A stretch of 64,000 bases of DNA from Cenococcum geophilum. Lineage: Eukaryota. This document shows, piece by piece, positions 1-64,000 of the stretch (its first letter is position 1; each line of letters begins with the position of its first letter). The translations under genes were made by a program, and so were the position numbers. The notes under the pieces were generated by a model. The model was not told where the DNA came from. It searched no databases and worked only from the letters and a program-made list of their open reading frames with translations. The stretch is taken from positions 13,516,001 through 13,580,000 of the forward strand of contig CP158635.1 of the NCBI GenBank assembly GCA_050273025.1, in the 5' to 3' direction.

Positions 1-1190
1 TATAAGTGTTTGGAAGGCAGTTGCGAGTAGTAAAGAGGATACTCTCCCTAGCACAAGATTAGATGTTCTTAATACTAAAAATATATACTACTTTAAGCTG
101 GATTAATGGCAGAACGAGACCGTACTTCTTCATTACTACGGAAGTTTAAGATTACTTAGCTCTAAGCTATCGCCTCTTATAAGAAGGCGCGGCAAGCTAA
201 CTACTGGCCTTAAAATATTCGGTCAAGTAAGGATCTTAATTAAGCTCTCGCTATAATTGAGGAGTGGTATAAATGCTAGCCGTTAAAGTCTCTATCCTTA
301 AACTTTACCTTATATTTAGTTAAGGATAAGGAGCTAGAGACTTAGGTTCTTATTATAACTCTAAGTTAGTATATAGGCGATATGCCTATAGGCAGAAGGA
401 TAGCTATATAGCTTAACTTACGAATCCCCCTAACGTAATTGCTGGTAAGGAGGCCTCTGCCAATAGGATGCTAGTAATTGTAGATAGGTGGCCTTATATA
501 AATATATATTACCGTAATAAAGGTAAGATATACTAGTAGAATAAGAAGTCGCCCGACTTGCCTACTACCGTAATTAACTATTATCCTATTAGTGTAGAAA
601 ACTTCTAGTGGTGGAATAAAGAGCTCCTTTTAGGTGACTCTACTATTAAGCAGCCGTCGCAACATCTTATTATTAGCTTGGTCGGCTATAGAAAGAGAAG
701 TTAAAAGAGCTAAAAGGAGCAGGTAGTAGAGAAGGAAGATTCTACTATATTACATATTAAGAAGCTAGCGTTAGTTATACTTATAAAGGAGCTTAAATCT
801 ATAGGCTAAAATCCTTACCTTTCTTAATAATATCCTCCGCTATATTTAAATATCAAAGCACCCTAGAACTTAAGCCCTGTTTAGTCAGAAATAGATTTAG
901 TTAAGCTACTTAGCTAGTTCTTTAAGTAGCTAGCTAACCAGCTAAAGTTTAATAGCGAGAGGTAGAGGGCTATTTTGGAGCCGATTAAGGATAAGTTAGT
1001 AGAGGAAGAATAGAATATTAACTCGCTAAAGTTATAGAAGCTAGGTAAAGGTATAACGTCAAATTAATAGGAGAACTACAGCTTTAAGATTGGAACGCTA
1101 TATAGAATTAGGCCTCTAATCTTAAAGTTTAAGCGCTTAAGATAGTAGCTATCTATTAATCTATTAATCTATAATATATCCTACCTCTTA
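1..1190 (+). pseudogene. RIP-degraded, frameshifted ORF remnant of unknown, probably TE-associated, protein with a Cys/His motif
   Basis: From 489, with RIP reversed: WPC-x4-CRNKGKxCW...NHYP...WWNKELL-GDSTxxQPSQ; acidic/helical C-terminal part near 1000-1140; stops are TAA/TAG; frameshifts upstream. Confidence 0.35.
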
Positions 1191-1262
1191 GAAGTGCGCT
1201 CCTATATATATACTATATACTTAACTAACAGCAAAATATAGAAAGCTCTCGAAGCTCTTAAA

Positions 1263-1393
1263 TGTTAAGATTTGACCCTTTAGTGGCGTAGGGAGGTTAA
1301 TACCTAGTCTCCTTAATATTGTATTATATAGCTACTAGCCCTCTAATATTGGAGATAAAATAATTTAAGTAATTAGTATATTACATTTTAACA
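1263..1393 (+). mobile_element. Solo LTR of a Copia family (131 bp)
   Basis: TGTTAAG...TTTTAACA termini; 5-bp TSD TTAAA (1258-1262 and 1394-1398); similar to the LTR at 1525-1651. Confidence 0.85.
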
Positions 1394-1524
1394 TTAAAGT
1401 CCTTAACTAGCCGCTGGTTCCTTTTAATCTAAGCCTTAACGTTATTAAACGTAGCCTTAATAGGATTATAATCTGGTTAGTAGGGTAGTAGGAACTGGAG
1501 CTTAATACTATACTGCTTATAAAG

Positions 1525-4500
1525 TGTTAAGAATCGGCCTTCTAGTGGCGTAAGGAGGCTAGTAAAGCCAGCCTCCTTAATATTATACTATATAGCCACT
1601 AGTCTTTCCCTAAATAGATAAATTAAGCAATTAAAGTACTATATTTTAATAGGTTATAAGCCTAGATTATATAAATTAAATTAGCTAAGTTCTACTATAC
1701 TTTATAATTAACTATATAACCTACTAAAAGAATATATTTTAGAGAAGAGTCTACAGCCTTATAGCTATTTCCGCTATATACCTCTATAATATATATAAAC
1801 TAATTAAAATAAAAAGGCACGGAAAAAGGATTCTAGAAAGACTTTCTATAAAGGTAGCTAGGTACTAAGACGCTAAAAACCTAACCTTTTAAATCTCTTC
1901 CGAAACACTAAACCCCTATACTAGCCTTTCTATTTTATAAAAACAACTATATATCTAAACTTAAAATAGTTATATACTCTATTAAAATCCACTATAATAG
2001 TAAAGAAATTAATACCTTAACGATTATACCAAAGGCCTAAAAAACCGATTTTATACTAAGGCCTTAACCTTTATAACTAGTATAGTTTTACCGCTTCCTT
2101 AATATCTTCCTCTACCCTTATATATTTAAAGATCTAAAGAAAAATAATACTAGTAATATCTTTACGGGGGACCTTAAAGACTATAACTTTAACCTTAGCA
2201 CTATACCTAATTACTCTAGTAATTTAGATAGCTCCTTAGCCTCTAATAGTACCCTCTTTATAGCCAGCCTAACTAAACTCTTTAGTCTTAAAGTCCGAAC
2301 CCCTTCTTAACTACCCTATAATACCTTAGTTATACCTATCCTATTAAATACTCTAGAGACCTCTAAAACTAAAATAAACAAAGAATATTCTTAACCCTTT
2401 AACACTATATACAAATCTATCGAACTTAAAGGAGTAAAGACGCTAAAACCCTAAAGCTCTACTACCGTTAAAGACTCTAAACCCAATACTATAAACGTCT
2501 CACCTTTACCTATCCCCTCTAAACACCCTAAACGTCCTAAACCTTAATAATTAAACCTATTCCCAATAAGCCTAAGAACCCTTTATTAGTCTTACTAAAG
2601 ACATCTATAGTTAAGGCGAAAATAAGCTTTATAACTAAAAGGGGAACTAAAGGACTAAATAAGAAGAAAAAAACTAGAATCTACTATAGAATAGATAGAA
2701 TTTACCAAGTAGATATGCCTTTACTTATTAATAAATAAATATAAAGATCTACTTAAACGGAACGCTAAAAGACCAGAATAAGGGACCCTATTAAAAGCAA
2801 CCTATAAAACTAAGTTAAACACCTAGCTTAATAAATAGGAATAAGCATACAGCATTATCTAAAGTAGACTTGGTTATAACGCCATAAAAGAGGTTTAAGA
2901 AATTAAAAATATAGATAAGATCTTTACTAAGCTATAAAAACGTTTTCGTCTAATAGGAAGTGCAGTCTACTAAAACCTTAAAAGACGTTACTAGAAGGTT
3001 ACCCTAAATACCTATAAAGGAGTAATAAACTACGTGGAAAAGCTATAAGAAGTACAAATAGAGATTATAGAGCTCGACCCTAACTATATAATTAGTAAAA
3101 TCTCCCTAGTTAGTAAATTTCTAACAGGACTCGGCCTAAACTACAATATATTCCTAACCTCTTTCCACTAAAAATACTCCCTTCTACTAGAATATGATAA
3201 AAAGAATATGATTATAAAAGCAGCTATAATATTAAAAAAAAAGCTATATAAATAGTAGAAATGGAAGAATAGAATATAAAGGGACGGGAAGATAATAAGA
3301 CTGCCCTACTAGCAATCTCCTAAAATACCTATAAAAAAAACAAAGAGTTATAAGTACTGCTATAAGCTCTACCATATAAAAGACAAGTGTTAAAAACTAT
3401 ACCTAAACCTTAGAAAAAAGCACCGCGAGGAAAAGTATAAGGAAAAAAAAAGAGGAAACGAAGTAACTCCTATAGTAAGAAAAATAAGAAACCTAAGAGC
3501 AATAAACCTATAGAAGAAAATAAAATAAAACTAATAGTAGGACTAAGCTACTCCGTATTAGATAGCATAGAAGCTATTTACCTTATAGCAGCCGATACAG
3601 ATATAAACCTTACGGCGACCTTTTTCCTTAACTTAGGCTGCTTCGCATTAGGAAATTTTTTTTGGCATATTGTTACAGTTTGCGGCAATTTGCTGCAAAC
3701 TGTACGATCGCGGCAGTGGCCTATAGTGGTTAACGATTCGCATAAACAGCACGTTTTGTAGCAAATTTATAGCAGCTGCTAGTAAAACGCAGTAAAATAC
3801 CTAAACACTAAACCAGCACCAGCACTTTAAAATTAAATCGTGTGAATTATACAAATTGTATAAATCGTATAAATGATATAAATTGTATAAATTGTATAGA
3901 TTGTATAGATTGTATAGATATAATATCTTTATAAATTATTATAAATTCCTATAGATTTACAGATTGTTATAATATACTTTTTAAATATATTTATATTATA
4001 ACTATATAAAATAGAGCCAAGAGGGGAGAACCTCCCATAGAGGCTCTAAATTGTATTTTAACAATATATACTGATTTCCTAACTAGGCCTAGTGTCTACT
4101 AACCTACCTACCTGCCTACCTGCCTACCTGTCTGTCTATCTGTCTATCCATCTATACCTACCTATCTATACCTACCTGTCTATATCTGCCTACCTGTTTA
4201 TACCTACCTATCTATGCTACCTTAATTTAATTGATCGATTAAATTATTTATAGTGTTCGCCAGCTGGTCGTTGTTGTCTAGCTTTAGCAGCGGTTGTCTA
4301 GCTCTGGCGACGGTCGTTTAGTTTTAGCGATGGTCGTCTTCTGGCGGCCGTTCTAGTGCCTCCCTAGATAGGGAGAATATAAAAAAGGAAGGGTAAAAAT
4401 AAGGTGGCTACCTAGGTGTATAAGGGGTATACTTAGCAGACACGTATAAACTCCATATAGAGCTTTATTAGAAGCTGCATAAAGCTTTGCACAGAGCTCC

Positions 4501-5852
4501 CCTAAAGCTCTACACGGAGCTCTACTAAGGCTCTGCACAGAGCTTCCCTAAAGCTTTATACGAAGCTCCTTTAAAGCTCTATATAGAGCTCCACCAAGGC
4601 TCTACACTCCCTTAAAGCTCTACGCGAAGTTTTATTAAAGCTTTACACGGAGCTTTATATTTACTATAATATTTACTATAAAGCTCTATATATAAAGCTC
4701 TACATAAAGCTTTACATTAAGAAAATTTAAAAACAATAACTTTATAGCCAAAAATTGGGGTCTGCGAAACCTGCGTAAGTCGCGATTTTAGCAATTTGCG
4801 GTAATTTGCAGTGATTTGCTTTAAACACACAGATAGGGTAGGCGCGTGCATAAGCAGCCTGTGTGTTCGCAGCAGATTGCAGCAGATTGCAGCAAATCGC
4901 CAAAATTGCGACTTACGCAGGTTTCGCAGATCCCGATTTTCGCTTACCCAAATTTTTTTCCTAATGTCTACTACTCTAGCTGCTAAAAAGAAAACTTTAT
5001 AGAACTATAATGCTATACTAGTAGACTATTTAGGGGCTTTATAGAAGCGCGGGCAATACTAGAAGTAATTAAGACTATAAAACTATCCTGCCTTATTAAT
5101 AATAAAAACGTAAACCTATACCTATATAACACTCTCTATATTTTAAAAGGGGGTATTAATCTAATCTCTATATTAAAACTATAGGTAAAAGGAGTAAAAA
5201 TAGGGTTTAATAACAATAACATAACTATTATCATAAAAGGAACAAAATCTAAAGTATCCCTATTTTATAGCCTATACGCTTTTAATATCTAACAATTAGA
5301 GCTACCCCTAGGACTAACTATCTATATAGTTACTACTATATAGTATAAAATCTGGTATAAAAGAATAGGTTATATAGGGGAGTGAAATCTATAAAAACTT
5401 AAGATAATGTTAACTAGAATAGACCTACCTTTAAATAACTGCGTATATATTCTATACGTCTAAAGATAAATAAAAGAGAAGCTATATAAAAATAAGTTTA
5501 AACTAGGAACTTACCCACTTAAATTTATCCATACTAATATCGTTAGCCCATTTTCCGTTATAGATAATAACTAAAGCTAATATTAGGTTATATTCCTTAA
5601 TAACTATATATAGATAGTTAAAGCTTACTCTATTACTAAGAAAAGCGAGTTCTTTTATTATTTTTAACGTCTTATAGAAAAATACTCCTAACCTAAACAC
5701 CGTTATTAACGCATTAGACTTAACTAGGGAGAAGAAAACCGGTTAAATTAATTCTATACATTCTATATAGATAAAGATATTAATATTAAAGTTATAGCTA
5801 TAAAACAACACTAATAGAATAAAGCCGCTAAATGCTTAAATAGAATCCTTAT
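1525..5852 (+). mobile_element. Ty1/Copia LTR retrotransposon, 5' part only (LTR, gag, protease, integrase), RIP-inactivated; no RT/RNase H half in the window
   Basis: LTR 1525-1651 followed by GGTTATAAGCCT (RIP form of the fungal Copia GGTTATGAGCCC start); gag knuckle CKYCHKxYHxKDKC ~3350-3392; protease FLDSGC ~3624-3641; WHKRMGH ~5353; IHTDIVGPF ~5530; QQNxAAExLNRIL ~5810-5850; integrase directly follows protease. Confidence 0.85.
3646..4966. mobile_element. Non-autonomous TIR DNA element (possibly CACTA/CMC-like) inserted in the Copia protease
   Basis: Termini CATTAGGAAATTTT...TTGG and CCAAATTTTTTTCCTAATG; Copia frame resumes after 4966; internal CTACCTGC, GACGACC-type and AAGCTCTAC repeats homologous (inverted) to 27018-29417; TSD not clean (TCG/TCT). 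Confidence 0.75.
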
Positions 5853-6620
5853 TGTTATAGGACTTCCCTATAACACTTTATACACATCTACCTATTTCCA
5901 CCGACTTAGTAACTAAAGACCGACTATAAGACTATAACTTGCCGCAATCTATGACAATCTAACAGCAATCTGCCGCATTTTGCTATATTCTACTAAGTTC
6001 TACTAAGTTTCACTAAGTTCTACTAAATCCTGCTAAGTTCTACTAAATCCTGTTAAGTTCTGCCAGGACTACTACCTAAATCCTATTCTGCTCTATATAT
6101 ATATTAACTAAGCAATTAAGTCCATAATATATACCCTTTCTTCCCGTTTTCCTACCTTCTTTCTATATATAACGTCTTAATCTTATTACACAGTTTATAT
6201 ATATAGCTTAATAATATCTACTTTGCTATATATTACCGTCGCTTATACTTACTCCGTAATACTATATTGCGTTAAACCTATACCTTATACCGCCTTAATT
6301 AGTATATAAAATAACCTAAAAGCCCCTATGTCTATAAAAGACCTATACGCTATATTTACTAAATAAATAGAGACTCTATAATAAGCTTTTACGGACACCC
6401 TCGCCCGTTAAGAAGTCTGATATTATAAAATTAAATCTCTAAAAAAAAGAAATTAAAGAGATCCGCCGAAACCCACTGTCTGCCCTATTATTACTCCTAC
6501 TTACCACCACCAGTATTAACCTATAAACACTAGATAAAGAGAACGTGTTTAAAGCTGGCTCCTTAACCCTAAATTTACTAACTAGTACCTCTAGAAAGAA
6601 GTAAACCTTTAAACCGGAAA
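5853..6620 (+). mobile_element. Truncated LTR retrotransposon, probably Gypsy: LTR 5853-6190 plus start of gag
   Basis: TGTTATAGG...CTTATTACA block interrupting the Copia integrase; internal CTAAGTTCTA repeats; downstream gag-like frame ending FKPEK at ~6620. Confidence 0.55.
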
Positions 6621-7499
6621 AGTAACAGTCCGACATCTAAGCGGGCTTAGACTGCCTAGGCCACGCGCGCTTAGGCTAAATCTTAACGTTGCCACCAAAG
6701 ATAAGCCCCATTCTCAGAAAAGTTAGCAAGATTCTATATACGGCTTAGTTAATGCCTAGAAATACCTAGTACGCCTTAATATAAGATAGGGTGTGGAGTT
6801 AGGCTTACTTTAAAAGTATAAGATAATATATCGTATTTTATATATTTTCTAAAAAATAAATATACGTTTGGTCCTTTTTCTAGTACTTAATAAACTGTTA
6901 TAATAGAACCTAGCGCCAGGTTTCCAAAGGCACGTAATTACTAGTAAAATTGGCTTAAAGCTTCTTTAAGACTAAAAAGTAACCGTCTGGTAACCGTCTA
7001 GTAACAGTTTAGTAGAGGTCTAGATATAGTAAAGGTAACTATTCTTAAGGGGTGCTACTAGGAATTTGGCCTTATCTACTAAATTTTCTAAAAAAAATCT
7101 TAAAAGCGGGCATGCGCTATAAGCACGAATTTTTTAATATAGTAGATACTAAATCTTATTATAAATTCTAAATGCGCACTTATAATTTATTAGAAAAAAC
7201 GAGAGGAAAAACCGTAAAAAAGTTTTTTCATTTTATTGCGCTAATTAAGATCATTATTATCCTAAGGCCGAGATTCCCCTTTAAGTTCTTAGTATTTCTA
7301 AGCAATTTAGTAATTACTCTTATATAATAATAATTCATTGCTTAACGTCCGATTTGGATCCCTATTAGGCCCACGCGGACTACTCCTTATTTACATATGG
7401 GGAGAAAACTCTATTTAAGAAAAATAAGAAAACCCCGTGATCCATCTCCCCGCCTTTTAGGACTCGCCTACTTAGCGCCTATGAGTTGCCTATAGTGCT

Positions 7500-10400
7500 C
7501 TACTACCTTACTATTTAACCTTTTTAGGAACCACTGCTGCCGTAATAAGCCTACAGACGCGCTAGTATTATAAACTATTACTTTACTACTGTAGAGTTAC
7601 TAGGGGGCACCTACTGCTTGCCTTTTTGCCTTCTATTACTATTTCCCTTATAACCTAGAACTAATTTAGTATATTTTAACTAATAAGCTACTAGGTAACC
7701 GCCTTAAGGCCTTTTTATATTAAGAGCAGTGTATTATAGTTCTCTATACCAGCTGCTAAAAGTATTATTTCTTAATTAGTATATAGGGGGCATAGCAGTA
7801 TTACGTATTTTGGTGTCTGTCTTAGCCAGCCATATTTATATCTCGGGCTACCTACTAGGACACCTACCCAGTAAAGCCAATCTTTTAGTCCTATTATTCC
7901 TGTTCTTAAGAGTGTTGCTATTATATTTTCTACCTTTGTTAGGCCTTCTCGGAGCCCTTAGGTATTTACCCCCTATAGCATTAACCATGCTATAGCTTGG
8001 GTTCGTCTTGCCTAAGTTAGCCTCTATACCTTTAACTCCTATTTACCTCTCCAGCGTTAGTCCAACCAGTATTATATTACGGTAGATAGTTTCCTGGCGT
8101 TCTTATATATTCTACTTTAGCTCCTTTCTCTATCTTACTGTTATCTTTACTAACCTCTTATATATCTCCCTTCCTCCTCTATATAGGCCTAGGCCCTAAA
8201 GCGGCACTATTCTTCTTCTACTTTTTTTACCTATTTCTCTAATATCTCTTCCCTACTTTAGGGTTATTGGTTTATTCTCCTACAGGGCACCCTAGGGTCC
8301 CTCTATAGTTTACTTAGGCGTATCTTAATATACTTTATAATATTAGAGTTATATTTATTTTACGTTCTTTATATTACAGCGGCTTTAATATATAACTATA
8401 GGGGGGGAATATTGGATTCCTTCTTAAGCAGTACTATAGCCGTTCACTTGTACCCGCCTGTGATACTCCAAAGGTAGGCTGTTTGGACCTTTTAAAGTAG
8501 TTTAAAAAGTAATTTTAGGGGGCCCTTTTTAGTTTCTCTAATGGCCCAGATACTGGATCCATATATTATAGTTAGCCAAACAACTGCTGTATATAGTAGG
8601 CGTAACCTTTAGAAACATAGACCCTATATAGAATTAATAATCCTAAATAAAGCGATAAACTGTGCTTGGCCTTTACGGGCCGCTTATACTATATATACGC
8701 TCTACTAAAGCTTACTGTCTACCCATACTCCTAATACCCTTAGGCCCTAAACTAGTTAACCCCTAAAGCCTTAGATACGAATTATATACTAGAGATCTAT
8801 AGATTAGTTGCGTTTTCTTATAAAATAGATTAGCTAGTATTTCTCTAGTAAGAATTAGACTCTATGGTGTTTTGCCTACTTTATATAAGTGTTATAGGCT
8901 TTCTCTAGTGTTCTATAGTTCTCTACGGCTGTTAGCCCGTATATAATTAGGTTTATATTATTAACAAAGCCTATCCCCTAGGTCGCCCCTTTCTTAAAAA
9001 AGTTAAGCAGGTTGCTTATAAAGAAAAGGAAGAGTATAGGCGAGAGGGGTAATCCTTGTGGTATTCCTATTATAACTGCAATAGGGGGGCTCTAGTATCC
9101 ACTAAAGACCAGTAATGTTTCTTTCTAGCCTATAAACCCTTAGATAAATTATATAATCCATTCTAGGAAGCCCTTTGCCCTAAGGATATATAGGAGACGC
9201 TCGTAGGGTATATTATTATAGGCACTACTAATATTTAGGCTAAGCATTAATACTACAAAGTCCTTTCGCATCGCCTATGTAGATTTAATAGTGGCAGCGA
9301 GTAGCGTAAGTACTAATAGTATTAAGCGGTTCTTTCTTGCCCCTATTTGGCTTTATGGTAATAGGGCGTGTTCCTTTACCATATCTACTATGCGTTCTGC
9401 TATTACCCTTTCTAAGATCTTACTAAGGGTGTTTTCTAAAGCAATAGGGCGGTAGCTTTTTAGGATTAAGTAATCTGCTTTGCCTTCTTTTCATAAAATA
9501 ACCGTTGTTATAGATCTTCTAAGTTATAGGTAGTAGCCTATAGTAAAGCATACTCTAGCTATATCTATAAGCTAAGGTGCTATAAGTGGCCTATAGGTTT
9601 TTAGGGCCTTATTTGGAATCCTATCTAGTCCTAGTACTATATTATTTAAAAGGCGGCTAATAGTTCTAGCCATTTCCTCTATTATTATGTCGCTGTCGAC
9701 CTATAGGCGAGTTACCAGTGTTTCGCCCGTAATATTACTAAGGTCTACTAGAGCTAGTTAGGGGAAGAACCTTTCTATAAGGATTTTTGCCTTCTTATTG
9801 TTGTTATTTATAGCCTATAATTCTCCTACTTTTTATAGGGGTGGTAGGTATAGGTCTTCTACTAGGTGCCCTACCTTTTTCTTTACCCATTTCGCTATAT
9901 CCTAAAGGCCCTTATTATAGGGGAGGCTCGGGTTAAAAGTATGCTTATTTATAAACCATCTCCAGTTATTCCTTACTTCTTTTTTTAGGGTATTCTTTAG
10001 CTAGTTTCTTATGTCTTTATATTGTCTCTTGTCTTTAGGGTCGTGGCTACTTATATATTTCCTTCTTACTTATTATTAGCTGGTAACCAGAACTGCGTAT
10101 TATATAGACTATATATATCGCGCGTAGGGGCCCAGTTTTAAGATCGGGCAGTGCTCTTTTAGCCTATTTTTAATTGCTGCCTAGATCCTTTCTAGTCTTC
10201 GGTTAATTTCCTTAGGGGTAGTTAATAGGCCTCGCTCGTTTGGTATTAGGTAGATTTCTTCTAGGTCTTAGAGTTGTTATTTAACTACATTAAGGAAACT
10301 GTCTGTCTTAAGCTTCCTTATTACGTATCTTTTTCTATTTAGTTGCGCTTTAGTATCTAGGTCTAGCTATATCTAAATAGGGATATAGTCTAAGGTAAGT

Positions 10401-11030
10401 GCCCATTCTTCTTTGGGGTTACACCTTTTAAGTCTCTAGTATAGGCCTTTATCCATAAATATAAGGTTAATTATACTTCTAGCGGTGCCTTATTGCCATA
10501 TAATTACTCCTAAGGGGGTAGCTAGCTTAAGGCCCCAGATATCTATAGCTCTTAGTAGGCACTCTAACTATTAGTCTGCAGCAATATAGATACCCCCCTA
10601 CTACGGGTAGTGGAGGTTTATATCTCCTAATAGAATAAACTCTATACCTTTAGTTTTTAGTAAGCTTATTACTAATATAATATTCTCTATTTATAGGACC
10701 CCTTCGACCCTAGGGTTATATACATTAATAATTTATACCGGTCCCCTATATATTTAAATTATTATAACTATAATATCTAGGTTAACTGCCTGCCATAACT
10801 ATAAGGACAGGCTAATAGCCTTGCTAATTATAAAGCACACATATATAGCTGCTTTTAGTTTATATAGGAGCTGGAATTCTTAGGGGCAGTATGTTGATTA
10901 TGTGAAGGTATTATAATATAGCTCTTATATAGCAAGGATATAGTATTTCTCTAGGTCTAGACTATCTAGTAGGGGCCTTGCAAGGCGGTGGTTTATGTTG
11001 CCGCAGTTATATTATATAATGGATAGGTAG
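7500..11030 (-). pseudogene. LINE ORF2 (APE endonuclease plus reverse transcriptase), RIP-disrupted
   Basis: With RIP reversed: IIQYNC ~11010, LAIQEP ~10925, LGDINLHHPWWGG ~10610, YRPIALENTLSKILE ~9440, LDISGAYD ~9225, GIPQGLPLSPILF ~9045, GFVDD ~8965; 3' end approximate. Confidence 0.9.
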
Positions 11031-11034
11031 CGGA

Positions 11035-12785
11035 CCCCCGGCGAGGGTCCTTTAACTCTCCTTTATTCCTCGCTTTTTCTATTTCCACTTTCTCTAGAAT
11101 ATTTAGAGCTTCTATCTCTTATATCTATACCCTAGTTACTACTTATTTTATATAGAGCTTTCTATTCCCGTGTCTTATATTCCTGTTAGCGCTTCTATAT
11201 CTAAATCTATTATTATTACTAGTTCTTCCCCTGTTCTTACTAGTTGGCTATATACCCTTTATAGGTTGGCTGCGAATATTATATTTACCGTATTAAGTCT
11301 AATTCTTAATTATCCTAGTCTTAAGCCTACTATTGCTGTCTATAGGGGTCTTCCTACAGGGCGTCCTCTCCCTTGTGTCCCCTGTGACCCTTATGTCCCT
11401 AATTAGTCTAGTGATATCGCGCGGCGTTGCTTCTAGCCCGTTAAGGCTTAGGATGGCTGGCCTAGCCCTCTAGTATTAAAAGTAGGAAACGCTAAAAAGG
11501 CACCTGCGTCCCCCTAGCTTATCGCCTATTATTTCTATTCGTATAACCTAGCGTACAGTTATTCCCGCAGCTGTTAAGCCCTTGCCTTCCGTCTCCTATA
11601 TTTAATACAGTCTTCTCTCTCCTACGCCTTATGTATACTTTAGTGGCAGTTTACGCATTTTATTTGGTCTTAATTTAAGCAATGTCTCGTATTATGGGGG
11701 CCTATATAGTAGCTACAGCACACCTATGCTGCGTATATAGATTAGGTGTGTCCCTATTATATATAGCGATAGCATTATTCTAGGCATAGTCTATGGTTAT
11801 AGAGCCTTGTGTTATATATAAGGCCATTTATAATTATTCCTTTTTAGATAAGGAGTTTTTGCATTCCTAGTATATATATACTAACAATAAGGGAGCCATG
11901 CGTTTATCCGGCGTCTCCCTAGCGAGTCTCCGGCAACCCTTATATCCTCTTATTATTCTTATTATATGCTTAATTTACATTTTCCTATTAAAGCCATTAG
12001 ATTTGGGTGATTTTAAGTCCTAGTATAAGGCGTTCCGTTTGTCTTACTATCTCCTATATAATTACTATATTGTCCGCCTAGCGTCCCTTTTTTACCCTAA
12101 GGCTTATAGGAACCGCTGGGACTTCGACTAAGTAATCCTCACGGAGTACTTTTATACTAATATATTCTCCTAGCCTATCCCCTACCCTTACGGCTTATTC
12201 CTTTACCTATTAGTCCTTTAGGGTAACTCTAATATCTCCGCTCTTAAGGTGTTAGACTATAACAGCATTATAAACCTCTTTACGTATCTTTATAAGGACT
12301 TCTGTTTCTAATTATCCCCTAAGCCCCTCTGCTTATTCTATGTTTAGTTATATTATAATTATATGCCCGGTTATTAACTTAAGGGGGGTAGGTTCCCTAT
12401 GCTATAAAAGCGCAGCTATAGCGGCCCAGGTGCGGTTCGCCGGTAAGGGGGGGTTATACTTATTTTTAATTTTGCTTAGCCGTTAAAGGATTTAATTGAG
12501 GGTTTGCTAGAGGGGCGCCTAAGGTTCGCTAGACTGGCGGAGCTATTCTACTAGCTATATTAGTTCGTTATAGCTAACGGTTACTCCCCTATAATTCTAG
12601 ATATTAGACGCATCTAATAGGCTTTATATTTTATTAGATGCCTTTTTAATAGAGGTATTTCCGCTTTATAATGTGGTATTCGCCCGTCTTTATTATGGAG
12701 GGCCATTGCTGGGCGTAGTTCTAGCGGTCGCGCGCGAGTGCGAGCCACCGTCGTTCGACGTATGCCTCCCCTGCGATGCATGCAT
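11035..12785 (-). pseudogene. LINE ORF1 (gag-like, CCHC knuckles), RIP-disrupted
   Basis: ATG at 12785 (MHASQGRHTSNDGG...); QCYRC-x2-WGH and further knuckles at ~11600-11780. Confidence 0.8.
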
Positions 12786-12894
12786 CTTAGGGGGATTCTC
12801 TAGGTGTTTTTCAGGGTTCTTTTGGTTGGTTTTAGTCTTTTTGGGCCGGGTGCAGCAAGAGCTCCAGTCAGTTTTTGAGGTCTCTTAATATAGG

Positions 12895-14108
12895 AAATGT
12901 AAACTATTGTTTAGAATTTATTACCTAGTTATTAATTACTCTTATATACCTCTACCTTTAAACTTTTTTAATACACAAAAACTTCGTTAAAACCCAGCAA
13001 TTTTCCTTAATATTTAGCTCTTGCCCTTGCAACATCCTCAGTATTAATTATTTAACGTTTTAACTAAGCTTTTAATACTATTTCTATCCATTTTATATAC
13101 CTACTCTACTTAGAGCTCTTATTAACCGTAGAAAAGTCCTCCTAAAAAGTAGTTTCACTAGAATATATGCTATATATTAATATAATAGTCTATAAAATAA
13201 AGTATAATTAGTAAATATAGGTAGGGCTTTTAATATAAATTAGATATATTAATACCTTTTGCTCTAAATAGCCCTTTTTTAAGGTTTTCTAAGACTATTT
13301 TACTACGCTACGGTATAATTAAGCCTAATATTTTAATGGAATTGGAATACCTTTTACTTTTATAAGTAAAGAGTAGTACCAATTATAAAATAATTAAGAA
13401 ATATTATTAGTATAACTAATAATTCCGTGCGGCCATATAATATCCTTATTTAAGAACTTTAGTAGTTTTCCGTTTATAGTAATTTCCCTAAATAGGTAAT
13501 AGTTTTCTTAAAGTAATAGAGAAGATTTAAGGGTATTTAACTGGAAAATTAAGGTTAATACTTAAGGTTAGTTAAGGTGCTAAACGGTATTAAACTAAAA
13601 TAGATTTCGCGTAAGTTCTAAGAAAGTCTCCTAAAGACCTCGCTGCACTAAAGTAAAATCTCTAACAGTCTTAATATTTAAGTTAAAATTAAATAAATTC
13701 TGCCTTTAAATAGTAACCTTTGCTTAGAGAGGTAAAGCGCGGTCTCTTTCTTAATGCAGCCGAGATATATTAGAGGAATTCTTAAAGACTAAAAGAGTAT
13801 AAGAGTGGGCCTTAGAGGAACTAAAAAGTAAAGGCATCTTTTAGTATTTTTAAAGATCATTTATACGGTGTAGGTGAATTCTTAGAGGATTAATATCCTC
13901 TATATTAGATTCTTTAAGAAACTACACTATTTCTCCTTTATCTTACCTAAATAAATTAATTATGTTTTTCTATTAAGGATATACTCTCTTTATAGTTATA
14001 CTAACATTTCCTTATAAATTGCGATCTCTTTATATATTCTTCTTCCTAATTAAATAAATTCCTTAGTAAACCTAAGAAGCCGTTTATTTTAAATGGTAAC
14101 TATAGCAT
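12895..14108 (-). pseudogene. Intron-containing gene of unknown function, divergent from the tyrosine recombinase; RIP-disrupted, 3' end abuts LINE copy 1
   Basis: ATG at 14108; GT..AG introns 13900-13946 and 13190-13255 with CTAAT branch-like sites; with RIP reversed: KGIPIPLKYWAQLYR...W, FWEDFS...EDVARARAEY...VFVYRK. Confidence 0.65.
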
Positions 14109-14444
14109 CTTAAGCTTTATTTCTTGTTAAACCTAAGGTCCCTCCTATACCCTAATTAAGCTGCTACTTTTTTCTTTTTAATAAAGCTATACTATAAAAA
14201 CAATTATTATAATAGAGATTTTCGAGATTTTATTAAAATATCTTAAAATTTTAGATATTTAATTTTAGATTTGTGTAGCGAAAATAGCTATATTAGCGGT
14301 TTTTTCTATAAACGCTAATTATTTCTTAGATCTCTTTAATAAAGGACTTACCCTGCACCTTATTCCTACTAAAAACCTTCTAATTGTTTTTTACACACTA
14401 CCAGCCTTAGAAATTTTAAGAATTACTTCCGTTCTTTTTAGAAA

Positions 14445-15990
14445 ATGTCTTATATCTCTTAAATTAACTCTTTTCTTTCGTTATTAGATACTAAAACTCC
14501 CTTAAATCCTATATAGAAAGCTATAGAAAATGCCGAAATTAATAAGGAACTTAATAAGCAACAAGAGATTTTAGTAATAGAAACTAACAATTCTATTAAA
14601 ATTAACAAGTTATTTAAAACTGTATATAAGGCTATAGAGGGTGCATTAGCACCTATAACTTTATTAGATTATATAGGGTATATTTCCTATATATTCTAAG
14701 AATTTAGTTAAAAACATTTATATCTAATAAGGTAATTCTAGGCAAATTAAAAAGTATATTAGATTTATAAAAAAGGAAGCCCTAAAGCTTAAAAAGTTTA
14801 TTAAAAAGCTAAATAAAGACGTTTTACCATTAATATGCCTATGGATTCAGTTTATTTATAAAAAGGCCGAACCTAGCTTATCTTCTTAGTTACTATAAGA
14901 AAGTGAGAATAGAACCTAGTTATATGCGCAAAAAATGCATACAATAGTCTCCTATTTCTATGCTTATGAGGTTCGTCTTAGAAGTAATAGATTTTCTAAG
15001 AAAAGTAATAGAGAATAGATAGGAAACCTAACACTTTTAGATATTGTGGTAAGATATATAAGAAGTCTACATAGACAAAAGGTATATTTTCTTTCTCAGT
15101 AATACCATTATTTTTTTACTATTTACTATAACTAACGCTATTTTATAGACTTGTGTAGGAGAAACGCAAGAAAGCGTAAGAGTAATTACTGCGTTAAAGC
15201 TTTAAGAGCTTTATAAATATAACGCAAATTTTAAATATATATCTTAGTTATCCCGTCTTCCTATAAACCAAGGAGGATGGATTTAAGGAGGTGTTTATTA
15301 GTAAATTATAATAAGCCTTATATATGCGATAGCTTTTGCCTATTTTCTTAGATTTAATAAGGTTCTGTATATTAAAGTTTAGCATATTCAAATCCACGAC
15401 CTTACTACTAGAAAGGTTAAACTTATACTTAATTTTTAGAAAACATATTAAACAGGAGGTAAGATCTTAAATTTTTAAAATATAACTACTTAATCTTAAC
15501 GGCTTTATAAAAATCTAACCCTTTTTTCTCTACTTTAACCAAGAAGAACCCTGGCTTAATATACCAACTCTCCTACTTAAATAGCTAGATATCTTAAAAG
15601 TTACGTTAGGTTACTTATTTAGACCATTTAATACATTTAACCAGCCAATGGTTAGTAAAAATGTTAAATTAGTAGGTTTTTTATTATTTTAATATTTTAT
15701 CTAGGCCTCTAGTGTTTTTCTTTAGAATTTTTAACAAAATCTTATTAATATTAGGGAAGATCCGCTTATTTATAGGGGCCACTCCTTTTAAAGGGGTGGC
15801 GTTCAGTATTTTTCTAGTGAAAAATACTGGGGAATTCGGAAATTATATAGTTGGGGAAGCTGGAGCTTAGAGTTTAATTCTTTAACAATTATACGGTATC
15901 TTCTTAGTAGAAATAATAATCTAGTTAAATCTCACAAGGATTATATAAATCCTAGGGCTTAAAAAGGTACCTTATATCCTTATTATGGAA
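14445..15990 (+). pseudogene. Tyrosine recombinase (Crypton-like DNA breaking-rejoining enzyme), multi-intron, RIP-disrupted
   Basis: Introns 14678-14741, 15082-15148, 15459-15510 (acceptor mutated), possibly 15672-15704, preserve the frame; with RIP reversed: GNPTLS..V.RY.RSLHRQK, LRFDEVL (15347), RKTHQTG (15437), HSFRRGGVQ (15780), WGGWS (15852), RYLL with candidate catalytic Tyr at 15897; 3' end approximate. Confidence 0.85.
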
Positions 15991-16479
15991 GATCTTATAA
16001 CTATACATAATAGATATAGCTATATATTTAGCGTAAGCAGTAGGGTTATAATAGTTATAATATTTATTATAATAAGGCCTTATTATTTTCCTAAATAGAC
16101 TTACTACCTAATTACTAGCCTTCTTATACTATTAAATAATTAACTTTTAATACTCCTATTTAAACTAATAGTATTAGTTAATAACTATTACTTAAACTAA
16201 TTATATAAAAAAGAGAGCTTTTATCTAACCCTTATATAAATATAATATAAATAGATAAACTAAGTAAACTATAGGCCTTATTAAATCTTTAAAAGTATTT
16301 AGGTAATATCTATTTAAATTAATAAAATATTAATATTAATATTTAACTAATCTCTTATAGGTTATTATCTACTTGTTTTTCTTAAATAAATAGTCTCTTA
16401 ATAGGGCTATATTTTATATTTACTAAAGAGTATATACTAGGCACTTATTTTATCTAAAATGCCTTTTATTAGAATTATA

Positions 16480-16820
16480 TATAAGAGGCCAGCTTGACCG
16501 GAACGTATGATTATCTAATTGACAGTGTTACTGGTAAGTAGAAGGTAAGTCAAAGGTAAGTTAAAGGTAAGTTAAAGGTAAGTTAAAGGTAGAATAAGTT
16601 TTACGTATTAAAGGACAAATGCTTTTAACCACTTCTATTTAGAGACTAATTGCTAGTTCTTCTTTAGAGGGGAACTAGCTTTCTATATATTCCTTTTAAG
16701 ACGCTAGTAAAACCTTTCGCCCCTAACCTATCTAACCATGTCTTCTAGAATATAGATAGGATATAGATGAAACCTCTTACCGTCTTATCGGATATATACC
16801 TCTTAGGGGATTCCGTTATA
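16480..16820 (-). repeat. 3' LTR of Gypsy A (341 bp)
   Basis: Direct repeat of 31826-32155 with four GGTAAGTTAAA-type units instead of three. Confidence 0.95.
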
Positions 16821-17413
16821 ATTACCTCCCCTCCTAAGGTCTTAGTCCTCTAAGACTTCGCCTTTACTAAGCTTTTATAGAGTTTTAGCTAAAACTACTG
16901 GGGAAACCCTTAGTAAAAAGGTACTCTATAATGCGACTTATTGCCGGCTCTTTACTAGCGCGGAACTTTACTTTATCTTTTATTCCTTTACTCTTCTCCC
17001 ACCCTAGCTCCTTATAGTGCTTTTATAATAGGATTTTAATAATAGTAATAAAAATTTGGTGGGATTTACCCCTCTAATTTTAGGAATTTGTTGTAAATAG
17101 ATTTAGAGGTTATCTGGTGTAACGCGTTAACTAACTACTAACCCTATTTACCTAAATGGGCTTTAATAATAACGTCTTTTATTTTAATTTTTTTCTATTT
17201 ATAAGTCGTTATCTTTCCCTTGTCCTTCTATTAATAACACTATTCGTCTTATTCTTAAACAGGCTATTTTTATTATATCTCGCCTTTCAGCTTCTATATC
17301 TCTAGCTATACTTCTATTACTGCCTTATTATCTTTTCTTAACGCGTTTATAAGCAGCAGGATCCCTACTTTATCTCTTATAATAATGCTAACTTCTTAAA
17401 GTATTCTCTTATA

Positions 17414-18327
17414 ATGGCTTGTGGTCATTCTGCGCGTCCCTAGACTAGCGGCAGTGTCGTTAATCTCCCGGTAACGCCCTAGACAGCGTCTATTACTCCT
17501 ACAGCAGTTTCCCTAAAATACTATCGTCGCTATATTTATACTCTTACGCAGGATCCTTCCTACATTTATAAGATGCCTTACTCTAGCAAAAACAAATCCA
17601 AGTACTCCTATTATCGTAGTAGGAGAAAAACCTACGTCCTAGTATTTCCTATTCCGTCTTATTCTAGATTTCACTAATTATACTAGATCCCCGCTATCTA
17701 TACGTATAAGACTTATAGGCTCTAACGCGCTATCTAAGATTTCCGCTAATATCCTAATAGTAATAGGCGGGGATAGAAGGTGTCTTCCCTCGCTTATAGA
17801 CTCTTTAATTTTATAAGGGTTTCCACTGCTATAAAAATGTAATGTTCTTGGATATATAGTATCTAAGAGCGTATATACGAACAGCTCGTCCTTATTAATA
17901 ATAATATTTATACTTTTACGCGGGCTACTCTAGCTAGGTAAGTTTCTCTAGTAACTTACTTAGGAACTATGCTAACTCCTTTAGCTAATATCTCTCTAAT
18001 CCCTGCTTAGACGCCAATTTAGAACCTAGGGATACTAAGGATAGCGATAAAGGTTAAGATAAACGTTCTCCTTGCCAGTCTCTTGCCTATGCTAGTCCTT
18101 TCAGTACCCGTTATTCTAAGAAGAATATTAGTGAAAGTGCTAATGCTTCTAGGGATAGAGGAGCCGATAATACTATTAATAATAACGTTAAGATGGAAGA
18201 GGAGGCTCCTATTACTGCTGCTAGTATTTAAGTTATTACCTAGCTCTTTCCTTCTTCTTATAGAATAGCTTTTTATAGTGCCTCTTAGGTGCCTCTAGGA
18301 TGCCCTATTATTAAGAATTAACTTTAT
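17414..18327 (+). pseudogene. Antisense extra gene inside Gypsy A, two introns, N-terminal six-cysteine (Zn2Cys6-like) motif; RIP-disrupted
   Basis: ATG 17414; introns 17642-17686 (GTATTT..CACTAAT..TAG) and 17938-17984 (GTAAGT..GCTAAC..TAG) keep one frame; reading TAT/TAC as TGT/TGC gives C-x2-C-x11-C-x11-C-x2-C-x6-C; stop position uncertain. Confidence 0.65.
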
Positions 18328-19602
18328 ACTTTAGGGATGCCTTTATTCTAAGCTTTAGTAATAATCTATATAAACGCAGTATACTACTATAATCCCCATA
18401 TATAATAAATGGGTGGTATTCCTATAGGTGCCTTATAATTCCTTAAAATCTCTAATTCTTTATAGGCTGTCCTTTTGCTCCTCTTCGTACTATTAACTTT
18501 ACTGTATATCTCCGGTGCCAGGCCAGATACTCTCCTTTTATCCCTAAGGGATCTTTCTAAATCCCTAAGGCCACTTCTTATAATGCTACTGCTTTTTCTT
18601 AAACAGCGTCTTCTTTAAATAGTATCCCTAGTAGTTCTCCTATAGATCTTTATAGGCTTCCTTTTATAGGATTTTAGGATCCCTGTTATAATAGCGAAAC
18701 GTTTCCGTTCTTAATGCCTATGCTTAATCCTATGGTTTTAATTTATAGGGTCTTCTCTATCGCTTCACCTATAGCATATCCGGAACCATTTTTAAGTCTT
18801 TACCTTTGGTTCTTAGGAAGGTTTTAATTGCGGTGTTGTATCTTAGCTAAAGGTACTTTTTAAGTTCCTAACTATTATACGCCTAGAAGTATCCTTCCTA
18901 ACGAACTAAAAATTCGCGCTTCTTCTGGCGCTATCTTTAGTCTAAAATGTCTTCTACATTCCATTCTAGTTCCCTATTAATTTCGCTAGGTAGGGGTAGT
19001 TCCGCACTATCTTTTCTCTAGTATAGCTCTAGTAAGGAAATATAAAATATAGGATATATTAGATAAGATTTCGGTAATTCTAATTTATAGGCTTGGTTTC
19101 CTTTAGTTTTTTTAACTATCTTAAAGGGTCTGAGCCACCGGTGATTCAGCTTCTTCTTAATACGTTTTATTTAGATATTTTTTATAAATAGTAAGACTTC
19201 GTCTTCTATCTCAAATTCTTTTAGTATATATTTTTTATTATAGTACCTTTTTTGCACGGCCTGGGCGTCTAGTAAATGCTTTTTAAGTTCCTCTCTACGA
19301 ATTCTTATTTGCTTAATTCTTTCGGACGCTACCAGTGCCTCTTTTTTAGGAACGATGTCCTTAATATTTTAGGGGTTATTTACTTTTACCCCAAACAATG
19401 CTTTATAAGGGGTTATTTTTATACTGCTATAGATGCTTATGTTATATATATGCTGCGCTAGAGTTAACTATAATGTCTAATTATCTTGTTAATAATTAAT
19501 ATAGTAGCGGAGGTAGTGTTCTAACAACGTATTTAGACACTTTATTTACCCGTCTATTTACGGGTAGAAGGTAGTGCTTATCCTTTGCCGTATTTTTAAT
19601 AA

Positions 19603-22600
19603 TAATAATTCATTGCTTAACGTCTAATTTGGATCCCTATTGGGCCCACGCGGACTACTCCTTATTTACATATAGGGAGAAAACTCTATTTAAGAAAAAT
19701 AAGAAAACCCCGTAATCCATCTCCCCGCCTTTTAGGACTTGCCTACTTAGCGCCTACGAGTCGCCTATGGTGCTCTACTACTTTACTGTTTAACCTCCTT
19801 GGGAACCACTGCTGCCGTAATAAGCCTATGGACGCGCTAGTATTATAAACTATTACTTTACTACTATAGAGTTACTAGGGGGCACCTACTGCTTACCCCC
19901 TTGCCTTCTATTACTATTTCCCTTATAACCCGGAACTAATTTAGTATATTTTAACTAATAAGCCACTAGGTAACCGCCTTAAGGCCTTTTATATTAAGAG
20001 CAGTGTATTATAGTTCTCTATGCCAGCTGCTAAGAGTATTATTTCTTAATTAGTGCGTAGGGGGCATAGCAGTATTACGTGTTTTAGTGTCTATCTTAGC
20101 CAGCCATATTTATATCTTAGGCTACCTACTAGGACACCTACCTAGTAAAGCCAATCTTTTAGTCCTATTATTCCTATTCTTAAGAGTATTACTATTATAT
20201 TTTCTACCTTTATTAGGCCTTCTTAGAGCCCTTAGGTATTTACCCCCTATAGCGTTAACTATACTATAACTTAGGTTCGTCTTGCCTAAGTTAGCCTCTA
20301 TACCTTTAACTCCTATTTACCTTTCTAGCGTTAGTCCAACCAGTATTATATTACAGTAGATAGTTTCCTAGCGTTCTTACGTGTTCTACTTTAGCTCCTT
20401 TCTCTATCTTACTATTATCTTTACTAACCTCTTATACGTCTTCCTTTCTCCTCTATATAGGCCTAGGCCCTAAAGCGGCACTATTCTTTTTCTACTTTCT
20501 TTACCTATTTCTCTAATATCTCTTTCCTACTTTAGGGTTATTAGTTTATTCTCCTACGGGGCACCCTAAGGTCCCTCTATAGTTTACTTAGGCGTGTCTT
20601 AATATACTTTATAATATTAGAGTTACATTTATTTTACGTCCTTTATATTACAGCGGCTTTAATATATAACTATAGGGGGGGAATATTAGATTCCTTCTTA
20701 AGTAGTACTATAGCCGTTCGCTTATACCCGCCTATAATACTCTAAAGGCAGGCTATTTAGACCTTTTAAAGTGGTTTAAGGAGTAATTTAGGGGGGCCCT
20801 TCTTAGTTTCTCTAATGGCCCAAATACTGGATCTATATGTTATAGTTGGCCAGATAACTACTATATATAGTAGGCGTAACCTCTAGAAGTATAGACCCTA
20901 TATAGAATTAACAATCCTAGATAAAGCAATAAACTATATTTAGCCTTTATAGGCCGCTTATGCCGTATATACGCTCCACCGGAGCTTACTATTTACCTAT
21001 ACTCCTAATACCCTTAGGCCCTAAACTGGTTAACCCCTAAAGCCTTAGATGCAAATTATATACTAAAGATCTATAGATTAGTTATATTTTCTTATAAAAT
21101 AGATTAGCTGGTATTTCTCTAGTAAGAATTAGACTCTATAACATTTTGCCTATTTTATATAAATGTTATAGGCTTTCTCTAGTGTTCTATAATTCTTTAC
21201 GGCTGTTAGCCCATATATAATTAGGTTTATATTATTAATAAAGCCTATCCTCTAGGTCGCCCCTTTCTTAAAAGAGTTAAGTAGGTTGCTTATAAAGAAA
21301 AGGAAGAGTATAGGCAAGAGGGGTAATCCTTATAGTATTCCTATTGCAACTATAATAGGGGGGCTCTAGTATCCGCTAAAGACTAGTAATATTTCTTTCT
21401 GGCCTATAAACCCTTAGATAAATTATATAATCTATTTTAAGAAGCCCTTTACCCTAAGGATATATAGGAGACGCTTATAAGGTATATTATTATAGGCACC
21501 ACTAATATCTAGGCTAAGTATTAATACTATAAAGTCCTTTTATATCGCCTATATAGATTTAATAGTGGTAGTAAGTAGCGTAAGTACTTATAGTGTTAAG
21601 CGGTTCTTTCTTGCCCCTATTTAGCTTTATAGTAGTATAGTATATTCCTCTACTATATTTACTATGCGTTCCGCTATTACCCTTTCTAAGATCTTGCTAA
21701 GGGTGTTTTTTAAGGTAATAGGGCAGTAGCTTCCTAGGATTAAGTAATCTACTTTACCTTCTTTTTGTAGAATAACCGTCGTTATAGATCTTCCGAGTTG
21801 TGGGTAGTAGCCTATAGTAAAGTATGCTCTAGCTACATCTATAAGCTAAGGTGCTATAAGTAGCCTATAGGTTTTTAGGGCTTTATTTGGAATTCCATCT
21901 GGTCCTAATGCTATATTATTTAAAAGGCGGCTAATAGTTTTAGCTATTTCCTCTATTATTATATCGCTGTTAACCTATAGGCAAATTACTAGTATTTCGC
22001 CCGTAATATTACTAAGGTCTACTAAAGCCGGTTAGGGAAAGAACCTTTCTATAAGGATCTTTGCCTTCTTATTATTATTATTTATAGCCTATAATTCTCC
22101 TACTCTTTATAAGGGTAGTAGGTATAGATCTTCTGCTAGGCGCCCTACCTTTTTCTTTACCTATTTTGCTATAGCCTAAAGGCCTTTATTATAGGGGAGG
22201 CTCGGGTTAGAAGTATACTTATTTATAAACTATCTCTAGTTATTCCTTACTTCTTTTTTTAGGGTATTCTTTAGCTAGTTTCTTATATCTTTATATTATC
22301 TCTTATCTTTAGAGTTATAGCTACTTATATATTTCCTTCTTGCTCGTTATTAGCTGGTAACTAGAACTGCGCATTATATAGACTATACGTGTCGCGTATA
22401 GGGGCCTAGTTTTAAGATCGGGCAGTGCTCTTTTAGCCTATTTTTAATTACTACCTAGATCCTTTCTAGTCTTCGGTTAATTTCCTTAGGGGTGGCTAAT
22501 AAGCCTCGCTCGTTTAGTATTAGGTAGATTTCTTTTAAGTCTTAGAGTTATTGTTTAACTATATTAAGGAAACTGTCTATTTTAAGCTTCCTTATTATAT

Positions 22601-25143
22601 ATCTTTTTCTATTTAGTTATACTTTAGTATCTAGGTCTAGCTATATCTAGATAGGGATATAGTCTAGGGTAAGTACCTATTCTTCTTTAGGGTTATACCT
22701 TTTAAGTCTCTAGTATAGGCCTTTGTCTATAAATATAAGGTTAATTATACTTCTGGCGGTGCCTTATTGCCATATAATTACTCCTAGGGGGGTAGCTAGC
22801 TTAAGGCCCTAAATATCTATAGCTTTTAGTAGGCACTTTAACTATTAATCTACAGTAATATAGATGCCCCCCTACCGTGGGTAGTGGAGGTTTATATCTT
22901 CTAGTAGGATAAACTTTATACCTTTGGTTTCTAGTAAGCTTATTACTAATATAATATTCTCTATTTATAGGACCCCTTTAACCCTAGGGTTATATACATT
23001 AATAATTTATACCGGTCCCCTATATATTTAGATTATTATAACTACAATATCTAGGTTAACTACCTACTATAACTATAAGGATAGGCTAATAGCCTTGCTA
23101 ATTATAAAGCATATATATATAGCTGCTTTTAGTTTATATAGAAGCTGGAATCCTTAGGGGCAGTATATTAATTATATAAAGGTATTATAATACGGTTCTT
23201 ATATAGTAAGGATATAATATTTCTCTGGGTCTAGACTGTCTAGTAGGGGCCTTATAAGGCGGTAGTTTATATTACCGCAGTTATACTATATAATGGATAG
23301 GTGGCGGACCCCCGGCGAGGGTCCTTTAACTCTTCTTTGTTCCTCGCTTCTTTTATTTTTACTTTCTCTAGAATATTCGGAGCTTCTATCTCTTATATCT
23401 ACACCCTAGTTACTACTTATTTTATATAGAGCTTTCTATTCCTATGTCTTATATTCCTATTAGCGCTTCTATATCTAAATCTATTATTATTACTAGTTCT
23501 TCCCCTATTCTTACTAGTCGGCTATATACCCTTTATAGGTCAGCTATAAATGTTATATTTACCGCATTAAGTCTAATTCTTAATTGTCCTAGTTTTAAGC
23601 CTACTATTACTGTCTATAGGGGTCTTTCTATAGGGCGTCCTCTCCCTTATATCCCCTATAACCCTTATATCCCTAATTGGTCTAGTAATATTACGTAGCA
23701 TCGCTTCTGGCCCATTAAGGCTTAGGATGGCTAGCCTAGCCCTTTAGTATTAAAGGTAGGAAATGCTAGAAAGGCGCCTGCGTCCCCCTAGCTTATTGCC
23801 TATTATTTCTATTTATATAACCTAGCGTACAGTTATTCCCGTAGCTATTAAGCCCTTACCTTCCGTCTTCTGTATTTAATACAGTCTTCTCTCTCCCACG
23901 CCTTATATATGCTTTAGTAGCAGTTTACGCATTTTGTTTAGTCTTAATTTAAGCAATATCTTATATTGTAGGGGCCTATATAGTAGCTGTAGTATACCTA
24001 TACTGCGCATATAGATTAGGTGTGTCCCTATTATATATAGTAATAGTATTATTTTAGGCGTAGTCTGTAGTTATAGAGCATTATATTATATATAAGGCTA
24101 TTTATAATTATTTCTTTTTGGATAAGGAGTTTTTACATTCCTAGTATATATATGCTAACAATAAGGAAGCTATACGTTTATCCAGCGTCTCCCTAGCGAG
24201 TCTCCGGCAACCCTTATATTATTTTATTATTTTTATTATATACTTAGTTTATATTTTCTTATTAAAGCTATTAGATTTAGGTGATTTTAAGTCCTAGTAT
24301 AAGGCGTTCCGTTTATCTTACTATCTCCTATATAATTACTATATTATCCGCCTAGCGTCCCTTTTCTACCCTAAGGCTTATAGGAACTACTAGGACTTTA
24401 ACTAGGTAATCCTTACGGAGTACTTTTATGCTAATACATTCTCCTAGCCTATCCCCTACCCTTACGGCTTATTTCTTTACCTATTAGTCCTTTAACTCTA
24501 ATATCTCCGCTTTTAAGGTATTGGACTATAACAGCGTTATAGACCTCTTTACGTATCTCTATAAGGACTTCTATTTCTAATTATCCCCTAAGCCCCTCTA
24601 CTTATTTTATATTTAGTTATATTATAATTATATACCCGTTTATTAACTTAAGGGGGGTAGGTTCCCTGTGCTATAAAAGCGCAGCTACGGCGGCCTAGGT
24701 GCGGTTTGCCGATAAGGGGGAATTATACTTATTTTTAATTTTGCTTAGCTATTAGAGGATTTAATTAAGGATTTACTAGAGGGGCGCCTAAGATTCGCTA
24801 GACTAGCGGAGCCATTCTACTAGCTATATTAGTTTGTTATAGCTAATAGTTACTTCCCTATAATTTTAGATACTAGACGCGTCTAATAGGCTTTATATTT
24901 TATTAGATACCTTCTTAATAGAGGTATTTCCGCTTTATAGTGTGGTATTCGCCTATCTTTATTATAGAGGGCCATTGCTAGGTGTAGTCCTAGCGGTCGC
25001 ACGTAAATGCAAGCCACCGTCGTTTAACGTATGCCTCCCCTGCGATGCATGTATCTTAGGGGGATTCTCTAGGTGTTTTTTAGGGTTCTTTTGGTTGGTT
25101 TTGGTCTTTTTGGGCCAGGTGCAGCAAGAGCTCCTTTTTTTGG
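19603..25143 (-). mobile_element. Tad1-like LINE copy 2, inserted in the Gypsy A integrase
   Basis: Homologous to copy 1; 18-bp TSD TTGCCGTATTTTTAATAA (19585-19602 and 25144-25161); 9 extra bases at the 5' junction. Confidence 0.95.
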
Positions 25144-27074
25144 TTGCCGTATTTTTAATAAGAGATAAAATAAAGACTAAAATATACTATTAAATACGGT
25201 ACCTCTATTAGATACGATTCCCCTTAGCGTACTAAATAAGAGCTACTGTTTTAAAAATAGGTCTGCCAGTTCTGCTGCTGTGATCGTTATTATAATAGTA
25301 AAGTATCCTAAAAACTTTATATACCTATTAACGATTACTAGGATAGCGTTAGCAACCTCTTTAGTTCTTATCTTAGTAGGGGGTAAGCCTATAATAAAAT
25401 TCATTATTAATTCTAATATAGGTCCCTACGGAATAGGAAGTACTAATAACTCGCCGTATAGGCGATGCCTGGATATCTATATCCTTTAGCACGTATTATA
25501 CCTCAATATATAGTCCTTAACCTCTTTAGACATTCTGTCCTAAAAGTATTTCCTTTAAACGGCCTTAAGGGTTCTATTGGCACCGTAATAACCCCTAAGA
25601 GGGTTATTATGGAAGACCTTTAGAATTTCGTCTTAAATTGCTTAGTCCTTTAGGATATATACAGCACCCTTAAAGCGTAATAGACCCTTTTAGTCTTACT
25701 ACTATAGCTTCTTAGTAACTCTAGCTAAGTTAGTCTCTACTATATCTTTCCACCTCTCCCTAGAGGCGAAGGCGTCCCTTTATTAAGCTTAAAGAAGAAG
25801 ATCTAGAAAGGTTTTATGTAGATTACTTACTTCCGTTTCGCCTGCCGCTATTATAGACTTAAGGTATAGCACGAGACGTTTTAAACCATTAATGCTAGTA
25901 GATTTTCCTACTATTATGCAGTATACCACGCTACGGATAGGTATCTCGCTTATCCCCTTTAGATCCGAAAACTCGCAGCTAATACGCCGTCGAGTTAAAG
26001 GTGCCGTAATACCTCTAGCATATCCTATAGAATTCTTACTAATTCTAGGGTACGCTAACTTTATAACGTCTACTTGGTCTATAACCTAGTCTATAACTAT
26101 ATTCTATAGCTCTACAATTATATTGCTTCGCAGCTATATCGCTAGGACTTCTGTCTTACCGCGAAATTCTATAGTTCTAGGGAAAGAGTCTTCTTTTTTC
26201 CTGAGCAAATTTTGCAATATAGGGATTATTTCCCCTATGCTGTCCTAGATCCTCTCTGTCTTATAATCTAGACGTCTTAATAACCTATTGGTAGGATTTA
26301 TCTTCCCTAGGCGGTACGTAATTTTAAAGTTATACTATAATAGTGCCTCTGCCTATCTTGCTTATTAACCGCTTAACACCTTTATAGTTATAAAGTATTT
26401 TAGGTTATTATAGTCTATAAGGACTTTAATGGGATAATTGCTTCCTATACAATAATATCGCCAGTACTTTATTACTGCGATTATTATAAGCAGCTCCTAG
26501 TCGTGCGTTATGTAATACTGCTCTATAAGAGTTATTTTCCTTAACTAAAACGCCATAGGATGCTATTTTCCGTCTTTTAATTAAGATATAATTACCCCTA
26601 GGGTAAAGCCGGATGTATCTATTTTAAGGTATATACGTAGCTCCTAGTAAAAGTGTATTAGGATAGGCACTAATATAAATTAATCCTTTAACTGGTCTAT
26701 AGCCTACTTAGTAGCTTCCCTAAATATAAAGGGTCCTAACTTCTTACTATTCTTAAATCCTTTTAGTAGATTAGTAATTAGGAGTATTACTTATAAGTAA
26801 TAAATAATAAACGTTTAGTAGAAGTTTGCTGTGCCTAAGAAAACCTATACTTCTCTAAATGTTATAGGGTAGGGCTATTCCCTAATGGCGTCTACCCAAC
26901 TTTTCTCTATTAACACTCCGTTAACGCTAACAATAAAGCCTAAAAAATTAATGCTAGTAGTATAGAACGTGCACTTTTTTAGGTTTATATAGAGCTTATA
27001 TTCCCGCAGTCTTTCTACATCGGGAAAATATTCGCAGGATAAGATTTAAGTTGACTTTGGTGTTCGCGTTTCGC

Positions 27075-27590
27075 GTAATTAACATGCAATTTGACCAACT
27101 CGACACGCAATTAACCAACTTGATACGCAATTAACCAACTTGACACGTAATTTGACCAACTCAATACGTAGTTAACCTACTTAACATGCAATTTAACTAA
27201 CTTAACACGCAGTTGACCTACTTAATATATAATTTAACTAACTTAACACGCAGTTAACCTACTTAATATGCAATTTAACTAACTTAACACGCAGTTAACC
27301 TACTTAACATACAATTTAACTAACTTAATACGCAGTTAACCTACTTAATATGCAATTTAACTAACTTAATACACAGTTAACCTACTTAATATGCAATTTA
27401 ACTAACTTAATACGCAGTTAACCTATTTAATATATAATTTAACTAACTTAATACGCAGTTAACCTATTTAATATATAATTTAACTAACTTAATACGTAGT
27501 TGACCTACTTAATATATTTAAAAGTTAAATAACACGTAGTTAACCTACTTAACAACTTTAAAAGCTAACTGTATATTCCTTAACATGCAA
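27075..27590. repeat. Minisatellite of alternating 20/21-bp units (TTAACACGCAGTTAACCTAC / TTAATATGCAATTTAACTAAC)
   Basis: Tandem array visible directly. Confidence 0.9.
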
Positions 27591-27644
27591 TTAAGGTAAA
27601 GTTATATGCTAATTACGCAAATGAATTTTTATACAGTTTTATTA

Positions 27645-28107
27645 CTTAGAGGCTCTGTATAAGGCTCTACACAAAGCTCTATATAAAGCTCTGCGTATAG
27701 AGGCTCTGCACGAAGCTCTGCACGAAGCTCTGTATAAAGCTCTATATAAAGCTCTGCACGAAGCTTTGCACGAAGCTCTACACAAAGCTCTGTATAAAGC
27801 TCTGCATAAAGCTCTGCACGAAGCTCTGTACGAAGCTCTATATAAAGCTCTGCACGAAGCTCTGTATAAAGCTCTGCACGAAGCTCTGCACGAAGTTCTA
27901 TATAAAGCTCTACACGAAGCTTTGTATAAGGCTCTACACGAGGCTCTATATAAAGCTCTACGTATAAAGGCTCTACCCAAAGCTCTACGTATAGAGGCTC
28001 TACGCGAAGCTCTGCGTATAAAGGCTCTGCACGAGGCTCTGCACGAAGCTCTACATAAGGCTCTACGCGAAGCTCTATATATAGAGGCTCTACATAAAGC
28101 TCTGCAT
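27645..28107. repeat. 12-bp minisatellite (GAAGCTCTGCAC and RIP variants)
   Basis: Tandem array visible directly; source of the HEAL/YKAL repeat ORFs. Confidence 0.9.
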
Positions 28108-28224
28108 CGGGTCCCCGCTATATTCCCAATAGCCTCTCCTATATAGCCACCTTATTTTTTTTATCCATCTATCCTTCTTTATATCCTCCCTACCTAGGGA
28201 GGCACCAGAATGGCAGCTAGTAGA

Positions 28225-28620
28225 GGACTGTCGCCAGAACTAGACGATTGTTACTAGAACGGCAGCTAGCAGAGGACCGTCGCTAGAACTAGACAACCGT
28301 TACTAGAACCAGACGACTGTCGCCGTCGCCAGAACTAGAACACCGTTATTAGAACTAGACGACCGTTGCTAGAATAAGACGACCGTCGCCAGAACTAGAC
28401 GACTATCGCTAAAACTAGACAACCATTATTAGAACTAGACAACCGTTGCCGTCGCCAGACGACCGTTACTAGAACCACACAACCGTCGCCAGACGACCGT
28501 CGCCAGAGCTAGACGACCGTCGCTAGAACTAGACGATTATTGCTAGAACTAGACAACCGTTACTAAAACTAGATAACCGTCGCTAGAACCAGACGACCGT
28601 CGCCAAAGCTAGACGATAAC
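28225..28620. repeat. ~20-bp minisatellite (GACCGTCGCCAGAACTAGAC)
   Basis: Tandem array visible directly. Confidence 0.9.
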
Positions 28621-28679
28621 GACTAGCCAGTAAACACTATAAATGATTTAATCGATCGATTGAATTAAGGCAGTATAGA

Positions 28680-29100
28680 CAGGTAGGCATAAATAGGGAG
28701 ATACTAACGGGTAGGCAGATGCTAATAGGTAGGCAGATGCAGACTGGTAATTAGATATAGATAGGCAAGCAGATGCAGATAGGTAAGTAAATGCTGACGG
28801 GTAGACAAATATAGATAGGTAGGCAGATATAAATAGGTAGGCGATATAAATAGGTAGGCGATGTAGACAGGTAGGCAATGCAGATAGGTAGGTGATATAG
28901 ATAGGTAAGTAATGTAAACAGGTAGGCGATACAGATAGGTAGGCGATGTAGATAGGTAGGCAATATAGATAGGTAGGCGATATAGATAGGTAGGCAATGC
29001 AGATAGGTAGGCGATATAGATAGGTAGGCAATGTAAACAGGTAGGCGATGTAGGTAGGTAGGTAGATAGGTAGGTAGGTAAGTTAATAGGTAGATAGGTA
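28680..29100. repeat. ~18-bp minisatellite (AGATAGGTAGGCGATGT-type)
   Basis: Tandem array visible directly. Confidence 0.9.
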
Positions 29101-31825
29101 GAAGAGAACCATTGCTATATTATATTAAATTATCTAAAATAATATTTATTTTGCTAGCCTTATAAATAGCCTTAAAGTAGCTTTTATTTATTTAAAATAT
29201 GCTATTAGTATAAAAGAGGTAAATATAATTGTGGTTGCCAAATACGTAGATTGCTAGCAGGTTTCGCGTAGGTTACGCGTAGGCTACGCGCAGGCTGCGT
29301 GTCAAAAAAACACGATATAGGCTAGTCGGTCGAGTTGCCAAATGCCCTCAACTGCGCGCCAATTGCGTCAACCACTAACCATTGAGGCTATTGGTAGGGT
29401 ACCATATTTTGCCGATATAGTACTATTCGCACGTAGTGCGTATATGCTTTATAGTTATTAGAGTAGACTATAATGTTATTAAGGTAGACTATATATATTA
29501 TATCTAATAGGCCTAATAATGCCTTATTAATATAGGCCTAAAATATCGCTAGTGCGTTAGTGAGCCCAAATGGCATTACTAGGTACTTAAAGTGGCCGTA
29601 CTATATTCGGAACGCCGTTTTCTACTTATCGCCGGCTTTAATCCGGATTTAATGGTATATATCTTTTAGATCCAATTATATAAATATCTTTACGCCCAAT
29701 AGCCTATTAATAAGCTCCCCTATTAAGGGTAACAGGTAGCAATTCTTTATAGTAATTTTATTTAGCGCCTAATAGTCAACATAGAGGCGAAGGGTCCCGT
29801 CCTTCTTAGGTATAAATATAATTAGTGCCCCTGCCGGGCTTATAGAGGACCAAATCTATCCTCTCTAAAGATTGTCCACTATATATTAATGTAGTACCGC
29901 TAGCTTATTTTCTAATAGGTTATACAGTAGTCTAAAAAAAGGTTATTTATCTCCTGTGTTTATTTTATGCTCAACTAATATAGGGTTAGGTAAGATTTGT
30001 GCAGCCTCTTTACTAAAAATATCCTCTAAGTCTGTATATTCCTGTAGAATCTCTAGTTCCTTAACTACGTATAGCCGGATATCTAAAAATAAATATCCCG
30101 TATCCCCGTTCTTGGTATTAAGAGTAGCATATATAGCATATACCCACCCTTCTTCTTATATATGGTTTAAGAAAGTCTCTTAATCTTTAACTATAATGCG
30201 CGGTTAAGACTTCCGATGTTAATATAAGGCTAAAGGCCAATTAATGTCCGGATTAACTTAGTAAAGCTATAGGTATCCCAAAATAAGGTTATACCCCTTA
30301 ATTTCTATAGCATAGAAGCGCATCTCCTATATATCCCATAGACTATCGCGGTCCTAGCTGGCCATAGAAAAAGCCTACTCCCCGTAGTATGGAATCCGGT
30401 AGCCTTTAATGCTTTAAACAGTGCGCACCTACGAGCCGCTAAGGTCCAAATCTAATTCTTTTACTAGTAATTAAGAAATAAACCCTATACTCGCGCCACT
30501 GTCCACAAGGCAGTCTCGCGTTACCCATTTATTATTAACTTAAATAGAAACAGGAATAACCATACGGCAGTTTACTCTCTCTTTCTTTTACTAGCCTAGT
30601 ATAAGGGAGTAAAGATCTACTAGGCTGTCTTTTTTCCCAATTAGGCTAACTCTTACTTTTTTTACCAGTAGAAGCGGCTTATATAGCCCTTCTTGCCGTA
30701 GTTATAACAGGTACATGTCTCCCGGTTCCCCTCCTGCGGATTAGGTCTCTGCCTATTATTATTTTAAGGTTAACTAGCATTACTCTAGAGCTATAAGGCC
30801 TACTTATGTTGTCCTTTTATAGAGCGGTTAGGTCGGAATCTACCCCTATTACTAAAGCTAGGTCTAGTCCTACGCTCTTTATTATTAGCGTCTCATTCCT
30901 TTTACTTACCTAAATAGTCTCTTTTAGCACTCTTAATCTAAGTAGCTTTAGAGATAAGCTTTTCTTAAGAGGTAGGAATTTCGCCCTTCTTTTATATGGC
31001 CTATTAAATCTTAGGTTATAGCTTAGTAAGTAGCTGGTAAAGTTATATAGCGTTATCCTATAGATTTAAGTAGGGTATATTATCTTCTAGTTCTTATAAG
31101 TAGTTTATAAACTGGACCACAGTCTAACCATCCTGCTGTTTAGCGTCGTGGTATCACTAGTTATAGTCCATCCCTTAATTAGTAGGGTCTTAGACCTAAT
31201 TAACCAACTAGGTCCTAAGTTTGCTAAATTTAAGAAGTATAGTAAGTTTCTTCTTATAGCGTGTCTATAAACTCTTAACGGTGCTACATAGGAAGGTAAA
31301 AGCAATTAGTGTTTAATTATACTCGTTAGAGTAACGTTTCGGATCTAGCCAAAACTTAGTTTTATATTATTGGATAAAACGATTATAGTTCCGAAGACTA
31401 TCACTATAGTACTTATTAGGTTCCTTTATACGGAATTTAGGTTTTTTTAACGTTATAGCATAGTATAGCGTTACCCCTTTAAGTCTACTTCGTATCTAGG
31501 GTATCTGTACTTCCCCCAATTATCCTTATAATTGTTCTTAGTAGTTTTAATATACTTATCTTAATTATATCTCTAACTCCTTTGTTTTTTATAGGGTCTT
31601 ATATAGCAACCGCTCCAATAACTCCCCAGCGGTAATTGTTCCTAAGGGTCTCGCAAGGTTAGACGGACCAGCCGTGGCTTCTTTGTAGGAAGAGGAAATA
31701 CGCTCCTCTAGGGAGACTCTTTAAGCCTCTTACGGTAAGGGCGTTGCTTCATAGGGTATAGGAGTATAGTCCGTTATTGTTAATTAATAGCCGTACGTTC
31801 CTAACGGATTATAAGCAATTAGAAT

Positions 31826-32155
31826 TATAAAAGGCCAGCCTAACTAGAACGTATAATTATCTAATTAATAGTATTACTGGTAAGTAGAAGGTAAGTTAAA
31901 GGTAAGTTAAAGGTAAGTTAAAGGTAGAATAAGTTTTATGTATTAAAGGGTAAATGCTTTTAACCACTTCTATTTAGAGACTAATCGCTAGTTCTTCTCT
32001 AGAGGGGAATTAGCTTCCTATATGTTCCTTCTAAAACGCTAGTAAAACCTTTCGCCCCTAACCTGTTTGACTGTGTCTTCTAGAACATAGATAGGACATA
32101 GATGAAACCTCCTACCGTCTTATCGGATATGTACCTCCCGGGGGATTCCGTTACA
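31826..32155 (-). repeat. 5' LTR of Gypsy A (330 bp)
   Basis: Direct repeat of 16480-16820; ends CCGTTACA followed by TSD. Confidence 0.95.
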
Positions 32156-32340
32156 TTATACTATAGCTTTTCTAACTTTACTCTTAATTTTATAAAGCTT
32201 TAATAATTTCTTCTATATTCTAAAGAGTATAGTCTTTTATTATTATTTTTAAGCACTATTATTTATTATAGATTTTAGATTCTAATTTTAAATAATAAAG
32301 TACTTTTTAGTTTCTTATATAGAACTAATTACTATTACCC

Positions 32341-34480
32341 CTAAGGCCTATAATAGGCTAGGTAGGTATAGATAATACTACCTTACTTTTTACTTAGTTA
32401 CTAAATAGGTATATAAAAAAGTATATATCTATAAATAATTAACCCCTATTAGGTAATACTTAAAGACCTTATTACGTAAAGAAAAGAGGGGGGAAAGGTA
32501 TTATAGTAGATATTATAGTAGATATAAAGCTTTAGTAGAGCTTTAATAAAGCTCTATACGGAGCTCCGTGTATAGCTTTAGTAGAGCTTTATATAGACCC
32601 TTAGTAGAGCTCTATATAGAGCTTTAAAAGAGCTTCGCAGAGAGCCTTAAGCAGAGCTTTATGCAGAGCTTTAAGTAGAGCCTTTAGTAGAGCTCTATGC
32701 GGAGTCTTAGCAGAGTTTGTATAAAGCTTCAAGGGAGCTTCACAGAGAGCCTTAAGCAGAGCTTCGAGCAGAGCTTCGAGCAGAGCTTCGTGCAGAGCCT
32801 CAAGCAGAGCTTCAAGCAGAGCTTCGTGCAGAGCCTCAAGCAGAGCTTCAAGCAGAGCTTCAAGCAGAGCTTCGTGCAGAGCTTCGAGCAGAGTTCCGTG
32901 CAGAGCTTCGAGCAGAGCCTTTGGTAGAGCTCCATGCGGAGCTTCGGTAGAGCTCTACGCGGAGCTTCGGTAGAGCTCTATGCGGAGTCTTGGCAGAGCT
33001 TCGCAGAGAGCTCTGAGGGAGCTTCGCAGAGAGCCTCTGGCAGAGCCTTTGGCAGAGCTCCGTACAGAGCCTTTGGTTAAGCCTCTGACTCAGTTTTAGT
33101 ACGTGCTGTATTTAACCGAGAGTCTACTAATCTATAATAACTCTAGCTTAAAGCTAAACTCCATAATTAATTTCCCTAGCTACCAAAGCTTTACTAGGGG
33201 CTCTGCACGGGGCTGTGCACGGGGCTGTGCACGGGGCTTTTACAGGCTCTGCATGAGCTCTGTGCGGGCTGTCTACGGAGCTCTACCAAAGGCTCTGCAC
33301 GAAGCTCTGCCAGAGGCTCTCTGCGAAGCTCCCTCAGAGCTCTCTGCGAAGCTCTGCCAAGACTCCGCATAGAGCTCTACCGAAGCTCCGCGTAGAGCTC
33401 TACCGAAGCTCCGCATGGAGCTCTACCAAAGGCTCTGCTCGAAGCTCTGCACGAAGCTCTACTCGAAGCTCTGCTCGAAGCTCTGCACGGAACTCTGCTC
33501 GAAGCTCTGCACGGAACTCTGCTCGAAGCTCTGCACGGAACTCTGCTCGAAGCTCTGCACGAAGCTCTGCTTGAAGCTCTGCTTGAAGCTCTGCTTGAGG
33601 CTCTGCACGAAGCTCTGCTTGAAGCTCTGCTTGAGGCTCTGCACGAAGCTCTGCTCGAAGCTCTGCTCGAAGCTCTGCTCGAAGCTCTGCTCGAAGCTCT
33701 GCTCGAAGCTCTGCTCGAAGCTCTGCTCGAAGCTCTGCTCGAAGCTCTGCATGGAGCTCTGCTCAAAGGTCTGCTTAAGGCTCTGCACAAAGGTCTGCTT
33801 AAGGCTCTCTGCAACGTTCCCTTAAAGCTCCACGTAGAGCTCTACCAAGGCTCTACACGGAGCGCTACTAAAGCTATATATGGAGCTCTACATAAAGCTC
33901 TACCGAAGCTCCGTACGGAACTTTACTAAAGGCTCTACTTAAAGCTCTATATAAAGCTCTGCTTAAGGCTCTCTATAAAGCTCCCTTAAAGCTTTATATA
34001 AAGACTCTATATAAAGCTATACTGAAGCTCTATATAGAACTCTACTAAGGCCCTATATAGGGCTCTACTAAGGCTCTATATAGAGCTCTATACGGGACTC
34101 TACTAAGGCTCTATATAGGGTTCTACTAAAGCTCTATATAAAGCTATACTAAAGCTTTATATAAGGCTCTACTATAGCTTTATATAGAGCTCTATATCTA
34201 CTATAGATTAGATTAAAGTAATTTTTATTAATATTTAGTTCCTATATAAAATAATATTATACTAAATTAGTATTAGGCCATATAAAACTATTAAGCCTTA
34301 ATTAGTAGGAAGTAGATTCTATTTATAAAAAGTAGATATATAATAGGGATTAATTATTTATAAGTAATCCTTTTAAGATATTTAAATATTTATATATACG
34401 TTTTTATAGACCTATTTTATAAATAAGTAAGGAGTAAAGTAGTATTACCTATACCTATCTAACCTATTATAGGGTTTATA
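32341..34480. repeat. Large imperfect palindrome built from the 12-bp GAAGCTCTGC(T/A)C satellite around a ~100-bp unique spacer (~33085-33185)
   Basis: 32897-33046 is the exact reverse complement of 33304-33453; outer unique flanks 32341-32450 and 34341-34480 are also inverted homologues. Confidence 0.9.
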
Positions 34481-34797
34481 CTTATAGTTAAACCTATTAA
34501 AACTCTAGAACTTATAGCTTTTTAAAGTATATCTTTTTAAAATTAAAAACTTATAAGTTAATATAGTAAATAGTTTATTTTTTATTAAAAAAAGGTATAT
34601 TAATTAATTTTTAGTAATATAGCTATACATTAAGTAAAGCTACTTTATATTAAGTAGGGTAGACCTATAAAATATAGTAGCTAAATATAGAAATATTTAA
34701 TATTAGTACTTATAAGTTTTTAACCTTAGTATATTTATATAGGTAATAAACTTACCTTTTAGTAAGGCTTTAGTAAGGCCGGTTACTATCTATTTTT

Positions 34798-34882
34798 GCC
34801 CGCGAAGCCCTACTGCACGCGTCCACGTCGCCGCGGGTGGAAACATCATCAGGAATTCGTTCCTTTTGATGGCTAAGTGCAG
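34798..34882 (+). ncRNA. HDV-like self-cleaving ribozyme (predicted)
   Basis: P1 GCCCGCG/CGCGGGT with G1.U wobble; P2 CTGCAC/GTGCAG; P3 GCG/CGC; L3 TCCACGT; P1.1 CC/GG; P4 CATCA..AGGAA-TTCG-TTCCT..TGATG; J4/2 GCTAA with candidate catalytic C34873; G1 is the first base after the TSD. Confidence 0.9.
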
Positions 34883-36880
34883 AGGCGATGGTAGGGAGCC
34901 GTCGCAGCGCATGCAACGCGCTGTCGTCGCGGTTCTGTGGTGTTGAGCCCGCGACGCGTACCAAAGCATCGCCCTTAACAACACCAGGAGCCTTACTGCC
35001 TCCGCTTGAGGCTCCTGCTCTACTACCTAGGGAGGCTTATCAAGGGAAACTGGGATATGAAAACCACCCGATGTACGACTACCTGGCTCGTAGCCAGGCC
35101 CGAAACTGGTCTTATCATAGCCAGTCGATGTGGACGCGCCCTAGGCGTACAACAGGACACCCTTAGGCTTGCACTAGCTCTGAGATCGTAAAGGGATGCG
35201 GCGAGGGCGTAGGGAACCTCTTTTTATAAGAACTTGTTAAGGTTAACGCGTCGCAGGCACCTCGTACGAAACTTGTTAAGGCCCCAAGGCCACCGCGAAG
35301 AACTTGTTAAGGCCCTGCCTAGAGAACTCGTTAAGGCCCCTCTACGAGGGCCTATCTGGTACTACTCGACACTCAGGTGACTCAGAAGAGGGTCTTAATA
35401 GGCGTGGTGCGCGCGACCTGGACGACAGACGCGACAGCGACGCGACGGCGACGCGACGGCGACCAGACGGCTCGACGAGGTGGAAACACGGGCAAAGCTC
35501 TAGGCAGCGGAAACACAGGCCAGCTTCGACGGCCCCATGGCGTTCGACCAGGTGACTCACAGGAGGGTCTTAATAGGCGTGGTGCACGCAACCTAACGCG
35601 TATATATATGGGGGAGGCTCTAAGGAAACACAGGCCAGTCGGACGAGGTCCTCGACAGTTAGAGACACAGGCCAGCTTATAAAAAGGGGGGACACAAGCT
35701 TAGTTAGTAGGAGAGGGGGGAATAGGTCGCCTGGCACGAGACCTAGTCTATAGCCCCCTCTTGCAAGACACGGTCGGCCTATTATAAGGAGACTCTTACA
35801 GGTAACGCGAAACGGAAACTAAAAGGCCCGCGGGGCGTAGTACGTAGTAGCCGCTGCTAGCTCTAGGGACCTTACCCCTTAGCTAGGCTCTGACCCCTAG
35901 TGCACCTAGTAGGCAGGCAGGATCACGTCCTAGCTAGAGAGACTACTACGTAGCTCAAGAGAACGGATACGCGTGTCGGTGTACTAATAGACAGGACTGC
36001 TCGCTAGGGCAGTACGCTAGTAAGGGACGCTTAAGGAGCAAACAGGAGTTACTTAGGCGGGAGAGGTTTTAGCTAGGCCTTAACCGTAGAAGGTATACCT
36101 AGCTACATTGCAGGATACAGCCACGACGCCCTCGTAGGACTACGCCAGTAGGCGCGTAAGACGGAAGTTGCGACCCCTGCAAATGGCAGCTTATGCCCGC
36201 GCTAGCGGAAATAATAAAGAGAAGCGTAAAACTAGAGGCTATGGAAGGCTCCTAAGCCGTGCGAAAGCGTACCAACTCTAGGAGGAAACTCTTATATAGA
36301 CCGCTGGGGGGCGGACTAGTACTCGGGCCAATCCCGTTATAAGATATCTGAAAGAACTAGTAAGAATCCCCGTATTAGGTAGTAACAGCCAACTGCTTAT
36401 AGACTAGGACTAAAGTACCAAAAAACTGGGGTAGAGGCCTAGATAAGTAGGTGTATTAAACTCTACTATATTACTAGCTAATATATAACTACCTGCCTTA
36501 ACCACACATGCAACCTTACCAAAAGGTAGCGCCACACTCCAAAACTTACGCATACCCATCTTACCATCAAAAACAATCGATTTTCTAACTTTTAAGACCT
36601 AATTCCTACTGCCTAGCGAGCTAGAGGTGGATTTATTTGTCGTTTTACCCCCTTTTCCTAACAGAAAATTTTCTTTAAGGGTGGCCCTAGCTTATAAGCG
36701 AGGCACGGACAGGAACACTATACCTACTACCACCACCACTAATACCAAAACTACAAAATAGGGGCTAGTTTCTCTACTACCTCTTAGCCTAATCTCCCCA
36801 GAAATCTTCTAGTAGGATTAGTAAGGAGAAAAGGGTATAAGGACAGTAAAAACTAGGAAAACCCCTTTATAAGACACATA

Positions 36881-38265
36881 ATGCTAAGGCCCGGTAGGCC
36901 TAAAAAGAAACCTCCTATAGAAATAAGTGATAATAAGTCTATATCTACACTTACTTTTTCTGCCCCTTCTCCTTCCCCTAGCCTATTTGGGACAGGAGAA
37001 AAAAGAGGACATCCTTAGTCTTCTACTGAAAAAGAAAACTAAAAACCTGCAAAAAAGACAACCAAAATGAGGACTTTTATGGCTGGTATACAGAGTATAT
37101 CTTTTACTCCCCTTTCTCCAGAATAACACCTACAAAAGGCTCTAGATAGCCTAACCCAGGCCTATAAAGGGCTAGAAGAAAAAGAAGAAGAAGAAGAAGA
37201 AAATAAAAAGGAATAAATTAAACAGCTAGAGGACTATACACGTAGTGTTCTAGTAGGAGAAAACCCCTTTATAAAAGGAAAAGAAAAGACAAACAATGTC
37301 CTAAAAGGACTAGTCGAAGAAGTAAGAGCTCTCCGTAAGGAGGTAGCCCCTACTAAAGAAACCTACGCAGAGAGGCTAAAGAAGGACCTCTCTACTTCGT
37401 CCTCTCTACCCTCCTTATCACTACCATTTCCTACTCCTTCTACTTCTACTAGAAGTAAGAAAAAGCAGCTATAAGAAAGAAAGCTAGTCTTAATTACAAA
37501 CTAAAAGGACTAACCTTTAGATACCTTCGCTATACGAAATAAAGTCAATTAACTATTTACATTAAAACTGTAAGTAGAAAAACCTGTTTTAGTATCTATA
37601 ACTAGAACTAAAGGAAAACAAAATATTCTCCTTATAACTACGGAAGAGTATAATGCGGATTTCCTAGTTAAATATAAAGAAATCTGGCATAACTGCTTTA
37701 CCTTTTAAAGAGAACAAAAACTAGAACCTTGGGTTTAAATTATAGCCCATGGGGTTCCTACCCTACCTTTCTTAGGAGAAGGAGGCTCTAAGTTCTAAAA
37801 GAAGAAATTGAGACCTTTAATCCTATAAGGATATAAGGACTACCTAGATGGATCTTATCTAGTGTAAAAAGACACGATCCACAGATTAGATTTAGCTCTA
37901 TAGTTTTTACTATAGAGAACGAAGAAAAAGGACAAGAAATCCTTAAGTAAAAAGAGATATCAATTGCAGGTACAGCTACTAAGGTAGTAAAATACCTCGA
38001 AGTCTCTCCCACTACGCAGTGTACGAGCTGCCAAAAATTTGGCCATATAGGAGATAGGTGCTCTACTAGGGCCTACAGATACTATGCGGCTGTACATTTA
38101 TCTAAAGACTATTCCTGTTCTACCTGTATAATAACAGGCAAGCCTTGCCAGCATACCACCCCTCTTTGCATTAATTGTAAAGAAAAACACTTTGCTAATA
38201 GTAAAGACTGCGAGACTCTTAAAGCTGCTAAACTAGTACGCGAAGAAGAATCTATGGAAGAATAA
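36881..38265 (+). pseudogene. LINE ORF1-like gag protein of a second LINE family, with no ORF2 downstream; RIP stops and frameshifts
   Basis: ETYAERLK, IAHGVPT, GLPRW, SSIVF, QCTSCQKFGHIGDRC...CSTC...CQH...CINCKEKHFANSKDC; followed by only ~310 bp before the A tail; start approximate. Confidence 0.85.
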
Positions 38266-38989
38266 AAACAGATAGGTTTCTAGAAGGAGGCAACTCCTAC
38301 TAGGCTTTTAAAAAGATATTAGAGAACAAAAGGACAGGAACAGGGGTTAGGATTTCTTATAGTTTTTCTTACCATTTTCTTATTCCCTAGTAGTTGTAGT
38401 ATCTTAGTATTTTACTAGGAAACTATAAACTCCTAATTTAGGGGTTTATAAACTACTAGGACATAGCTACTAGTATATATTAAGCTGCCTAGAAAGGATT
38501 TATGTATATAGAACTGTAGCGCCATAGCCCAAGGCTGCATGCGTAGTATTGTACGTAGTATAATACAATAGATATAAAAAATAAAAAAAAATAAAAAAAA
38601 CTATCTATTTTTATATTAAAATATACTATAAGTCTACTTTTTCTTTAGCCGATCTTTTCTATATATAGTAATATTAAATTATAATATACTTTATCTTAAA
38701 GTAGAATTAGATATTTTTAGTTAATAGTATAATGCCTTAATTATTCCTATAGATTATAGTTACTATTAGGTCTTTTTCTAACTTAAATAGCTCTACTAAA
38801 AGGTATTTAAGCTAGACGGCTTACTTAAAAGCCTATTTTTCTCCTATATATTTAGCCTTATAAAATAATAAAATAAGAACTACTTATCCTTTTAATACCT
38901 AGCTAATTATATAAGGTTTAATAGCTTTATATAGCTTAATACTCGTCTAGCTAAGACTTAGTTATATATTTTTTAAAAAAAAATAGAGA

Positions 38990-39580
38990 AAAAGGTATTA
39001 TAGTAAATATAAAGCTCTATATAGAGGTTTAATAGAGCTATATATAAAGCTTTAGTAAAGCTACATATAGAGCCTTAGTAGAGCTCTATATATAGCTTTA
39101 GTAGAGCTTTATATAGGCCTTTAATAGAGCCCTATATAGAGCTTTAGTAGAGCTCTATATAGAGTTTTAGTAGAGCTTTGTATAGGGCTTTAAGGGAGCC
39201 TCGTAGATAGCCTTTAGTAAAGCTTTTTAATAAAGCCTTTGGTAAAACTTTATATAAAGCTTATATAAAGCTTATATAAAGCCCTATATAGAGTATTTAA
39301 TAAAGCTTTAATAGTTAGGGAAATTAATTATAGAGATTAGCTTTAAGCTAGAATTATTATAGATTAATAAACTCTTAATTAAATATAGTATAGACTAAAA
39401 CTAAGCTAGACGCTCTACTAAAGGCTTTGCTAAAAAGCTCTATAGAAAGCTCTACTATAAACCCTCTATAAAGCCCTTAAAACCCTATATAAAGCTCTAC
39501 TAAGATTCTATATAGAGCTCTACTAAAGCTCTATATAGGACTTTACTAAAGGCTCTATTAGAAGTTTTACTAAAAGCTCT
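38990..39580. repeat. Second, fully RIP-mutated copy of the 12-mer satellite palindrome, spacer in reverse orientation
   Basis: 39305-39410 is the reverse complement homologue of 33085-33190; AGAGCT-type arrays on both sides. Confidence 0.75.
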
Positions 39581-39581
39581 A

Positions 39582-42500
39582 TATAAAACCTTTAAGGGAG
39601 ATATAAAAGGTAATATAGTATAGACCCCTCTAGGTAGTATACCTGTACTATATTAATAAGAGGGAAAATACTATTAGGTCTCTACTTTAAGACTTTTATA
39701 AAGGAGTATTCTAACTACCATCTTACCCTATTTACCCTTTATACTATACTTCTATATTATTATAGATTGTTATTAAATATTCTTACCTACCTACCCTTAG
39801 CTTTATTCTACTCTATATATATATATCTATATTGCCTATAGTCCTTTTACCTATAGCTAAATTACTAAGGGCCTATTAATAGAGGTTATTATATATAGAC
39901 TAGGTATACTTTAAACTTATAGTAAAACTTAACTATATGGCTTCCTATTAGATTAGCTATAGGTTATATAACTAGTACTATAAAAGTTATAGATTATACT
40001 AAGGCACTATAAGCTGTTCTTATATTACTTATAGTCTAGTTTAAGGGATTTTTAGCCTTAAACCGCTTAGTATATACCTTAATTTAGTAGAGGCCTTAGT
40101 TAATAACTAGGTAGTAATTTACAAGTTTCTTTAATATCTATATAGTAGTAAAAACTAGTAGTATAAACTATAGATTTAAGGTAAGCTTATTAAAGAGGTC
40201 TAATTAATAATAATTTATTGCTTAACGTCTGATTCGGATCCCTATTGGGCCCACGCGGACTACTCCTTATTTACATATAGGGAGAAAACTCTATTTAAGA
40301 AAAATGAGAAAACCCCATAATCCATCTCCCCGCCTTTTAGGACTCGCCTACTTAGCGCCTATAAGTCGCCTATAGTGCTCTACTACCTTACTGTTTAACC
40401 TCCTTAAGAACCACTGCTGCCGTAATAAGCCTATAGACGCGCTAGTATTATAAACTATTACTCTACTACTATAGAGTTACTAGGGGGCACCTACTACTTG
40501 CCCCCTTGCCTTCTATTATTATTTCCTTTATAACCTAGAACTAATTTAGCATATTTTAACTAATAAGCCACTAGGTAACCGTCTTAAGGCCTTTTTATAT
40601 TAAGAGTAGTGTATTATAGTTCTCTGTGCCAGCTGCTAAGAGTATTATTTCTTAATTAGTACGTAGGGGGCATAGCAGTATTACGTGTTTTAGTGTCTGT
40701 TTTAGCCAGCTATATTTATATCTTAGGCTACCTACTAGGACACCTACCTAGTAAAGCCAATCTTTTAGTCCTATTATTCCTGTTCTTAAGAGTATTGCTA
40801 TTATATTTTCTGCCTTTATTAGGCCTTCTTAGAGCCCTTAGGTATTTACCCCCTATAGCGTTAACTATACTATAGCTTAGGTTTATTTTGCCTAAGTTAG
40901 CCTCTATACCTTTAACTCCCATTTACCTCTCTAGCATTAGTCCAACCAGTATTATATTACGGTAGATGGTTTCCTAACATTCTTATATATTCTACTTTAG
41001 CTCCTTTCTCTGTCTTACTATTATCTTTACTAACCTTTTATACGTCTCCCTTCCTCCTCTATATAGGCCTAGGCCTTAAAGCGGTACTATTCTTTTTCTA
41101 CTTTCTTTACCTGTTTCTCTAATATCTCTTCCCTATTTTAGGGTTATTGGTTTATTCTCCTATAGGGCACCCTAGGGTCCCTCCATAGTTTACTTAGGCG
41201 TGTCTTAATATACTTTATAATATTAGAGTTGCGTTTATTTTATATCCTTTATATTGCAGCGGCTTTAATATATAACTATAGGGGGGGAATATTGGATTCC
41301 TTCTTAAGTAGTGCTGTGGCTGTTTGCTTATACCCGCCTATAATACTCTAAAGGCAGGCTATTTAGACCTTTTAAAGTGGTTTAAGGAGTAATTTAGGGG
41401 GGCCCTTCTTAGTTTCTCTAATGGCCTAAATACTGGATCTATATATTATGGTTAGCCGGACAACTACTATATATAGTAGGCGTGACCTCTAGAAGTATGG
41501 ACCTTATATAGAATTAACAATCCTAGATAAAGCAATGAACTGTACTTAGCCTTTATGGGCCGCTTGCGCCGTATATGCGCTTTACTAGAGCTTATTATCT
41601 ACCTATACTCCTAATACCCTTAGGCCCTAAACTAGTTAACCTTTAAAGCCTTAGATGTAAATTATATACTAAAGATCTATAGATTGGTTGCGTTTTCTTA
41701 TAAAATAGATTAGCTAGTATTTCTCTGGTAAGAATTAGACTCTATAATATTTTGCCTATTCTATATAAGTATTATAAGCTTTCTCTAGTGTTCTGCAATT
41801 CTCTACGGTTGTTGGCCCGTATATAATTAGGTTTATATTATTAACAAAGCCTATCCCCCAGGTTGCCCCTTCCTTAAAGGAGTTAAGTAGGTTGCTTATA
41901 AAGAAAAGGAAGAGTATAGGCAAGAGGGGTAATCCTTATAGTATTCCTATTGTAATTGCGATAGGGGGGCTCTGGTATCCGCTAAAGACTAGTAATATTT
42001 TTTTCTGGCCTATAAACCCTTGGACAAATTATATAATCTATTTTAGGAAGCCCTTTACCCTAAGGATATATAGGAGACGCTTATGGGGTATATTGTCGTA
42101 GGCACCACTAATGTCTAGGCTAAGCATTAATACTATAAAGTCCTTTTATATCACCTATGCAGATTTAATAGTGGTAGTGAGTAGCGTAAGTGCTAATAGT
42201 ATTAAGCGGTTCTTTCTTGCCCCTATTTGGCTTTATAGTAGTAAGGCGTGTTCCTTTACCATATTTACTATGCGTTCCGCTATTACCCTTTTTAAGATCT
42301 TACTAAGGGTGTTTTCTAAGGCAATAAGGCGGTAGCTTCCTAGGATTAAGTAATCTACTTTACCTTTTTTTTATAGGATAACTATTATTATAGATCTTCT
42401 AAGTTACGGGTAGTAGCCTATAGTAAAGCATACTCTGGCTATATCTATAAGCTAAGGTGCTATAAGTGGCCTATAGGTTTTTAGGGCCTTATTTAAAATC

Positions 42501-45500
42501 CTATCTAGTCCTAGTACTATATTATTTAAAAGGCGGCTAATAGTTCTAGCTATTTCCTCTGTTATTATATCGCTATTAACCCATAGGCGAGTTACCGGTA
42601 TTTCGCCTATAATATTACTAAGGTCTGCTAGAGCTAGTTAGGGGAAGAACCTTTCTATAAGGATCTTTACCTTCTTATTATTATTATTTATAGCCTATAA
42701 TTCTCCTGCTCTTTATAGGGGTAGTAGGTATAGGTCTTTTACTAGGCGCCCTACCTTTTCTTTACCTATTTTGCTATAGCCTAAAGGCCCTTATTATAGG
42801 GGAGGCTTAGGTTAAAAGTATACTTATTTATAAACCGTCTCTAGTTATTCCTTACTTCTTTTTTTAGGGTATTCTTTAGCTAGTTTCTTATGTCTTTATA
42901 TTATCTCTTATCTTTAGGGTTATAGCTACTTATATATTTCCTTCTTACTTATTATTAGCTGGTAACCAGAACTATATATTATATAGACTATGCGTGTTAC
43001 GTATAGGGGCCCAGTTTTAAGATCAGGCAGTGCTCTTTTAGCCTATTTTTAATTACTGCCTAGATCCTTTTTAGTCTTCGGTTGATTTCCTTAGGGGTGG
43101 CTAATAAGCCTCGCTTGTTTGGTATTGGGTGGATTTCTTTTAGGTCTTAAAGTTGTTGTTTAACTGCATTAAGGAAACTGTCTATTTTAAGCTTCCTTAT
43201 TATATATCTTTTTCTATTTAGTTGCGCTTTAGTATCTAGGTCTAGCTATATTTAAATAGGGATATAGTCTAAGGTAAGTGCCTATTCTTCTTTAGGGTTA
43301 TACCTTTTAAGTCTCTAGTATAGGCCTTTATCTATAAATGTGAGGTTAATTATACTTCTAGCGGTGCCTTATTGCCATATAATTGCTTTTAGGGGGGTAG
43401 CTAGCTTAAGGCCCTAGATATCTATAGCTCTTAGTAGGCACTCTAACTATTAATCTACAGTAATATAGATGCCCCTCTACTACGGGTAGTAGAGGTTTAT
43501 ATCTTTTAGTAGGATAGACTCTATACCTTTGGTTTCTAATAAGCTTATTACCGATATAATATTCTCTATTTATAGGACTCCTTTAACCCTAGGGTTATAT
43601 ATATTAATAATTTATACCAGTCCCCTATATATTTAAATTGTTATAACTATAATATCTAGGTTAACTGCCTGCTATAACTATAAGGATAGGCTAATAGCCT
43701 TACTAATTATAAAGTATACGCGTGTGGCTGCTTTTGGTTTATATAGGAGCTAGAATCCTTAGGGGCAGTATATTAATTGTGTAAAGGTATTGTAATACGG
43801 TTCTTGTATAGCAAGGATATAGTATTTCTTTAGGTTTAGACTGTTTAGTAGGGGCCTTATAAGGCGGTAGTTTATATTACCGCAGTTATACTGTATAATA
43901 AATAGGTGGCGGACCCCCGGCGAGGGTCCTTTAACTCTCCTTTATTCCTTACTTCTTCTATTTCTACTTTCTTTAGGATATTTAGAGCTTCTATCTCTTA
44001 TATCTACACCCTAGTTACTACTTATTTTATATAGAGCTTTCTATTTCCGTATCTTATATTCCTATTAGCGCTTTTATATCTAAATCTATTATTATTACCA
44101 GTTCTTCCCCTATTCTTACTAGTTGGCTATATACCCTTTATGGGTTAGCTATAAATATTATATTTACCGTATTAAGTCTAATTCTTAATTATCCTGGTCT
44201 TAAGCCTACTGTTACTATTTATAGGGGTCTTCCTACGGGGCGTCCTCTCCCTTATATCCCCTGTAACCCTTATATCCCTAATCGGTCTAGTAATATCGCG
44301 TGGCGTTACTTCTAGCCCGTTAAGGCTTAGGATAGCTGGCCTAGCCCTCTAGTATTAAAGGTAGGAAACGCTAAAAAGGTGCCTATGTCCCTATAGCTTA
44401 TCGCCTATTGTTTCTATTTATATAACCTAGCGTGCAGTTATTCCCGCAGCTGTTAAGCCCTTACCTTCTGTCTCCTGTATTTAATACAGTCTTCTCTCTC
44501 CTACGCCTTATGTGTGCTTTAGTGGCAGTTCGCGTATTTTATTTAGTCTTAATTTAAATAGTGTCTTATATTATAGGGGCCTATATAGTGGCCGCAGTAT
44601 ACCTATGCTGCGTATATAGATTGGGTGTGTCCCTATTATATATAGCGATAGTATTATTCTAGGTATAGTCTGTAGTTATAGAGCCTTATATTGTATATAA
44701 GGCTATTTATAATTATTCCTTTTTAGATAAGGAGTTTTTATATTCCTGGTGTATATATACTAACAATAAGGGAGCTATATATTTGTCTGGTGTCTCCCTA
44801 GCGAGTCTCTAACAACCCTTATATCCTCTTATTGTTTTTATTATATACTTAGTTTACATTTTCCTATTAAAGCTATTAAATTTAGGTGATTTTAAGTCTT
44901 AATATAAGGCGTTCCGTTTATCTTACTATCTTTTATATAATTGCTATGTTGTTTACCTAGCGTCCCTTTTCTACCCTAAGGCTTATAGGAACCGCTAGGA
45001 CTTTAACTAGGTAATCCTTACGGAGTACTTTTATACCAATACGTTCTCCTAGCCTATCCCCTACCCTTATAGCTCGTTCCTTTACCTATTAGTCCTTTAG
45101 GGTAACTTTAATATCTTCGCTTTTAAGGTATTAGACTATAATAGCGTTATAAACCTCTTTATATATTTTAATAAGGACTTTTGTTTCTAATTATCCCCTA
45201 AGCCCCTCTACTTATTCTATGTTTGGTTATATTATAATTATATACCCATTTATTAACTTAAGGGGGGTAGGTTCCCTATGCTATAAAAGCGCAGCTATGG
45301 CGGCCTAGGTGCGGTTCGCCGGTAAGGGGGGGTTATACTTATTTTTAATTTTACTTAGCTATTAGAGGATTTAATTAAGGGTTTACTAGAGGGGCGCCTA
45401 AGGTTTGCTAAACTGGCGGAGCCATTCTACTAGCTATATTAGTTTGTTATAGCTAACGGTTACTCCCCTGTAATTCTAAATACTAAACGCGTCTAATAGG

Positions 45501-46974
45501 CTTTATATTTTATTAGATGCCTTCTTAATAGAGGTATTTCCGCTTTATAGTGTGGTATTCGCCCGTCTTTATTGTGGAGGGCTATTGCTGGGCGTAGTTC
45601 TAGCGGTCGCGCGCGAGTGCGAGCCACCGTCGTTTGACGTATGCCTCCCCTGCGATGCATATATCTTAGGGGGATTCTCTAGGTGTTTTTTAGGGTTCTT
45701 TTGGTTAGTTTTGGTCTTTTTGGGCCGGGTGCAGTAAGAGCTCTTAAGGGGGTAGGTTTTCTAGTTTAATAGGGGCGAGTCTAGTAGAGTTATGGGGTAA
45801 GGTTGCTTAAGAGGTCTAATTATAAGTCTTTTTAAGAAATTTAGGCCTAGTTAACTAGGTATAAAAAGTGAGTCTAAAGGCTAAAAGGTCTCTATTATTT
45901 TTATTATTAGGCCTTTATAATTAAGGTAAATATTCTATACCTTAAAGGGGTCCTTATAAATAGAATATAGGTAGTTTATTATCTTTTCTTTATAGAGAAG
46001 GGGGTTTACTAAGTCTTAAGTATATCGCGGATATAGGTATATCTAAGTATTTCTACTAATATAGCTAAAGATATAGGCTATTTTTACTAGGGTAATAGGG
46101 AATAGTCTATATTAACTTTAAGCTTATTCTATAATTAAAGCTTTTAGTACTTTATAAAATTAGCCTTTATATATCTATATAGTAAGGCTTAAGAACTTAA
46201 TAGCTACTATTAACATTTTATCAAAATTATATTAATAAACTACTAGAGTAAACGCGGAGATATATATAGAGCTATATAGCGCTAATGCTACGATATAGTA
46301 GTAGTACGGAAAGTTTTTCTATTAGGAGGTTAAGCCCTAATAAAGGCCTATAAATACAACTACTATATCTTTATATATATATCTACTATACTTAGATTAC
46401 AGCATTAACCTATAGTAGTAATCCCCTTCTTTTTATATAGTATAGTAATATACTATATAGTACCTATATATAGCTAAACCGTATATATCTTATAGGTAAA
46501 AGGCCTATAATAAACCTCTTATCTAAAATAACTTCTACTCTCTTTATATCTTAACCTATCTAATATATTATAATATATATTATAGTATAGGTACCCAGCT
46601 ATAGGGGCTTAGTATACCCTTATATCTAATATTAGATTAAGGGCGCTATTAAATATAGAAAGATAAGAAATAGAGGTAAAGAAGGATTATTAAAATAGGG
46701 AGAGTTATTTAGCTATAAGTAGGAAGACTATCGGCAACGCGGATATATATATAAAGTAATAAAAAGCTAGGGATAGGTAAGTAATAATATTTAATAGCAA
46801 TTAATAATAATATAAAGGGTAAATAAAGTAGGATAAATAATTAGGATACTCCTTTATAGGACTCTTGGAGTAATAGCCTAGTAGTATTTTTCCTCCCATT
46901 AATATAGTATAGATATACTACCTAGAGGGGTATATACTATATTACCTCTTTTATCTTTCTTAATGGATTTTATA
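39582..46974. mobile_element. Unclassified relic bounded by ~270-bp inverted repeats (39582-39864 and 46705-46974), interrupted by LINE copy 3
   Basis: CCCCTCTAGGTAGTATA...TATAAAGGAGTATT...TTTACCCTTT on the left matches the reverse complement of the right block; interior not decodable. Confidence 0.5.
40207..45808 (-). mobile_element. Tad1-like LINE copy 3 with ~65 bp of foreign sequence at its 5' junction
   Basis: Homologous to copy 1 up to 45743; 14-bp TSD AAGAGGTCTAATTA (40193-40206 and 45809-45822). Confidence 0.93.
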
Positions 46975-47782
46975 CCTAATATTAACGGGATTAGTTTTTA
47001 TAAACCTTATTTAGGACCGTATTAAATAATAATTAAGAGTTAATAATATTAGCGCCTTAGTTAATTAAGGTATAAGTATAATAAGAGGGATGTATACAAG
47101 CCTATATAGTTAAATTATCTATAAATAAGGATCTAAAGCTAGAGAAAGAAAAAGAAAAGAAATTAGCACCGCTTAATATTTTATAAGATCTTTATATTAC
47201 ATAATCGTAATATATAGTAGTTTATAGTAACTTGCTAGTATAGAGAACTATAAAGTTTTGCTAAGTTCTACTAACTAAATTCTACTATTTTCTGCTAGTG
47301 CCGTAATATTATCCCCCCCCTTAATAAAGCCTACCCTTAGGCTTTATATATCTATATTACTCCTATAGGGCGTTCTTATCCTTATATTCTTCTAGTAGCT
47401 TATTATCTTTACTATACTAGCAGTATATCTACTTATTTAGGAGCTTTAAGAGTTCTAGTTTATTAGGGTAATAGCTATAAAAATTTTAAAACTTATAGGG
47501 ACTGCTAATAAAGTTCTATATAAGGTACTAGGTAGGATTTAAATTATAACCTTTCTAATTAACGTAGTATTTTAGTGTTCTCCTTACTAGTATTTCTTTA
47601 ATTTCCTGTTATCGCTATTAACTTAAATTAGTAAGGGGGGTTAATTCTTTTATTTAGGTAATAGGTTATCTATAGCTTTTTATAGCTTATTTAGTAAGAA
47701 AATAGGGTAAAGCTTTATTAAATCTAAGAGTTTTACCTTATATAAGTTGCCTTTCCTTTTAAGAACCTTATATAGTCCTAAT

Positions 47783-47867
47783 GCCTGCGACGCCCTACTG
47801 CACGCGTCCACGTCGCCGCGGGTAGAAACATCATCAGGAAAACCTTCCTTACGATGGCCAAGTGCAG
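47783..47867 (+). ncRNA. HDV-like self-cleaving ribozyme (predicted), copy 2
   Basis: P1 GCCTGCG/CGCGGGT; identical P2, P3 and L3; P4 CATC..AGGAA-AACC-TTCCT..GATG; J4/2 GCCAA; P1.1 GG changed to AG at a RIP-type TpG site. Confidence 0.85.
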
Positions 47868-49264
47868 AGGCGATGGTAGAGAGCCGTCGCAGCGCGTGCA
47901 GCGCGCTGTCGTCGCGGTTCTGTGGTGTTGAGCTCGCGACGCGTACGAAGCATCGTATAAAGCATCGCCCCCAACACCACCAGGAGCCTCACTGCCTCCG
48001 CTTAAGGCTCCCGCTCTACTATTTAGGGAGGCAATTAATCAAGGGAAACTGGGATACAAAAACCACCCGACGTACGACTACCTAGCTCGTAGCTAGGGCC
48101 GAAACTGGCCTTATCAAGCCAGCGGATGCGGACGCGTCCTAGGCGTACGACAGGACACCCTTAGGCTTGCACTAGCTCTGAGACCGAGAGGATACGGCGA
48201 GGGCGTAGGGAACCTCTTTTTATAGGAACTTGTTAAGGTTAACGCGTCGCAGATACTTCGTACGAAACTTGTTAAGGCCCCAAGGCCACCGCGAAGAACT
48301 TGTTAAGGCCCTGCCTAGAGAACTCGTTAAGGCCCCTCTAAGGGCCTATCTGGTATCTGGTATACCCAGGTGACTTAGAAGAGGGTCTTAATAGGCGTAG
48401 TGCGCGCGACCTGGTCGACAGCGACAGCGACGCGACGGCGACGCGACGGCGACTAGACGGCTTAACGAGGTGGAAACACAGGTAAAGCTCTAGGCAGCGG
48501 AAACACAGGCCAGCTTTGACGGCCCTATGGCGTTAAAAGGTGACTTATAGGAGGGTCTTAATAGGCGTGGTGCACGCAACCTAATGTATATGTATAAGGC
48601 AACTTATAAGAGGGTCTTAATAGGCGTGGTGTATGTAACCTAATGCATATATATGGGGGAGGCTGTAGGGGAAACATAGGCCAGTTGGACAAGGACTCGA
48701 TAGTTAGAGATATAGGCCAGCTTATAGGAAGGGGGGATACAAGCTTAGTTAGTAGGAGAGGGGGGAATAGGTTGCCTAGCACGGGACCTAGCATCTCTAC
48801 GGCCCCCTCCTATAAGACGCGGTCGGCCTATTATAAGGAGACTCCTATAGGCAACGCGAAATAGGAACTAGCAGTAGTATAGGGTGTTACGCCCCTATAC
48901 TACTACTAGTTTCCTATAGAGCGTAGTATATAGCAGCCACTGCTGGCTTTAAGGACCTCACCCCTTAGCTAGGCTTTAACCCTTAGTGCACCTAATAGGC
49001 TGGCAGAATTACGTCCTAGCTAGAGAGACTATTATATAGCTTAAGAGAACGGATACGCGTATTGGTATATTAACAGATGGGACCGTTTGCTAGGGCGGTA
49101 CGCCGGTAAGATATATTTAAGGAGCAAATAGGAGTTACTTAGGCGGGAAAGGTTTTGGCCCTGCCTTAACCGTAGAAGGTAGTGACGCCTAAGGGTAGGA
49201 ATAAGCCACTAGAAAATTGGGGTAGAGGCCTAGATAAGTAGGCATGTTAAACTCTACTATATTA

Positions 49265-52200
49265 ATAATTCATTGCTTAACGTCCGATTTGGATCCCTAT
49301 TAGGCCCACGCGGACTACTCCTTATTTACATATAGGGAGAAAACTCTATTTAAGAAAAATGAGAAAACCCTATGATCCATCTCCCCGCCTTTTGGGATTT
49401 ACCTACTTAGCGCCTGTGAGTCGCCTATAGTGCTCTACTACCTTACTGTTTAACCTCTTTAGGAACCACTGCTGCCGTAATAAGCCTACGGACGCGCTAG
49501 TATTATAAACTATTACTCTACTACTATAGAGTTACTAGGGGGCACCTACTACTCGCCCCCTTACCTTCTATTACCATTTCCCTTACAACCTAGAACTAAT
49601 TTAGCATATTTTAACTAATAAGCCACTAGGTAACCGCCTTAAGGCCTTTTTATATTAAGAGCAGTGTATTATAGTTCTCTATGCCAGCTACTAAGAGCAT
49701 TATTTCTTAATTGGTGTATAGGGGGCATAGTAGTATTACGTGTTTTGGTGTCTATCTTAGCCAGCCACATTCGTATCTTAGGCTACCTACTAGAACACCT
49801 ACCTAGTAAAGCCAATCTTTTAGTCCTATTATTCCTGTTCTTAAGAGTATTACTATTATATTTTCTGCCTTTATTAGGCCTTCTTAGAGCCCTTAGGTAT
49901 TTACCCCCTATGGCATTAACCATACTATAGCTTGGGTTCGTCTTACCTAAGTTAGCCTCTGTACCTTTAACTCCTATTTACCTCTCCAGCGTTAGTCTAA
50001 CCAGTATTATATTACAGTAGATGGTTTCCTAGCGTTCTTACGTGTTTTACTTTGGCTCCTTTCTCTATCTTACTGTTATCTTTACTAACCTCTTACGTAT
50101 CTCCCTTCCTCCTCTATATGGGCCTGGGCCCTAAAGCGGCACTATTTTTCTTCTACTTTTTTTACCTGTTTCTCTAATATCTCTTCCCTACTTTAGGGTT
50201 ATTGGTTTATTCTCCTATAGGGCACCCTAGGGTCCCTCTATAGTTTACTTAGGCGTGTCTTAATATACTTTATAATATTAGAGTTACGTTTATTTTATAT
50301 TTTTTATATTGCAGCGGCTTTAATATATAACTATAGGGGGGGAATATTAGATTCCTTCTTAAGCAGTGCTATAGCCGTTCACTTATACCCACCTATAATA
50401 CTCTAAAAGTAGGCTGTTTAGACCTTTTAAAGTAGTTTAAGAAGTAATTTTAGGGGGCCCTTCTTAGTTTCTCTAATGGCCCAGATACTGGATCTATATA
50501 TTATGGTTGGCTAAACGACTACTATATATAGTAGGCGTGACCTCTAAAAGCATAGACCCTATATAAAATTAACAATCCTAGATAAAGCAATAAACTATGC
50601 TTAGCCTTTACAGGCCGCTTATGCCGCATATATGCTCTACTAGAGCTTACTATCTACCCATACTCCTAATACCCTTAGGCCCTAAACTGGTTAACCCCTA
50701 AAGCCTTAAATGCAAATTATATGCTAGAGATCTATAAATTAGTTACGTTTTCTTATAAAATAGATTAGCTAGTATTTCTCTAGTAAGAATTAAACTTTAT
50801 AGCGTTTTGCCTACTCTATATAAGTATTATAGGCTTTCTCTAGTATTCTATAGTTCTCTACGGCTGTTAGCCCGTATATAATTAGGTTTATATTATTAAC
50901 AAAGCCTATCCCCTAGGTCGCCCCTTTCTTAAAAAAGTTAAGTAGGTTGCTTATAAAGAAAAGGAAGAGTATAGGCGAGAGGGGTGATCCTTATGGTATT
51001 CCTATTGCAACTATAATAGGGGGGCTCTAGTATCCGCTAAAGACCAGTAATATTTCTTTCTAGCCTATAAACCCTTAGACAAATTATATAATCCATTCTA
51101 GGAAGCCCTTTACCCTAAAGATATATAGGAGACGCTTATAGGGTATATTGTTATAGGCACTATTAATATCTAGGCTAAGCATTAATACTATAAAGTCCTT
51201 TCGCATCGCCTATGCAGATTTAATGGTGGTAGCGAGTAGTATAAGTGCTAATAGTGTTAAGCGGTTCTTTCTTACCCCTATTTAGCTTTATAGTAGTAGG
51301 GCGTATTCCTCTACTATATCTACCATGCGTTCCGCTATTACCCTTTCTAAGATCTTACTAAGGGTGTTTTTTAAGGCAATAGGGCGGTAGCTTCCTAAGA
51401 TTAAGTAATCTGCTTTGCTTTCTTTTTATAGGACAACCGTCGTCATAGATCTTCTAAGTCGCAGGTAGTAGCCTATAGCAAAGTATACTCTAGCTACATC
51501 TGCAAGCCAAGGTGCTATAAGTAGCCCATAGGTTTTTAGGGCCTTATTTAGAATCCTATCTAGTCCTAGTGCTATATTATTTAAAAGGCGGCTAATAGTT
51601 CTAGCCATTTCCTCTATTATTATATCGCTGTTGACCCGTAGGTAAGTTACCGGTGTTTCGCCCATAATATCACTAAGGTCTACTAGAGCCAGTTAGGGGA
51701 AGAACCTTTCTATAAGGATCTTTACCTTCTTATTATTATTATTTATAGCCTATAATTCTCCTACTCTTTGTAGGGGTGGTAGGTGTGGGTCTTCTACTAG
51801 GCGCCCTACCTTTTTCTTTACCCATTTCGCTATATCCCAAAGGCCCTTATTATGGGGGAGGCTTAGGTTAGAAGTATGCTTATTTATAAACCATCTCTAG
51901 TTATTCCTTGCTTCTTTTTTTAGGGTATTCTTTAGCTAGTTTCTTATATCTTTATATTATCTCTCGTCTTTAGGGTTATAGCTGCTTATATATTTCCTTC
52001 TTACTTATTATTAGCTGGCAACTAGAACTACGCATTATATAGACTATATATATCGCGCATAGGGGCCCGGTTTTAAGATCGGGTAGTGCTCTTTTAGCCT
52101 ATTTTTAATCGCTGCCTAGATCCTTTCTAGTCTTTAGTTAATTTCCTTAGGGGTAGTTAATAGGCCTTACTCGTTTAGTATTAGGTGGATTTCTTCTAGG

Positions 52201-54821
52201 TCTTAGAGTTATTGTTTAACTATATTAAGGAAACTGTCTATCTTAAGCTTCCTTATTACATATCTTTTTCTATTTAGTTACGCTTTAGTATCTAGGTCTA
52301 GCTATATCTAGATAGGGATATAGTCTAGGGTAAGTGCCTATTCTTCTTTAGGGTTATACCTTTTAAGTCTCTAGTATAGGCCTTCATCTATAAATATAAG
52401 GTTAATTATACTTCTGGCGGTGCCTTATTGCCATATAATTGCTCCTAGGGGGGTAGCTAGCTTAAGGCCCTAAATATCTATAGCTCTTAGTAGGTACTCT
52501 AACTATTGGTCTGCAGCAATATAGATACCCCCCCACTATAAGTAGTAGAGGTTTATGTCTCCTAATAGGATAAACTCTATACCTTTAGTTTCTAGTAAGC
52601 TTATTACTAATATAATATTCTCTATTTATAGGACCCCTTCGACCCTAGGGTTATACACATTAATAATTTATACTAGTCCCCTATATATTTGGATTATTAT
52701 AACTGCAATATCTAGGTTAACTACTTACTATAACTATAAGGATAGGCTAATAGCCTTGCTGATTATAAAGCATATACATATGGCTGCTTTTAGTTTATAT
52801 AGGAGCTAGAATCCTTGGGGGCAGTATGTCGATTATATAAAGGTATTGTAATACGGCTCTTATATAGCAAGGATATAGTATTTCTCTAGGTCTAGACTGT
52901 CTAGTAGGGGCCTTATAAGGCGGTAGTTTATATTGCCGCAGTTATATTATATAATGGATAGGTAGCGGACCCCCGGCAAGGGTCCTTTGACTCTCCTTTA
53001 TTCCTCACTTCTTCTATTTCCACTTTCTCTAGGATATTCGGAGCTTCTATCTCTTATATCTACACCCTAGTTACTACTTATTTTGTATAGAGCTTTCTAT
53101 TCCCATATCTTATGTTCCTATTAGCGCTTCTATATCTAAATCTATTATTATTACTAGTTCTTCCCCTATTCTTACTGGTCGGCTATATACCCTTTATAGG
53201 TCGGCTGCGAATGTTATATTTGCCGCATTAAGTCTAATTCTTAATTATCCTAGTCTTAAGCCTACTGTCGCTGTCTATAGGGGTCTTCCTACGGGGCGTC
53301 CTCTCCCTTATGTCCCCTGTAACCCTTATATCCCTAATCAGTCTAGTAATATTACGCGGCATCGCTTCTGGCCCGTTAAGGCTTGGGATAACTAGCCTAG
53401 CCCTCCAGTATTAAAGGTAGGAAACGCTAGGAAGGCACCTACGTCCCCCTAGCTTATCGCCTGTTGTTTCCATTTATATAACCTAGCGTACAGTTATTCC
53501 CGCAGCTGTTAAGCCCTTGCCTTCCGTCTCCTATATTTAATGTAGTCTTCTCTCTCCCACGCCTTATGTGTGCTTTAGTAGCAGTTCGCGCATTTTATTT
53601 AGTCTTAATTTAAGCAATATCTCGTATTGTAGGGGCCTGCACAGTGGCCGTAGCACACCTATACTGCGTATATAGATTAGGTGTGTCCCCATTATACACA
53701 GCAATAGCATTATTTTAGGCGTAGTCTATAGTTATAGAGCCTTATATTATATATAAGGCCATTTATAATTATTCCTTTTTAGATAAGGAGTTTTTGCATT
53801 TCTAGTATATATGTGCTAATAATAAGGGAGCCATGCGTTCGTCCGGCGTCTTCCTAGCAAGTCTCTAGCGACCCTTATGTTCTCTCGTTGTTCTTATTAT
53901 ATGCTTAGTTTACATTTTCCTATTAAAGCTATTAGATTTAGGTGATTTTAAGTCCTAGTATAAGGCGTTCCGTTTATCTTACTATCTCCTATATAATTAC
54001 TATATTGTCCACCTAGCGTCCCTTTTCTACCCTAAGGCTTATAGGAACCGCTGGGACTTTAACTAGGTAATCCTCGCGGAGTACTTTTATGCTAATACGT
54101 TCTCCTAGCCTATCCCCTGCCCTTACGGCTCGTTCCTTTGCCTATTAGTCCTTTAGGGTAACTCTAATGTCTCCGCTCTTAAGGTATTGGACTATAATAG
54201 CGTTATAAACCTCTTTACGTATCTCTATAAGGACTTCTATTTCTAATTATCCCCTAAGCCCCTCTACTTATTCTATATTTAGTCGTATTATAATTATATA
54301 CCCAGTTATTAACTTAAGGGGGGTGGGTTTCCTATGCTATAAAAGCGTAGCTACGGCGGCCTAGGTACGGTTCGCCGGTAAGGGGGGGTTATACTTATTT
54401 TTAATTTTGCTTAGCCGTTAGAGGATTTAATTAAGGGTTTGCTAAAGGGGCGCCTAAGGTTTGCTAGACTAGCAGAGCCATTCTACTAGCTATATTAGTT
54501 TGTTATAGCTAACGGTTACTCCCCCGCAATTCTAGATACTAGACGCGTCTAATAGGCTTTATATTTTATTAGATGCCTTCTTAATAAAGGTATTTCCGCT
54601 TTATAGTGTGGTATTCGCCTATCTTTATTATAGAGGGCCATTGCTAGGCGTAGTTCTAGCGGTCGCGCGCAAGTGCGAGCCACCGTCGTTCGACGTGTGC
54701 CTTCCCTGCGATGCATACATTTTAGGGGGATTCTCTAGGTGTTTTTCAGGGTTCTTTTGGTTAGTTTTGGTCTTTTTGGGCCGGGTGCAGCAAGAGCTCT
54801 AGTTAGTTTTTGAGGTCTCTT
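49265..54821 (-). mobile_element. Tad1-like LINE copy 4, full length
   Basis: 15-bp TSD AACTCTACTATATTA (49250-49264 and 54822-54836); same 5' end as copy 1. Confidence 0.95.
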
Positions 54822-57800
54822 AACTCTACTATATTATAGCTAATATATAACTACCTACCTAAGATATAAATATAGCTGGCTAAGACAGACACCAAAACAC
54901 GTAATACTGTTATGCCCCTTACGCACTAACTAAGAAGTAATACTCTTAGTAGCTGGCATAGAGAACTATAATACACTGCTCTCGACATAAAAAGGCCTTA
55001 AGGCGGTTACCTAGTGGCTTATTAGCCAAAATATACTAAACCAGTTCTAGGTTGTAAAGGAAATAGTAATAGAGGGCGGGGGGGGCGAGTAACGGGCGCC
55101 CCCTAATAACTCTACAGTAGTAGAGTAAAGTTTACGATACTAGCGCGTCCGTAGGCTTGTTACGGCAGCAGTGGTTCCTAAGGAGGTTAAAAAGTAAGGT
55201 AGTAGAGCACTACAGGTAACTCGCAGGCGCCTCGTAGGCGCCTTATAGGCGAGTCCTAAAAGGCGGGAAGATGGATTATAGGGTTTTCTTAAATAGAGTT
55301 TTCTCCCCATATGTATATAAGGAGTAGTCCGTGTGGGCCCAATAGGGATCCAAATCGGACGTTAAGTAATGAATAATAATATATAGTCCTAATATTTAAT
55401 AGCCTAGCTTATAGCTAGGTTGTTCTACCCCCTAGTTCTTTATTATAACCTAAACTATATTACCTATAATAAAGTTAGGCTTACGCCTATACTTATTTAT
55501 CTACTATTCTATTAATTTTTAGGCCTTTTTTATATTTGTATAGGCTACTATCTAGGCTTCTTCTAAGCGCTTAACGTACTACTAGGCTTCCTTATAAAAT
55601 AGTTTTTTGCGTATAGTCTAAGGTTCTTTTAGTCTTTTTGGTTAAAGCTAGTATAGGGTAAATAGCTAATTTCTAGTTAGATAGGGGCAAATCTAGTAGA
55701 GTTATAGGGTAGGGTTGCCTAGGTATAGTTTATAAGGGGTAGTAGTTTAATATAATTATTTTAGAAATAGTTAATAAAGGGCCGGAGCCTCTAGTCTAGG
55801 TATTAGTTTATAATTTCTATTTAACTATCTATTTAGGAGTAGTATACTATAAAAAGCTTTAGTTTAATACCTAAAATCTAGGTAAACTTATTCTAGAAGG
55901 CTGATATAAACTATAGGCTATAATTATATAAAATAGTATCTAGTAGTTTATAAATTTAGTAGACGTAGTAAATATATAGTTAGGCTACCTCTTTAGTATT
56001 AATATTTTTATAATAGGGAATTAAGAATAGATGTTTACTAAAGTAGTTAACTAGGATTATAACTATATTATATCTGTTACGGTTTATAGGTAGCTTATAA
56101 AAGTCTATAGAGATATATTACTAGGGGCGATTAGGTATTAAGAGAGGTTTTAATAATTCTAAGGTTTTGTCTTATAGAATTATAAACTTATAGTAACTAT
56201 TATAGTTCTCTATATAATAGTTAATATTTATAGCTATTCTAGGCTAATAGTAACGGTTACTAATAATCTTATAGGTCCTATTGTTTTATAAAATAGGCTA
56301 TAAAGACCTAGGTATATACTTTAGTAATAAGCTAAGTCTATAAATTCTATTTCTTTACTACTACTAGCTATACCTAATACTTAAGCAATTTATTTTTAAG
56401 GGACTATAGGCTAGTAGTATTCTTTGCCTTTTGCGGCACTCCTATAAAGAAGGGGCTGTATAGTTTACCTATAGTAGTTTATTAATAAGGTTAAGTTCTA
56501 TAGAGTTAATAGGGTATATCTTAGCTTCTAAACATTATATACTTAGTTCTACCTATATCTAAGGGTTAAGGTACTTTAGTTATAGTAGCGTTTAGCTCTA
56601 TAATAAGATCTTTATAGCTACCTATTTATCTATATCCTATTTATATCTTATAAGTATATTTATATAGTTAGTAGCGCTTAGCCTATATATAATTAGGAAG
56701 TTAAACTAAAATAGAATATTTATTTAGCGCACCTACTATATTATAAGGGCCTTTATTATTATAAAATATTCTAAGGCCTTATAATTAGAAACTAACTAAA
56801 TAGGCTTAGGGGTTCCTTTTAACTATACTCGCTAGTACTAAAAGCTAGAGATAATAGCTAGCATTTCTTTATTATAAATTAGGTAGTTTAGCCTAGCGTC
56901 TATTATAGTCTTTAAATAGTAAGTAATAGGGTCCTATCTTCTATCCGTTTACTTTTAGAAATAAATACTAGCTATAATACTATCTAAGGGCCGTTTTAGG
57001 TTAAAGTGGATAAATAAGAGAATAGAGACTAGTTATTTCTTAAGCTTATTAAAAGCCTACCTATATATAGTATTAAAGTAAAAGGGCTAGTCTTTGTAGG
57101 TAAGGCAATTAAGGGGTCTATTAATCTTGCTATAGTCCTTAATAAAGCGTTAGTAGAAGTTATAAAAACCTAGAAATAATTATACTCCCTTTACGGTCTA
57201 TAGGGGTGCCTACTAGGTAATTACAGCCGTTTTTTTAGGTTAGTTTTAATTCTATTTATATTAATAATAAACCCCAAGTACTTTATATATTTAATACTAA
57301 ACTTTAACTTCTTAATATTAGCCTAGAGGCTAGCCTTATAGAGTCGTTAGAGAACTTTATAAACGTACTCCTTATATTTTAGATTATTCTTAAAGTAGAT
57401 TATACTATTATCTAGGTAGGCCGTATAGAAGTCATTAAGGTAGTTAAAAGGTATATTATTTATATACCCCTAGTATGTAGCCGCTCTATTAGTTAGCCTA
57501 AAAGGTAGTACCTTATATTTATACATTTTATAATAGGTCTAAAATATAGTAAAATCCTTAGAGCTAGGGTTTATTTTAATTTAGTAAAAGGCCTAGTGGA
57601 TATTAGGCTTTATAAAGACCTTAGCTCTACTTATTTAGGCTAGTGTCTTATTAAATAGGAGTAGTAAATAGCGGTCCTTACGGGTTATATTATTTAATTT
57701 ATAGTAATTAATATAAAAACAGAGTCCTCTATTTAGGTTTTTAATAAAGAGAAAAGGTAAGTTAAAAAGGGCTTAACTAGGCTTAATAAAGCCCTTATTT

Positions 57801-58026
57801 AGGTTATTAGTACGGTATTATTTTATAGCCTATAATTAAGTAGTAGACTACTAGTAAAGGGGGCTAAAGCTAAGGGCATTTTCCTTATCTAGCTTAATAT
57901 TAATTTTATAGTTATATAGTTAGTAAGGCGGGAGTCTATTAAACGCTACCTTAGAAAATATATCCTTTAACTTTTAGTATTAATAGAGTAGTTTCTATTT
58001 TACTAGCTTTTTATCTATAAGCTTAC

Positions 58027-58329
58027 TGTAACGGGACTAGCCCAGTTATAGTAGGAATGTCTCAGTGAAACACTCGATAGATAAATTCCGACGCTTTGAC
58101 CAAAATCTACCAGATCAATCGAATTACCGAAGTCCGTTAAAGACCGCGTGCGTACATGCGTACGCATCAACCACCAAGCCCCTGACTATTTAATTATATA
58201 ATTCTCTTATTATTTCTTTCTCTTCTTTACGCAACGTCTTGTTCTTAGCAAGAGCTATATACCCTTAGATTTAGATAGAATTTATATTATTCCTTCAAAT
58301 CTTCCCTAAAGTCTCTCCGCGCCCTTATA
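58027..58329 (+). repeat. 5' LTR of Gypsy C
   Basis: TGTAACGGG...GCCCTTATA; direct repeat of 63681-63983. Confidence 0.95.
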
Positions 58330-61300
58330 ATACGTTGCGTTAATACTAATACCCTTAAAATGGTAAACGAACTTAAATCCGCCACGTTAACTATTATAGC
58401 CCTAGTTAGGGAATAAATGACTATAATATAATAGTCCTTTATAGATCCCTTGGCCTAGTAACGAACTATACTAGAAGCTTAGTATTAGCAATTAATTAAA
58501 GCAATACGCAAAGAACTCCACGACGCTAAAGTACTCGCGTTAGAGACCTTAACAGCAATACCTATAAACGAAATTAAAATAACTGTATACGAACCTAACC
58601 CATCAAATATAAACCCTAAATTAGTAATAGCAGCTTAACCTGTACCTGCAATAAACCTAGTACCTACCGCAAAATCTAAAAAGCTCCCTAACCCTCTAAT
58701 ATTTAATAGAAATTAAAATAACCTACATCCCTTTATAACTAAGCTCCGTTTTAAACTTTTAATAAACTATAACTAATACCCTACCAAAGCCAGTAAGATT
58801 AGCTATAGAATGTCCTGTTTAAATAAGGACGCTGCATAAACTATAGACCCATTCTTCCGTAACGGCACCTTTATTAATTTTAAAATCTTTATCTCTCTAC
58901 TAGAACAAACGTATAATAACGCTAGCCGCGAATATATAGCTGTTACTAAACTTAAAAACCTATAATAACGGAACCAAGACTTTACTAGCTTCTTTTTAGA
59001 ATTTTTAGGCCTTATTAGTAAACTAGATTGGAATAAAGCCGCTAAAGTTGCTGCTCTCCGCCGAGCTATTTTAGATAAAATTAGAGCATAGTTAGTAGGT
59101 AGAGAACTGCTAAAGGACTTACCCAAATTTGCTATAATATGTTAACGAATTAATAAGGACCTTTAATATAATAAATAGACTTATTCCCTAAAGCCAACTA
59201 TACCTTACGCTTAAAACTCCATAAAACCGGTATATACCCTAAAGCGCGATCCGTCTCTAAGACCTAAAAGCCCTATGTACAACCTTATAAACCTCAATGC
59301 CACCCAATTCTATATACCCTTAGGAACCGATAAATAAAGAACACAAGCCGCAAATGGAGAATATTTTAGATGTGGGAAAAAGGGACACATTTAAAGGGAT
59401 TGCCAAACTTACCCTTTTAAAAAGGTCCGCCGTAGTTCCTCTTAGTCCTTAAGTTATACTCGTTTTATAAATTATACTTAGTCGCTATAAAGTATCTCGC
59501 CTTTAGTTAACTCGGAAAACAAATTATTTTAGGGCTAAGTTGCGCCTTAGGATAAGAAGTGGAAGAGCATAAGTATCTAGGCTCTTCTAGCGCTAATACA
59601 CGACACAACTCCCTTAATATACTTGGCAAAATTTAAATACTTAGAAAATGGAAGGAAGTACAAATCCTTATAGACAGTAGAGCTACTAGCATAGGCTTTA
59701 TTAATATAAACTACGCAAAAACTTAATACTTAAATTTAAAGAAACTTAATAAGCCCTAAGGCCTACAAGGCTTTAATAATAAGCCTTTAATATACGGCGA
59801 ACTAACGCACTACGCTCTTATAAAGATGCGGATAGGCGAATACCTTAAATACGTTTCCCTATTTATAATACCCTTAAAGTATTATAAGGTAATACTTAGA
59901 CACGGATAGCTAAAACAACATAACCCTTTAATTAGCTGGGTTAAAGAAACACTAAAATTCCGTATAACCTACTGCTAAAGTTATTACTTAAAATACTACT
60001 TGCCCTACGAATATACACATAACTATTCAAATTTAATATAATACGAATTGCCCTTATTATAAACCTTAAACCAATATAATAAAGTTATAACTGCCAATTA
60101 CGGTAAGGAATGCGAAGATAATATATTAAAACCTCTTAAAATTTATATAATATAAGCCGCACCCTTTTATTTGTTAGTAAGAAAATAAGACTACGAGATC
60201 TTTACTATAATACTAAAAAATATTAAGAAGGCGTTGGAACTGAAGCAATATATTAACCCCCAACCTCTTATACCTAAAGAACATTACGATCTAATTAATA
60301 CGTTTAAGAGATAATTTGTAGACTAACTACCCCTATATTAAGACGAGCACGATTTTAAGATAGAACTTGAACCTAGTATAATACTAAAGTTCGGCCCGTT
60401 ATACGGCATATCGCGAGAAGAGCTACTTATAATATAATAATACCTTAAAGAGCACCTAAAGGAAGGATTTATTCGCCCTAGTTAATTACCATTTGCCTTA
60501 CCTATACTATTCGTTAAGAAACCTAGAGGAGGCTTAAGATTCTATATTAATTATTAAGCCCTAAATACGATCACGATTTAAAACCAATATCTAATTTCTC
60601 TGCTTTAAGAAACGCTTAACCGCTTAGTAAAAGCACGATACTTTATGAAGCTTAACGTAGTTACTACCTTTAATTGAATCCGTGTTCGCGAAGGAGATAA
60701 GAAGTATACGGCTTTCCGTATACAATGGGGACTTTTTAAATACCTAGTAATGCTATTTAGCGTAAAGAACGGTCCTAGTACGTTTTAGTAATACGTTAAT
60801 AATACGCTTTGCGAATTCCTTAATATATTTATTACCGCGTATATTAATAATATCTTAATCTATTCGTCTTTACTTTCTAAATATTAGAAGTACATCCAAA
60901 TAGTCCTTAAACGCCTACAAGACGCGGGCTTATAATGCGACATTAAGAAATATAAGTTCCATACGTCCAAAGTTATATACTTAGGCCTAATTATATCCTA
61001 TAACAGAATTAAAATAGACCCTAAGAAAATCGCTGCGATTATAAACTAGGAAAGCCCTAGTAGTATATAAGATATTTAAGGATTTCTAGGATTTGCAAAT
61101 TTCTACCATTAATTTATTAATCACTTTTTAAAAATTATTTAGCCATTAGTAAACTTAATAAGGAAGAATATAAGATTTAAATAGACTACTAAATGTGAAT
61201 AAGCTTTTAATGACCTAAAATATCATTTTATAACTACTTTAATCCTCGCCTACTTTAATCCGGACCTTAAATATATTGTTAAAACAGACTTGTTTAATTA

Positions 61301-63680
61301 TGCACTAGGAGGGATATTATCGCAGTACAATAAGAACGGCGAGCTGCGCCTAGTAGCCTTTCTCTCCTAGAAACTTACCCCTATTAAATTAAACTATAAG
61401 ATATATAATAAGGAACTGCTTATAATTATTAGATACTTTAAATAATGGCGCCTAGAACTTAAAGAATTATTATTCCTAATACGCGTATTAACGGACTATA
61501 AAAACCTATAGTACTTTATAACTATAAAGCAATTAACGCAGCGCTAAATTCGTTAGGCTGAATACCTTTTATAATTTAACTTTAAGATTACGTATTAACC
61601 TAGCAAACTTAACTAAAAGCCTAACTTATTAACATAACAATTATAGGACTTACCTATAAACGCCTCTAACAAACGGATTATAAATTAATTACGAATTCTA
61701 CTGCCCCCTAAATACTTTAAGAAACTACGCCCTATATTTCTAGACGCGGAGCTTAATAGGAATAAATTGGAAATTAATAAGTGGGATATAGAAGTTAATA
61801 AATTAATAGAACATGAATATAAGAACGACTCCTAGATAGTAGATATAATAAAAGTAATTTAAATAGGGAAACGGCAATATAAGGATATTACACTCGCTAA
61901 ATGCGAAATCCGTAATAATTGGTTATACTATTAATAGAAGATGGTAGTCCCAAATTCCGAACCCTTATAATTTAAGATACTCGAATTTATACACAATTCC
62001 CCTATAGTAGGGCATTTTAGCTATATAAAGACCTATAAGATTATATAACGAGTATACTACTAGCCTATAATGCACAACTATGTACGAAAATACGTCTAAG
62101 TATACAGAATGTGCGTATATAGGAAGACCTCTTATATAAAGAAGTAAGGAGTACTTTAACCGTTACTAATTCTAATGCAAAAATGGCGAGATATCTTAAT
62201 TAACTTTGTAGTTAACCTACCTAACAGTATAGGTTTACGAATGTTATAGTAGTTGTTAACTATCTTACGAAAATGCAACATATAATTTTTATGGACTTAA
62301 TTAATATAATATTAGTAGCCGAATGTTTTATTAAGCACGTCTTTAAGCTATATAGACTTCCTAATTTGATAATATCTGACTGCGGAAGCTAGTTTATTTT
62401 AAACTTTTAGTAAGCCCTATATAAACGATTAAGTATATAAATATAACTCTTAACTATATTTTATCTAGAGATAGATAGTTAAACCAAAATTATAAACGCG
62501 ATTATAGAATAATACCTATAAATATACTACTCCTACCTGCAAGACGACTGGGAGAAATGGCTACTATTAGCTAAGTTTACTGCGAATAATATAAGAAACA
62601 AATTAATAGGCGTAACACCGTTCTACGCAACCTACGGACAAGACCCTTAACTTAGATTTAAACTATAACCCGAAATTAATATAATAGGACCTATAATTAA
62701 GAGGATTTAACTAATTAACATATATAACTTTGCTAATTAAATAAAGTAGTTAACGGAATTATTATAAAGTAAATTAGCGTACGCTTAAATAGTATAGGAA
62801 TAGTATGTAAATAAAGAACGAGCTCCCGCGTGGGACTTTAAGGAAGGTAATATAGTTTACCTAAATTCACGAAACCTAAAGACTTAACGACCTTTAAAGA
62901 AACTAGACTAGAAGTTTACGGGTCTATACTAAGTTAAGAAGAAACTAAGCCTATACGCTTATAAACTTAAACTACTAACTAAGATAAAAATATATCTAAC
63001 GTTTTACGTAAACTTGCTGTAACCCTTAAAGGGTAAACCTATAACTTACGAAGTACCACCACTACCTCCTATAGTTATTAATAATGGCAACGGTTCTTAC
63101 TTTATTAACTTAATTAACGATATATAATAGAAGATATAATCTAAATAATTTAAACTTCTCGTTAAATGGGAAGGATATAAAACATAAACTTAAGAAACCT
63201 ATAACTAGATTAAGACCGATGCGCCTTCCCTAGTAAAAGAATTCTATAAGGACCATCCTTTACGGCCTACTCTGGCTAAATGGACACGATATAAAAGCAA
63301 ATAATTGCCACCTAATATAAATACATAAAACACGATAGTAAGAAGCTTAAAATTAAAAAAGACTTAAAATATATTACAACGTTTGTAATATAATTACGTA
63401 ACATATAAGATATTAAGGAACTTTAACCGCTGGTTAAAGTTGTCTAATTAGTTAGATCCGCCTTGCCAAGACCTACTATAAAGATATTAGTTCTGCTTAC
63501 CGCCTTAACTAAGCTAATAGCAATTTTCTATCCTAGGGATGGAAAATCCTAATTAGTCCATTTAACAATAGAATTGGTAAAACCCTACACTGCCACCTGA
63601 CGCGAAAATATAACACATGATAAGTTATAAGTCTTAACTAAAATTAAATTATTTAGACCTTTGGCTAAAAGGGGGGGTAC

Positions 63681-63983
63681 TATAACGGGACTAGCCTAGT
63701 TATAGTAGGAATGTCTTAGTAAAATACTTAATAGATAAATTCTAACGCTTTAACCAAAATCTGCCAGATTAATTAAATTACCGAAGTCCGTCGAAGACCG
63801 CGTGCGCACATGCGCACGCATCGACCACTAAGCCCCTAACTATTTAATTATATAATTCTCTTGTTATTCCTTTCTCTTCTTTACGCAACGTCTTGTTCTT
63901 AGCGAGAGCTATATACCCTTAGATTTAGATAGAATTTATATTATTCCTTCAAATCTTCCCCAAAGTCTCTCCGCGCCCTTACA
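63681..63983 (+). repeat. 3' LTR of Gypsy C
   Basis: TATAACGGG...GCCCTTACA followed by TSD CTTAC. Confidence 0.95.
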
Positions 63984-64000
63984 CTTACCTTCCTATTTAC

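Follow-up and report, generated by a model that had tools for sequence, protein, structure and literature searches.

Two Divergent Gene Relics at the Locus

Two gene relics lie head-to-head in the window, i.e., the whole 64,000-nucleotide stretch of Cenococcum geophilum DNA analyzed here: a tyrosine recombinase (YR) gene on the forward strand and a partner gene on the reverse strand. Presence and location of this two-gene pair, as proposed in a preliminary description, were confirmed, and the distance between the genes, previously given as ~336 bp, is roughly 250-340 bp. The closest full relative of the window copy is the metagenome locus L061, which is collinear with the window over both genes in all six blocks (tblastn). 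The following features were delimited:

14481-16010, + strand: YR gene relic, intron-split and wrecked by RIP
14481..14690, + strand: tentative YR exon 1 (N-terminal region), a frame with 1 stop in 70 codons
14740..15084, + strand: YR exon 2 (core-binding/SAM-like part: ICLWI, AQKM, GN..); tblastn L061:2244-2669, E 8e-12; 4 stops in 115 codons
15158..15457, + strand: YR exon 3 (catalytic Arg I in LRFNK, Lys in F*KTY*); tblastn L061:2650-2997, E 4e-12; 8 stops in 100 codons
15501..15671, + strand: YR exon 4 (PWL.VPTLL..WL, YLFRPFN); tblastn L061:2996-3580, E 6e-41 over 15501-16007
15672..15704, + strand: relic of a short in-frame YR intron (GTAGG...CTAG), an 11-residue gap versus the relative P0002
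15705..16010, + strand: last YR exon (HSF*RGG, WGSWS, IIRY with the nucleophile Tyr; CxxCGRxCxC tail decayed at 15975-16007; natural stop at 16008-16010)
16011..16340, no strand: non-coding stretch 3' of the YR gene, alignable to the metagenome locus L018
14201..14480, no strand: intergenic stretch of the divergent pair, flanked on either side by the first homologous block of a gene, presumably a bidirectional promoter
12890-14200, - strand: partner gene relic, divergent from the YR gene and equally wrecked by RIP
14005..14200, - strand: first partner exon; tblastn L061:1552-1761(-), residues 25-70 versus 14142-14005, E 6e-4
13253..14062, - strand: main partner exon; tblastn L061:794-1609(-), residues 1-270, E 7e-16; 22 stops in 270 codons
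12890..13186, - strand: last partner exon (C-terminal helical part, FxY.K....V.K motif); tblastn L061:431-748(-), residues 2-85 of 106 versus 13186-12935, E 2e-12; 6 stops in 84 codons

The homologous blocks of the YR relic shift frame at plausible GT..AG introns, with the donor of exon 2 (AAG followed by GTATAT) at 15081-15089. Besides L061, residues 102-154 of P0031 match exon 2 and residues 12-112 of P0003 match exon 3, while P0007, a Cenococcum geophilum fragment, is 84% identical to exon 4 over 49 aa. Within exon 1, KTVYKAIEGALAPITLLDY resembles KSVADSIRGAHSRSTLVGY of P0006 in an unscored comparison by eye. The intron at 15672..15704 is missing in intron-less relatives and has a longer version in L061 and P0007; L061 comprises 22 extra residues at this site, with Val (GTx) first and QQQG last, and both P0007 and P0101 read through it. 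A spliced YR gene with the motif order R...K...HxxR...W...Y had been described before. While the gene, its introns and the motif order stand, the motifs LRFDE, RKTHQ, HSFRRGG and WGGWS turned out to be de-RIPed readings and not the actual letters, which are LRFNK (15347-15361), F*KTY* (15434-15451), HSF*RGG (15780-15800) and WGSWS (15852-15866), followed by IIRY (15888-15899). The de-RIPed motifs nevertheless agree with the family consensus LLRxDE, RKTxQ, HSFRRGGxQ, WGGWS and TIxKYL. The Arg codon of HxxR is now a stop, and the DNA of L018 retains TGTCCTTATTGTGGAAGATCTTGTGATTGTGCATAA at a position equivalent to the last exon. Overall, positions 15317-16340 of the window are 74.7% identical to positions 1-1077 of L018 (blastn).

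Within the partner relic, the three blocks matching L061 (14142-14005, 14062-13253 and 13186-12935) imply two introns, as had been suggested, the first of them short and located somewhere within 14062-14005. A start codon is not recognizable in the first exon, whose basic N-terminus KRKK*QLN corresponds to MAPKLQRKTQRYN of L061; judged from the reading frame, this exon probably extends to ~14200. The first half of the main exon is of low complexity and is followed by a conserved W-rich domain at ~13450-13253, of which NWYYS (13384-13370) and KY*A*LY (13333-13313) are still legible in the window. The Trp/Tyr-rich motifs noted earlier are real and conserved (DW..YW..W..W.W), and 16 further partner ORFs from other loci match 13507-13169 (tblastn). 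Toward ~12890 the partner tail is weakly similar and ends about where a 5.6-kb RVT_1 repeat starts.

That both genes escaped the open reading frame track is borne out by zero ORFs of at least 120 aa across the pair. When 12900-16201 was scanned against Pfam in all six frames, stops being written as X, zero matches were obtained, and a linked reverse transcriptase (RT) is absent from the gene pair (Pfam, six frames), in line with the earlier description. A Cys-rich third gene (C2/C8), which accompanies the pair in some related sub-families but not in all, has no tblastn match at E<=0.01 in the window and is likewise missing from L061.

RIP Damage and Neighboring Repeats

The RIP damage described before was verified: for 12937-16465, TpA/ApT is 1.50 and (CpA+TpG)/(ApC+GpT) is 0.44, and the 49 premature stops are all TAA or TAG. 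The whole window has similar RIP indices. These stops are found in 773 aligned codons (18 of 373 in the YR gene, 31 of 400 in the partner gene), mostly at W, Q and R positions of the L061 alignments. As it stands, the window copy itself is unable to do anything.

RIP acts on duplicated DNA. Two diverged RIPed fragments were found besides the window copy: P0007 is a different copy in Cenococcum with 80-84% identity to the window YR, and P0101, on a JGI metagenome contig, is another with 79-86% identity. Together with the RIP damage, they hint at possible multiple copies of the window lineage. These observations bear on the idea that the pair is a domesticated or ordinary host locus, whose decay is incidental to its position in a RIPed repeat block. 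The gene-pair region is indeed single-copy inside the 64-kb window and its ends were not found; however, given the dependence of RIP on duplication, the two other RIPed copies, the metagenome copies with unrelated flanks and the 279 YR relatives recovered in one metagenome scan, we consider a host locus extremely improbable.

The borders suggested earlier found no support. The RVT_1 sequence at 7315-12888 belongs to a separate 5.6-kb repeat with four copies, which abuts the 3' end of the partner gene. It shows RVT_1 only, lacks LTRs and looks LINE-like rather than like a Gypsy element. An extension of the YR element to the left up to ~6625 was not upheld, since left of 7315 no similarity to any related locus was found, with 5800-7320 giving only AT-rich noise against L018. 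Neither was the extension to the right past the neighboring retroelement: the L061 match stops at the YR stop codon, and relatives with mapped ends measure only ~4.5-4.7 kb. When the right terminus was sought through the L018 alignment, similarity faded into AT-rich low complexity after ~16340.

The Recombinase Family

The YR belongs to a family of fungal proteins of 450-490 aa without a Pfam family. Using the last 141 YR codons (X at stops), phmmer found 132 proteins at E<=1e-3, 47 of them at E<=1e-10, among 1.84 billion. A word-index search with the RIPed YR tail had delivered 121 candidates and zero scoring ones because RIP destroyed the shared words, while the full phmmer search succeeded. 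Named members stem from Mycena, Pleurotus, Ganoderma, Paramarasmius, Moniliophthora, Cryoendolithus, Cenococcum, and Amoeboaphelidium. The catalytic-residue motifs are conserved in 18 aligned members, so that the R-K-H-R-(H/W)-Y set characteristic of Cryptons is found in the family alignment; in the window it is recognizable at 15347-15899, though with a stop for the Arg of HxxR. Full-length members end ~30-45 residues past the catalytic Tyr in a CxxCGRxCxC tail. The only Pfam family to appear is Phage_integrase, in 7 of 18 YR proteins and with a best E of 5e-4, which is below its cut-off. Among solved structures, the YR profile matched Cre best (1.1e-6, spanning the Arg I/Lys region). Ndc10/CBF3A was the sole other YR among the PDB matches, with a non-significant E of 0.33.

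Linkage and Selection of the Partner Gene

From the metagenome scan 80 loci were kept. The partner lies beside the YR gene in 45 of these 80, always on the opposite strand. It is present in each of the 27 loci whose flank upstream of the YR gene measures at least 1.5 kb (24 head-to-head, 3 downstream). Thus the linkage holds elsewhere, whose absence had been named as a possible refutation of the pair. However, the head-to-head orientation is not universal: the partner is found upstream of the YR gene in 30 loci and downstream in 15, the latter being tail-to-tail. In a tree built from 29 of 75 loci together with 9 proteins and the window, gene architecture follows the YR clades, and the partner is retained across the deep clades recovered. 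Sequence comparison showed both relics to be homologous to intact genes, which remain next to each other on opposite strands in numerous sequences from fungi and soil metagenomes. Divergent two-gene content, a Cre-like YR plus a conserved partner, appears to be a trait of the lineage behind the window copy.

Between element copies, dN/dS of the partner was 0.17-0.47 (four pairs), compared to 0.13-0.23 for the third gene and 0.02-0.03 for the last YR exon. By this measure, YR and partner were shown to be under purifying selection in the relatives. Annotated partner homologs in named genomes were not found by two word-index searches; the 5 matches to a single sequence and the 7 to a profile all came from metagenome or read-assembly sources. 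The linkage was accordingly seen in metagenome loci, and in Mycena, Pleurotus and the other named genomes it is only presumed.

One might argue that partner and third gene are passenger cargo or captured host genes that play no role in movement and are linked to the YR gene only by lying between the ends. The partner belongs to no known family, and Cryptons are said, in the accessible parts of two papers, to carry facultative second genes such as a C48 peptidase or DDE gene (PMC13465315, PMC3212892). However, its retention across deep YR clades despite a rearranged position, its presence in every locus with ample flank, its dN/dS values and the lack of host paralogs from annotated genomes in both word-index searches render a mere passenger improbable.

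Ends of Related Elements

In related families, the pair is found inside units of ~4.5-4.7 kb with 4-6-bp terminal direct repeats, subterminal inverted repeats and no RT. By analogy with these relatives of other clades, the partner may lie inside the element in the window's own lineage as well. The best-defined unit is L040:134-4818, whose left bound follows from three copies that differ in their left flanks and whose right bound follows from three that differ on the right. Its termini are AATTGGGCC... and ...GGTAGAATT, with a 14-bp inverted pair GAAAATACAGTCTC / GAGACTGTATTTTC. The terminal word is AATT/AGAATT in L037, L039, L040 and L042, and the inverted arms of the L040 type stand 8 and 16 bp from AATT. 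L056 and L070 are of alike design, with the terminal word GAATT or GAAT and the inverted pair CCGACAGTCC / GGACTGTCGG. Hence in two related families, TIRs or LTRs are absent from the ends while one short word occurs at both, as expected of Cryptons. In metagenomes, copies are either near-identical or 77-90% identical, with unrelated flanks.

Of the 22 loci checked, 11 contain the heptamer GACTGTM/KACAGTC 4-11 times (8 in L040), whereas about 1.2 occurrences would be expected. On contigs that comprise both ends, it is placed at conserved spacing in the left arm and is also present at the right end. In L061 the GACTGTM heptamer was found zero times. Beyond the three gene clusters, the related loci contain 124 ORFs of 130 aa or more; 58 of these were scanned, and none encodes RT, RNase H or integrase.

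Alternatively, the family might be an episome, such as a 2-micron-like plasmid or a small virus-like circle, that sometimes integrates, the window holding an integrated and RIPed copy. The small size of the unit (4.5-4.8 kb) and its content, a YR gene plus one or two small accessory genes, would fit such a lifestyle, as would the predicted circle junction with inverted arms and several contigs of about 5 kb. Yet end overlap, circularity or TIRs at contig ends were found in none of 44 contigs of at least 3 kb, the chromosomal flanks differ between copies, and host genes adjoin some of them (PRMT5 in L025, a fungal kinase in L028). Furthermore, named relatives reside on contigs of 0.06-20 Mb and no replication gene was seen. 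An episomal nature is therefore very improbable.

The Partner Protein

The predicted model of the partner is well defined in its C-terminal 185 residues (pLDDT about 90), while the N-terminal half is disordered and exon 1 is basic. The model did not match a known fold: Foldseek gave a best E of 1.3 against the PDB, the best E against BFVD was 0.31, a VIA-wide search reached at best Z 3.7 with an rmsd of 4.6 over 78 residues, and the partner profile delivered only chance-level rows against PDB sequences. A peptidase, DDE or recognized HTH domain is absent from the partner. Feature searches by a protein language model were performed with the partners of L047 and L031, which are ~27% identical to each other. 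Both ranked clusters bearing GCR1_C first, at 0.90 with 172 shared features and at 0.91 with 183 shared features and 18 of 30 matches, though by the tool's own note scores near 0.9 arise for 4-10 of 100 shuffled proteins. Employing hmmscan, PF12550 (GCR1_C) was found in 0 of 17 partners even at E<=10. A GCR1_C-like nature of the partner is thus a lead only, and this lead is the sole support for the earlier suggestion that the partner may be a DNA-binding or directionality factor.

Relation to Known Recombinase Systems

Cre acts on loxP in phage P1, and lambda Int uses arm-type sites plus Xis/IHF. The present elements resemble these systems in the match of the YR profile to Cre, in a predicted circle junction of inverted arms around a short crossover and in their repeated subterminal motifs, which are reminiscent of arm or accessory sites. 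In contrast to both systems, they have a eukaryotic host and spliced genes, their arms are set off from AATT instead of being adjacent to it, and the partner is unrelated to Xis/IHF as far as fold and profile searches reach.

Starships with their captain (DUF3435) and CryptonA/Glomhopper (DUF3504) are fungal DNA elements mobilized by a YR, as is the present element. However, the latter is small and, in contrast to Starships, without cargo. Identity with a Starship captain or CryptonA was ruled out, as PF11917 (DUF3435) and PF12012 (DUF3504) were unmatched in 24 YR proteins at E<=0.01 and in 18 even at E<=10. DIRS/Ngaro elements combine a YR with RT/RNase H and split or inverted long terminal repeats, and the absence of RT separates Cryptons from DIRS, Ngaro and VIPER. 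DIRS/Ngaro identity was ruled out likewise: RT is lacking, and the region 12937-16465 holds no long repeats besides a weak AT-rich palindrome at 16201-16457. Our results support a YR element without RT that is Crypton-like in an operational sense.

To our knowledge, little is understood about eukaryotic YR DNA transposons (Cryptons), the ends of which are difficult to define; they have no known accessory factors, and how they work is deduced by analogy. The accessible text of one source defines a Crypton as a DNA transposon characterized solely by its YR (PMC8092012). With Cryptons in this broad sense, the present element shares YR-only mobilization without RT, intron-bearing genes and the fungal host; TIRs and LTRs are missing at the very ends, and one 4-6-bp word is found at both termini, here in the relatives. 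It differs by a conserved second gene and by subterminal inverted repeats and heptamer arrays, neither feature of which we found described in the available portions of PMC3212892 and PMC8092012.

CryptonF elements of the Crypton-Cn1 type carry YR and GCR1_C in one protein and possess 6-bp terminal direct repeats, according to Kojima & Jurka (2011; PMC3212892). Host range is fungal in both cases, the terminal repeats of 6 bp compare with 4-6 bp here, and a GCR1_C-like module might be present somewhere in the element described here, if the lead above is followed. However, the present YR is without GCR1_C, and the module that might bind DNA is encoded by a gene of its own in opposite orientation. 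CryptonF membership by a fused YR-GCR1_C protein was ruled out, with PF12550 in 0 of 24 YR proteins. CryptonS and oomycete CryptonF elements with an extra C48 (Ulp1) peptidase gene, as well as MarCry-1_FO, provide precedents for Cryptons with a second protein-coding gene, as far as the accessible sections go (PMC3212892, PMC13465315). The second gene described here differs in lacking peptidase, DDE and recognized HTH domains, and is kept across the clades recovered, beyond single families. A two-gene Crypton form with such a partner was not found in the literature searched, although the element lists of Repbase and the supplement of PMC3212892 may hold members.

Taken together, 12890-16340 is probably a dead, RIP-mutated copy of a small Crypton-type YR DNA transposon with two divergent genes, the partner presumably being an accessory factor that is most likely a DNA-binding or architectural protein.

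Possible Role of the Partner in Transposition

By analogy with the Crypton model of Goodwin et al. (2003; as outlined in the available part of PMC3212892), the YR would recombine the two short terminal repeats and thereby release a circle. The circle junction would put the two inverted subterminal arms around the AATT crossover, and the YR would then recombine this junction with a short word of matching sequence at a new target site. The partner would be an accessory factor supplied by the element itself. Most likely a protein that binds DNA sequence-specifically or has an architectural role, it might recognize the subterminal repeats and help to assemble or direct the YR reaction. One might speculate that it stands in for the GCR1_C domain, which classical CryptonF recombinases carry in cis. 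The most specific form of this proposal is possible, though we regard it as doubtful: the partner would be a so far unrecognized accessory protein encoded by the element, would adopt a new fold and read the subterminal repeats, and both excision and integration would depend on it as well as on the YR.

Somewhat less likely still is a partner that acts on the recombinase protein as a regulator or directionality factor (Xis/Rdf-like, a chaperone or a nuclear-import adaptor), or that serves in silencing evasion. Linkage and selection fit such a factor equally well, and so do the lack of a recognized DNA-binding fold, the disordered N-terminal half with its basic exon 1 and the missing heptamer array in L061-type elements. 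However, GCR1_C, a DNA-binding family, came up in two independent feature searches, and the heptamers repeated near the ends of most head-to-head families call for a protein that reads them.

If the partner is an obligatory accessory protein as proposed, a widespread family of eukaryotic YR transposons in basidiomycetes, ascomycetes and aphelids would possess a two-protein recombination machine. More boldly, the GCR1_C module found in CryptonF recombinases as well as in the yeast factors Gcr1, Msn1, Hot1 and Ndc10 might be a fused descendant or relative of the stand-alone partner; if the GCR1_C link holds, this would be informative as to where a DNA-binding domain of yeast transcription factors and the kinetochore came from. 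The intact relatives form a large family, in which the second gene is strictly inherited along with the recombinase, the termini are mapped and display a clear crossover word, and subterminal motifs are repeated. Recombinase, partner and about 60 bp of the ends constitute a testable system for Crypton excision and reinsertion. It would also allow one to ask if a eukaryotic YR element, like phages, relies on a directionality or arm-binding factor. With regard to annotation, the partner and the third gene, whose model has a mean pLDDT of 61.6, represent families that escape both Pfam and TE libraries.

The recombinase relic

The whole 64-kb window is AT-rich fungal repeat DNA of RIP type, with TpA/ApT between 1.4 and 2.2 across all 2-kb bins and (CpA+TpG)/(ApC+GpT) below 0.7 in every 2-kb bin except one. 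Only four of its ORFs reach 120 aa, and none of these lies in the gene pair studied here. The gene blocks that the preliminary description had placed at 12895..15990 are confirmed: six-frame reading recovers them, broken by numerous stops and frame changes:

~12890-16340: dead two-gene element, tyrosine recombinase (YR) on the plus strand, divergent partner gene on the minus strand
14926-16007 (+): the only part covered when the YR proteins found by phmmer are mapped back by tblastn
14062-13253 and 13186-12935 (-): best partner matches, to L061, the metagenome locus with the closest full relative (7e-16 and 2e-12)

Pfam recognized no domain in these frames, and a word-indexed protein search for the YR returned no match. 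A phmmer search with the last 141 YR codons, and X at stops, retrieved 132 proteins with E<=1e-3, of which 47 had E<=1e-10. Full-length members of this family comprise 450-490 aa. Those with a named source belong to Mycena, Pleurotus, Ganoderma, Moniliophthora, Paramarasmius, Cryoendolithus and the aphelid Amoeboaphelidium. The annotation of Cenococcum geophilum itself holds an 80-84% identical RIPed fragment in which the same small intron is read through. One Paramarasmius palmivorus protein (P0050, 1063 aa) continues after its YR-family part into a fused XPG_I nuclease domain (PF00867, E 4e-18).

Across 18 aligned members LLRxDE, RKTxQ, HSFRRGGxQ, WGGWS and TIxKYL are kept, and the C-terminal end reads CxxCGRxCxC; at the catalytic motifs the window shows LRFNK, F*KTY*, HSF*RGG, WGSWS and IIRY. 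The Pfam family Phage_integrase was hit only below threshold (7 of the 18 proteins, best E 5e-4). The family profile matched Cre at 1.1e-6 and Ndc10/CBF3A at only 0.33.

The YR relic carries 18 premature stops in 373 aligned codons, mostly at positions that are W, Q or R in relatives, and the partner relic 31 in 400. RIP removes TG, and the finding that every one of the 49 premature stops of the pair is TAA or TAG fits RIP. Window 15317-16340 aligns with 74.7% DNA identity to L018, a metagenome contig of 2379 bp that is extremely rich in AT as well (GC 0.20); L018 probably represents a RIPed copy of this element lineage in a related fungus.

The partner and a third gene

A metagenome scan with the YR alignment gave 399 pattern matches, and 279 relatives were confirmed. 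The 80 best of these served as loci, and all their stop-to-stop ORFs were clustered. Recurrent non-YR clusters lie on the strand opposite to the YR, either upstream (C1 and C3) or downstream of it (C2 and C8). By tblastn, the C1 ORFs produced 18 matches on the minus strand of the window, and L061 runs collinear with the window in three blocks of the partner and three of the YR, but nowhere beyond these.

The partner comprises a short basic exon 1, a disordered stretch and a conserved C-terminal region of ~185 residues with the motifs LPDPP.LSY, DW, YWKK.Y, W..IKDQW.K.K, FSY.KGG and DIAR.YR. An AlphaFold2 model from a 17-sequence alignment places residues 110-293 mostly at pLDDT 85-96. Nothing alike was found among solved structures (Foldseek PDB, best E 1.3), VIA-wide (best Z 3.7) or the predicted viral structures of BFVD (best E 0.31), and neither Pfam nor PDB sequence profiles matched. 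The accessory protein apparently adopts a new fold.

The sole clue to its nature is an ESM Atlas feature search, which for two partners of ~27% identity ranked GCR1_C-bearing clusters first in both cases; one of these clusters is commonest in Oomycota. According to parts of PMC3212892, CryptonF recombinases carry GCR1_C as a DNA-binding domain at the C-terminus. An attractive reading would be a split arrangement, with recombinase and DNA-binding module as two separate genes, though as a lead rather than a result.

HMMs of YR, partner and a third gene were run against every ORF that reached 30 aa in the 80 loci. The partner is present in 45 of these 80, opposite in strand to the YR every time, upstream of it in 30 and downstream in 15. 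In the 27 loci whose flank upstream of the YR measures 1.5 kb or more, it stands head-to-head in 24 and downstream in 3. The 35 loci lacking a partner mostly have short flanks, while L026 and L028 contain none in their long downstream flanks and offer less than 1 kb upstream.

Of the same 80 loci, 40 have the third gene, without exception downstream of the YR and on the opposite strand; it is never seen in tail-to-tail loci, and neither in the window nor in L061. Its cysteine pattern C..C...CGC (KCxHC...CGC) is invariant and its tail helical; it belongs to no Pfam family, and its AlphaFold2 model is weak (pLDDT 61.6).

L047:4140-4676 (-): third gene
L039:4636-5160 (-): third gene
38 further loci: third gene
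L011, L012, L014-L017, L019, L022, L023, L027, L031, L036, L060, L075, L080: tail-to-tail loci, partner 3' of YR, no third gene

Together, L017, L019 and L022 define one unit of ~4.8 kb with short tandem repeats close to the left end.

In a quick YR tree (last ~110 columns, 39 rows, 29 of 75 loci as representatives) the window is sister to L018. With L061, the Cryoendolithus protein and the family proteins P0002-P0004 these two make up a seven-member group (SH-aLRT 89). The YRs of the tail-to-tail loci fall into a single clade together with four agaricomycete proteins, those of Mycena, Pleurotus, Ganoderma and Moniliophthora (SH-aLRT 96). A larger tree, in which the window row was mis-framed, gave the same clades. 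Between element copies, dN/dS is 0.02-0.03 for the last YR exon, 0.17-0.47 for the partner and 0.13-0.23 for the third gene.

Ends and possible mode of movement

Copy ends were taken as the points where pairwise blastn likeness between loci stops. L037, L039, L040 and L042 share one unit (L040:134-4818) with three different left and three different right flanks. It starts with AATTGGGCCTTAACCGGGAC-GAAAATACAGTCTC and ends with GAGACTGTATTTTC-CGCGGTAG-AATT, thus bearing the same 4-bp word at both termini, extended to 6-bp AGAATT in two of the copies; immediately internal to these words is an inverted pair of 14 bp. At an identity of only 77%, L056 and L070 follow the same plan, GAATT/GAAT with CCGACAGTCC/GGACTGTCGG.

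The heptamer GACTGTM/KACAGTC occurs in 4-11 copies in 11 of 22 loci checked (8 in L040), against ~1.2 expected. Where a contig includes both ends, spacing is conserved in the left arm and one or two copies lie at the right end. In L040 (167-530 and 4795) the GACTGTC/GACAGTC array has five copies at conserved spacing within the left subterminal ~450 bp, a layout shared by L056, L070, L002, L043, L057 and L048. The heptamers are candidate protein-binding sites; they are absent from L061 and the tail-to-tail loci tested.

Judging from these relatives, the YR would join the two AATT words and release a circle, whose junction would carry the inverted arms either side of the crossover and which would then recombine with a matching word at another site. 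Among the 44 contigs of 3 kb or more, none shows terminal overlap. Host genes flanking related loci include PRMT5 and a fungal kinase, and 58 further ORFs of related loci contained no RT, RNase H or integrase.

Classification

In the broad sense outlined in parts of PMC8092012 and PMC13465315, Cryptons combine a YR and short terminal direct repeats with the lack of an RT. The element has a YR and no RT, relatives in two families show the short terminal repeats, and in this sense it is of Crypton type. It is not a CryptonF as defined, because its YR has no fused GCR1_C. DUF3435, DUF3504 and GCR1_C were found in 0 of 24 YR-family proteins; without DUF3504 the family is not CryptonA, and without DUF3435 it is no Starship captain.

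Second genes reported for Cryptons in sections of PMC13465315 encode C48 peptidase, DDE or HTH proteins. A targeted literature search, with Repbase and the supplementary element lists of PMC3212892 outside its scope, found no description of the partner family, the three-gene form or these ends. Taken alone, the window copy is an ordinary dead relic; what makes it valuable is that it points to a Crypton-type variant with two or three genes, widespread and apparently undescribed.

Neighbouring repeats

Self-comparison of the window revealed a ~5.6-kb repeat in four copies of ~90% identity, and no second copy of 12937-16465:

7315-12936: copy 1
19591-25189: copy 2
40199-45743: copy 3
49251-54871: copy 4

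The first copy ends at ~12877-12888, and partner coding similarity reaches ~12890, the start of this repeat. The extent proposed earlier, left to ~6625 and right past the neighbouring "Gypsy" repeat, is not supported, and nor is that label: the repeat encodes RVT_1 on the minus strand, lacks LTRs, has an (ATT)n-like 3' end and is probably a LINE-like element. Copy 4 is bordered by a 13-bp duplication, CTCTACTATATTA, and a partial inverted copy lies at 54858-55445.

Just 3' of the YR gene, 16201-16457 is AT-rich and weakly palindromic, with 66% self-complementarity over 274 bp, and is followed by 16466-16818, which is 87% identical to window 31809-32153. Between the element and the next 5.6-kb copy, ~19020-19200 (-) is a decayed Ty3/Gypsy fragment with a Tf2-type integrase SH3 domain (PF24626, E 4e-11). 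Degenerate, satellite-like blocks of tandem and inverted repeats, 60-73% alike among themselves, occupy 27600-28150, 32500-34800, 38600-40200 and 4440-4740; some of them lie in islands at 33-36 kb and 48-49 kb where GC rises to 0.45-0.56.

Follow-up and report, generated by a model that had tools for sequence, protein, structure and literature searches.

A candidate antisense, intron-bearing accessory gene between pol and the 3' LTR of a RIP-degraded Ty3/Gypsy family in Cenococcum geophilum

The 2 kb that separate pol from the 3' LTR of a Ty3/Gypsy element in a 64-kb stretch of Cenococcum geophilum DNA (the window, by which we mean the whole stretch analysed) most likely hold an antisense accessory gene of the kind known as brtn or aORF-3R, in a copy that RIP has mutated and killed, a reading that we favour with moderate confidence. 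The ancestral gene of this high-copy Ty3/Gypsy family, which probably belongs to the chromodomain-bearing elements, would have been located between pol and the 3' LTR and opposite to gag-pol, it would have consisted of three exons and two short introns, and it would have encoded a basic product of about 183 residues. Since the introns run antisense to the genomic RNA of the element, they would have escaped removal during retrotransposition. The region is present family-wide, the cysteine codons of the model are ancestral, its splice signals are conserved and the model frame shows a synonymous bias.

Results and Discussion

The host element and its family

The window is gene-poor fungal DNA degraded by RIP, as seen from its low G+C content (mostly 26-40%), its density in TA dinucleotides and the absence of any stop-to-stop ORF of at least 150 codons in the 64 kb outside tandem-repeat blocks. 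Using Pfam on a six-frame read-through with stops given as X, we found a Ty3/Gypsy element on the minus strand, which places the antisense gene model on the plus strand. The parts of the element and of its 3' region are as follows.

16468-16824 (about), minus strand: 3' LTR, with its partner 5' LTR at about 31818-32159
16825-16835, minus strand: polypurine tract (PPT), AGGAGGGGAGG on the minus strand, adjoining the LTR and read from the sequence
16836-17413, plus strand: region upstream of the antisense ATG, presumed promoter and most diverged part between subfamilies
18058-18729, no strand: spacer from the antisense stop to the pol stop, with no supported reading frame
18730-19598, minus strand: C-terminal part of pol with the integrase end, SH3, presumed chromodomain and basic tail; stop at 18732
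19020-19200, minus strand (19200-19020): SH3_Tf2-1, Pfam E=1.4e-10
19599-25134, minus strand: nested non-LTR (LINE-like) element of 5.5 kb inside the integrase gene, separate from the antisense gene
25482-25632, minus strand (25632-25482): Integrase_H2C2 (integrase zinc domain), Pfam E=2e-7
26331-26715, minus strand (26715-26331): RT_RNaseH (RNase H), Pfam E=3e-14
27029-29113: tandem-repeat block interrupting pol
29420-29810, minus strand (29810-29420): RVT_1, Pfam E=4e-17

Reverse transcriptase, RNase H and integrase thus follow each other in Gypsy order between two LTRs, which are 87% identical across 351 nt (16468-16818 against 31818-32153). The nested LINE-like element is present in four copies in the window with about 91% identity and has an RVT_1 match of its own at 21755-21098. 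A segment at about 18972-18814, identified by eye in the RIP-corrected pol translation, is what we take to be the chromodomain; the six-frame read-through of the window gave no Pfam match for it. From the pol stop at 18732 to the PPT there are about 1.9 kb, and the plus-strand ATG that the initial annotation had placed in the roughly 2 kb between chromodomain and PPT is indeed found there, at 17414. In the spacer at 18058-18729 we looked for a synonymous excess, which was absent in every frame.

The 2-kb region belongs to the Gypsy family and is present in essentially all copies examined. Metagenome contigs were scanned once with a 41-nt pattern that was degenerate at RIP-prone sites, which gave 37 loci, and 36 of them align over 16757-19602 with an identity of 82-90%. 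The alignments end at 19602 because the window carries the nested LINE there, and other copies of the family run on into the integrase at this point. Contigs of three DNA runs (80% likeness) span the 2 kb at a depth similar to that of the integrase, with differences that are nearly all transitions, and in one DNA run the depth was 21,000-115,000 for the 2-kb region versus 54,000-89,000 for the integrase. Every copy of the family that we found is RIPped, with a G+C content of 29-37%. Within the window a transition-blind (purine/pyrimidine) self-comparison revealed no second copy of the region. Fixed differences between subfamilies, many of them transversions, are dense in 16757-17343 and almost lacking in 17344-19602.

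The gene model

From the aligned copies we derived a RIP-corrected consensus, in which C or G was called where at least two copies have C or G. The resulting plus-strand model has three exons.

17414-17641, plus strand: exon 1, with the ATG, a Pro/Thr/Ser-rich start and then the Cys cluster (17519-17635) with a basic stretch
17642-17686, plus strand: intron 1, 45 nt, with a weak GTATTT donor, CTAAT branch and TAG acceptor; its removal takes out two stops
17687-17937, plus strand: exon 2, basic and possibly helical, with a residual TAA at 17735
17938-17984, plus strand: intron 2, 47 nt, with GTAAGT, CTAAC branch and TAG, canonical for fungi
17985-18054, plus strand: exon 3, encoding an acidic tail with 7 Asp/Glu in 23 residues, followed by the TAA stop at 18055-18057

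The spliced model has 549 nt, a multiple of three, and thus 183 codons. Its stop, a TAA that is fixed in 34/34 copies, lies well short of position 18327, to which the initial annotation had extended the gene. The ATG at 17414 is flanked by A at -3 and G at +4. Of 32 copies 15 retain this codon, and the others have ATA instead. Two early TAGs in the frame of the window are RIPped CAG codons, as other copies have CAG at these positions, and a 47-nt 'intron' at 17436-17482, an idea from the initial annotation that would have removed these two stops, is therefore unneeded. After RIP correction the first stop downstream of the ATG is a TAA at 17675, present in 37/37 copies, and the removal of intron 1 bypasses it together with a TAG. 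The copy in the window itself is clearly dead, with nine internal stops in the spliced frame and 50 of 184 positions differing from the RIP-corrected family state.

Two canonical introns of 45 and 47 bp had been proposed, and the GT..AG borders of both are present, but only the 47-nt intron is canonical while the donor of the 45-nt intron is weak. This GTATTT donor is found in 32/37 copies, with no G at +5, and the corresponding acceptor AG is found in 27/37 copies and is a RIPped AA in the other 10. The signals of intron 2 are GTAAGT in 29/35 or GTGAGT in 5/35 copies for the donor, CTAAC in 31/34 copies for the branch and AG in 33/34 copies for the acceptor. By chance a strict intron pattern would turn up 0.022 times in 2 kb of a single strand; in the 64-kb window, with both strands searched, it was found once, namely at 17938. 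Family copies that lack the frame or the splice sites, named beforehand as the finding that would speak against the gene, were not what we observed, as the family has retained the ATG, the two GT..AG introns and the frame.

In the family consensus the spliced frame, predicted to be open, still contains one stop, the residual TAA at 17735. At this position 35 copies have T and 1 of 36 has C, and as a C in a single copy is near background (7.4% versus 5.6% of columns) the site is ambiguous. The genuine pol frame, corrected for RIP in the same way, keeps two fixed stops in 271 codons versus the one stop in the 183-codon model, and one residual stop is therefore not decisive.

The openness of the frame by itself is no evidence for a gene, since 40% of 300 order-2 Markov simulations contained an ATG-started spliced CDS of at least 183 codons when two introns of a lax type were permitted and one stop was forgiven (P=0.40). 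The actual plus strand reaches up to 242 codons under the same lax rules (P=0.07), and each strand of the RIP-corrected consensus contains ORFs of around 100 codons. RIP correction moreover strips TA dinucleotides, and hence stops, in every frame. The lack of significance and this effect of the correction both favour an explanation without any gene, which we consider possible but rather unlikely. The roughly 2 kb would then be non-coding 3' untranslated Gypsy RNA that might act in cis or as an antisense promoter, and the cysteines, the intron and the frame would have arisen by chance from RIPped TA-rich DNA and its correction. That an open exon ends precisely where a strictly canonical intron starts argues against such a chance origin.

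The same consensus also has a stop-to-stop frame of 178 codons on the minus strand (18270-17737), in the phase of pol, and this might be the real frame with the plus-strand frame as its mirror image. Open frames of such length were found in 1.5% of 1000 simulations (P=0.015), and natural copies have as few as 2-4 stops in it while the copy in the window has six. Nevertheless we regard a sense-strand gene as very improbable, as the best ATG-started ORF on the minus strand has 57 codons, or 91 with one stop forgiven, and as the frame shrinks to 135 codons under a stricter correction threshold. It also shows no synonymous excess (6/18, P=0.14; one of the changes creates a stop), and its only database match is another ORF call of the same family. 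That pol itself continues into this frame is excluded by 12 fixed stops in the pol frame between 18732 and 18273, which separate the two.

The cysteine cluster

In the window the cluster is seen as six tyrosine codons at 17522, 17531, 17567, 17603, 17612 and 17633, with spacings of x2, x11, x11, x2 and x6, which had been interpreted as RIP-mutated cysteines. The family copies bear this out, as less-RIPped copies show Cys and not Tyr or His at all six sites (in 2-20 of 35-37 copies), and a seventh site lies directly before the six that had been named.

17519, seventh site outside the six of the initial annotation: Cys codon in 24/35 copies
17522: Cys codon in 2/35 copies
17531: Cys codon in 16/35 copies
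17567: Cys codon in 3/36 copies
17603: Cys codon in 20/37 copies
17612: Cys codon in 5/37 copies
17633: Cys codon in 8/37 copies

At the control Tyr/His positions 17537, 17561 and 17609 no G was found among the copies. Regarding the other tyrosine codons of the window, 17561 and 17609 were formerly His, 17579 was formerly Arg (CGC in 7 copies) and 17537 remains Tyr. Also the low counts at some of the cysteine sites are supported by the low background of G outside the RIP context, where 5 of 297 A columns have G in 2-5 copies, compared with 68 of 446 TpA columns. Short ORF calls in the protein library, which belong to a divergent lineage of the Gypsy family, have kept Cys at several sites of the cluster.

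Whether such a cluster may arise by chance depends on how it is described. A loose six-Cys pattern was found in 0.3% of 1000 composition-matched simulations (P=0.003), with ranges that were set after seeing the data, and this arrangement speaks against a region without a gene. Density is less informative, as at least seven Cys per 40 residues occurred in 9.6% of the simulations (P=0.096, not significant) and as another plus-strand frame has eight Cys in 40 residues, but with stops; both findings favour chance.

After RIP correction the predicted product has 183 residues, a pI of about 10, nine Cys and acidic last 23 residues. Its cluster would comprise seven Cys and two His, with 11 Arg/Lys in the segment and a spacing of C-x2-C-x11-C-x11-C-x2-C-x6-C. 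The initial annotation had called this motif Zn2Cys6-like. It resembles the Zn(II)2Cys6 domain (PF00172) in having six Cys in about 38 residues near the N-terminus of a fungal protein, with a possibly helical region after them, and the second half of the cluster, C-x2-C-x6-C with Arg/Lys, resembles the first half of a canonical Zn2Cys6 domain. Domains of this family hold two zinc ions, and the proteins bind DNA as dimers by means of a coiled coil. The Gal4-type motif is given as CysX2CysX6CysX5-16CysX2CysX6-8Cys in an excerpt of the literature (PMC2447501), and the ancestral spacing of x2, x11, x11, x2 and x6 departs from it, with 11 residues instead of the required six between the second and the third Cys, and with extra Cys and two His. 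By its spacing the cluster does not support the proposed Zn2Cys6 identity. Zn_clus matched none of 32 natural copies at E up to 10, copies which RIP has mostly stripped of their Cys. As a side observation, cysteine codons that were erased by RIP can be recovered from the copies of a family.

Selection on the model frame

The frame of the model had been set in advance by the initial annotation. The CDS shows 18 transversions relative to the divergent copy L012, of which nine are synonymous in this frame (expected 0.20, P=0.004), and the other two frames give 3/18 and 5/18. With shared variants added the ratio is 9/22 (P=0.02), with no change involving a stop, and pol as a control gave 4/9 (P=0.03) in the same test. 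The lineage-level indels in the CDS are 12 and 6 nt long, are in frame and are both located within exon 1, and those just upstream are of 1 nt, with one-base indels shared by subfamilies at 17153 and 17374. The synonymous-biased transversions and the two in-frame indels between subfamilies point to past selection on the model frame.

The P values of the synonymous test may overstate its reliability, since a minus-strand frame upstream of the CDS also reached P=0.002 (12/33 synonymous, one event counted per site), yet 8 of the changes involve stops. We therefore rejected this apparent coding signal. That a clearly non-coding frame scores so well favours the explanation without a gene, as does the faster divergence of the exons, which show 3.5 transversions per 100 nt against L012 compared with 1.1 in pol and 1.1 in the spacer. 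Against it stand the 9/18 synonymous changes without any stop in a frame that was chosen beforehand, and the indels, which are in frame only inside the CDS.

Relatives of the product

The relatives of the predicted product appear, from the sequence searches, to be confined to its own family across proteins, profiles and viral contigs. A profile search of 1.84 billion protein representatives resulted in six matches, of which four are ORF calls of the same family and two are repeat proteins, and a word-index search of a 5.8-billion-protein index revealed no relative. The same is true for viral contigs, and the ESM Atlas gave no usable match. Nor did a profile search of the PDB yield any match with E up to 10. 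Pfam gave nothing within the 2-kb region in the six-frame read-through and no match for five database ORFs of the family, and for 32 natural copies of the ORF, in which most Cys are lost to RIP, it gave only five families at chance level, none of them relevant. A tblastn search with the model, covering the window and every locus retrieved, revealed no second, different family with the gene. In one RNA run, of which about 12% was read, 43 reads were found, all less than 95% alike, with none within 16945-18034 and none across the junctions of the model introns. That neither a homologue nor a domain was found is a further point in favour of a non-coding region.

It also bears on the origin of the gene. 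A fragment of a cysteine-rich host gene, introns included, could have been captured in reverse orientation by the ancestor of the family and carried along with no function for the element. LTR elements are known to capture genes (PMC7264820), and the retained introns and the start codon context with A at -3 and G at +4 would fit such a passenger, as would the region and its upstream flank, which look mosaic between subfamilies. We nevertheless think a captured fragment unlikely, as no protein search found a host gene resembling it, as the region is present in 36/37 loci and as the synonymous bias suggests selection during the spread of the family.

The favoured reading therefore remains an accessory gene of the element itself. 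To our knowledge, few LTR retrotransposons carry accessory genes, and for none of these genes has a function been settled. Transcription may have come from the side of the 3' LTR, as the initial annotation proposed together with a role as DNA-binding regulator or anti-silencing factor. The transcript may have been spliced and translated, and the product may have bound zinc and DNA and played a regulatory role; it could have been a small nuclear, metal-binding and nucleic-acid-binding protein that acted on the expression or silencing of its own element. Going one step further, we tentatively propose, with considerable doubt, that this chromodomain Gypsy lineage encodes a zinc-cluster-like regulator, with Cys cluster, basic region and acidic tail, from an intron-bearing antisense gene next to the 3' LTR, which would bind the DNA or RNA of the element and drive or protect its expression. 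If so, the X11 spacing would represent a novel form of binuclear cluster. Fungal Gypsy families that carry their own DNA-binding factor could steer their own transcription or escape silencing by the host, and they could also supply regulators to their hosts. We found no report in the literature that links a zinc cluster to an antisense Gypsy gene.

Comparison with known systems

Small proteins have been tied to fungal transposons before, as excerpts of PMC8232023 assign the DUF3716 (PF12511) proteins REP9-1 and REP9-2 to a class II element of Zymoseptoria tritici. The predicted product is similar to these as a small fungal protein of a mobile element, but PF12511 matched none of 32 natural copies, which are mostly stripped of Cys, and none of five database ORFs.

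Antisense genes that lie after pol and before the 3' LTR have been described previously, as brtn in Boty and as aORF-3R in plants, and the initial annotation was right that extra ORFs 3' of pol occur in fungal Gypsy elements, brtn being an antisense example in the excerpts cited here. According to these excerpts (PMC7264820, PMC8365987, PMC4227169) Boty of Botrytis and Sclerotinia carries the antisense gene brtn between pol and the 3' LTR. As far as the excerpts go, both are fungal Gypsy elements, of the chromodomain type if the presumed chromodomain of the present family is accepted, with an antisense extra gene at this place throughout the family; they differ in that all copies found here are RIP-dead and that a cluster of seven Cys and an acidic tail are predicted for the product here, and the likeness drawn here is one of layout. 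The dead copy adds only one more family to this arrangement, which can now be tested in a family of very high copy number.

Antisense ORFs of the aORF-3R type are listed in the excerpted part of PMC7264820 for Grande of maize, RIRE2 of rice, Retand of Silene and PvRetro13 of Phaseolus, and they are suspected there to act in the nucleus or as regulators. Judged by the same excerpts, the hosts of these elements are plants and their lineages are not chromoviruses. Here too the comparison concerns the layout, and what is shared is the place of the ORF, its orientation and its occurrence in most copies of a family. In the family described here the gene model lies between the pol stop at 18732 and the PPT, on the strand opposite to gag-pol, and its region is found at 36/37 loci.

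Subfamilies and coding frames of the Gypsy element

Copies of the Gypsy family to which the minus-strand element belongs were compared over 16757–19602. They fall into two subfamilies of 12 and 23 copies, which are separated by dozens of fixed differences at 16757–17343, adjoining the 3' LTR, many of them being transversions. From 17344 to 19602 both subfamilies are near-identical once RIP is set aside. This contrast between the two stretches points to a recombinant 3' end.

Within the genuine pol frame two minus-strand stop codons, at 19371–19369 and 18885–18883, are fixed in all 31–32 copies, reflecting either RIP saturation of both sites or the spread of an already-defective copy. Tyrosine is also found at some of the expected cysteine or histidine positions of the gag zinc knuckle (~30700–31600, minus strand), and this is an example internal to the element of RIP converting Cys codons into Tyr codons.

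Two other minus-strand frames lie beside or opposite the antisense gene model, a three-exon plus-strand model between pol and the 3' LTR. At 16918–17413 one frame has 12 synonymous transversions out of 33 (P = 0.002) and includes a short stretch kept across the subfamilies, and it also carries persistent stops, a frame-breaking indel and eight changes involving stops. The second, at 18270–17737, spans 178 codons from stop to stop in the RIP-corrected consensus (C or G called wherever at least two family copies have it) and shares the phase of pol; an early ATG is absent and a database search of this frame returned no homologues, the single hit being another ORF call from the Gypsy family itself.

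Repeats and other elements in the window

The reverse transcriptase of the Gypsy element is broken up between ~29420 and 27000 by tandem-repeat blocks, the G+C content of which reaches 45%, above that of the flanking DNA. A second kind of element, a non-LTR (LINE-like) retrotransposon of 5.5 kb in which an RVT_1 domain is recognised, is present in the window as four copies with a mutual identity of ~91%.

Repeat features of the window
27029–29113, tandem-repeat blocks, periods of 12, 17, 20 and 41 nt
7324–12865, LINE-like element copy
19599–25134, LINE-like element copy, nested inside the Gypsy integrase gene
40205–45743, LINE-like element copy
49259–54799, LINE-like element copy
54858–55380, LINE-like element, inverted fragment

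Amid the AT-rich DNA of the window two islands of 51–56% G+C are found at 33000–36600 and 48000–49000, the former containing overlapping frames of 150–177 codons on both strands at 33373–33929.

Follow-up and report, generated by a model that had tools for sequence, protein, structure and literature searches.

A GC-rich leader with a putative HDV-like ribozyme head, joined to 3' parts of several LINE families in Cenococcum geophilum

In the window (the whole 64,000-nt stretch of Cenococcum geophilum DNA analysed here), the same GC-rich leader occurs twice, each time with a different LINE partner, which confirms an earlier observation on this DNA. The leader seems to be about 1.5-1.85 kb long, non-coding and present in more than 100 copies in the fungal genome, always as a LINE fusion. 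Because it is always fused to tail parts of LINEs, it seems to spread on LINE reverse transcription. Taken as a whole, the data point with good confidence to a ribozyme-headed leader RNA with a fixed ...CUGCC end, mobilised by template switching of LINE reverse transcriptases (RTs), with several LINE families as carriers. The overall model put forward in an earlier note is largely supported.

Two leader copies in the window

Both copies are single insertions, 34798-38599 and 47783-55379, each with a 13-14 bp target-site duplication (TSD), and in both the first base, a G, lies directly 3' of the TSD. The parts of the two insertions are:

34785-34797, plus strand: 5' TSD of copy 1, the 13-mer ACTATCTATTTTT, identical at 38600-38612
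34798-36497, plus strand: leader copy 1, GC-rich and non-coding, matching copy 2, with GCC at its 3' end
34798-34886, plus strand: HDV-like ribozyme fold of copy 1, predicted cut just 5' of G34798
36498-38599, plus strand: 3' partner of copy 1, a non-autonomous derivative of a LINE, ORF1-only, with 3' UTR and A-rich tail
36884-38262, plus strand: this partner's broken ORF1 with CCHC knuckles, read from the translation
38600-38612, plus strand: 3' TSD of copy 1, the 13-mer ACTATCTATTTTT again, directly after the A-rich tail
47769-47782, plus strand: 5' TSD of copy 2, the 14-mer TATATAGTCCTAAT, i.e. (T)ATATAGTCCTAAT, again at 55380-55393
47783-47871, plus strand: predicted HDV-like ribozyme fold of copy 2, with C>T/G>A changes (P1.1 G>A, P1 C>T)
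47783-49264, plus strand: first part of leader copy 2, without 310 nt present in copy 1 at 36096-36404
49250-49264 and 54822-54836: AACTCTACTATATTA, the nested LINE's own TSD, enclosing LINE copy 4
49265-54821, minus strand: nested full-length local LINE (copy 4), a later insertion that interrupts leader copy 2
54837-54859, plus strand: last part of leader copy 2, ending ACC (GCC with G>A)
54860-55379, plus strand: 3' partner of copy 2, namely the terminal ~520 nt of the local LINE, sense, with a AATAATAA tail
55380-55393, plus strand: 3' TSD of copy 2, the same 14-mer as at 47769-47782

Alignment of the two leaders gives 88.8% identity between 34797-35611 and 47782-48599, and 78% between 35555-36095 and 48602-49181; further along, 36405-36476 of copy 1 pairs with 49196-49267 of copy 2, and 36449-36498 with 54813-54860. 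Together with the TSDs, these alignments bear out the earlier report of a leader present twice, each copy in its own duplication. The short variant lacking the 310 nt also occurs in DNA and RNA contigs. The similarity stops after ..AACTACCT[G/A]CC, at 36497 and 54859. The common stop claimed earlier stands as a fixed point, but it falls at GCC, and the T that follows belongs to each partner. On the sequence, the leader end is best placed at this GCC, part of which the partner may contribute.

The borders of copy 1 are confirmed by a DNA contig (run X1) that joins 34797 straight to 38614, the empty-site version of the flank. As described earlier, this copy continues into an ORF1-only, A-tailed element. 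Its ORF1 is assigned because of the CCHC knuckle pattern in the translation; Pfam gave two weak sub-threshold matches (16.5-16.7 bits against cut-offs of 27 and 29.1), none to a LINE ORF1 family. No relative of this partner was found elsewhere in the window. Locus L016 holds an independent copy of it, starting at the equivalent of 36501, and over its last 330 nt this partner matches the tail of an RNase H-bearing poly(A) LINE.

Copy 2 continues, also as described, into the end of the local LINE, with 84-85% identity to the 3' ends of four LINE copies in the window. The junction alignment displays the microhomology noted before: GCC(T) is common to both parents, the leader and the local LINE. 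The local LINE is characterised by an RVT_1 match, detected on a sister copy (41078-42880), and by its relatedness to partners carrying APE and RT.

Junctions, partners and alternative origins

The metagenome contig scan covered at least 124 loci (1.11 Mb) drawn from at least 125 stretches; two or three metagenome data sets, probably of a single species, supply most of these loci, which represent many insertions but few lineages. In one DNA run, 14098 contigs align to 34600-38800 (the copy 1 leader plus its ORF1-only partner), and the leader bins are far deeper than the flanks. Among the matches listed, 46-143 metagenome leader copies cover each 50-nt bin, and leader homology drops from 115-143 matches to 1-2 right past the equivalent of window position 36497.

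The contigs yielded at least 127 further distinct leader junctions, no two of which have contexts from the same locus. Among the matches listed, 94/127 carry the ...ACCTGCC end, intact or with C>T/G>A changes, that is, GCC, ACC, GCT or ACT after ..AACTACCT; the other 33/127 are not RYY after ACCT. This agrees with the fixed leader 3' end that had been postulated, and junctions scattered along the leader, named in advance as a contrary outcome, did not appear. The test set beforehand, many partners at one leader position, had the predicted outcome, with 127 independent junctions and 52 LINE sites among the matches listed. By partner, these junctions divide into 73 with the local LINE, 19 with internal leader positions and 35 with other sequences. 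The 5' end is equally constant: the G start shared by the window copies is identical in 45/45 ribozyme-bearing 5' ends, which lie behind unrelated flanks (among the matches listed). About half of the assessable leaders among the matches listed are 5'-truncated or interrupted.

The entry points into the local LINE bear on when the two parts are joined. Among the matches listed, the 73 junctions fall at 52 sites between positions 13 and 5218 of 5573. Joining by RT template switching is probably what produced them; it would also be conceivable that fusion precedes reverse transcription, with an RNA ligase or trans-splicing attaching the leader to broken LINE RNAs, or with a few founder chimeras amplified in SINE-like fashion. 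Founder amplification gains some ground from the 14/52 sites common to two to four distinct copies, and prior fusion in general from the sense RNA that covers leader and copy 1 partner alike and from the transcription of MINE chimeras in Magnaporthe (the sections of PMC2104539 drawn on here). Against this, 38/52 sites are unique among the matches listed, and shared sites carry different leader subtypes: site 3283 is used by both long and short 3' leader variants, and site 5041 by window copy 2 and, with a different subtype, by L064. The same LINE sites in different leader subtypes therefore indicate hot spots rather than descent. The junctions themselves contain microhomology of at least 2 nt, mostly 2-3 nt of (G)CC, in 56/73 cases among the matches listed (background 0.194; P about 6e-26, with transitions treated as matches), an overlap that fits cDNA annealing instead of end ligation. 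Fusion before reverse transcription is consequently judged unlikely; unit amplification of chimeras may still add to copy number.

The range of partners bears on a second alternative, in which a single autonomous LINE has the leader as its normal 5' UTR and recombination between LINE RNAs yields the chimeras as a side effect. HDV-like ribozymes do head several LINE families, L1Tc among them (PMC3185411), the leader's internal repeats resemble those of some LINE 5' UTRs, and at four junctions among the matches listed the local LINE is entered no more than 94 nt from its 5' end. However, no constant continuation exists, the outcome that the earlier note had said would speak against its model: beside the 52 local-LINE entry sites there are no fewer than five further partner groups. 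In the window, the four full LINE copies begin at a common 5' end without the leader (one of them within its own TSD), and the search of other element starts turned up no HDV-like fold. This origin is very improbable as an account of the chimeras, and the leader may nonetheless have descended from a LINE 5' UTR.

The partners include at least four LINE families that differ in their tails, the local LINE being one, in line with the earlier suggestion that RTs of more than one family are involved. Sorted by tail, the TSD-resolved copies among the matches listed comprise 22 with the local LINE and seven with other families. Partner families B and E carry APE and RVT_1, and family F carries RNase H and poly(A); the RTs of families A, B and E are 43-46% identical. 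A Pfam search of partner groups C and D gave no match.

Orientation and TSD placement address the question of what is inserted. Local LINE partners are sense in 73/73 junctions and internal-leader partners in 19/19 joints (among the matches listed). A TSD of 13-16 bp surrounds leader plus partner in 29/40 distinct full-length 5' ends, and in all 29 resolved copies the 3' duplication lies directly behind the partner's tail, at least 452 nt past the junction; in the remaining 11/40, some on short contigs, no TSD was found (among the matches listed). That the leader is a self-contained retroelement and its partners merely repeat-rich landing DNA might have been entertained in a genome so dense in LINE copies that LINE flanks are expected, but it is already contradicted, and hardly credible, given sense partners in 92/92 classifiable cases (about half expected at random), partners running to their own tail and then to a TSD that matches the leader's 5' flank, and no TSD directly behind the leader (among the matches listed).

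Among leader copies, the 12 richest in GC contain no consistent open frame of at least 150 aa, and the window comparison gave no similarity of the leader to the local LINE 3' end. No leader stands alone between TSDs (0/29 TSD-resolved copies among the matches listed). The earlier claim that the leader lacks its own RT-recognition tail is in keeping with both results, which also led to rejection of the leader as a SINE. The leader contains internal repeats, resembling some LINE 5' UTRs.

The proposed source locus of the leader was searched for in the window and in the metagenome loci listed, and none was found. Nor did a 3'-end signal emerge: an Rfam search of the unmutated leader end region of L114 matched no 3'-end-forming motif, and the terminal helix is no better than shuffles (z -0.7). 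One RNA contig carries a 24-nt extension upstream of the leader start; this extension is absent from the window and from all metagenome loci listed. Head-to-tail leader pairs were not present among the loci listed.

The leader head and RNA data

HDV-like ribozymes occur at the 5' ends of R2, RTE and other non-LTR retrotransposons. One is described at the 5' end of the LINE L1Tc (PMC3185411, in the sections drawn on here). Modelling supports such a fold at the leader head, with a predicted cut before the first G. RF00094 (Rfam HDV_ribozyme) spans the copy 1 segment end to end (positions 1-89; 28.4 bits, E 0.14) and places G+1 of the model on 34798, the leader's first base. This score is below the gathering score of 50, Rfam's curated threshold, and no gathering-level HDV match was obtained in the window. 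Rfam reported nothing for the copy 2 segment at E up to 10, and no HDV match for the least mutated leader, L051, which has lost P4 to P2.

The putative fold is a double pseudoknot (P1, P1.1, P2, P3, P4) of 32 pairs, which are 93.6% paired over 43 copies, versus 32-52% in slid-partner controls. Columns 1 and 41 form GU in 40/42 copies and AU in 2/42, the J4/2 C (C76 of the first sequence) is invariant in the leader alignment, and changes occur in both strands of P4. A large share of the variation in these pairs is of the C>T/G>A type and may be mutational noise. A strict ribozyme descriptor gave 18 matches, all at leader starts and 0 elsewhere in 1.17 Mb; at other element starts, no HDV-like fold was found. 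MFE folding of the segment gave z -0.8 to -1.0, a value that is uninformative for such a pseudoknotted fold.

The candidate ribozyme shares with those of non-LTR elements P1, P1.1, P2, P3 and P4, the G-U at the cut, the J4/2 C, and its position at the first bases. With the fold at the element's first bases, cleavage would define the RNA 5' end, and would thereby set the leader's fixed start. Of the earlier proposal of a ribozyme-made 5' end, the predicted fold and its position hold up; the cleavage itself is a prediction, backed indirectly by the 45/45 element starts at G1 among the matches listed. Non-LTR ribozymes head autonomous elements, or deletion derivatives that keep a matching 3' end, whereas the leader RNA has neither coding capacity nor a 3' recognition tail.

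The RNA data describe transcripts of copy 1. Raw RNA reads of X24 span its junction unbroken (depth 12.5, 16.4, 17.4), with no pile of read starts reported at 34798. An RNA contig of X15 reaches past 34798 by 45 nt on the upstream side and must derive from uncut RNA or from DNA in the X15 library. RNA depth in X15 is greater over the leader than over the copy 1 partner. This excess was not counted as a sign of free leader RNA, because most leaders have other partners and the copy 1 partner is heavily mutated.

A deltavirus- or viroid-like circular RNA was considered and rejected. The rod fraction (0.11-0.14) is as in shuffles (0.14-0.16), there is no minus-strand ribozyme match, and among the matches listed 0/45 starts are preceded by a leader end and 0/19 leader-to-leader joints fall at position 1.

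Proposed mechanism and known systems

In the mechanism favoured here, the leader would be a discrete non-coding RNA, cut by its HDV-like ribozyme just before the first G. Its 3' end would be fixed at ...CUGCC and would offer no tail that the LINE enzyme recognises, and the RNA's only route into the genome would be as the 5' segment of chimeric retrocopies. The LINE RT would prime normally on the tail of the LINE RNA at the target site and copy part or all of it. Once (G)CC has been copied, the RT would move to the matching 3' end of the leader RNA, and would then copy the leader up to its ribozyme-made 5' end. The whole chimera would integrate with one TSD, and several LINE families would act as carriers. 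The anatomy, fixed ends, scattered entry points, sense orientation, TSDs and microhomology are observed; ribozyme activity, a free leader RNA, the formation of its 3' end and the template switch itself are the inferred parts of this scheme.

The mechanism as such is not new, because the MINE elements of Magnaporthe, a WEIRD RNA fused to a 5'-truncated MGL LINE, provide a precedent (the sections of PMC2104539 drawn on here). The earlier note had cited MINE and WEIRD in this sense, and the anatomy agrees: the leader chimeras have the MINE-type constant RNA 3' end, variable LINE point, same orientation and one TSD. As far as those sections describe MINE, both systems consist of a non-coding 5' RNA of ~1-2 kb with a constant 3' end joined to a variably 5'-truncated LINE, with one 10-20 bp TSD round the whole chimera; multi-part chimeras occur in both, and neither has a known solo 5' RNA. 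For the LINE, the same sections give the site consensus GCC*A/U, so that GCC precedes the switch sites there, whereas here the leader itself ends in GCC. The copy number is much greater here, with at least 127 junctions compared with 33 there, and the MINE study reports no microhomology, which is evident at leader junctions (PMC2104539). Unlike MINE as described there, the leader has its carriers in at least four LINE families whose tails differ, and about half of its assessable copies among the matches listed are truncated or interrupted. In contrast to WEIRD as described, the leader is headed by a predicted HDV-like ribozyme fold; a literature search found no paper tying WEIRD to a ribozyme.

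Mammalian U6-L1 and other L1 chimeras, also products of template switching, are cited in the same source (PMC2104539, in the sections drawn on here). Like the leader chimeras, they lie within one TSD and consist of a full-length RNA, a small one in their case, followed on the 3' side by a LINE truncated at its 5' end; they are made during LINE reverse transcription, as is proposed for the leader. The 5' RNAs of mammalian L1 chimeras are known cellular RNAs from their own genes. Compared with U6-L1, the leader RNA is long, putatively ribozyme-headed, split into subtypes and very abundant. SINEs resemble the leader in being non-autonomous and mobilised by LINE enzymes, but they mimic or carry a LINE 3' end and are primed directly; the leader is tailless and never alone between TSDs (among the matches listed).

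The subtypes keep the ribozyme fold and leader-to-leader concatenates occur, which suggests that new rounds draw on copies and not on a single gene. If so, a leader signal that releases its 3' end from downstream sequence would be required. Tentatively, and with rather less than even confidence, the leader may be a selfish ribozyme-capped 5' hitchhiker, whose sole means of multiplying is its ...GCC end, on which the jumping RTs of several LINE families can land, and not a host RNA caught by accident. On that reading, WEIRD of Magnaporthe might be an element of this class too.

Chimeric retrocopies are usually seen as rare accidents of LINE reverse transcription. More than 100 events from one RNA, with several LINE families and base-exact ends, look like a strategy rather than an accident. 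The putative 5' ribozyme would account for the fixed start in a concrete and testable way, and the GCC overlap gives a concrete reason for the switch site; this overlap may also explain the GCC site consensus of MINE. The finding bears on the nature of WEIRD-type RNAs and on why solo genes for them have not turned up, and the leader is a natural setting in which template jumping by LINE enzymes can be studied.

The two chimeras in the window

The GC-rich leader, a non-coding 5′ segment, occurs twice in the window, each time followed by a different 3′ partner (copies 1 and 2). Self-comparison of the window was used to find the LINE copies.

Chimeras and LINE copies in the window. LINE features are from self-comparison; the full copies of the local LINE form a 5.55 kb family and are ~91% alike.
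7316-12888, minus strand: local LINE, full copy
19599-25134, minus strand: local LINE, full copy
34798-38599: copy 1, flanked on both sides by ACTATCTATTTTT, with an A-rich tail at its end
40205-45743, minus strand: local LINE, full copy
47783-55379: copy 2, flanked on both sides by (T)ATATAGTCCTAAT
49251-54823, minus strand: local LINE, full copy (LINE copy 4)
54858-55387, plus strand: LINE piece, the last ~520 nt of the local LINE

The insertion of LINE copy 4, with a 15-nt duplication of its own, later broke copy 2 in two. The borders of copy 1 are confirmed by a DNA contig of public run X1, a high-depth, ~12% diverged, empty-site relative of the flank in which 34797 is joined directly to 38614. 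As this contig connects 34600-34797 to 38614-38799 without the element, copy 1 lies inside another repeat that also exists element-free. The leader match between the two copies ends after ..AACTACCT(G/A)CC. Downstream, copy 1 continues as a 2.1 kb piece containing a broken ORF1 with three CCHC knuckles, a 3′ UTR and an A tail, for which no relative was found elsewhere in the window. Copy 2 continues into the 3′ end of the local LINE, which itself reads ..GTAGCC before the join and TAAGAT.. after it, making GCC common to both parents. The earlier note had described both copies correctly in each detail checked.

The last 330 nt of the copy 1 partner are common to group F, a set of poly(A)-ended partners encoding RNase H. 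The ORF1-only element has one independent copy in a metagenome contig (L016, 18600-20025); there it sits in a local-type LINE, within that LINE's 3′ end, and begins at the position matching window 36501. Depth also rises three- to six-fold in the bin containing the leader end when public runs are placed on 34600-38800. By these comparisons, with one independent copy and the depth step among them, copy 1 probably contains the group F poly(A) LINE's ORF1-only derivative in complete form. The last ~150 nt of this partner (38407-38599) are the deepest bin by far in DNA runs, are deep in RNA contigs too, and recur in at least four other loci; the segment looks like a 3′ module that a larger family of poly(A) LINEs has in common with its derivatives.

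Other repeats accompany these elements. Between the LINE copies and beside copy 1, 12-nt and 23-nt units form long arrays on both strands (32500-34200, 39000-39600 and 27650-28105); they include GAGCTTCGAGCA-like units and palindromic units resembling TAGAGCTCTATATAGAGCTTTAG. Outside the leader chimeras, 58024-58327 and 63678-63981 form a 304-nt direct repeat with 92% identity.

The leader end and its partners in public data

Across four public runs compared, 14098 contigs of one DNA run aligned to 34600-38800, which showed that the elements there belong to very abundant families. Differences among the aligned contigs were mainly transitions, as expected for RIP-like mutation, and sense-strand RNA reads map to both the leader and the copy 1 partner.

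Metagenome contigs were scanned with a 25-nt degenerate anchor located 50-70 nt before the leader end. This gave at least 125 stretches, and 124 loci (1.11 Mb) were analysed, with long flanks for the first 80. Among the matches listed, copy 1 had 46-143 matches to these loci per 50-nt bin across the leader and 1-2 directly beyond it, which bears out the earlier claim of a fixed leader 3′ end. At least 134 distinct anchor contexts were found, none sharing a locus with another among the matches listed, and the junction was readable in 127. After ..AACTACCT, 94 of these 127 listed junctions read GCC (60), ACC (19), GCT (10) or ACT (5). Of the 127 listed junctions, 73 lead directly into the local LINE, 19 into the leader itself at an internal position and 35 into other sequence; partner orientation is sense in all 92 classifiable matches listed. 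Entry into the LINE is scattered, with the 73 listed junctions using 52 sites from LINE position 13 to 5218 of 5573. The 35 other partners comprise several groups, likewise entered at differing points, of which B and E encode an APE endonuclease and a reverse transcriptase; their reverse transcriptases and that of the local LINE share 43-46% identity. Both the expectation of many partners at one leader position and the claim of more than one LINE family (local LINE, B, E and F) are therefore upheld. One locus (L114, 1-625) has a leader end free of C>T/G>A decay (..TAACTGCCTGCC), joined to GC-rich sequence, and may be a young or active copy.

Within the leader, no consistent open frame, no similarity to the local LINE, and no second ribozyme or other Rfam family was found. 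A rod-like fold was rejected, as folding produced none, and so were head-to-tail leader units, which are absent from the junctions and starts listed. Compared with shuffles, the leader folds somewhat more stably (z -2 to -4.4), and it carries internal repeats (35225-35340, 35375-35611; 48368-48658): GAACTTGTTAAGG four times, a 62-nt unit two to three times, and GGAAACACAGGCCAG-like motifs. In RNA reads of run X24 and in some contigs, one more copy of the 62-nt unit shows up as a 'goes back 45' joint.

A predicted ribozyme at the leader start

When thresholds are relaxed, the whole Rfam HDV ribozyme model (positions 1-89) can be aligned with 34796-34889, placing model G+1 at 34798, the first base after the TSD of copy 1. 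The score there is 28.4 bits, below the curated 50, and no Rfam match reaches the gathering score anywhere in the window. The fold, as written out, would comprise a 7-bp P1 closed by G1-U, P2, P3, a two-pair P1.1, P4, and a J4/2 of GC(U/C)AA. Counted over 43 leader starts, this double pseudoknot is paired in 93.6% of cells, against 32-52% when partners are slid as a control; G1-U is retained in 40 of 42 starts and the J4/2 C is invariant in the 43 counted. P4 subtypes differ on both sides of the helix (for example GGAAU/AUUCC, GGAAC/GUUCC, GGAU/AUCC). Many other changes in the segment are C>T/G>A and were given little weight. When a strict descriptor that allowed only perfect pairing was run over both strands of 1.17 Mb, it matched 18 sites, every one at a leader start. 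The assignment of the leader head as a predicted HDV-like ribozyme is supported. Each of the 45 starts that carry the predicted ribozyme (43 in loci, two in the window) opens with the same G, and the AT-rich flanks preceding it are unrelated.

The most GC-rich leader copy (L051, 4451-4545) is deleted from P4 through the P2 3′ strand and consequently gives no Rfam HDV match. An RNA contig of run X15 reaches 45 nt upstream of the predicted cut site at 34798, into GC-rich sequence with no match in the window or any metagenome locus examined; it may represent an uncut precursor from a source locus.

Formation of the joins and relation to MINE

At 56 of the 73 LINE junctions, the final two or three letters of the leader also occur in the LINE itself, counting transitions as matches (P ~6e-26 against 0.194, the pyrimidine pair frequency in the local LINE). 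The same match is present at 13 of 19 leader-to-leader joints. Leader copies of both the long and the short 3′ variant join the LINE at site 3283, and site 5041 is shared by window copy 2 and a metagenome locus (L064), which differ in P4. Together, this points to repeated, homology-guided switching, in which nascent cDNA would pass from LINE RNA onto the 3′ end of a leader RNA. Some amplification of chimeras as units is retained as an option because 14 LINE sites are shared between copies. A single founder chimera is argued against by the use of sites 3283 and 5041 by differing leader subtypes, and end ligation of leader and LINE RNAs by the terminal match at most LINE junctions.

Upstream extent was judged in 79 contexts, leaving out a further 53 that run past the end of the available sequence. 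Among the matches listed, ~40 are full length; the other 39 are truncated at the 5′ end, interrupted, or stand second in a concatenate. Of the 40 distinct full-length starts listed, 29 have their 5′ flank repeated over 13-16 bp further downstream, in all 29 directly after the partner's own tail and at least 452 nt beyond the junction. No TSD directly follows the leader in these 29 resolved copies; independent landing of the leader is argued against. The tail is that of the local LINE in 22 copies and of other families in seven. The commonest P4 subtype (~1846-nt leader) is fused to the local LINE in 17 of 18 TSD-resolved copies, whereas other subtypes are spread across six tail types among the matches listed, a pattern that suggests bursts of joint activity by one leader variant and one LINE. 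Fixed ends, scattered sense-only entry points, TSDs and microhomology support the earlier interpretation of a leader RNA joined to several LINEs.

Among known systems, MINE of Magnaporthe comes closest: a full-length 1.1 kb WEIRD RNA is joined there to pieces of the MGL LINE of 230-5461 nt (PMC2104539). That paper describes 33 chimeras with 10-20 bp repeats, a tripartite form, no known solo WEIRD, and a GCC*A/U consensus at LINE switch sites (PMC2104539). The two systems share a 5′ RNA with LINE pieces, repeats, a multipart form, the absence of a known solo 5′ RNA, and GCC at the switch. The leader chimeras differ in their predicted ribozyme head, several carrier LINE families, clear microhomology and, relative to the 33 MINE chimeras, far higher numbers (at least 127 junctions). 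No paper connecting WEIRD or MINE with a ribozyme turned up in the literature search, nor one connecting HDV-like ribozymes with template-switch chimeras of the leader type; for HDV-like ribozymes, non-LTR elements and fungi the search returned general papers and the L1Tc paper alone. The leader chimeras are a variation on the known MINE-type element, of clear interest to retroelement researchers, and the GCC in which the leader itself ends could account for a GCC consensus like that of MINE.

Follow-up and report, generated by a model that had tools for sequence, protein, structure and literature searches.

The DNA analysed in this study is a stretch of 64,000 nt from Cenococcum geophilum (GCA_050273025.1, contig CP158635.1, positions 13,516,001-13,580,000 of the forward strand), hereafter called the window, and all coordinates given below are positions within this 64-kb window. 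On its plus strand lies a complete retroelement, copy A, between two exact 13-nt repeats. Copy A consists of a non-coding module, which begins at base G1 (G34798) with an HDV-like ribozyme fold, and of a 3' part that belongs to a different retroelement. Its features are as follows.

34785-34797, plus strand: left TSD of copy A, ACTATCTATTTTT, an exact 13-nt repeat that ends one base before G1
34798-38599, plus strand: copy A, the complete element
34798-36497, plus strand: module of copy A, a non-coding, WEIRD-like RNA with the ribozyme at its 5' end and the conserved 3' end ...TATATAACTACCTGCC
36418-36497, plus strand: 3'-terminal region of the module, with a hairpin, then an AU-rich spacer, then the tail AACUACCUGCC
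36431-36436/36461-36466 and 36437-36440/36449-36452, plus strand: pairs of the 3' hairpin (alignment A4)
36498-38599, plus strand: 3' part of copy A, derived from another retroelement of the poly(A) type, with an A-rich tail at about 38575-38599
37951-38265, plus strand: remnant ORF with Cys/His knuckles, within the 3' part
38600-38612, plus strand: right TSD of copy A, ACTATCTATTTTT, an exact 13-nt repeat

The module was compared with a second copy in the window (copy B) and with 121 metagenome loci that were retrieved with an exact 23-mer from the ribozyme core. This sample is biased towards intact cores by the exact 23-mer selection, and most of its loci come from three metagenome data sets, probably representing one or two fungal genomes. 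The module is homologous to copy B and to most of the 50 metagenome loci that have at least 1900 bases after G1. It is 1700 nt long with a GC content of approximately 57%, and its two termini are the most conserved parts, the interior being variable. It has no codon periodicity (mismatches of 60/56/61 by codon position), Pfam found nothing on its ORFs, and the motifs CCCTAA and TTAGGG are absent from it. The Rfam search in E-value mode over 34700-36700 gave the HDV match and two weak, unrelated matches, and it found no known RNA or second ribozyme at the module 3' end or on the minus strand. Pfam likewise had no match for the remnant ORF of the 3' part. The preliminary description had called the element a retroposon; it is indeed non-autonomous, and it turned out to be chimeric and to exceed a short retroposon in length.

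The 3' end of the module is conserved in structure and in sequence. In alignment A4 (18 sequences), 98.3% of the cells of the 3' hairpin were paired, six of its ten pairs had changed on both sides, and none of 500 shuffles reached its score; the compensatory changes came from two diverged lineages, L025 and L063. The tail AACUACCUGCC was unchanged in the three subfamilies inspected (winA, L025, and L063).

The first bases of the module carry the following elements, all on the plus strand.

34798-34886: HDV-like self-cleaving ribozyme fold, recognized from sequence, Rfam, descriptor, pair counts, and covariance model
34797/34798: predicted cleavage site, between these two bases
34798-34804 GCCCGCG / 34832-34838 CGCGGGU: P1, 7 bp, with a G1.U wobble
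34813-34818 CUGCAC / 34877-34882 GUGCAG: P2
34807-34809 / 34884-34886: possible extension of P2, graded likely (RNAalifold)
34819-34821 GCG / 34829-34831 CGC: P3
34822-34828: L3, UCCACGU
34839 and 34840: the two G of P1.1, able to pair with C34824 and C34823
34844-34848/34867-34871 (outer) and 34851-34855/34860-34864 (inner): P4, with a UUCG loop at 34856-34859
34872-34876: J4/2, GCUAA, with the putative catalytic C at 34873

The preliminary description had placed an HDV-like nested double pseudoknot at 34798-34882, and every helix that it named is present there: P1 and P3 are nested, P2 crosses P1, P1.1 crosses P3, and P4 lies between P1.1 and J4/2. A self-built descriptor of the HDV type matched the window only once, at 34798 on the plus strand, and it matched three of 200 block-wise dinucleotide shuffles of the window and none of 3000 shuffles of the GC-rich 1.7-kb module. 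The HDV family of Rfam (HDV_ribozyme, RF00094), which was built from HDV isolates, aligned over its full model length (34796-34889, 28.4 bits, E-value of 0.022 on 301 bases), but the score stayed below the gathering score of 50. Rfam gathering scores were reached nowhere in the 64-kb window, and no other HDV-like Rfam family matched at E-values up to 10. The consensus structure line of RF00094 marks no pairs at the P2 segments. The Rfam HDV alignment shares its core letters with the locus, namely UCC of L3, GGxAAC, and AUGGCUAA. As a nested structure the ribozyme is ordinary (z of -1.19 for the minimum free energy, 23 of 200 shuffles folding equally well); nested folding of the strand recovered P1, P3, and P4, and RNAalifold recovered P2 and the outer P4. 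Our self-built covariance model gave 121 bits for the ribozyme at 34798 and found no further ribozyme in the window apart from that of copy B, the next best match having an E-value of 0.5.

The helices are maintained by covariation. In an alignment of 118 sequences (91 distinct), 96.5% of the pair cells were standard pairs, compared with 34-55% when the partners were slid against each other, and both-sided changes occurred at six of 28 pairs, a covariation score that none of 500 shuffles reached. The commonest double change, from C-G to U-A in P4, was present in 11 distinct sequences, and RIP alone would yield the same change. Changes beyond the reach of RIP were found in P2 (U-A to A-U in three sequences) and in P4 (UA to GC, AU to CG, and AU to UA, three each); they stem from few lineages, and the covariation support is thus that of P2 and P4. 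The core 23-mer fixes P3, L3, and most of the 3' strand of P1, so these pairs cannot vary in the sample. P1.1 and P3 were invariant among the 118 sequences, P3 being fixed by the search pattern. C34873 was also invariant (118/118), and G1.U was found in 84 of the 89 distinct sequences that have letters at this pair, with A-U in four. The diverged subfamily of L025, L063, and L104 has another P4 hairpin in the same place. Copy A itself looks intact despite RIP, as had been suggested, since it differs from the majority consensus of the 118 sequences only in the P4 loop and in J4/2; the J4/2 difference, a T at alignment column 81, is a common variant in this alignment (A3) as judged by eye.

The 5' end of the element is exact. 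Among 119 metagenome loci with at least 20 upstream bases, 117 change from unrelated upstream DNA to the element precisely at G1: 106 start with GCCCGCG, 11 start with a variant of one to three bases, and the other two are truncated within the ribozyme. The frequency of the commonest base is 0.47 at position -1 and 0.93 at position +1, and 116 upstream flanks fell into 112 unrelated clusters, so that the same boundary recurs in more than 100 insertions. The assertion that the 5' boundary of a non-autonomous retroelement lies exactly at the start of the ribozyme is thereby supported. Its companion, that the predicted cleavage site coincides with the TSD edge, agrees with both window copies and with all five complete short metagenome copies; in these seven cases the TSD adjoins G1 without an extra base, one of the five metagenome TSDs being degenerate. 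That every copy starts at the same base would be explained by the HDV-type fold, which occupies the exact first 85 bases. From this anatomy, the covariation, and the boundaries, we infer that the transcript may cleave itself and that cleavage would free the element RNA.

Four of 24 RNA runs were compared with the window. The contig runs cannot show RNA ends, and the single raw-read run, with a depth of only about 2 over the ribozyme, had no reported pile of read starts at 34798. Because 364 of the 413 aligned reads of the raw run are only 90-95% alike, they derive from other copies. At 35429-35575, the stranded reads from related copies were predominantly in sense orientation (49 versus 2.7).

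Copy B and the 5.5-kb LINE copies of the window have the following features.

47769-47782, plus strand: left TSD of copy B, TATATAGTCCTAAT, an exact 14-nt repeat
47783-47867, plus strand: degraded ribozyme of copy B (alignment; 108 bits with the self-built covariance model)
47783-49264, plus strand: first part of the module of copy B, interrupted by the nested LINE
49265-54821, minus strand: nested full-length 5.5-kb LINE inside copy B, heavily RIP-mutated, with APE endonuclease and reverse transcriptase
49250-49264 and 54822-54836: TSD of the nested LINE, AACTCTACTATATTA
54837-54859, plus strand: last 23 bases of the module of copy B (...AACTACCTACC)
54860-55379, plus strand: LINE-derived half of chimera B, the 3'-terminal 520 bases in sense orientation, with an AAT/TAA-type tail
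55380-55393, plus strand: right TSD of copy B, TATATAGTCCTAAT
7327-12932, minus strand: stand-alone 5.5-kb LINE without the module, TSD TAATTACTCTTATATA
19599-25134 and 40205-45743: further stand-alone LINE copies without the module

In the ribozyme of copy B, C4 is replaced by U (a G.U in P1) and the first G of P1.1 by A; P4 contains an A.C mismatch and has an altered loop, J4/2 reads GCCAA, and the self-built descriptor does not match. The LINE half of chimera B was recognized as an inverted match to 49256-49782 by self-BLAST, and no continuation of copy B past 55393 was found. The nested LINE matched RVT_1 (55.5 bits) and Exo_endo_phos_2 (20.9 bits) in Pfam when its stop codons were translated as X. 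The window contains four LINE copies without the module, and each has a TSD around it, the flanks being read by eye. As the stand-alone copies show, the LINE is a complete mobile unit by itself, independent of the ribozyme module.

The joints between the module and its partners were surveyed in 45 metagenome loci and in copy B. The fixed module 3' end ...AACTACCTGCC was matched by script in these 46 joints, with some matches that look spurious, and no A-run was present at any of the 46. No free module RNA ending in ...GCC was seen, and neither the Rfam search nor the 46 joints nor, by eye, the 121 upstream flanks yielded a signal that could generate this end. The 5.5-kb LINE is the partner in 27 joints, at about 20 different positions that range from 17 to 5185; in L022, L041, and L067, the module is joined at LINE positions 17-44 and is thus followed by nearly the whole LINE. 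At 10 of 20 positions, the two LINE bases that directly precede the joint are CC, compared with a background of 0.05, and where the LINE has TC, CT, GC, or TG, the chimera keeps the letters of the LINE. The junction of copy B corresponds to LINE position ~5046, and GCC stands just upstream of this position in all four window LINE copies.

Of the 50 long loci, 25 run on into the 5.5-kb LINE and four into the element that forms the 3' part of copy A, at different internal points; this latter element is joined to the module at points other than that of copy A in L005, L006, L029, and L068. Besides the LINE, retroelements of at least two further types serve as partners; one of them has a poly(A) end, and another encodes RNase H. 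There are also single joints to a tyrosinase coding fragment and to a zinc-knuckle ORF, and a tyrosinase mRNA was probably among the partners. The LINE partner ends in its own tail in copy B and in the complete short metagenome chimeras, and one TSD flanks the whole chimera in both window copies and in the five complete short metagenome copies, in one of which it is degenerate. Several joints are common to two to four loci with different flanks, which indicates that some chimeras may spread ready-made instead of forming anew. A locus such as L111, whose upstream flank is normal in GC content, is a candidate for a solo or master copy.

We consider it likely that the predicted ribozyme sets the 5' end of a hitchhiker RNA and that LINE reverse transcriptase reaches this RNA by template switching. 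The first 85-89 bases would fold as an HDV-like ribozyme and cut the transcript that contains them directly before G34798. Since the cut leaves every catalytic part on its downstream side, a transcript that reads in from any site should receive the same 5' end, presumably a 5'-OH without a cap. The ribozyme would then head a 1.7-kb RNA that has neither an ORF nor a LINE tail and that closes with the conserved 3' hairpin and the terminus ...AACUACCUGCC. In the proposed course of events, a LINE reverse transcriptase initiates target-primed reverse transcription with a LINE RNA or some other RNA as template, may quit this first template at a variable point, usually after CC has been copied, may re-anneal on the 3'-terminal CC of the predicted free module RNA, and would copy the module up to its ribozyme-made 5' end. 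The expected product is the module followed by a 5'-truncated partner, with a single TSD around the chimera, and this matches the architecture of the Magnaporthe element MINE (WEIRD-MGL).

Other explanations have to be weighed against this one. We regard it as unlikely that the 5.5-kb LINE has the module as its genuine 5' UTR, in the manner of R2 and L1Tc, with a ribozyme that processes LINE RNA and joints that are internal deletions. HDV-like ribozymes at LINE 5' ends are a known pattern, according to the available part of PMC6765202, and the three loci in which the module precedes nearly the whole LINE would suit this explanation. However, the four window LINE copies lack the module and have TSDs of their own as read by eye, and the same module also precedes two or more further kinds of retroelement as well as the tyrosinase fragment. 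All the deletions would moreover need an identical start base, the last C of the module, and the CC microhomology suits a jump onto a free 3' end. It seems equally improbable that the fold is a non-cleaving relic or look-alike and that an internal promoter starting at G1 gives the uniform 5' end, as internal promoters do for many LINEs and SINEs. The Rfam score below threshold speaks for such a look-alike, but compensatory changes keep the helices, one subfamily has swapped P4 for another hairpin, and the core letters shared with HDV and the C of J4/2 are invariant. An extra base between the TSD and the 5' end is common for capped L1 RNAs, and its absence at the TSD-G1 edge in all seven cases argues against a capped RNA.

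Could the module be the DNA copy of an autonomous 1.7-kb circular RNA, delta-like or viroid-like, that was repeatedly captured by LINE reverse transcriptase? Both fixed ends would be accounted for if one 5'-cleaving ribozyme acted on multimers, the module is non-coding with its termini as the most conserved parts, and its 1700 nt and GC content of ~57% resemble those of HDV. Nevertheless, we hold this to be very unlikely, for the predicted fold is branched instead of rod-like (63% of bases paired, only 18 long-range pairs), neither Rfam nor the self-built covariance model found a ribozyme on the opposite strand, no head-to-tail junction was seen by eye in 121 upstream flanks, a go-back joint from 36497 to 34798 is absent among the RNA read joints listed, and the core 23-mer had 0 matches in a viral contig collection. 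Chance complementarity in GC-rich DNA would agree with the unexceptional nested folding energy (z of -1.19). With the descriptor matching only 3/200 shuffled windows and 0/3000 shuffled modules, the boundary at G1 in 117/119 loci, and helices that covary, its probability is close to nil and we regard it as refuted.

Returning to the hitchhiker RNA, we suggest that the module may be a distinct selfish element, an obligate hitchhiker on template switching with two conserved devices, a ribozyme at the 5' end and a landing pad at the 3' end. The ribozyme would give every read-through transcript the same uncapped 5' end, and the 3' hairpin with the terminus ...CUGCC would serve LINE reverse transcriptases in mid-synthesis as the place to land. 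Every insertion would then be a fresh chimera with whichever RNA the enzyme was copying. If this is true, the WEIRD RNA of Magnaporthe, which is always full length and has no solo gene, falls into this class as well, and an HDV-like ribozyme is expected at its start.

In a few LINEs of animals and trypanosomes, HDV-like ribozymes are known to trim the 5' end. Studies have shown that they are located at the 5' ends of R2, RTE/baggins, and L1Tc and its relatives ingi and RIME (available parts of PMC6765202 and PMC3185411). The fold at 34798 shares with these ribozymes the nested double pseudoknot, the G.U at the cleavage site, and the C in J4/2; the element likewise opens with the ribozyme, genomic copies have the cleavage site as their start, and the supposed role is the release from read-through transcripts. 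Unlike R2, RTE, and L1Tc, it heads a non-coding RNA instead of a LINE and is joined to several LINE families at variable points, and its host is a fungus. Unlike R2 and L1Tc, the module has no downstream ORF for the IRES-like role that was proposed there. In the literature searched, no published fungal genomic HDV-like ribozyme at the 5' end of a retroelement was found; the sole fungal trace was a remark on unpublished data concerning a Penicillium chrysogenum sequence in the part of PMC3185411 that was available. The same HDV-like device appears here in a fungus; its carrier is a non-coding RNA, itself no LINE, that rides several LINE families.

The closest counterpart in architecture is MINE of Magnaporthe grisea, in which the full-length WEIRD non-coding RNA is followed by a 5'-truncated MGL LINE and for which the available sections of PMC2104539 describe no solo WEIRD copy. 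The same sections give 28 truncation sites in 33 elements, repeats of 10-20 bp, and a joint consensus of GCC. In both cases, a full-length non-coding RNA of ~1-2 kb is always the 5' part and a variably 5'-truncated LINE is the 3' part, with the ~20 sites in 27 LINE joints of the module standing beside the 28 sites in 33 elements of MINE. The entire chimera is enclosed by a TSD of 10-20 bp, the joints have the consensus GCC in MINE and CC/GCC here, and chimeras with other RNAs exist in both. WEIRD differs in that these sections of PMC2104539 describe no ribozyme and leave its 5'-end formation and source gene unexplained. WEIRD is 1.1 kb long and the module 1.7 kb, and their likeness is one of description. 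We believe that the ribozyme-headed module offers a concrete, testable answer to the question raised in 2005-2007 as to the nature of WEIRD-type RNA, its constant full length, and its lack of a solo gene.

In retrozymes, which are likewise retroelements without coding capacity or autonomy, hammerhead ribozymes on both sides define the RNA ends, and circular RNAs are formed. The module resembles them as a non-coding, non-autonomous retroelement with an RNA end set by a self-cleaving ribozyme, here a predicted one. Unlike retrozymes, which are mentioned in the available part of PMC6765202, it carries just one HDV-like ribozyme, located at its 5' end, and neither tandem nor circular junctions were seen.

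The two ends of U6 RNA are made by Pol III initiation and termination, whereas the 5' end of the module is apparently made by self-cleavage. Unlike U6, a housekeeping RNA, the module has the look of a specialized selfish element: its ends are conserved, its interior varies, and it is present in more than 100 copies. Similar to the module chimeras, U6-L1 joins a full-length small RNA as the 5' part to a 5'-truncated LINE or mRNA copy within TSDs, and U6-L1 and other mammalian chimeric retrogenes have been attributed to template switching by LINE reverse transcriptase (available sections of PMC2104539). The more than 100 independent joints of the module would provide a natural system for studying this switching, with an acceptor that has defined ends, a conserved hairpin, and CC microhomology. 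The same sections of PMC2104539 report an insertion of MINE into an avirulence gene; such chimeras can thus disrupt genes and matter for the change of fungal genomes.

The HDV-like ribozyme fold that the preliminary description had placed at 34798 is real, and the interpretation offered there stands. When the sequence from 34500 to 35400 was read, every helix claimed (P1, P2, P3, P1.1 and P4), together with L3 and J4/2, was found at its place. The parts, all on the + strand and read from the sequence, are as follows.

34798-34804 (GCCCGCG) / 34832-34838 (CGCGGGU), + strand: P1, including the G1.U wobble, where G1 is the first base of the element, directly 3' of the predicted cleavage site
34813-34818 / 34877-34882, + strand: P2
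34819-34821 / 34829-34831, + strand: P3
UCCACGU, + strand: L3
34839-34840 (GG), + strand: P1.1, with pairing possible to the CC of L3
Helix in two parts with a UUCG cap, + strand: P4
GCUAA, + strand: J4/2, containing C34873, the putative catalytic C

No Rfam family matched the window at gathering scores. The Infernal search with an HDV model, which had been proposed as a check, gave a full-length alignment of HDV_ribozyme to 34796-34889, but the score of 28.4 bits was under the threshold of 50 (E = 0.022 with 301 bases searched and 0.15 with 2 kb searched). The letters common to the Rfam HDV alignment and copy A, the element headed by this ribozyme, were UCC of L3, the joiner GGxAAC, and AUGGCUAA. 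An HDV-type descriptor, written by ourselves and not the published version, matched the window only at 34798 (+); block-wise dinucleotide shuffling of the window gave a match in 3 of 200 trials, and shuffling of the GC-rich 1.7 kb gave none in 3000. Single-sequence folding returned P1, P3 and P4, and the nested minimum free energy of the region was ordinary (z -1.19), as is expected of a pseudoknot.

A second copy of the ribozyme-headed sequence begins at 47783, and the homology between the two copies starts at G1. Both copies lie between exact direct repeats, and the window also holds four copies of a 5.5-kb LINE.

34798-38599, + strand: copy A
34785-34797 and 38600-38612, + strand: target-site duplication (TSD) of copy A, ACTATCTATTTTT, exact, with an A-rich tail before the right repeat
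47783-55379, + strand: copy B
47769-47782 and 55380-55393, + strand: TSD of copy B, TATATAGTCCTAAT, exact
7327-12932, 19599-25134, 40205-45743 and 49265-54821, all - strand: 5.5-kb LINE, 90-92% identity

The left repeat ends one base 5' of G1 in both copies, so that the predicted cleavage site coincides with the TSD edge, as had been proposed. Copies A and B have only their first 1700 bases in common, a non-coding module (34798-36497 in copy A). In copy A the module is followed by an element of the poly(A) type that holds the remnant of an ORF with Cys/His knuckles. In copy B it is followed by the sense-oriented final 520 bases of the 5.5-kb LINE; copy B is broken by the nested repeat at 49265-54821 (-), which has its own 15-bp TSD. 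The four LINE copies combine APE-endonuclease and reverse-transcriptase regions with ORF1 knuckles, and their tail is of the AAT/TAA type; at 35-38% GC, with 160-220 stops per frame, they look heavily RIP-mutated. Translated with X at stops, the LINE matched RVT_1 (55.5 bits) and, weakly, an endonuclease model (20.9 bits). The four stand-alone copies carry no ribozyme sequence, and each is surrounded by a TSD, with flanks judged by eye. Their 5' ends vary by tens of bases, one copy having 57 additional bases and another about 60 extra bases before the TSD.

An exact 23-mer that covers P3, L3, P3', most of P1' and part of the P2 5' strand in the ribozyme core matched at least 121 loci in metagenome contigs; three data sets supply most of them, so that one or two fungal genomes are the probable source. 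The two window copies and 116 loci were aligned (118 sequences), and five loci were left out: L041 and L116, which have lost P4 and P2'; L096 and L106, which are 5'-truncated; and L088, which is cut by a contig end. With P3 and most of the P1 3' strand held fixed by the search pattern, and with the tested structure derived from one of the aligned sequences, 96.5% of the cells in the full-pseudoknot pair count were standard pairs compared with 34-55% for slid partners, six pairs showed changes on both sides, and the covariation score was reached by 0 of 500 shuffles. RIP alone would yield the most frequent double change, which is C-G to U-A in P4 and occurs in 11 sequences. Changes beyond RIP were U-A to A-U in P2 (3 sequences) and UA to GC, AU to CG and AU to UA in P4 (3 each). 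In the diverged subfamily of loci L025, L063 and L104, a different hairpin stands at the same site in place of the entire P4, while the core is retained and P2 is compensated. C34873 was unchanged in 118 of 118 sequences. P2 with a 3-bp extension and the outer P4 were returned by RNAalifold, a program that cannot represent pseudoknots. When the window was searched with a covariance model built from the alignment, the known copies scored 121 and 108 bits, and nothing else was found (next-best E 0.5). The two bases at which copy A departs from the majority consensus lie in the P4 loop and in J4/2, and the J4/2 base that it carries was judged by eye to be common in the alignment; copy B has lost one P1.1 pair and one P4 pair.

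The 5' boundary was examined at 119 loci, among the matches listed, whose upstream flank was 20 bases or longer. The element started with GCCCGCG in 106, with a variant by 1-3 bases in 11, and was truncated within the ribozyme in 2. The commonest base had a frequency of 0.47 at -1 versus 0.93 at +1, and the upstream flanks of 116 loci fell into 112 unrelated clusters. G or C was almost missing at -14 to -12 (4-8 of 119 loci), coinciding with the expected TSD start, and T and A prevailed from -15 to -9; this A/T-rich flank would fit a target preference of the endonuclease that carries out integration. In the complete short chimeras, the TSD abutted G1 in 5 of 5 (one degenerate), and each ended in its partner's own tail, A-rich or AAT-type.

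Among the matches listed, 50 loci had at least 1900 bases after G1, and most had the first ~1700 in common, with the module end fixed at ...TATATAACTACCTGCC and an abrupt switch of sequence beyond. The partner was the 5.5-kb LINE, in sense and at various internal entry points, in 25 and the 3' element of copy A, also at various entry points, in 4; the other 21 had different sequence, including RNase H ORFs (L039, L003), or were disrupted by other insertions. Of 46 joints inspected, none with a visible A-run, 27 were to the LINE, at about 20 distinct positions ranging from 17 to 5185. The LINE dinucleotide directly upstream of the joint was CC at 10 of 20 positions (background 0.05, binomial P ~6e-8) and pyrimidine-pyrimidine at 15 of 20. 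Where the LINE has TC, CT, GC or TG, the chimera shows the LINE letters and not the terminal CC of the module; therefore, the last two bases of the module act as microhomology.

Loci L025 and L063 belong to diverged subfamilies found in other data sets. The L025 module is about 72% identical internally but exact in its last 17 bases and in the ribozyme core, and is joined to a zinc-knuckle ORF. At L063:1402-1497, the module 3' end directly adjoins the terminal part of a tyrosinase central domain (28.9 bits with Pfam); this is probably a chimeric retrocopy of module and mRNA, on a contig that stops before any tail or TSD. The module had no codon periodicity (60/56/61 mismatches by position; 127 of 1095 columns with gaps). 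Its 3' hairpin showed compensatory changes in both diverged lineages, both partners having changed in 6 of 10 pairs, and none of 500 shuffles scored as high for covariation; no Rfam family matched the module 3' end.

A 46-base motif occurs twice in the module (35374-35419 and 35549-35594, 91% alike) and is among the better-kept stretches of L025 (~87%); an additional copy is present in copy B and in many RNA reads (go-back joints 35594 to 35550). About 310 bases of copy A, 36096-36404, are missing from several contigs, where skip joints lead from 36069-36094 to 36422, and from copy B. At L009, a full module is joined at its 3' end to a partial second module that starts at this gap point, which suggests template switching from module to module.

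We consider the following account the best supported. The ribozyme would cut 5' of G1, and thus give the same 5' end to any transcript entering the copy from outside, leaving a 1.7-kb RNA with a defined 3' end, ...CUGCC. A LINE reverse transcriptase, target-primed on LINE (occasionally other) RNA, would quit its template, usually after CC; the nascent cDNA would pair with the 3'-terminal CC of the module RNA, and synthesis would then proceed to G1. Here we infer catalysis, the switching step and any benefit of the uncapped end. A few joints (e.g., LINE 3129) recur with different flanks, so it is probable that some chimeras also spread ready-made, as non-autonomous units.

If the module were the true 5' UTR of the LINE and the joints internal deletions, it would be hard to explain why TSD-flanked LINE copies lack a module, why there are several partner families and why the acceptor base is always the same one; the evidence argues against this reading. 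It also argues against a promoter that sets the 5' end of an element with an inactive fold, given the compensatory changes and the invariant core. Chance is excluded as the origin of the fold by the descriptor, boundary and covariation counts.

An endogenised circular RNA replicon would neatly explain both fixed ends of the module, but its RNA fold is not rod-like, no opposite-strand ribozyme was found with Rfam or our own covariance model, no head-to-tail module junction was seen by eye among the upstream flanks listed, and viral contigs had no match to the core.

Studies have established HDV-like ribozymes at the first bases of the non-LTR retrotransposons R2, RTE/baggins and L1Tc, where they are thought to free the element from co-transcripts (PMC6765202, PMC3185411). 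The chimeric architecture found here matches that of MINE in Magnaporthe grisea, which consists of a full-length 1.1-kb ncRNA, WEIRD, and a variably 5'-truncated MGL LINE, with flanking repeats of 10-20 bp, a joint consensus GCC and chimeras with other RNAs; the MINE study records no solo WEIRD gene, explains the chimeras by a LINE reverse transcriptase that switches templates, and leaves the nature of WEIRD open (PMC2104539). In the literature searched, whose coverage is incomplete, no published work connected WEIRD or any fungal retroelement with an HDV-like ribozyme; the sole trace in fungi was an unpublished-data remark on a Penicillium sequence (PMC3185411). The ribozyme heads a WEIRD-like hitchhiker RNA within MINE-like chimeras. 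This wider context is of more interest than the original claim and points to a direct test on Magnaporthe WEIRD.

Four RNA runs were mapped to 34400-38800; coverage was nil in both flanks and set in with the element. At exactly 34798, one contig from run X1 and two from X2 broke off into different upstream sequence. In the stranded run with raw reads, minus-first-mate reads predominated (49 versus 2.7 at 35429-35575), which in most stranded libraries means sense transcripts. As 364 of its 413 mapped reads were only 90-95% alike, the data show transcription of related copies; the depth of about 2 over the ribozyme, with no start pile reported at 34798, bears neither way on cleavage. One of the broken contigs was similar to the flank of locus L111 (minus strand), a candidate source locus or uncleaved precursor. 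L111 has 283 bases upstream of G1, in a GC-normal flank that is not RIP-looking; the X1 contig with the L111-like flank ends at 34798, and its library, recorded as RNA, is not shown to be transcribed and may hold DNA.

Long arrays of short GC-rich tandem repeats lie at 27650-28110, 32500-34200, 39010-39590 and also 4455-4720, with several frames open on both strands (LEALLEAL-type translations); they are common to several window sites, some inverted. Dispersed repeats were found at 58024-58327 / 63678-63981 (92% alike) and 16468-16818 / 31818-32153 (87%).
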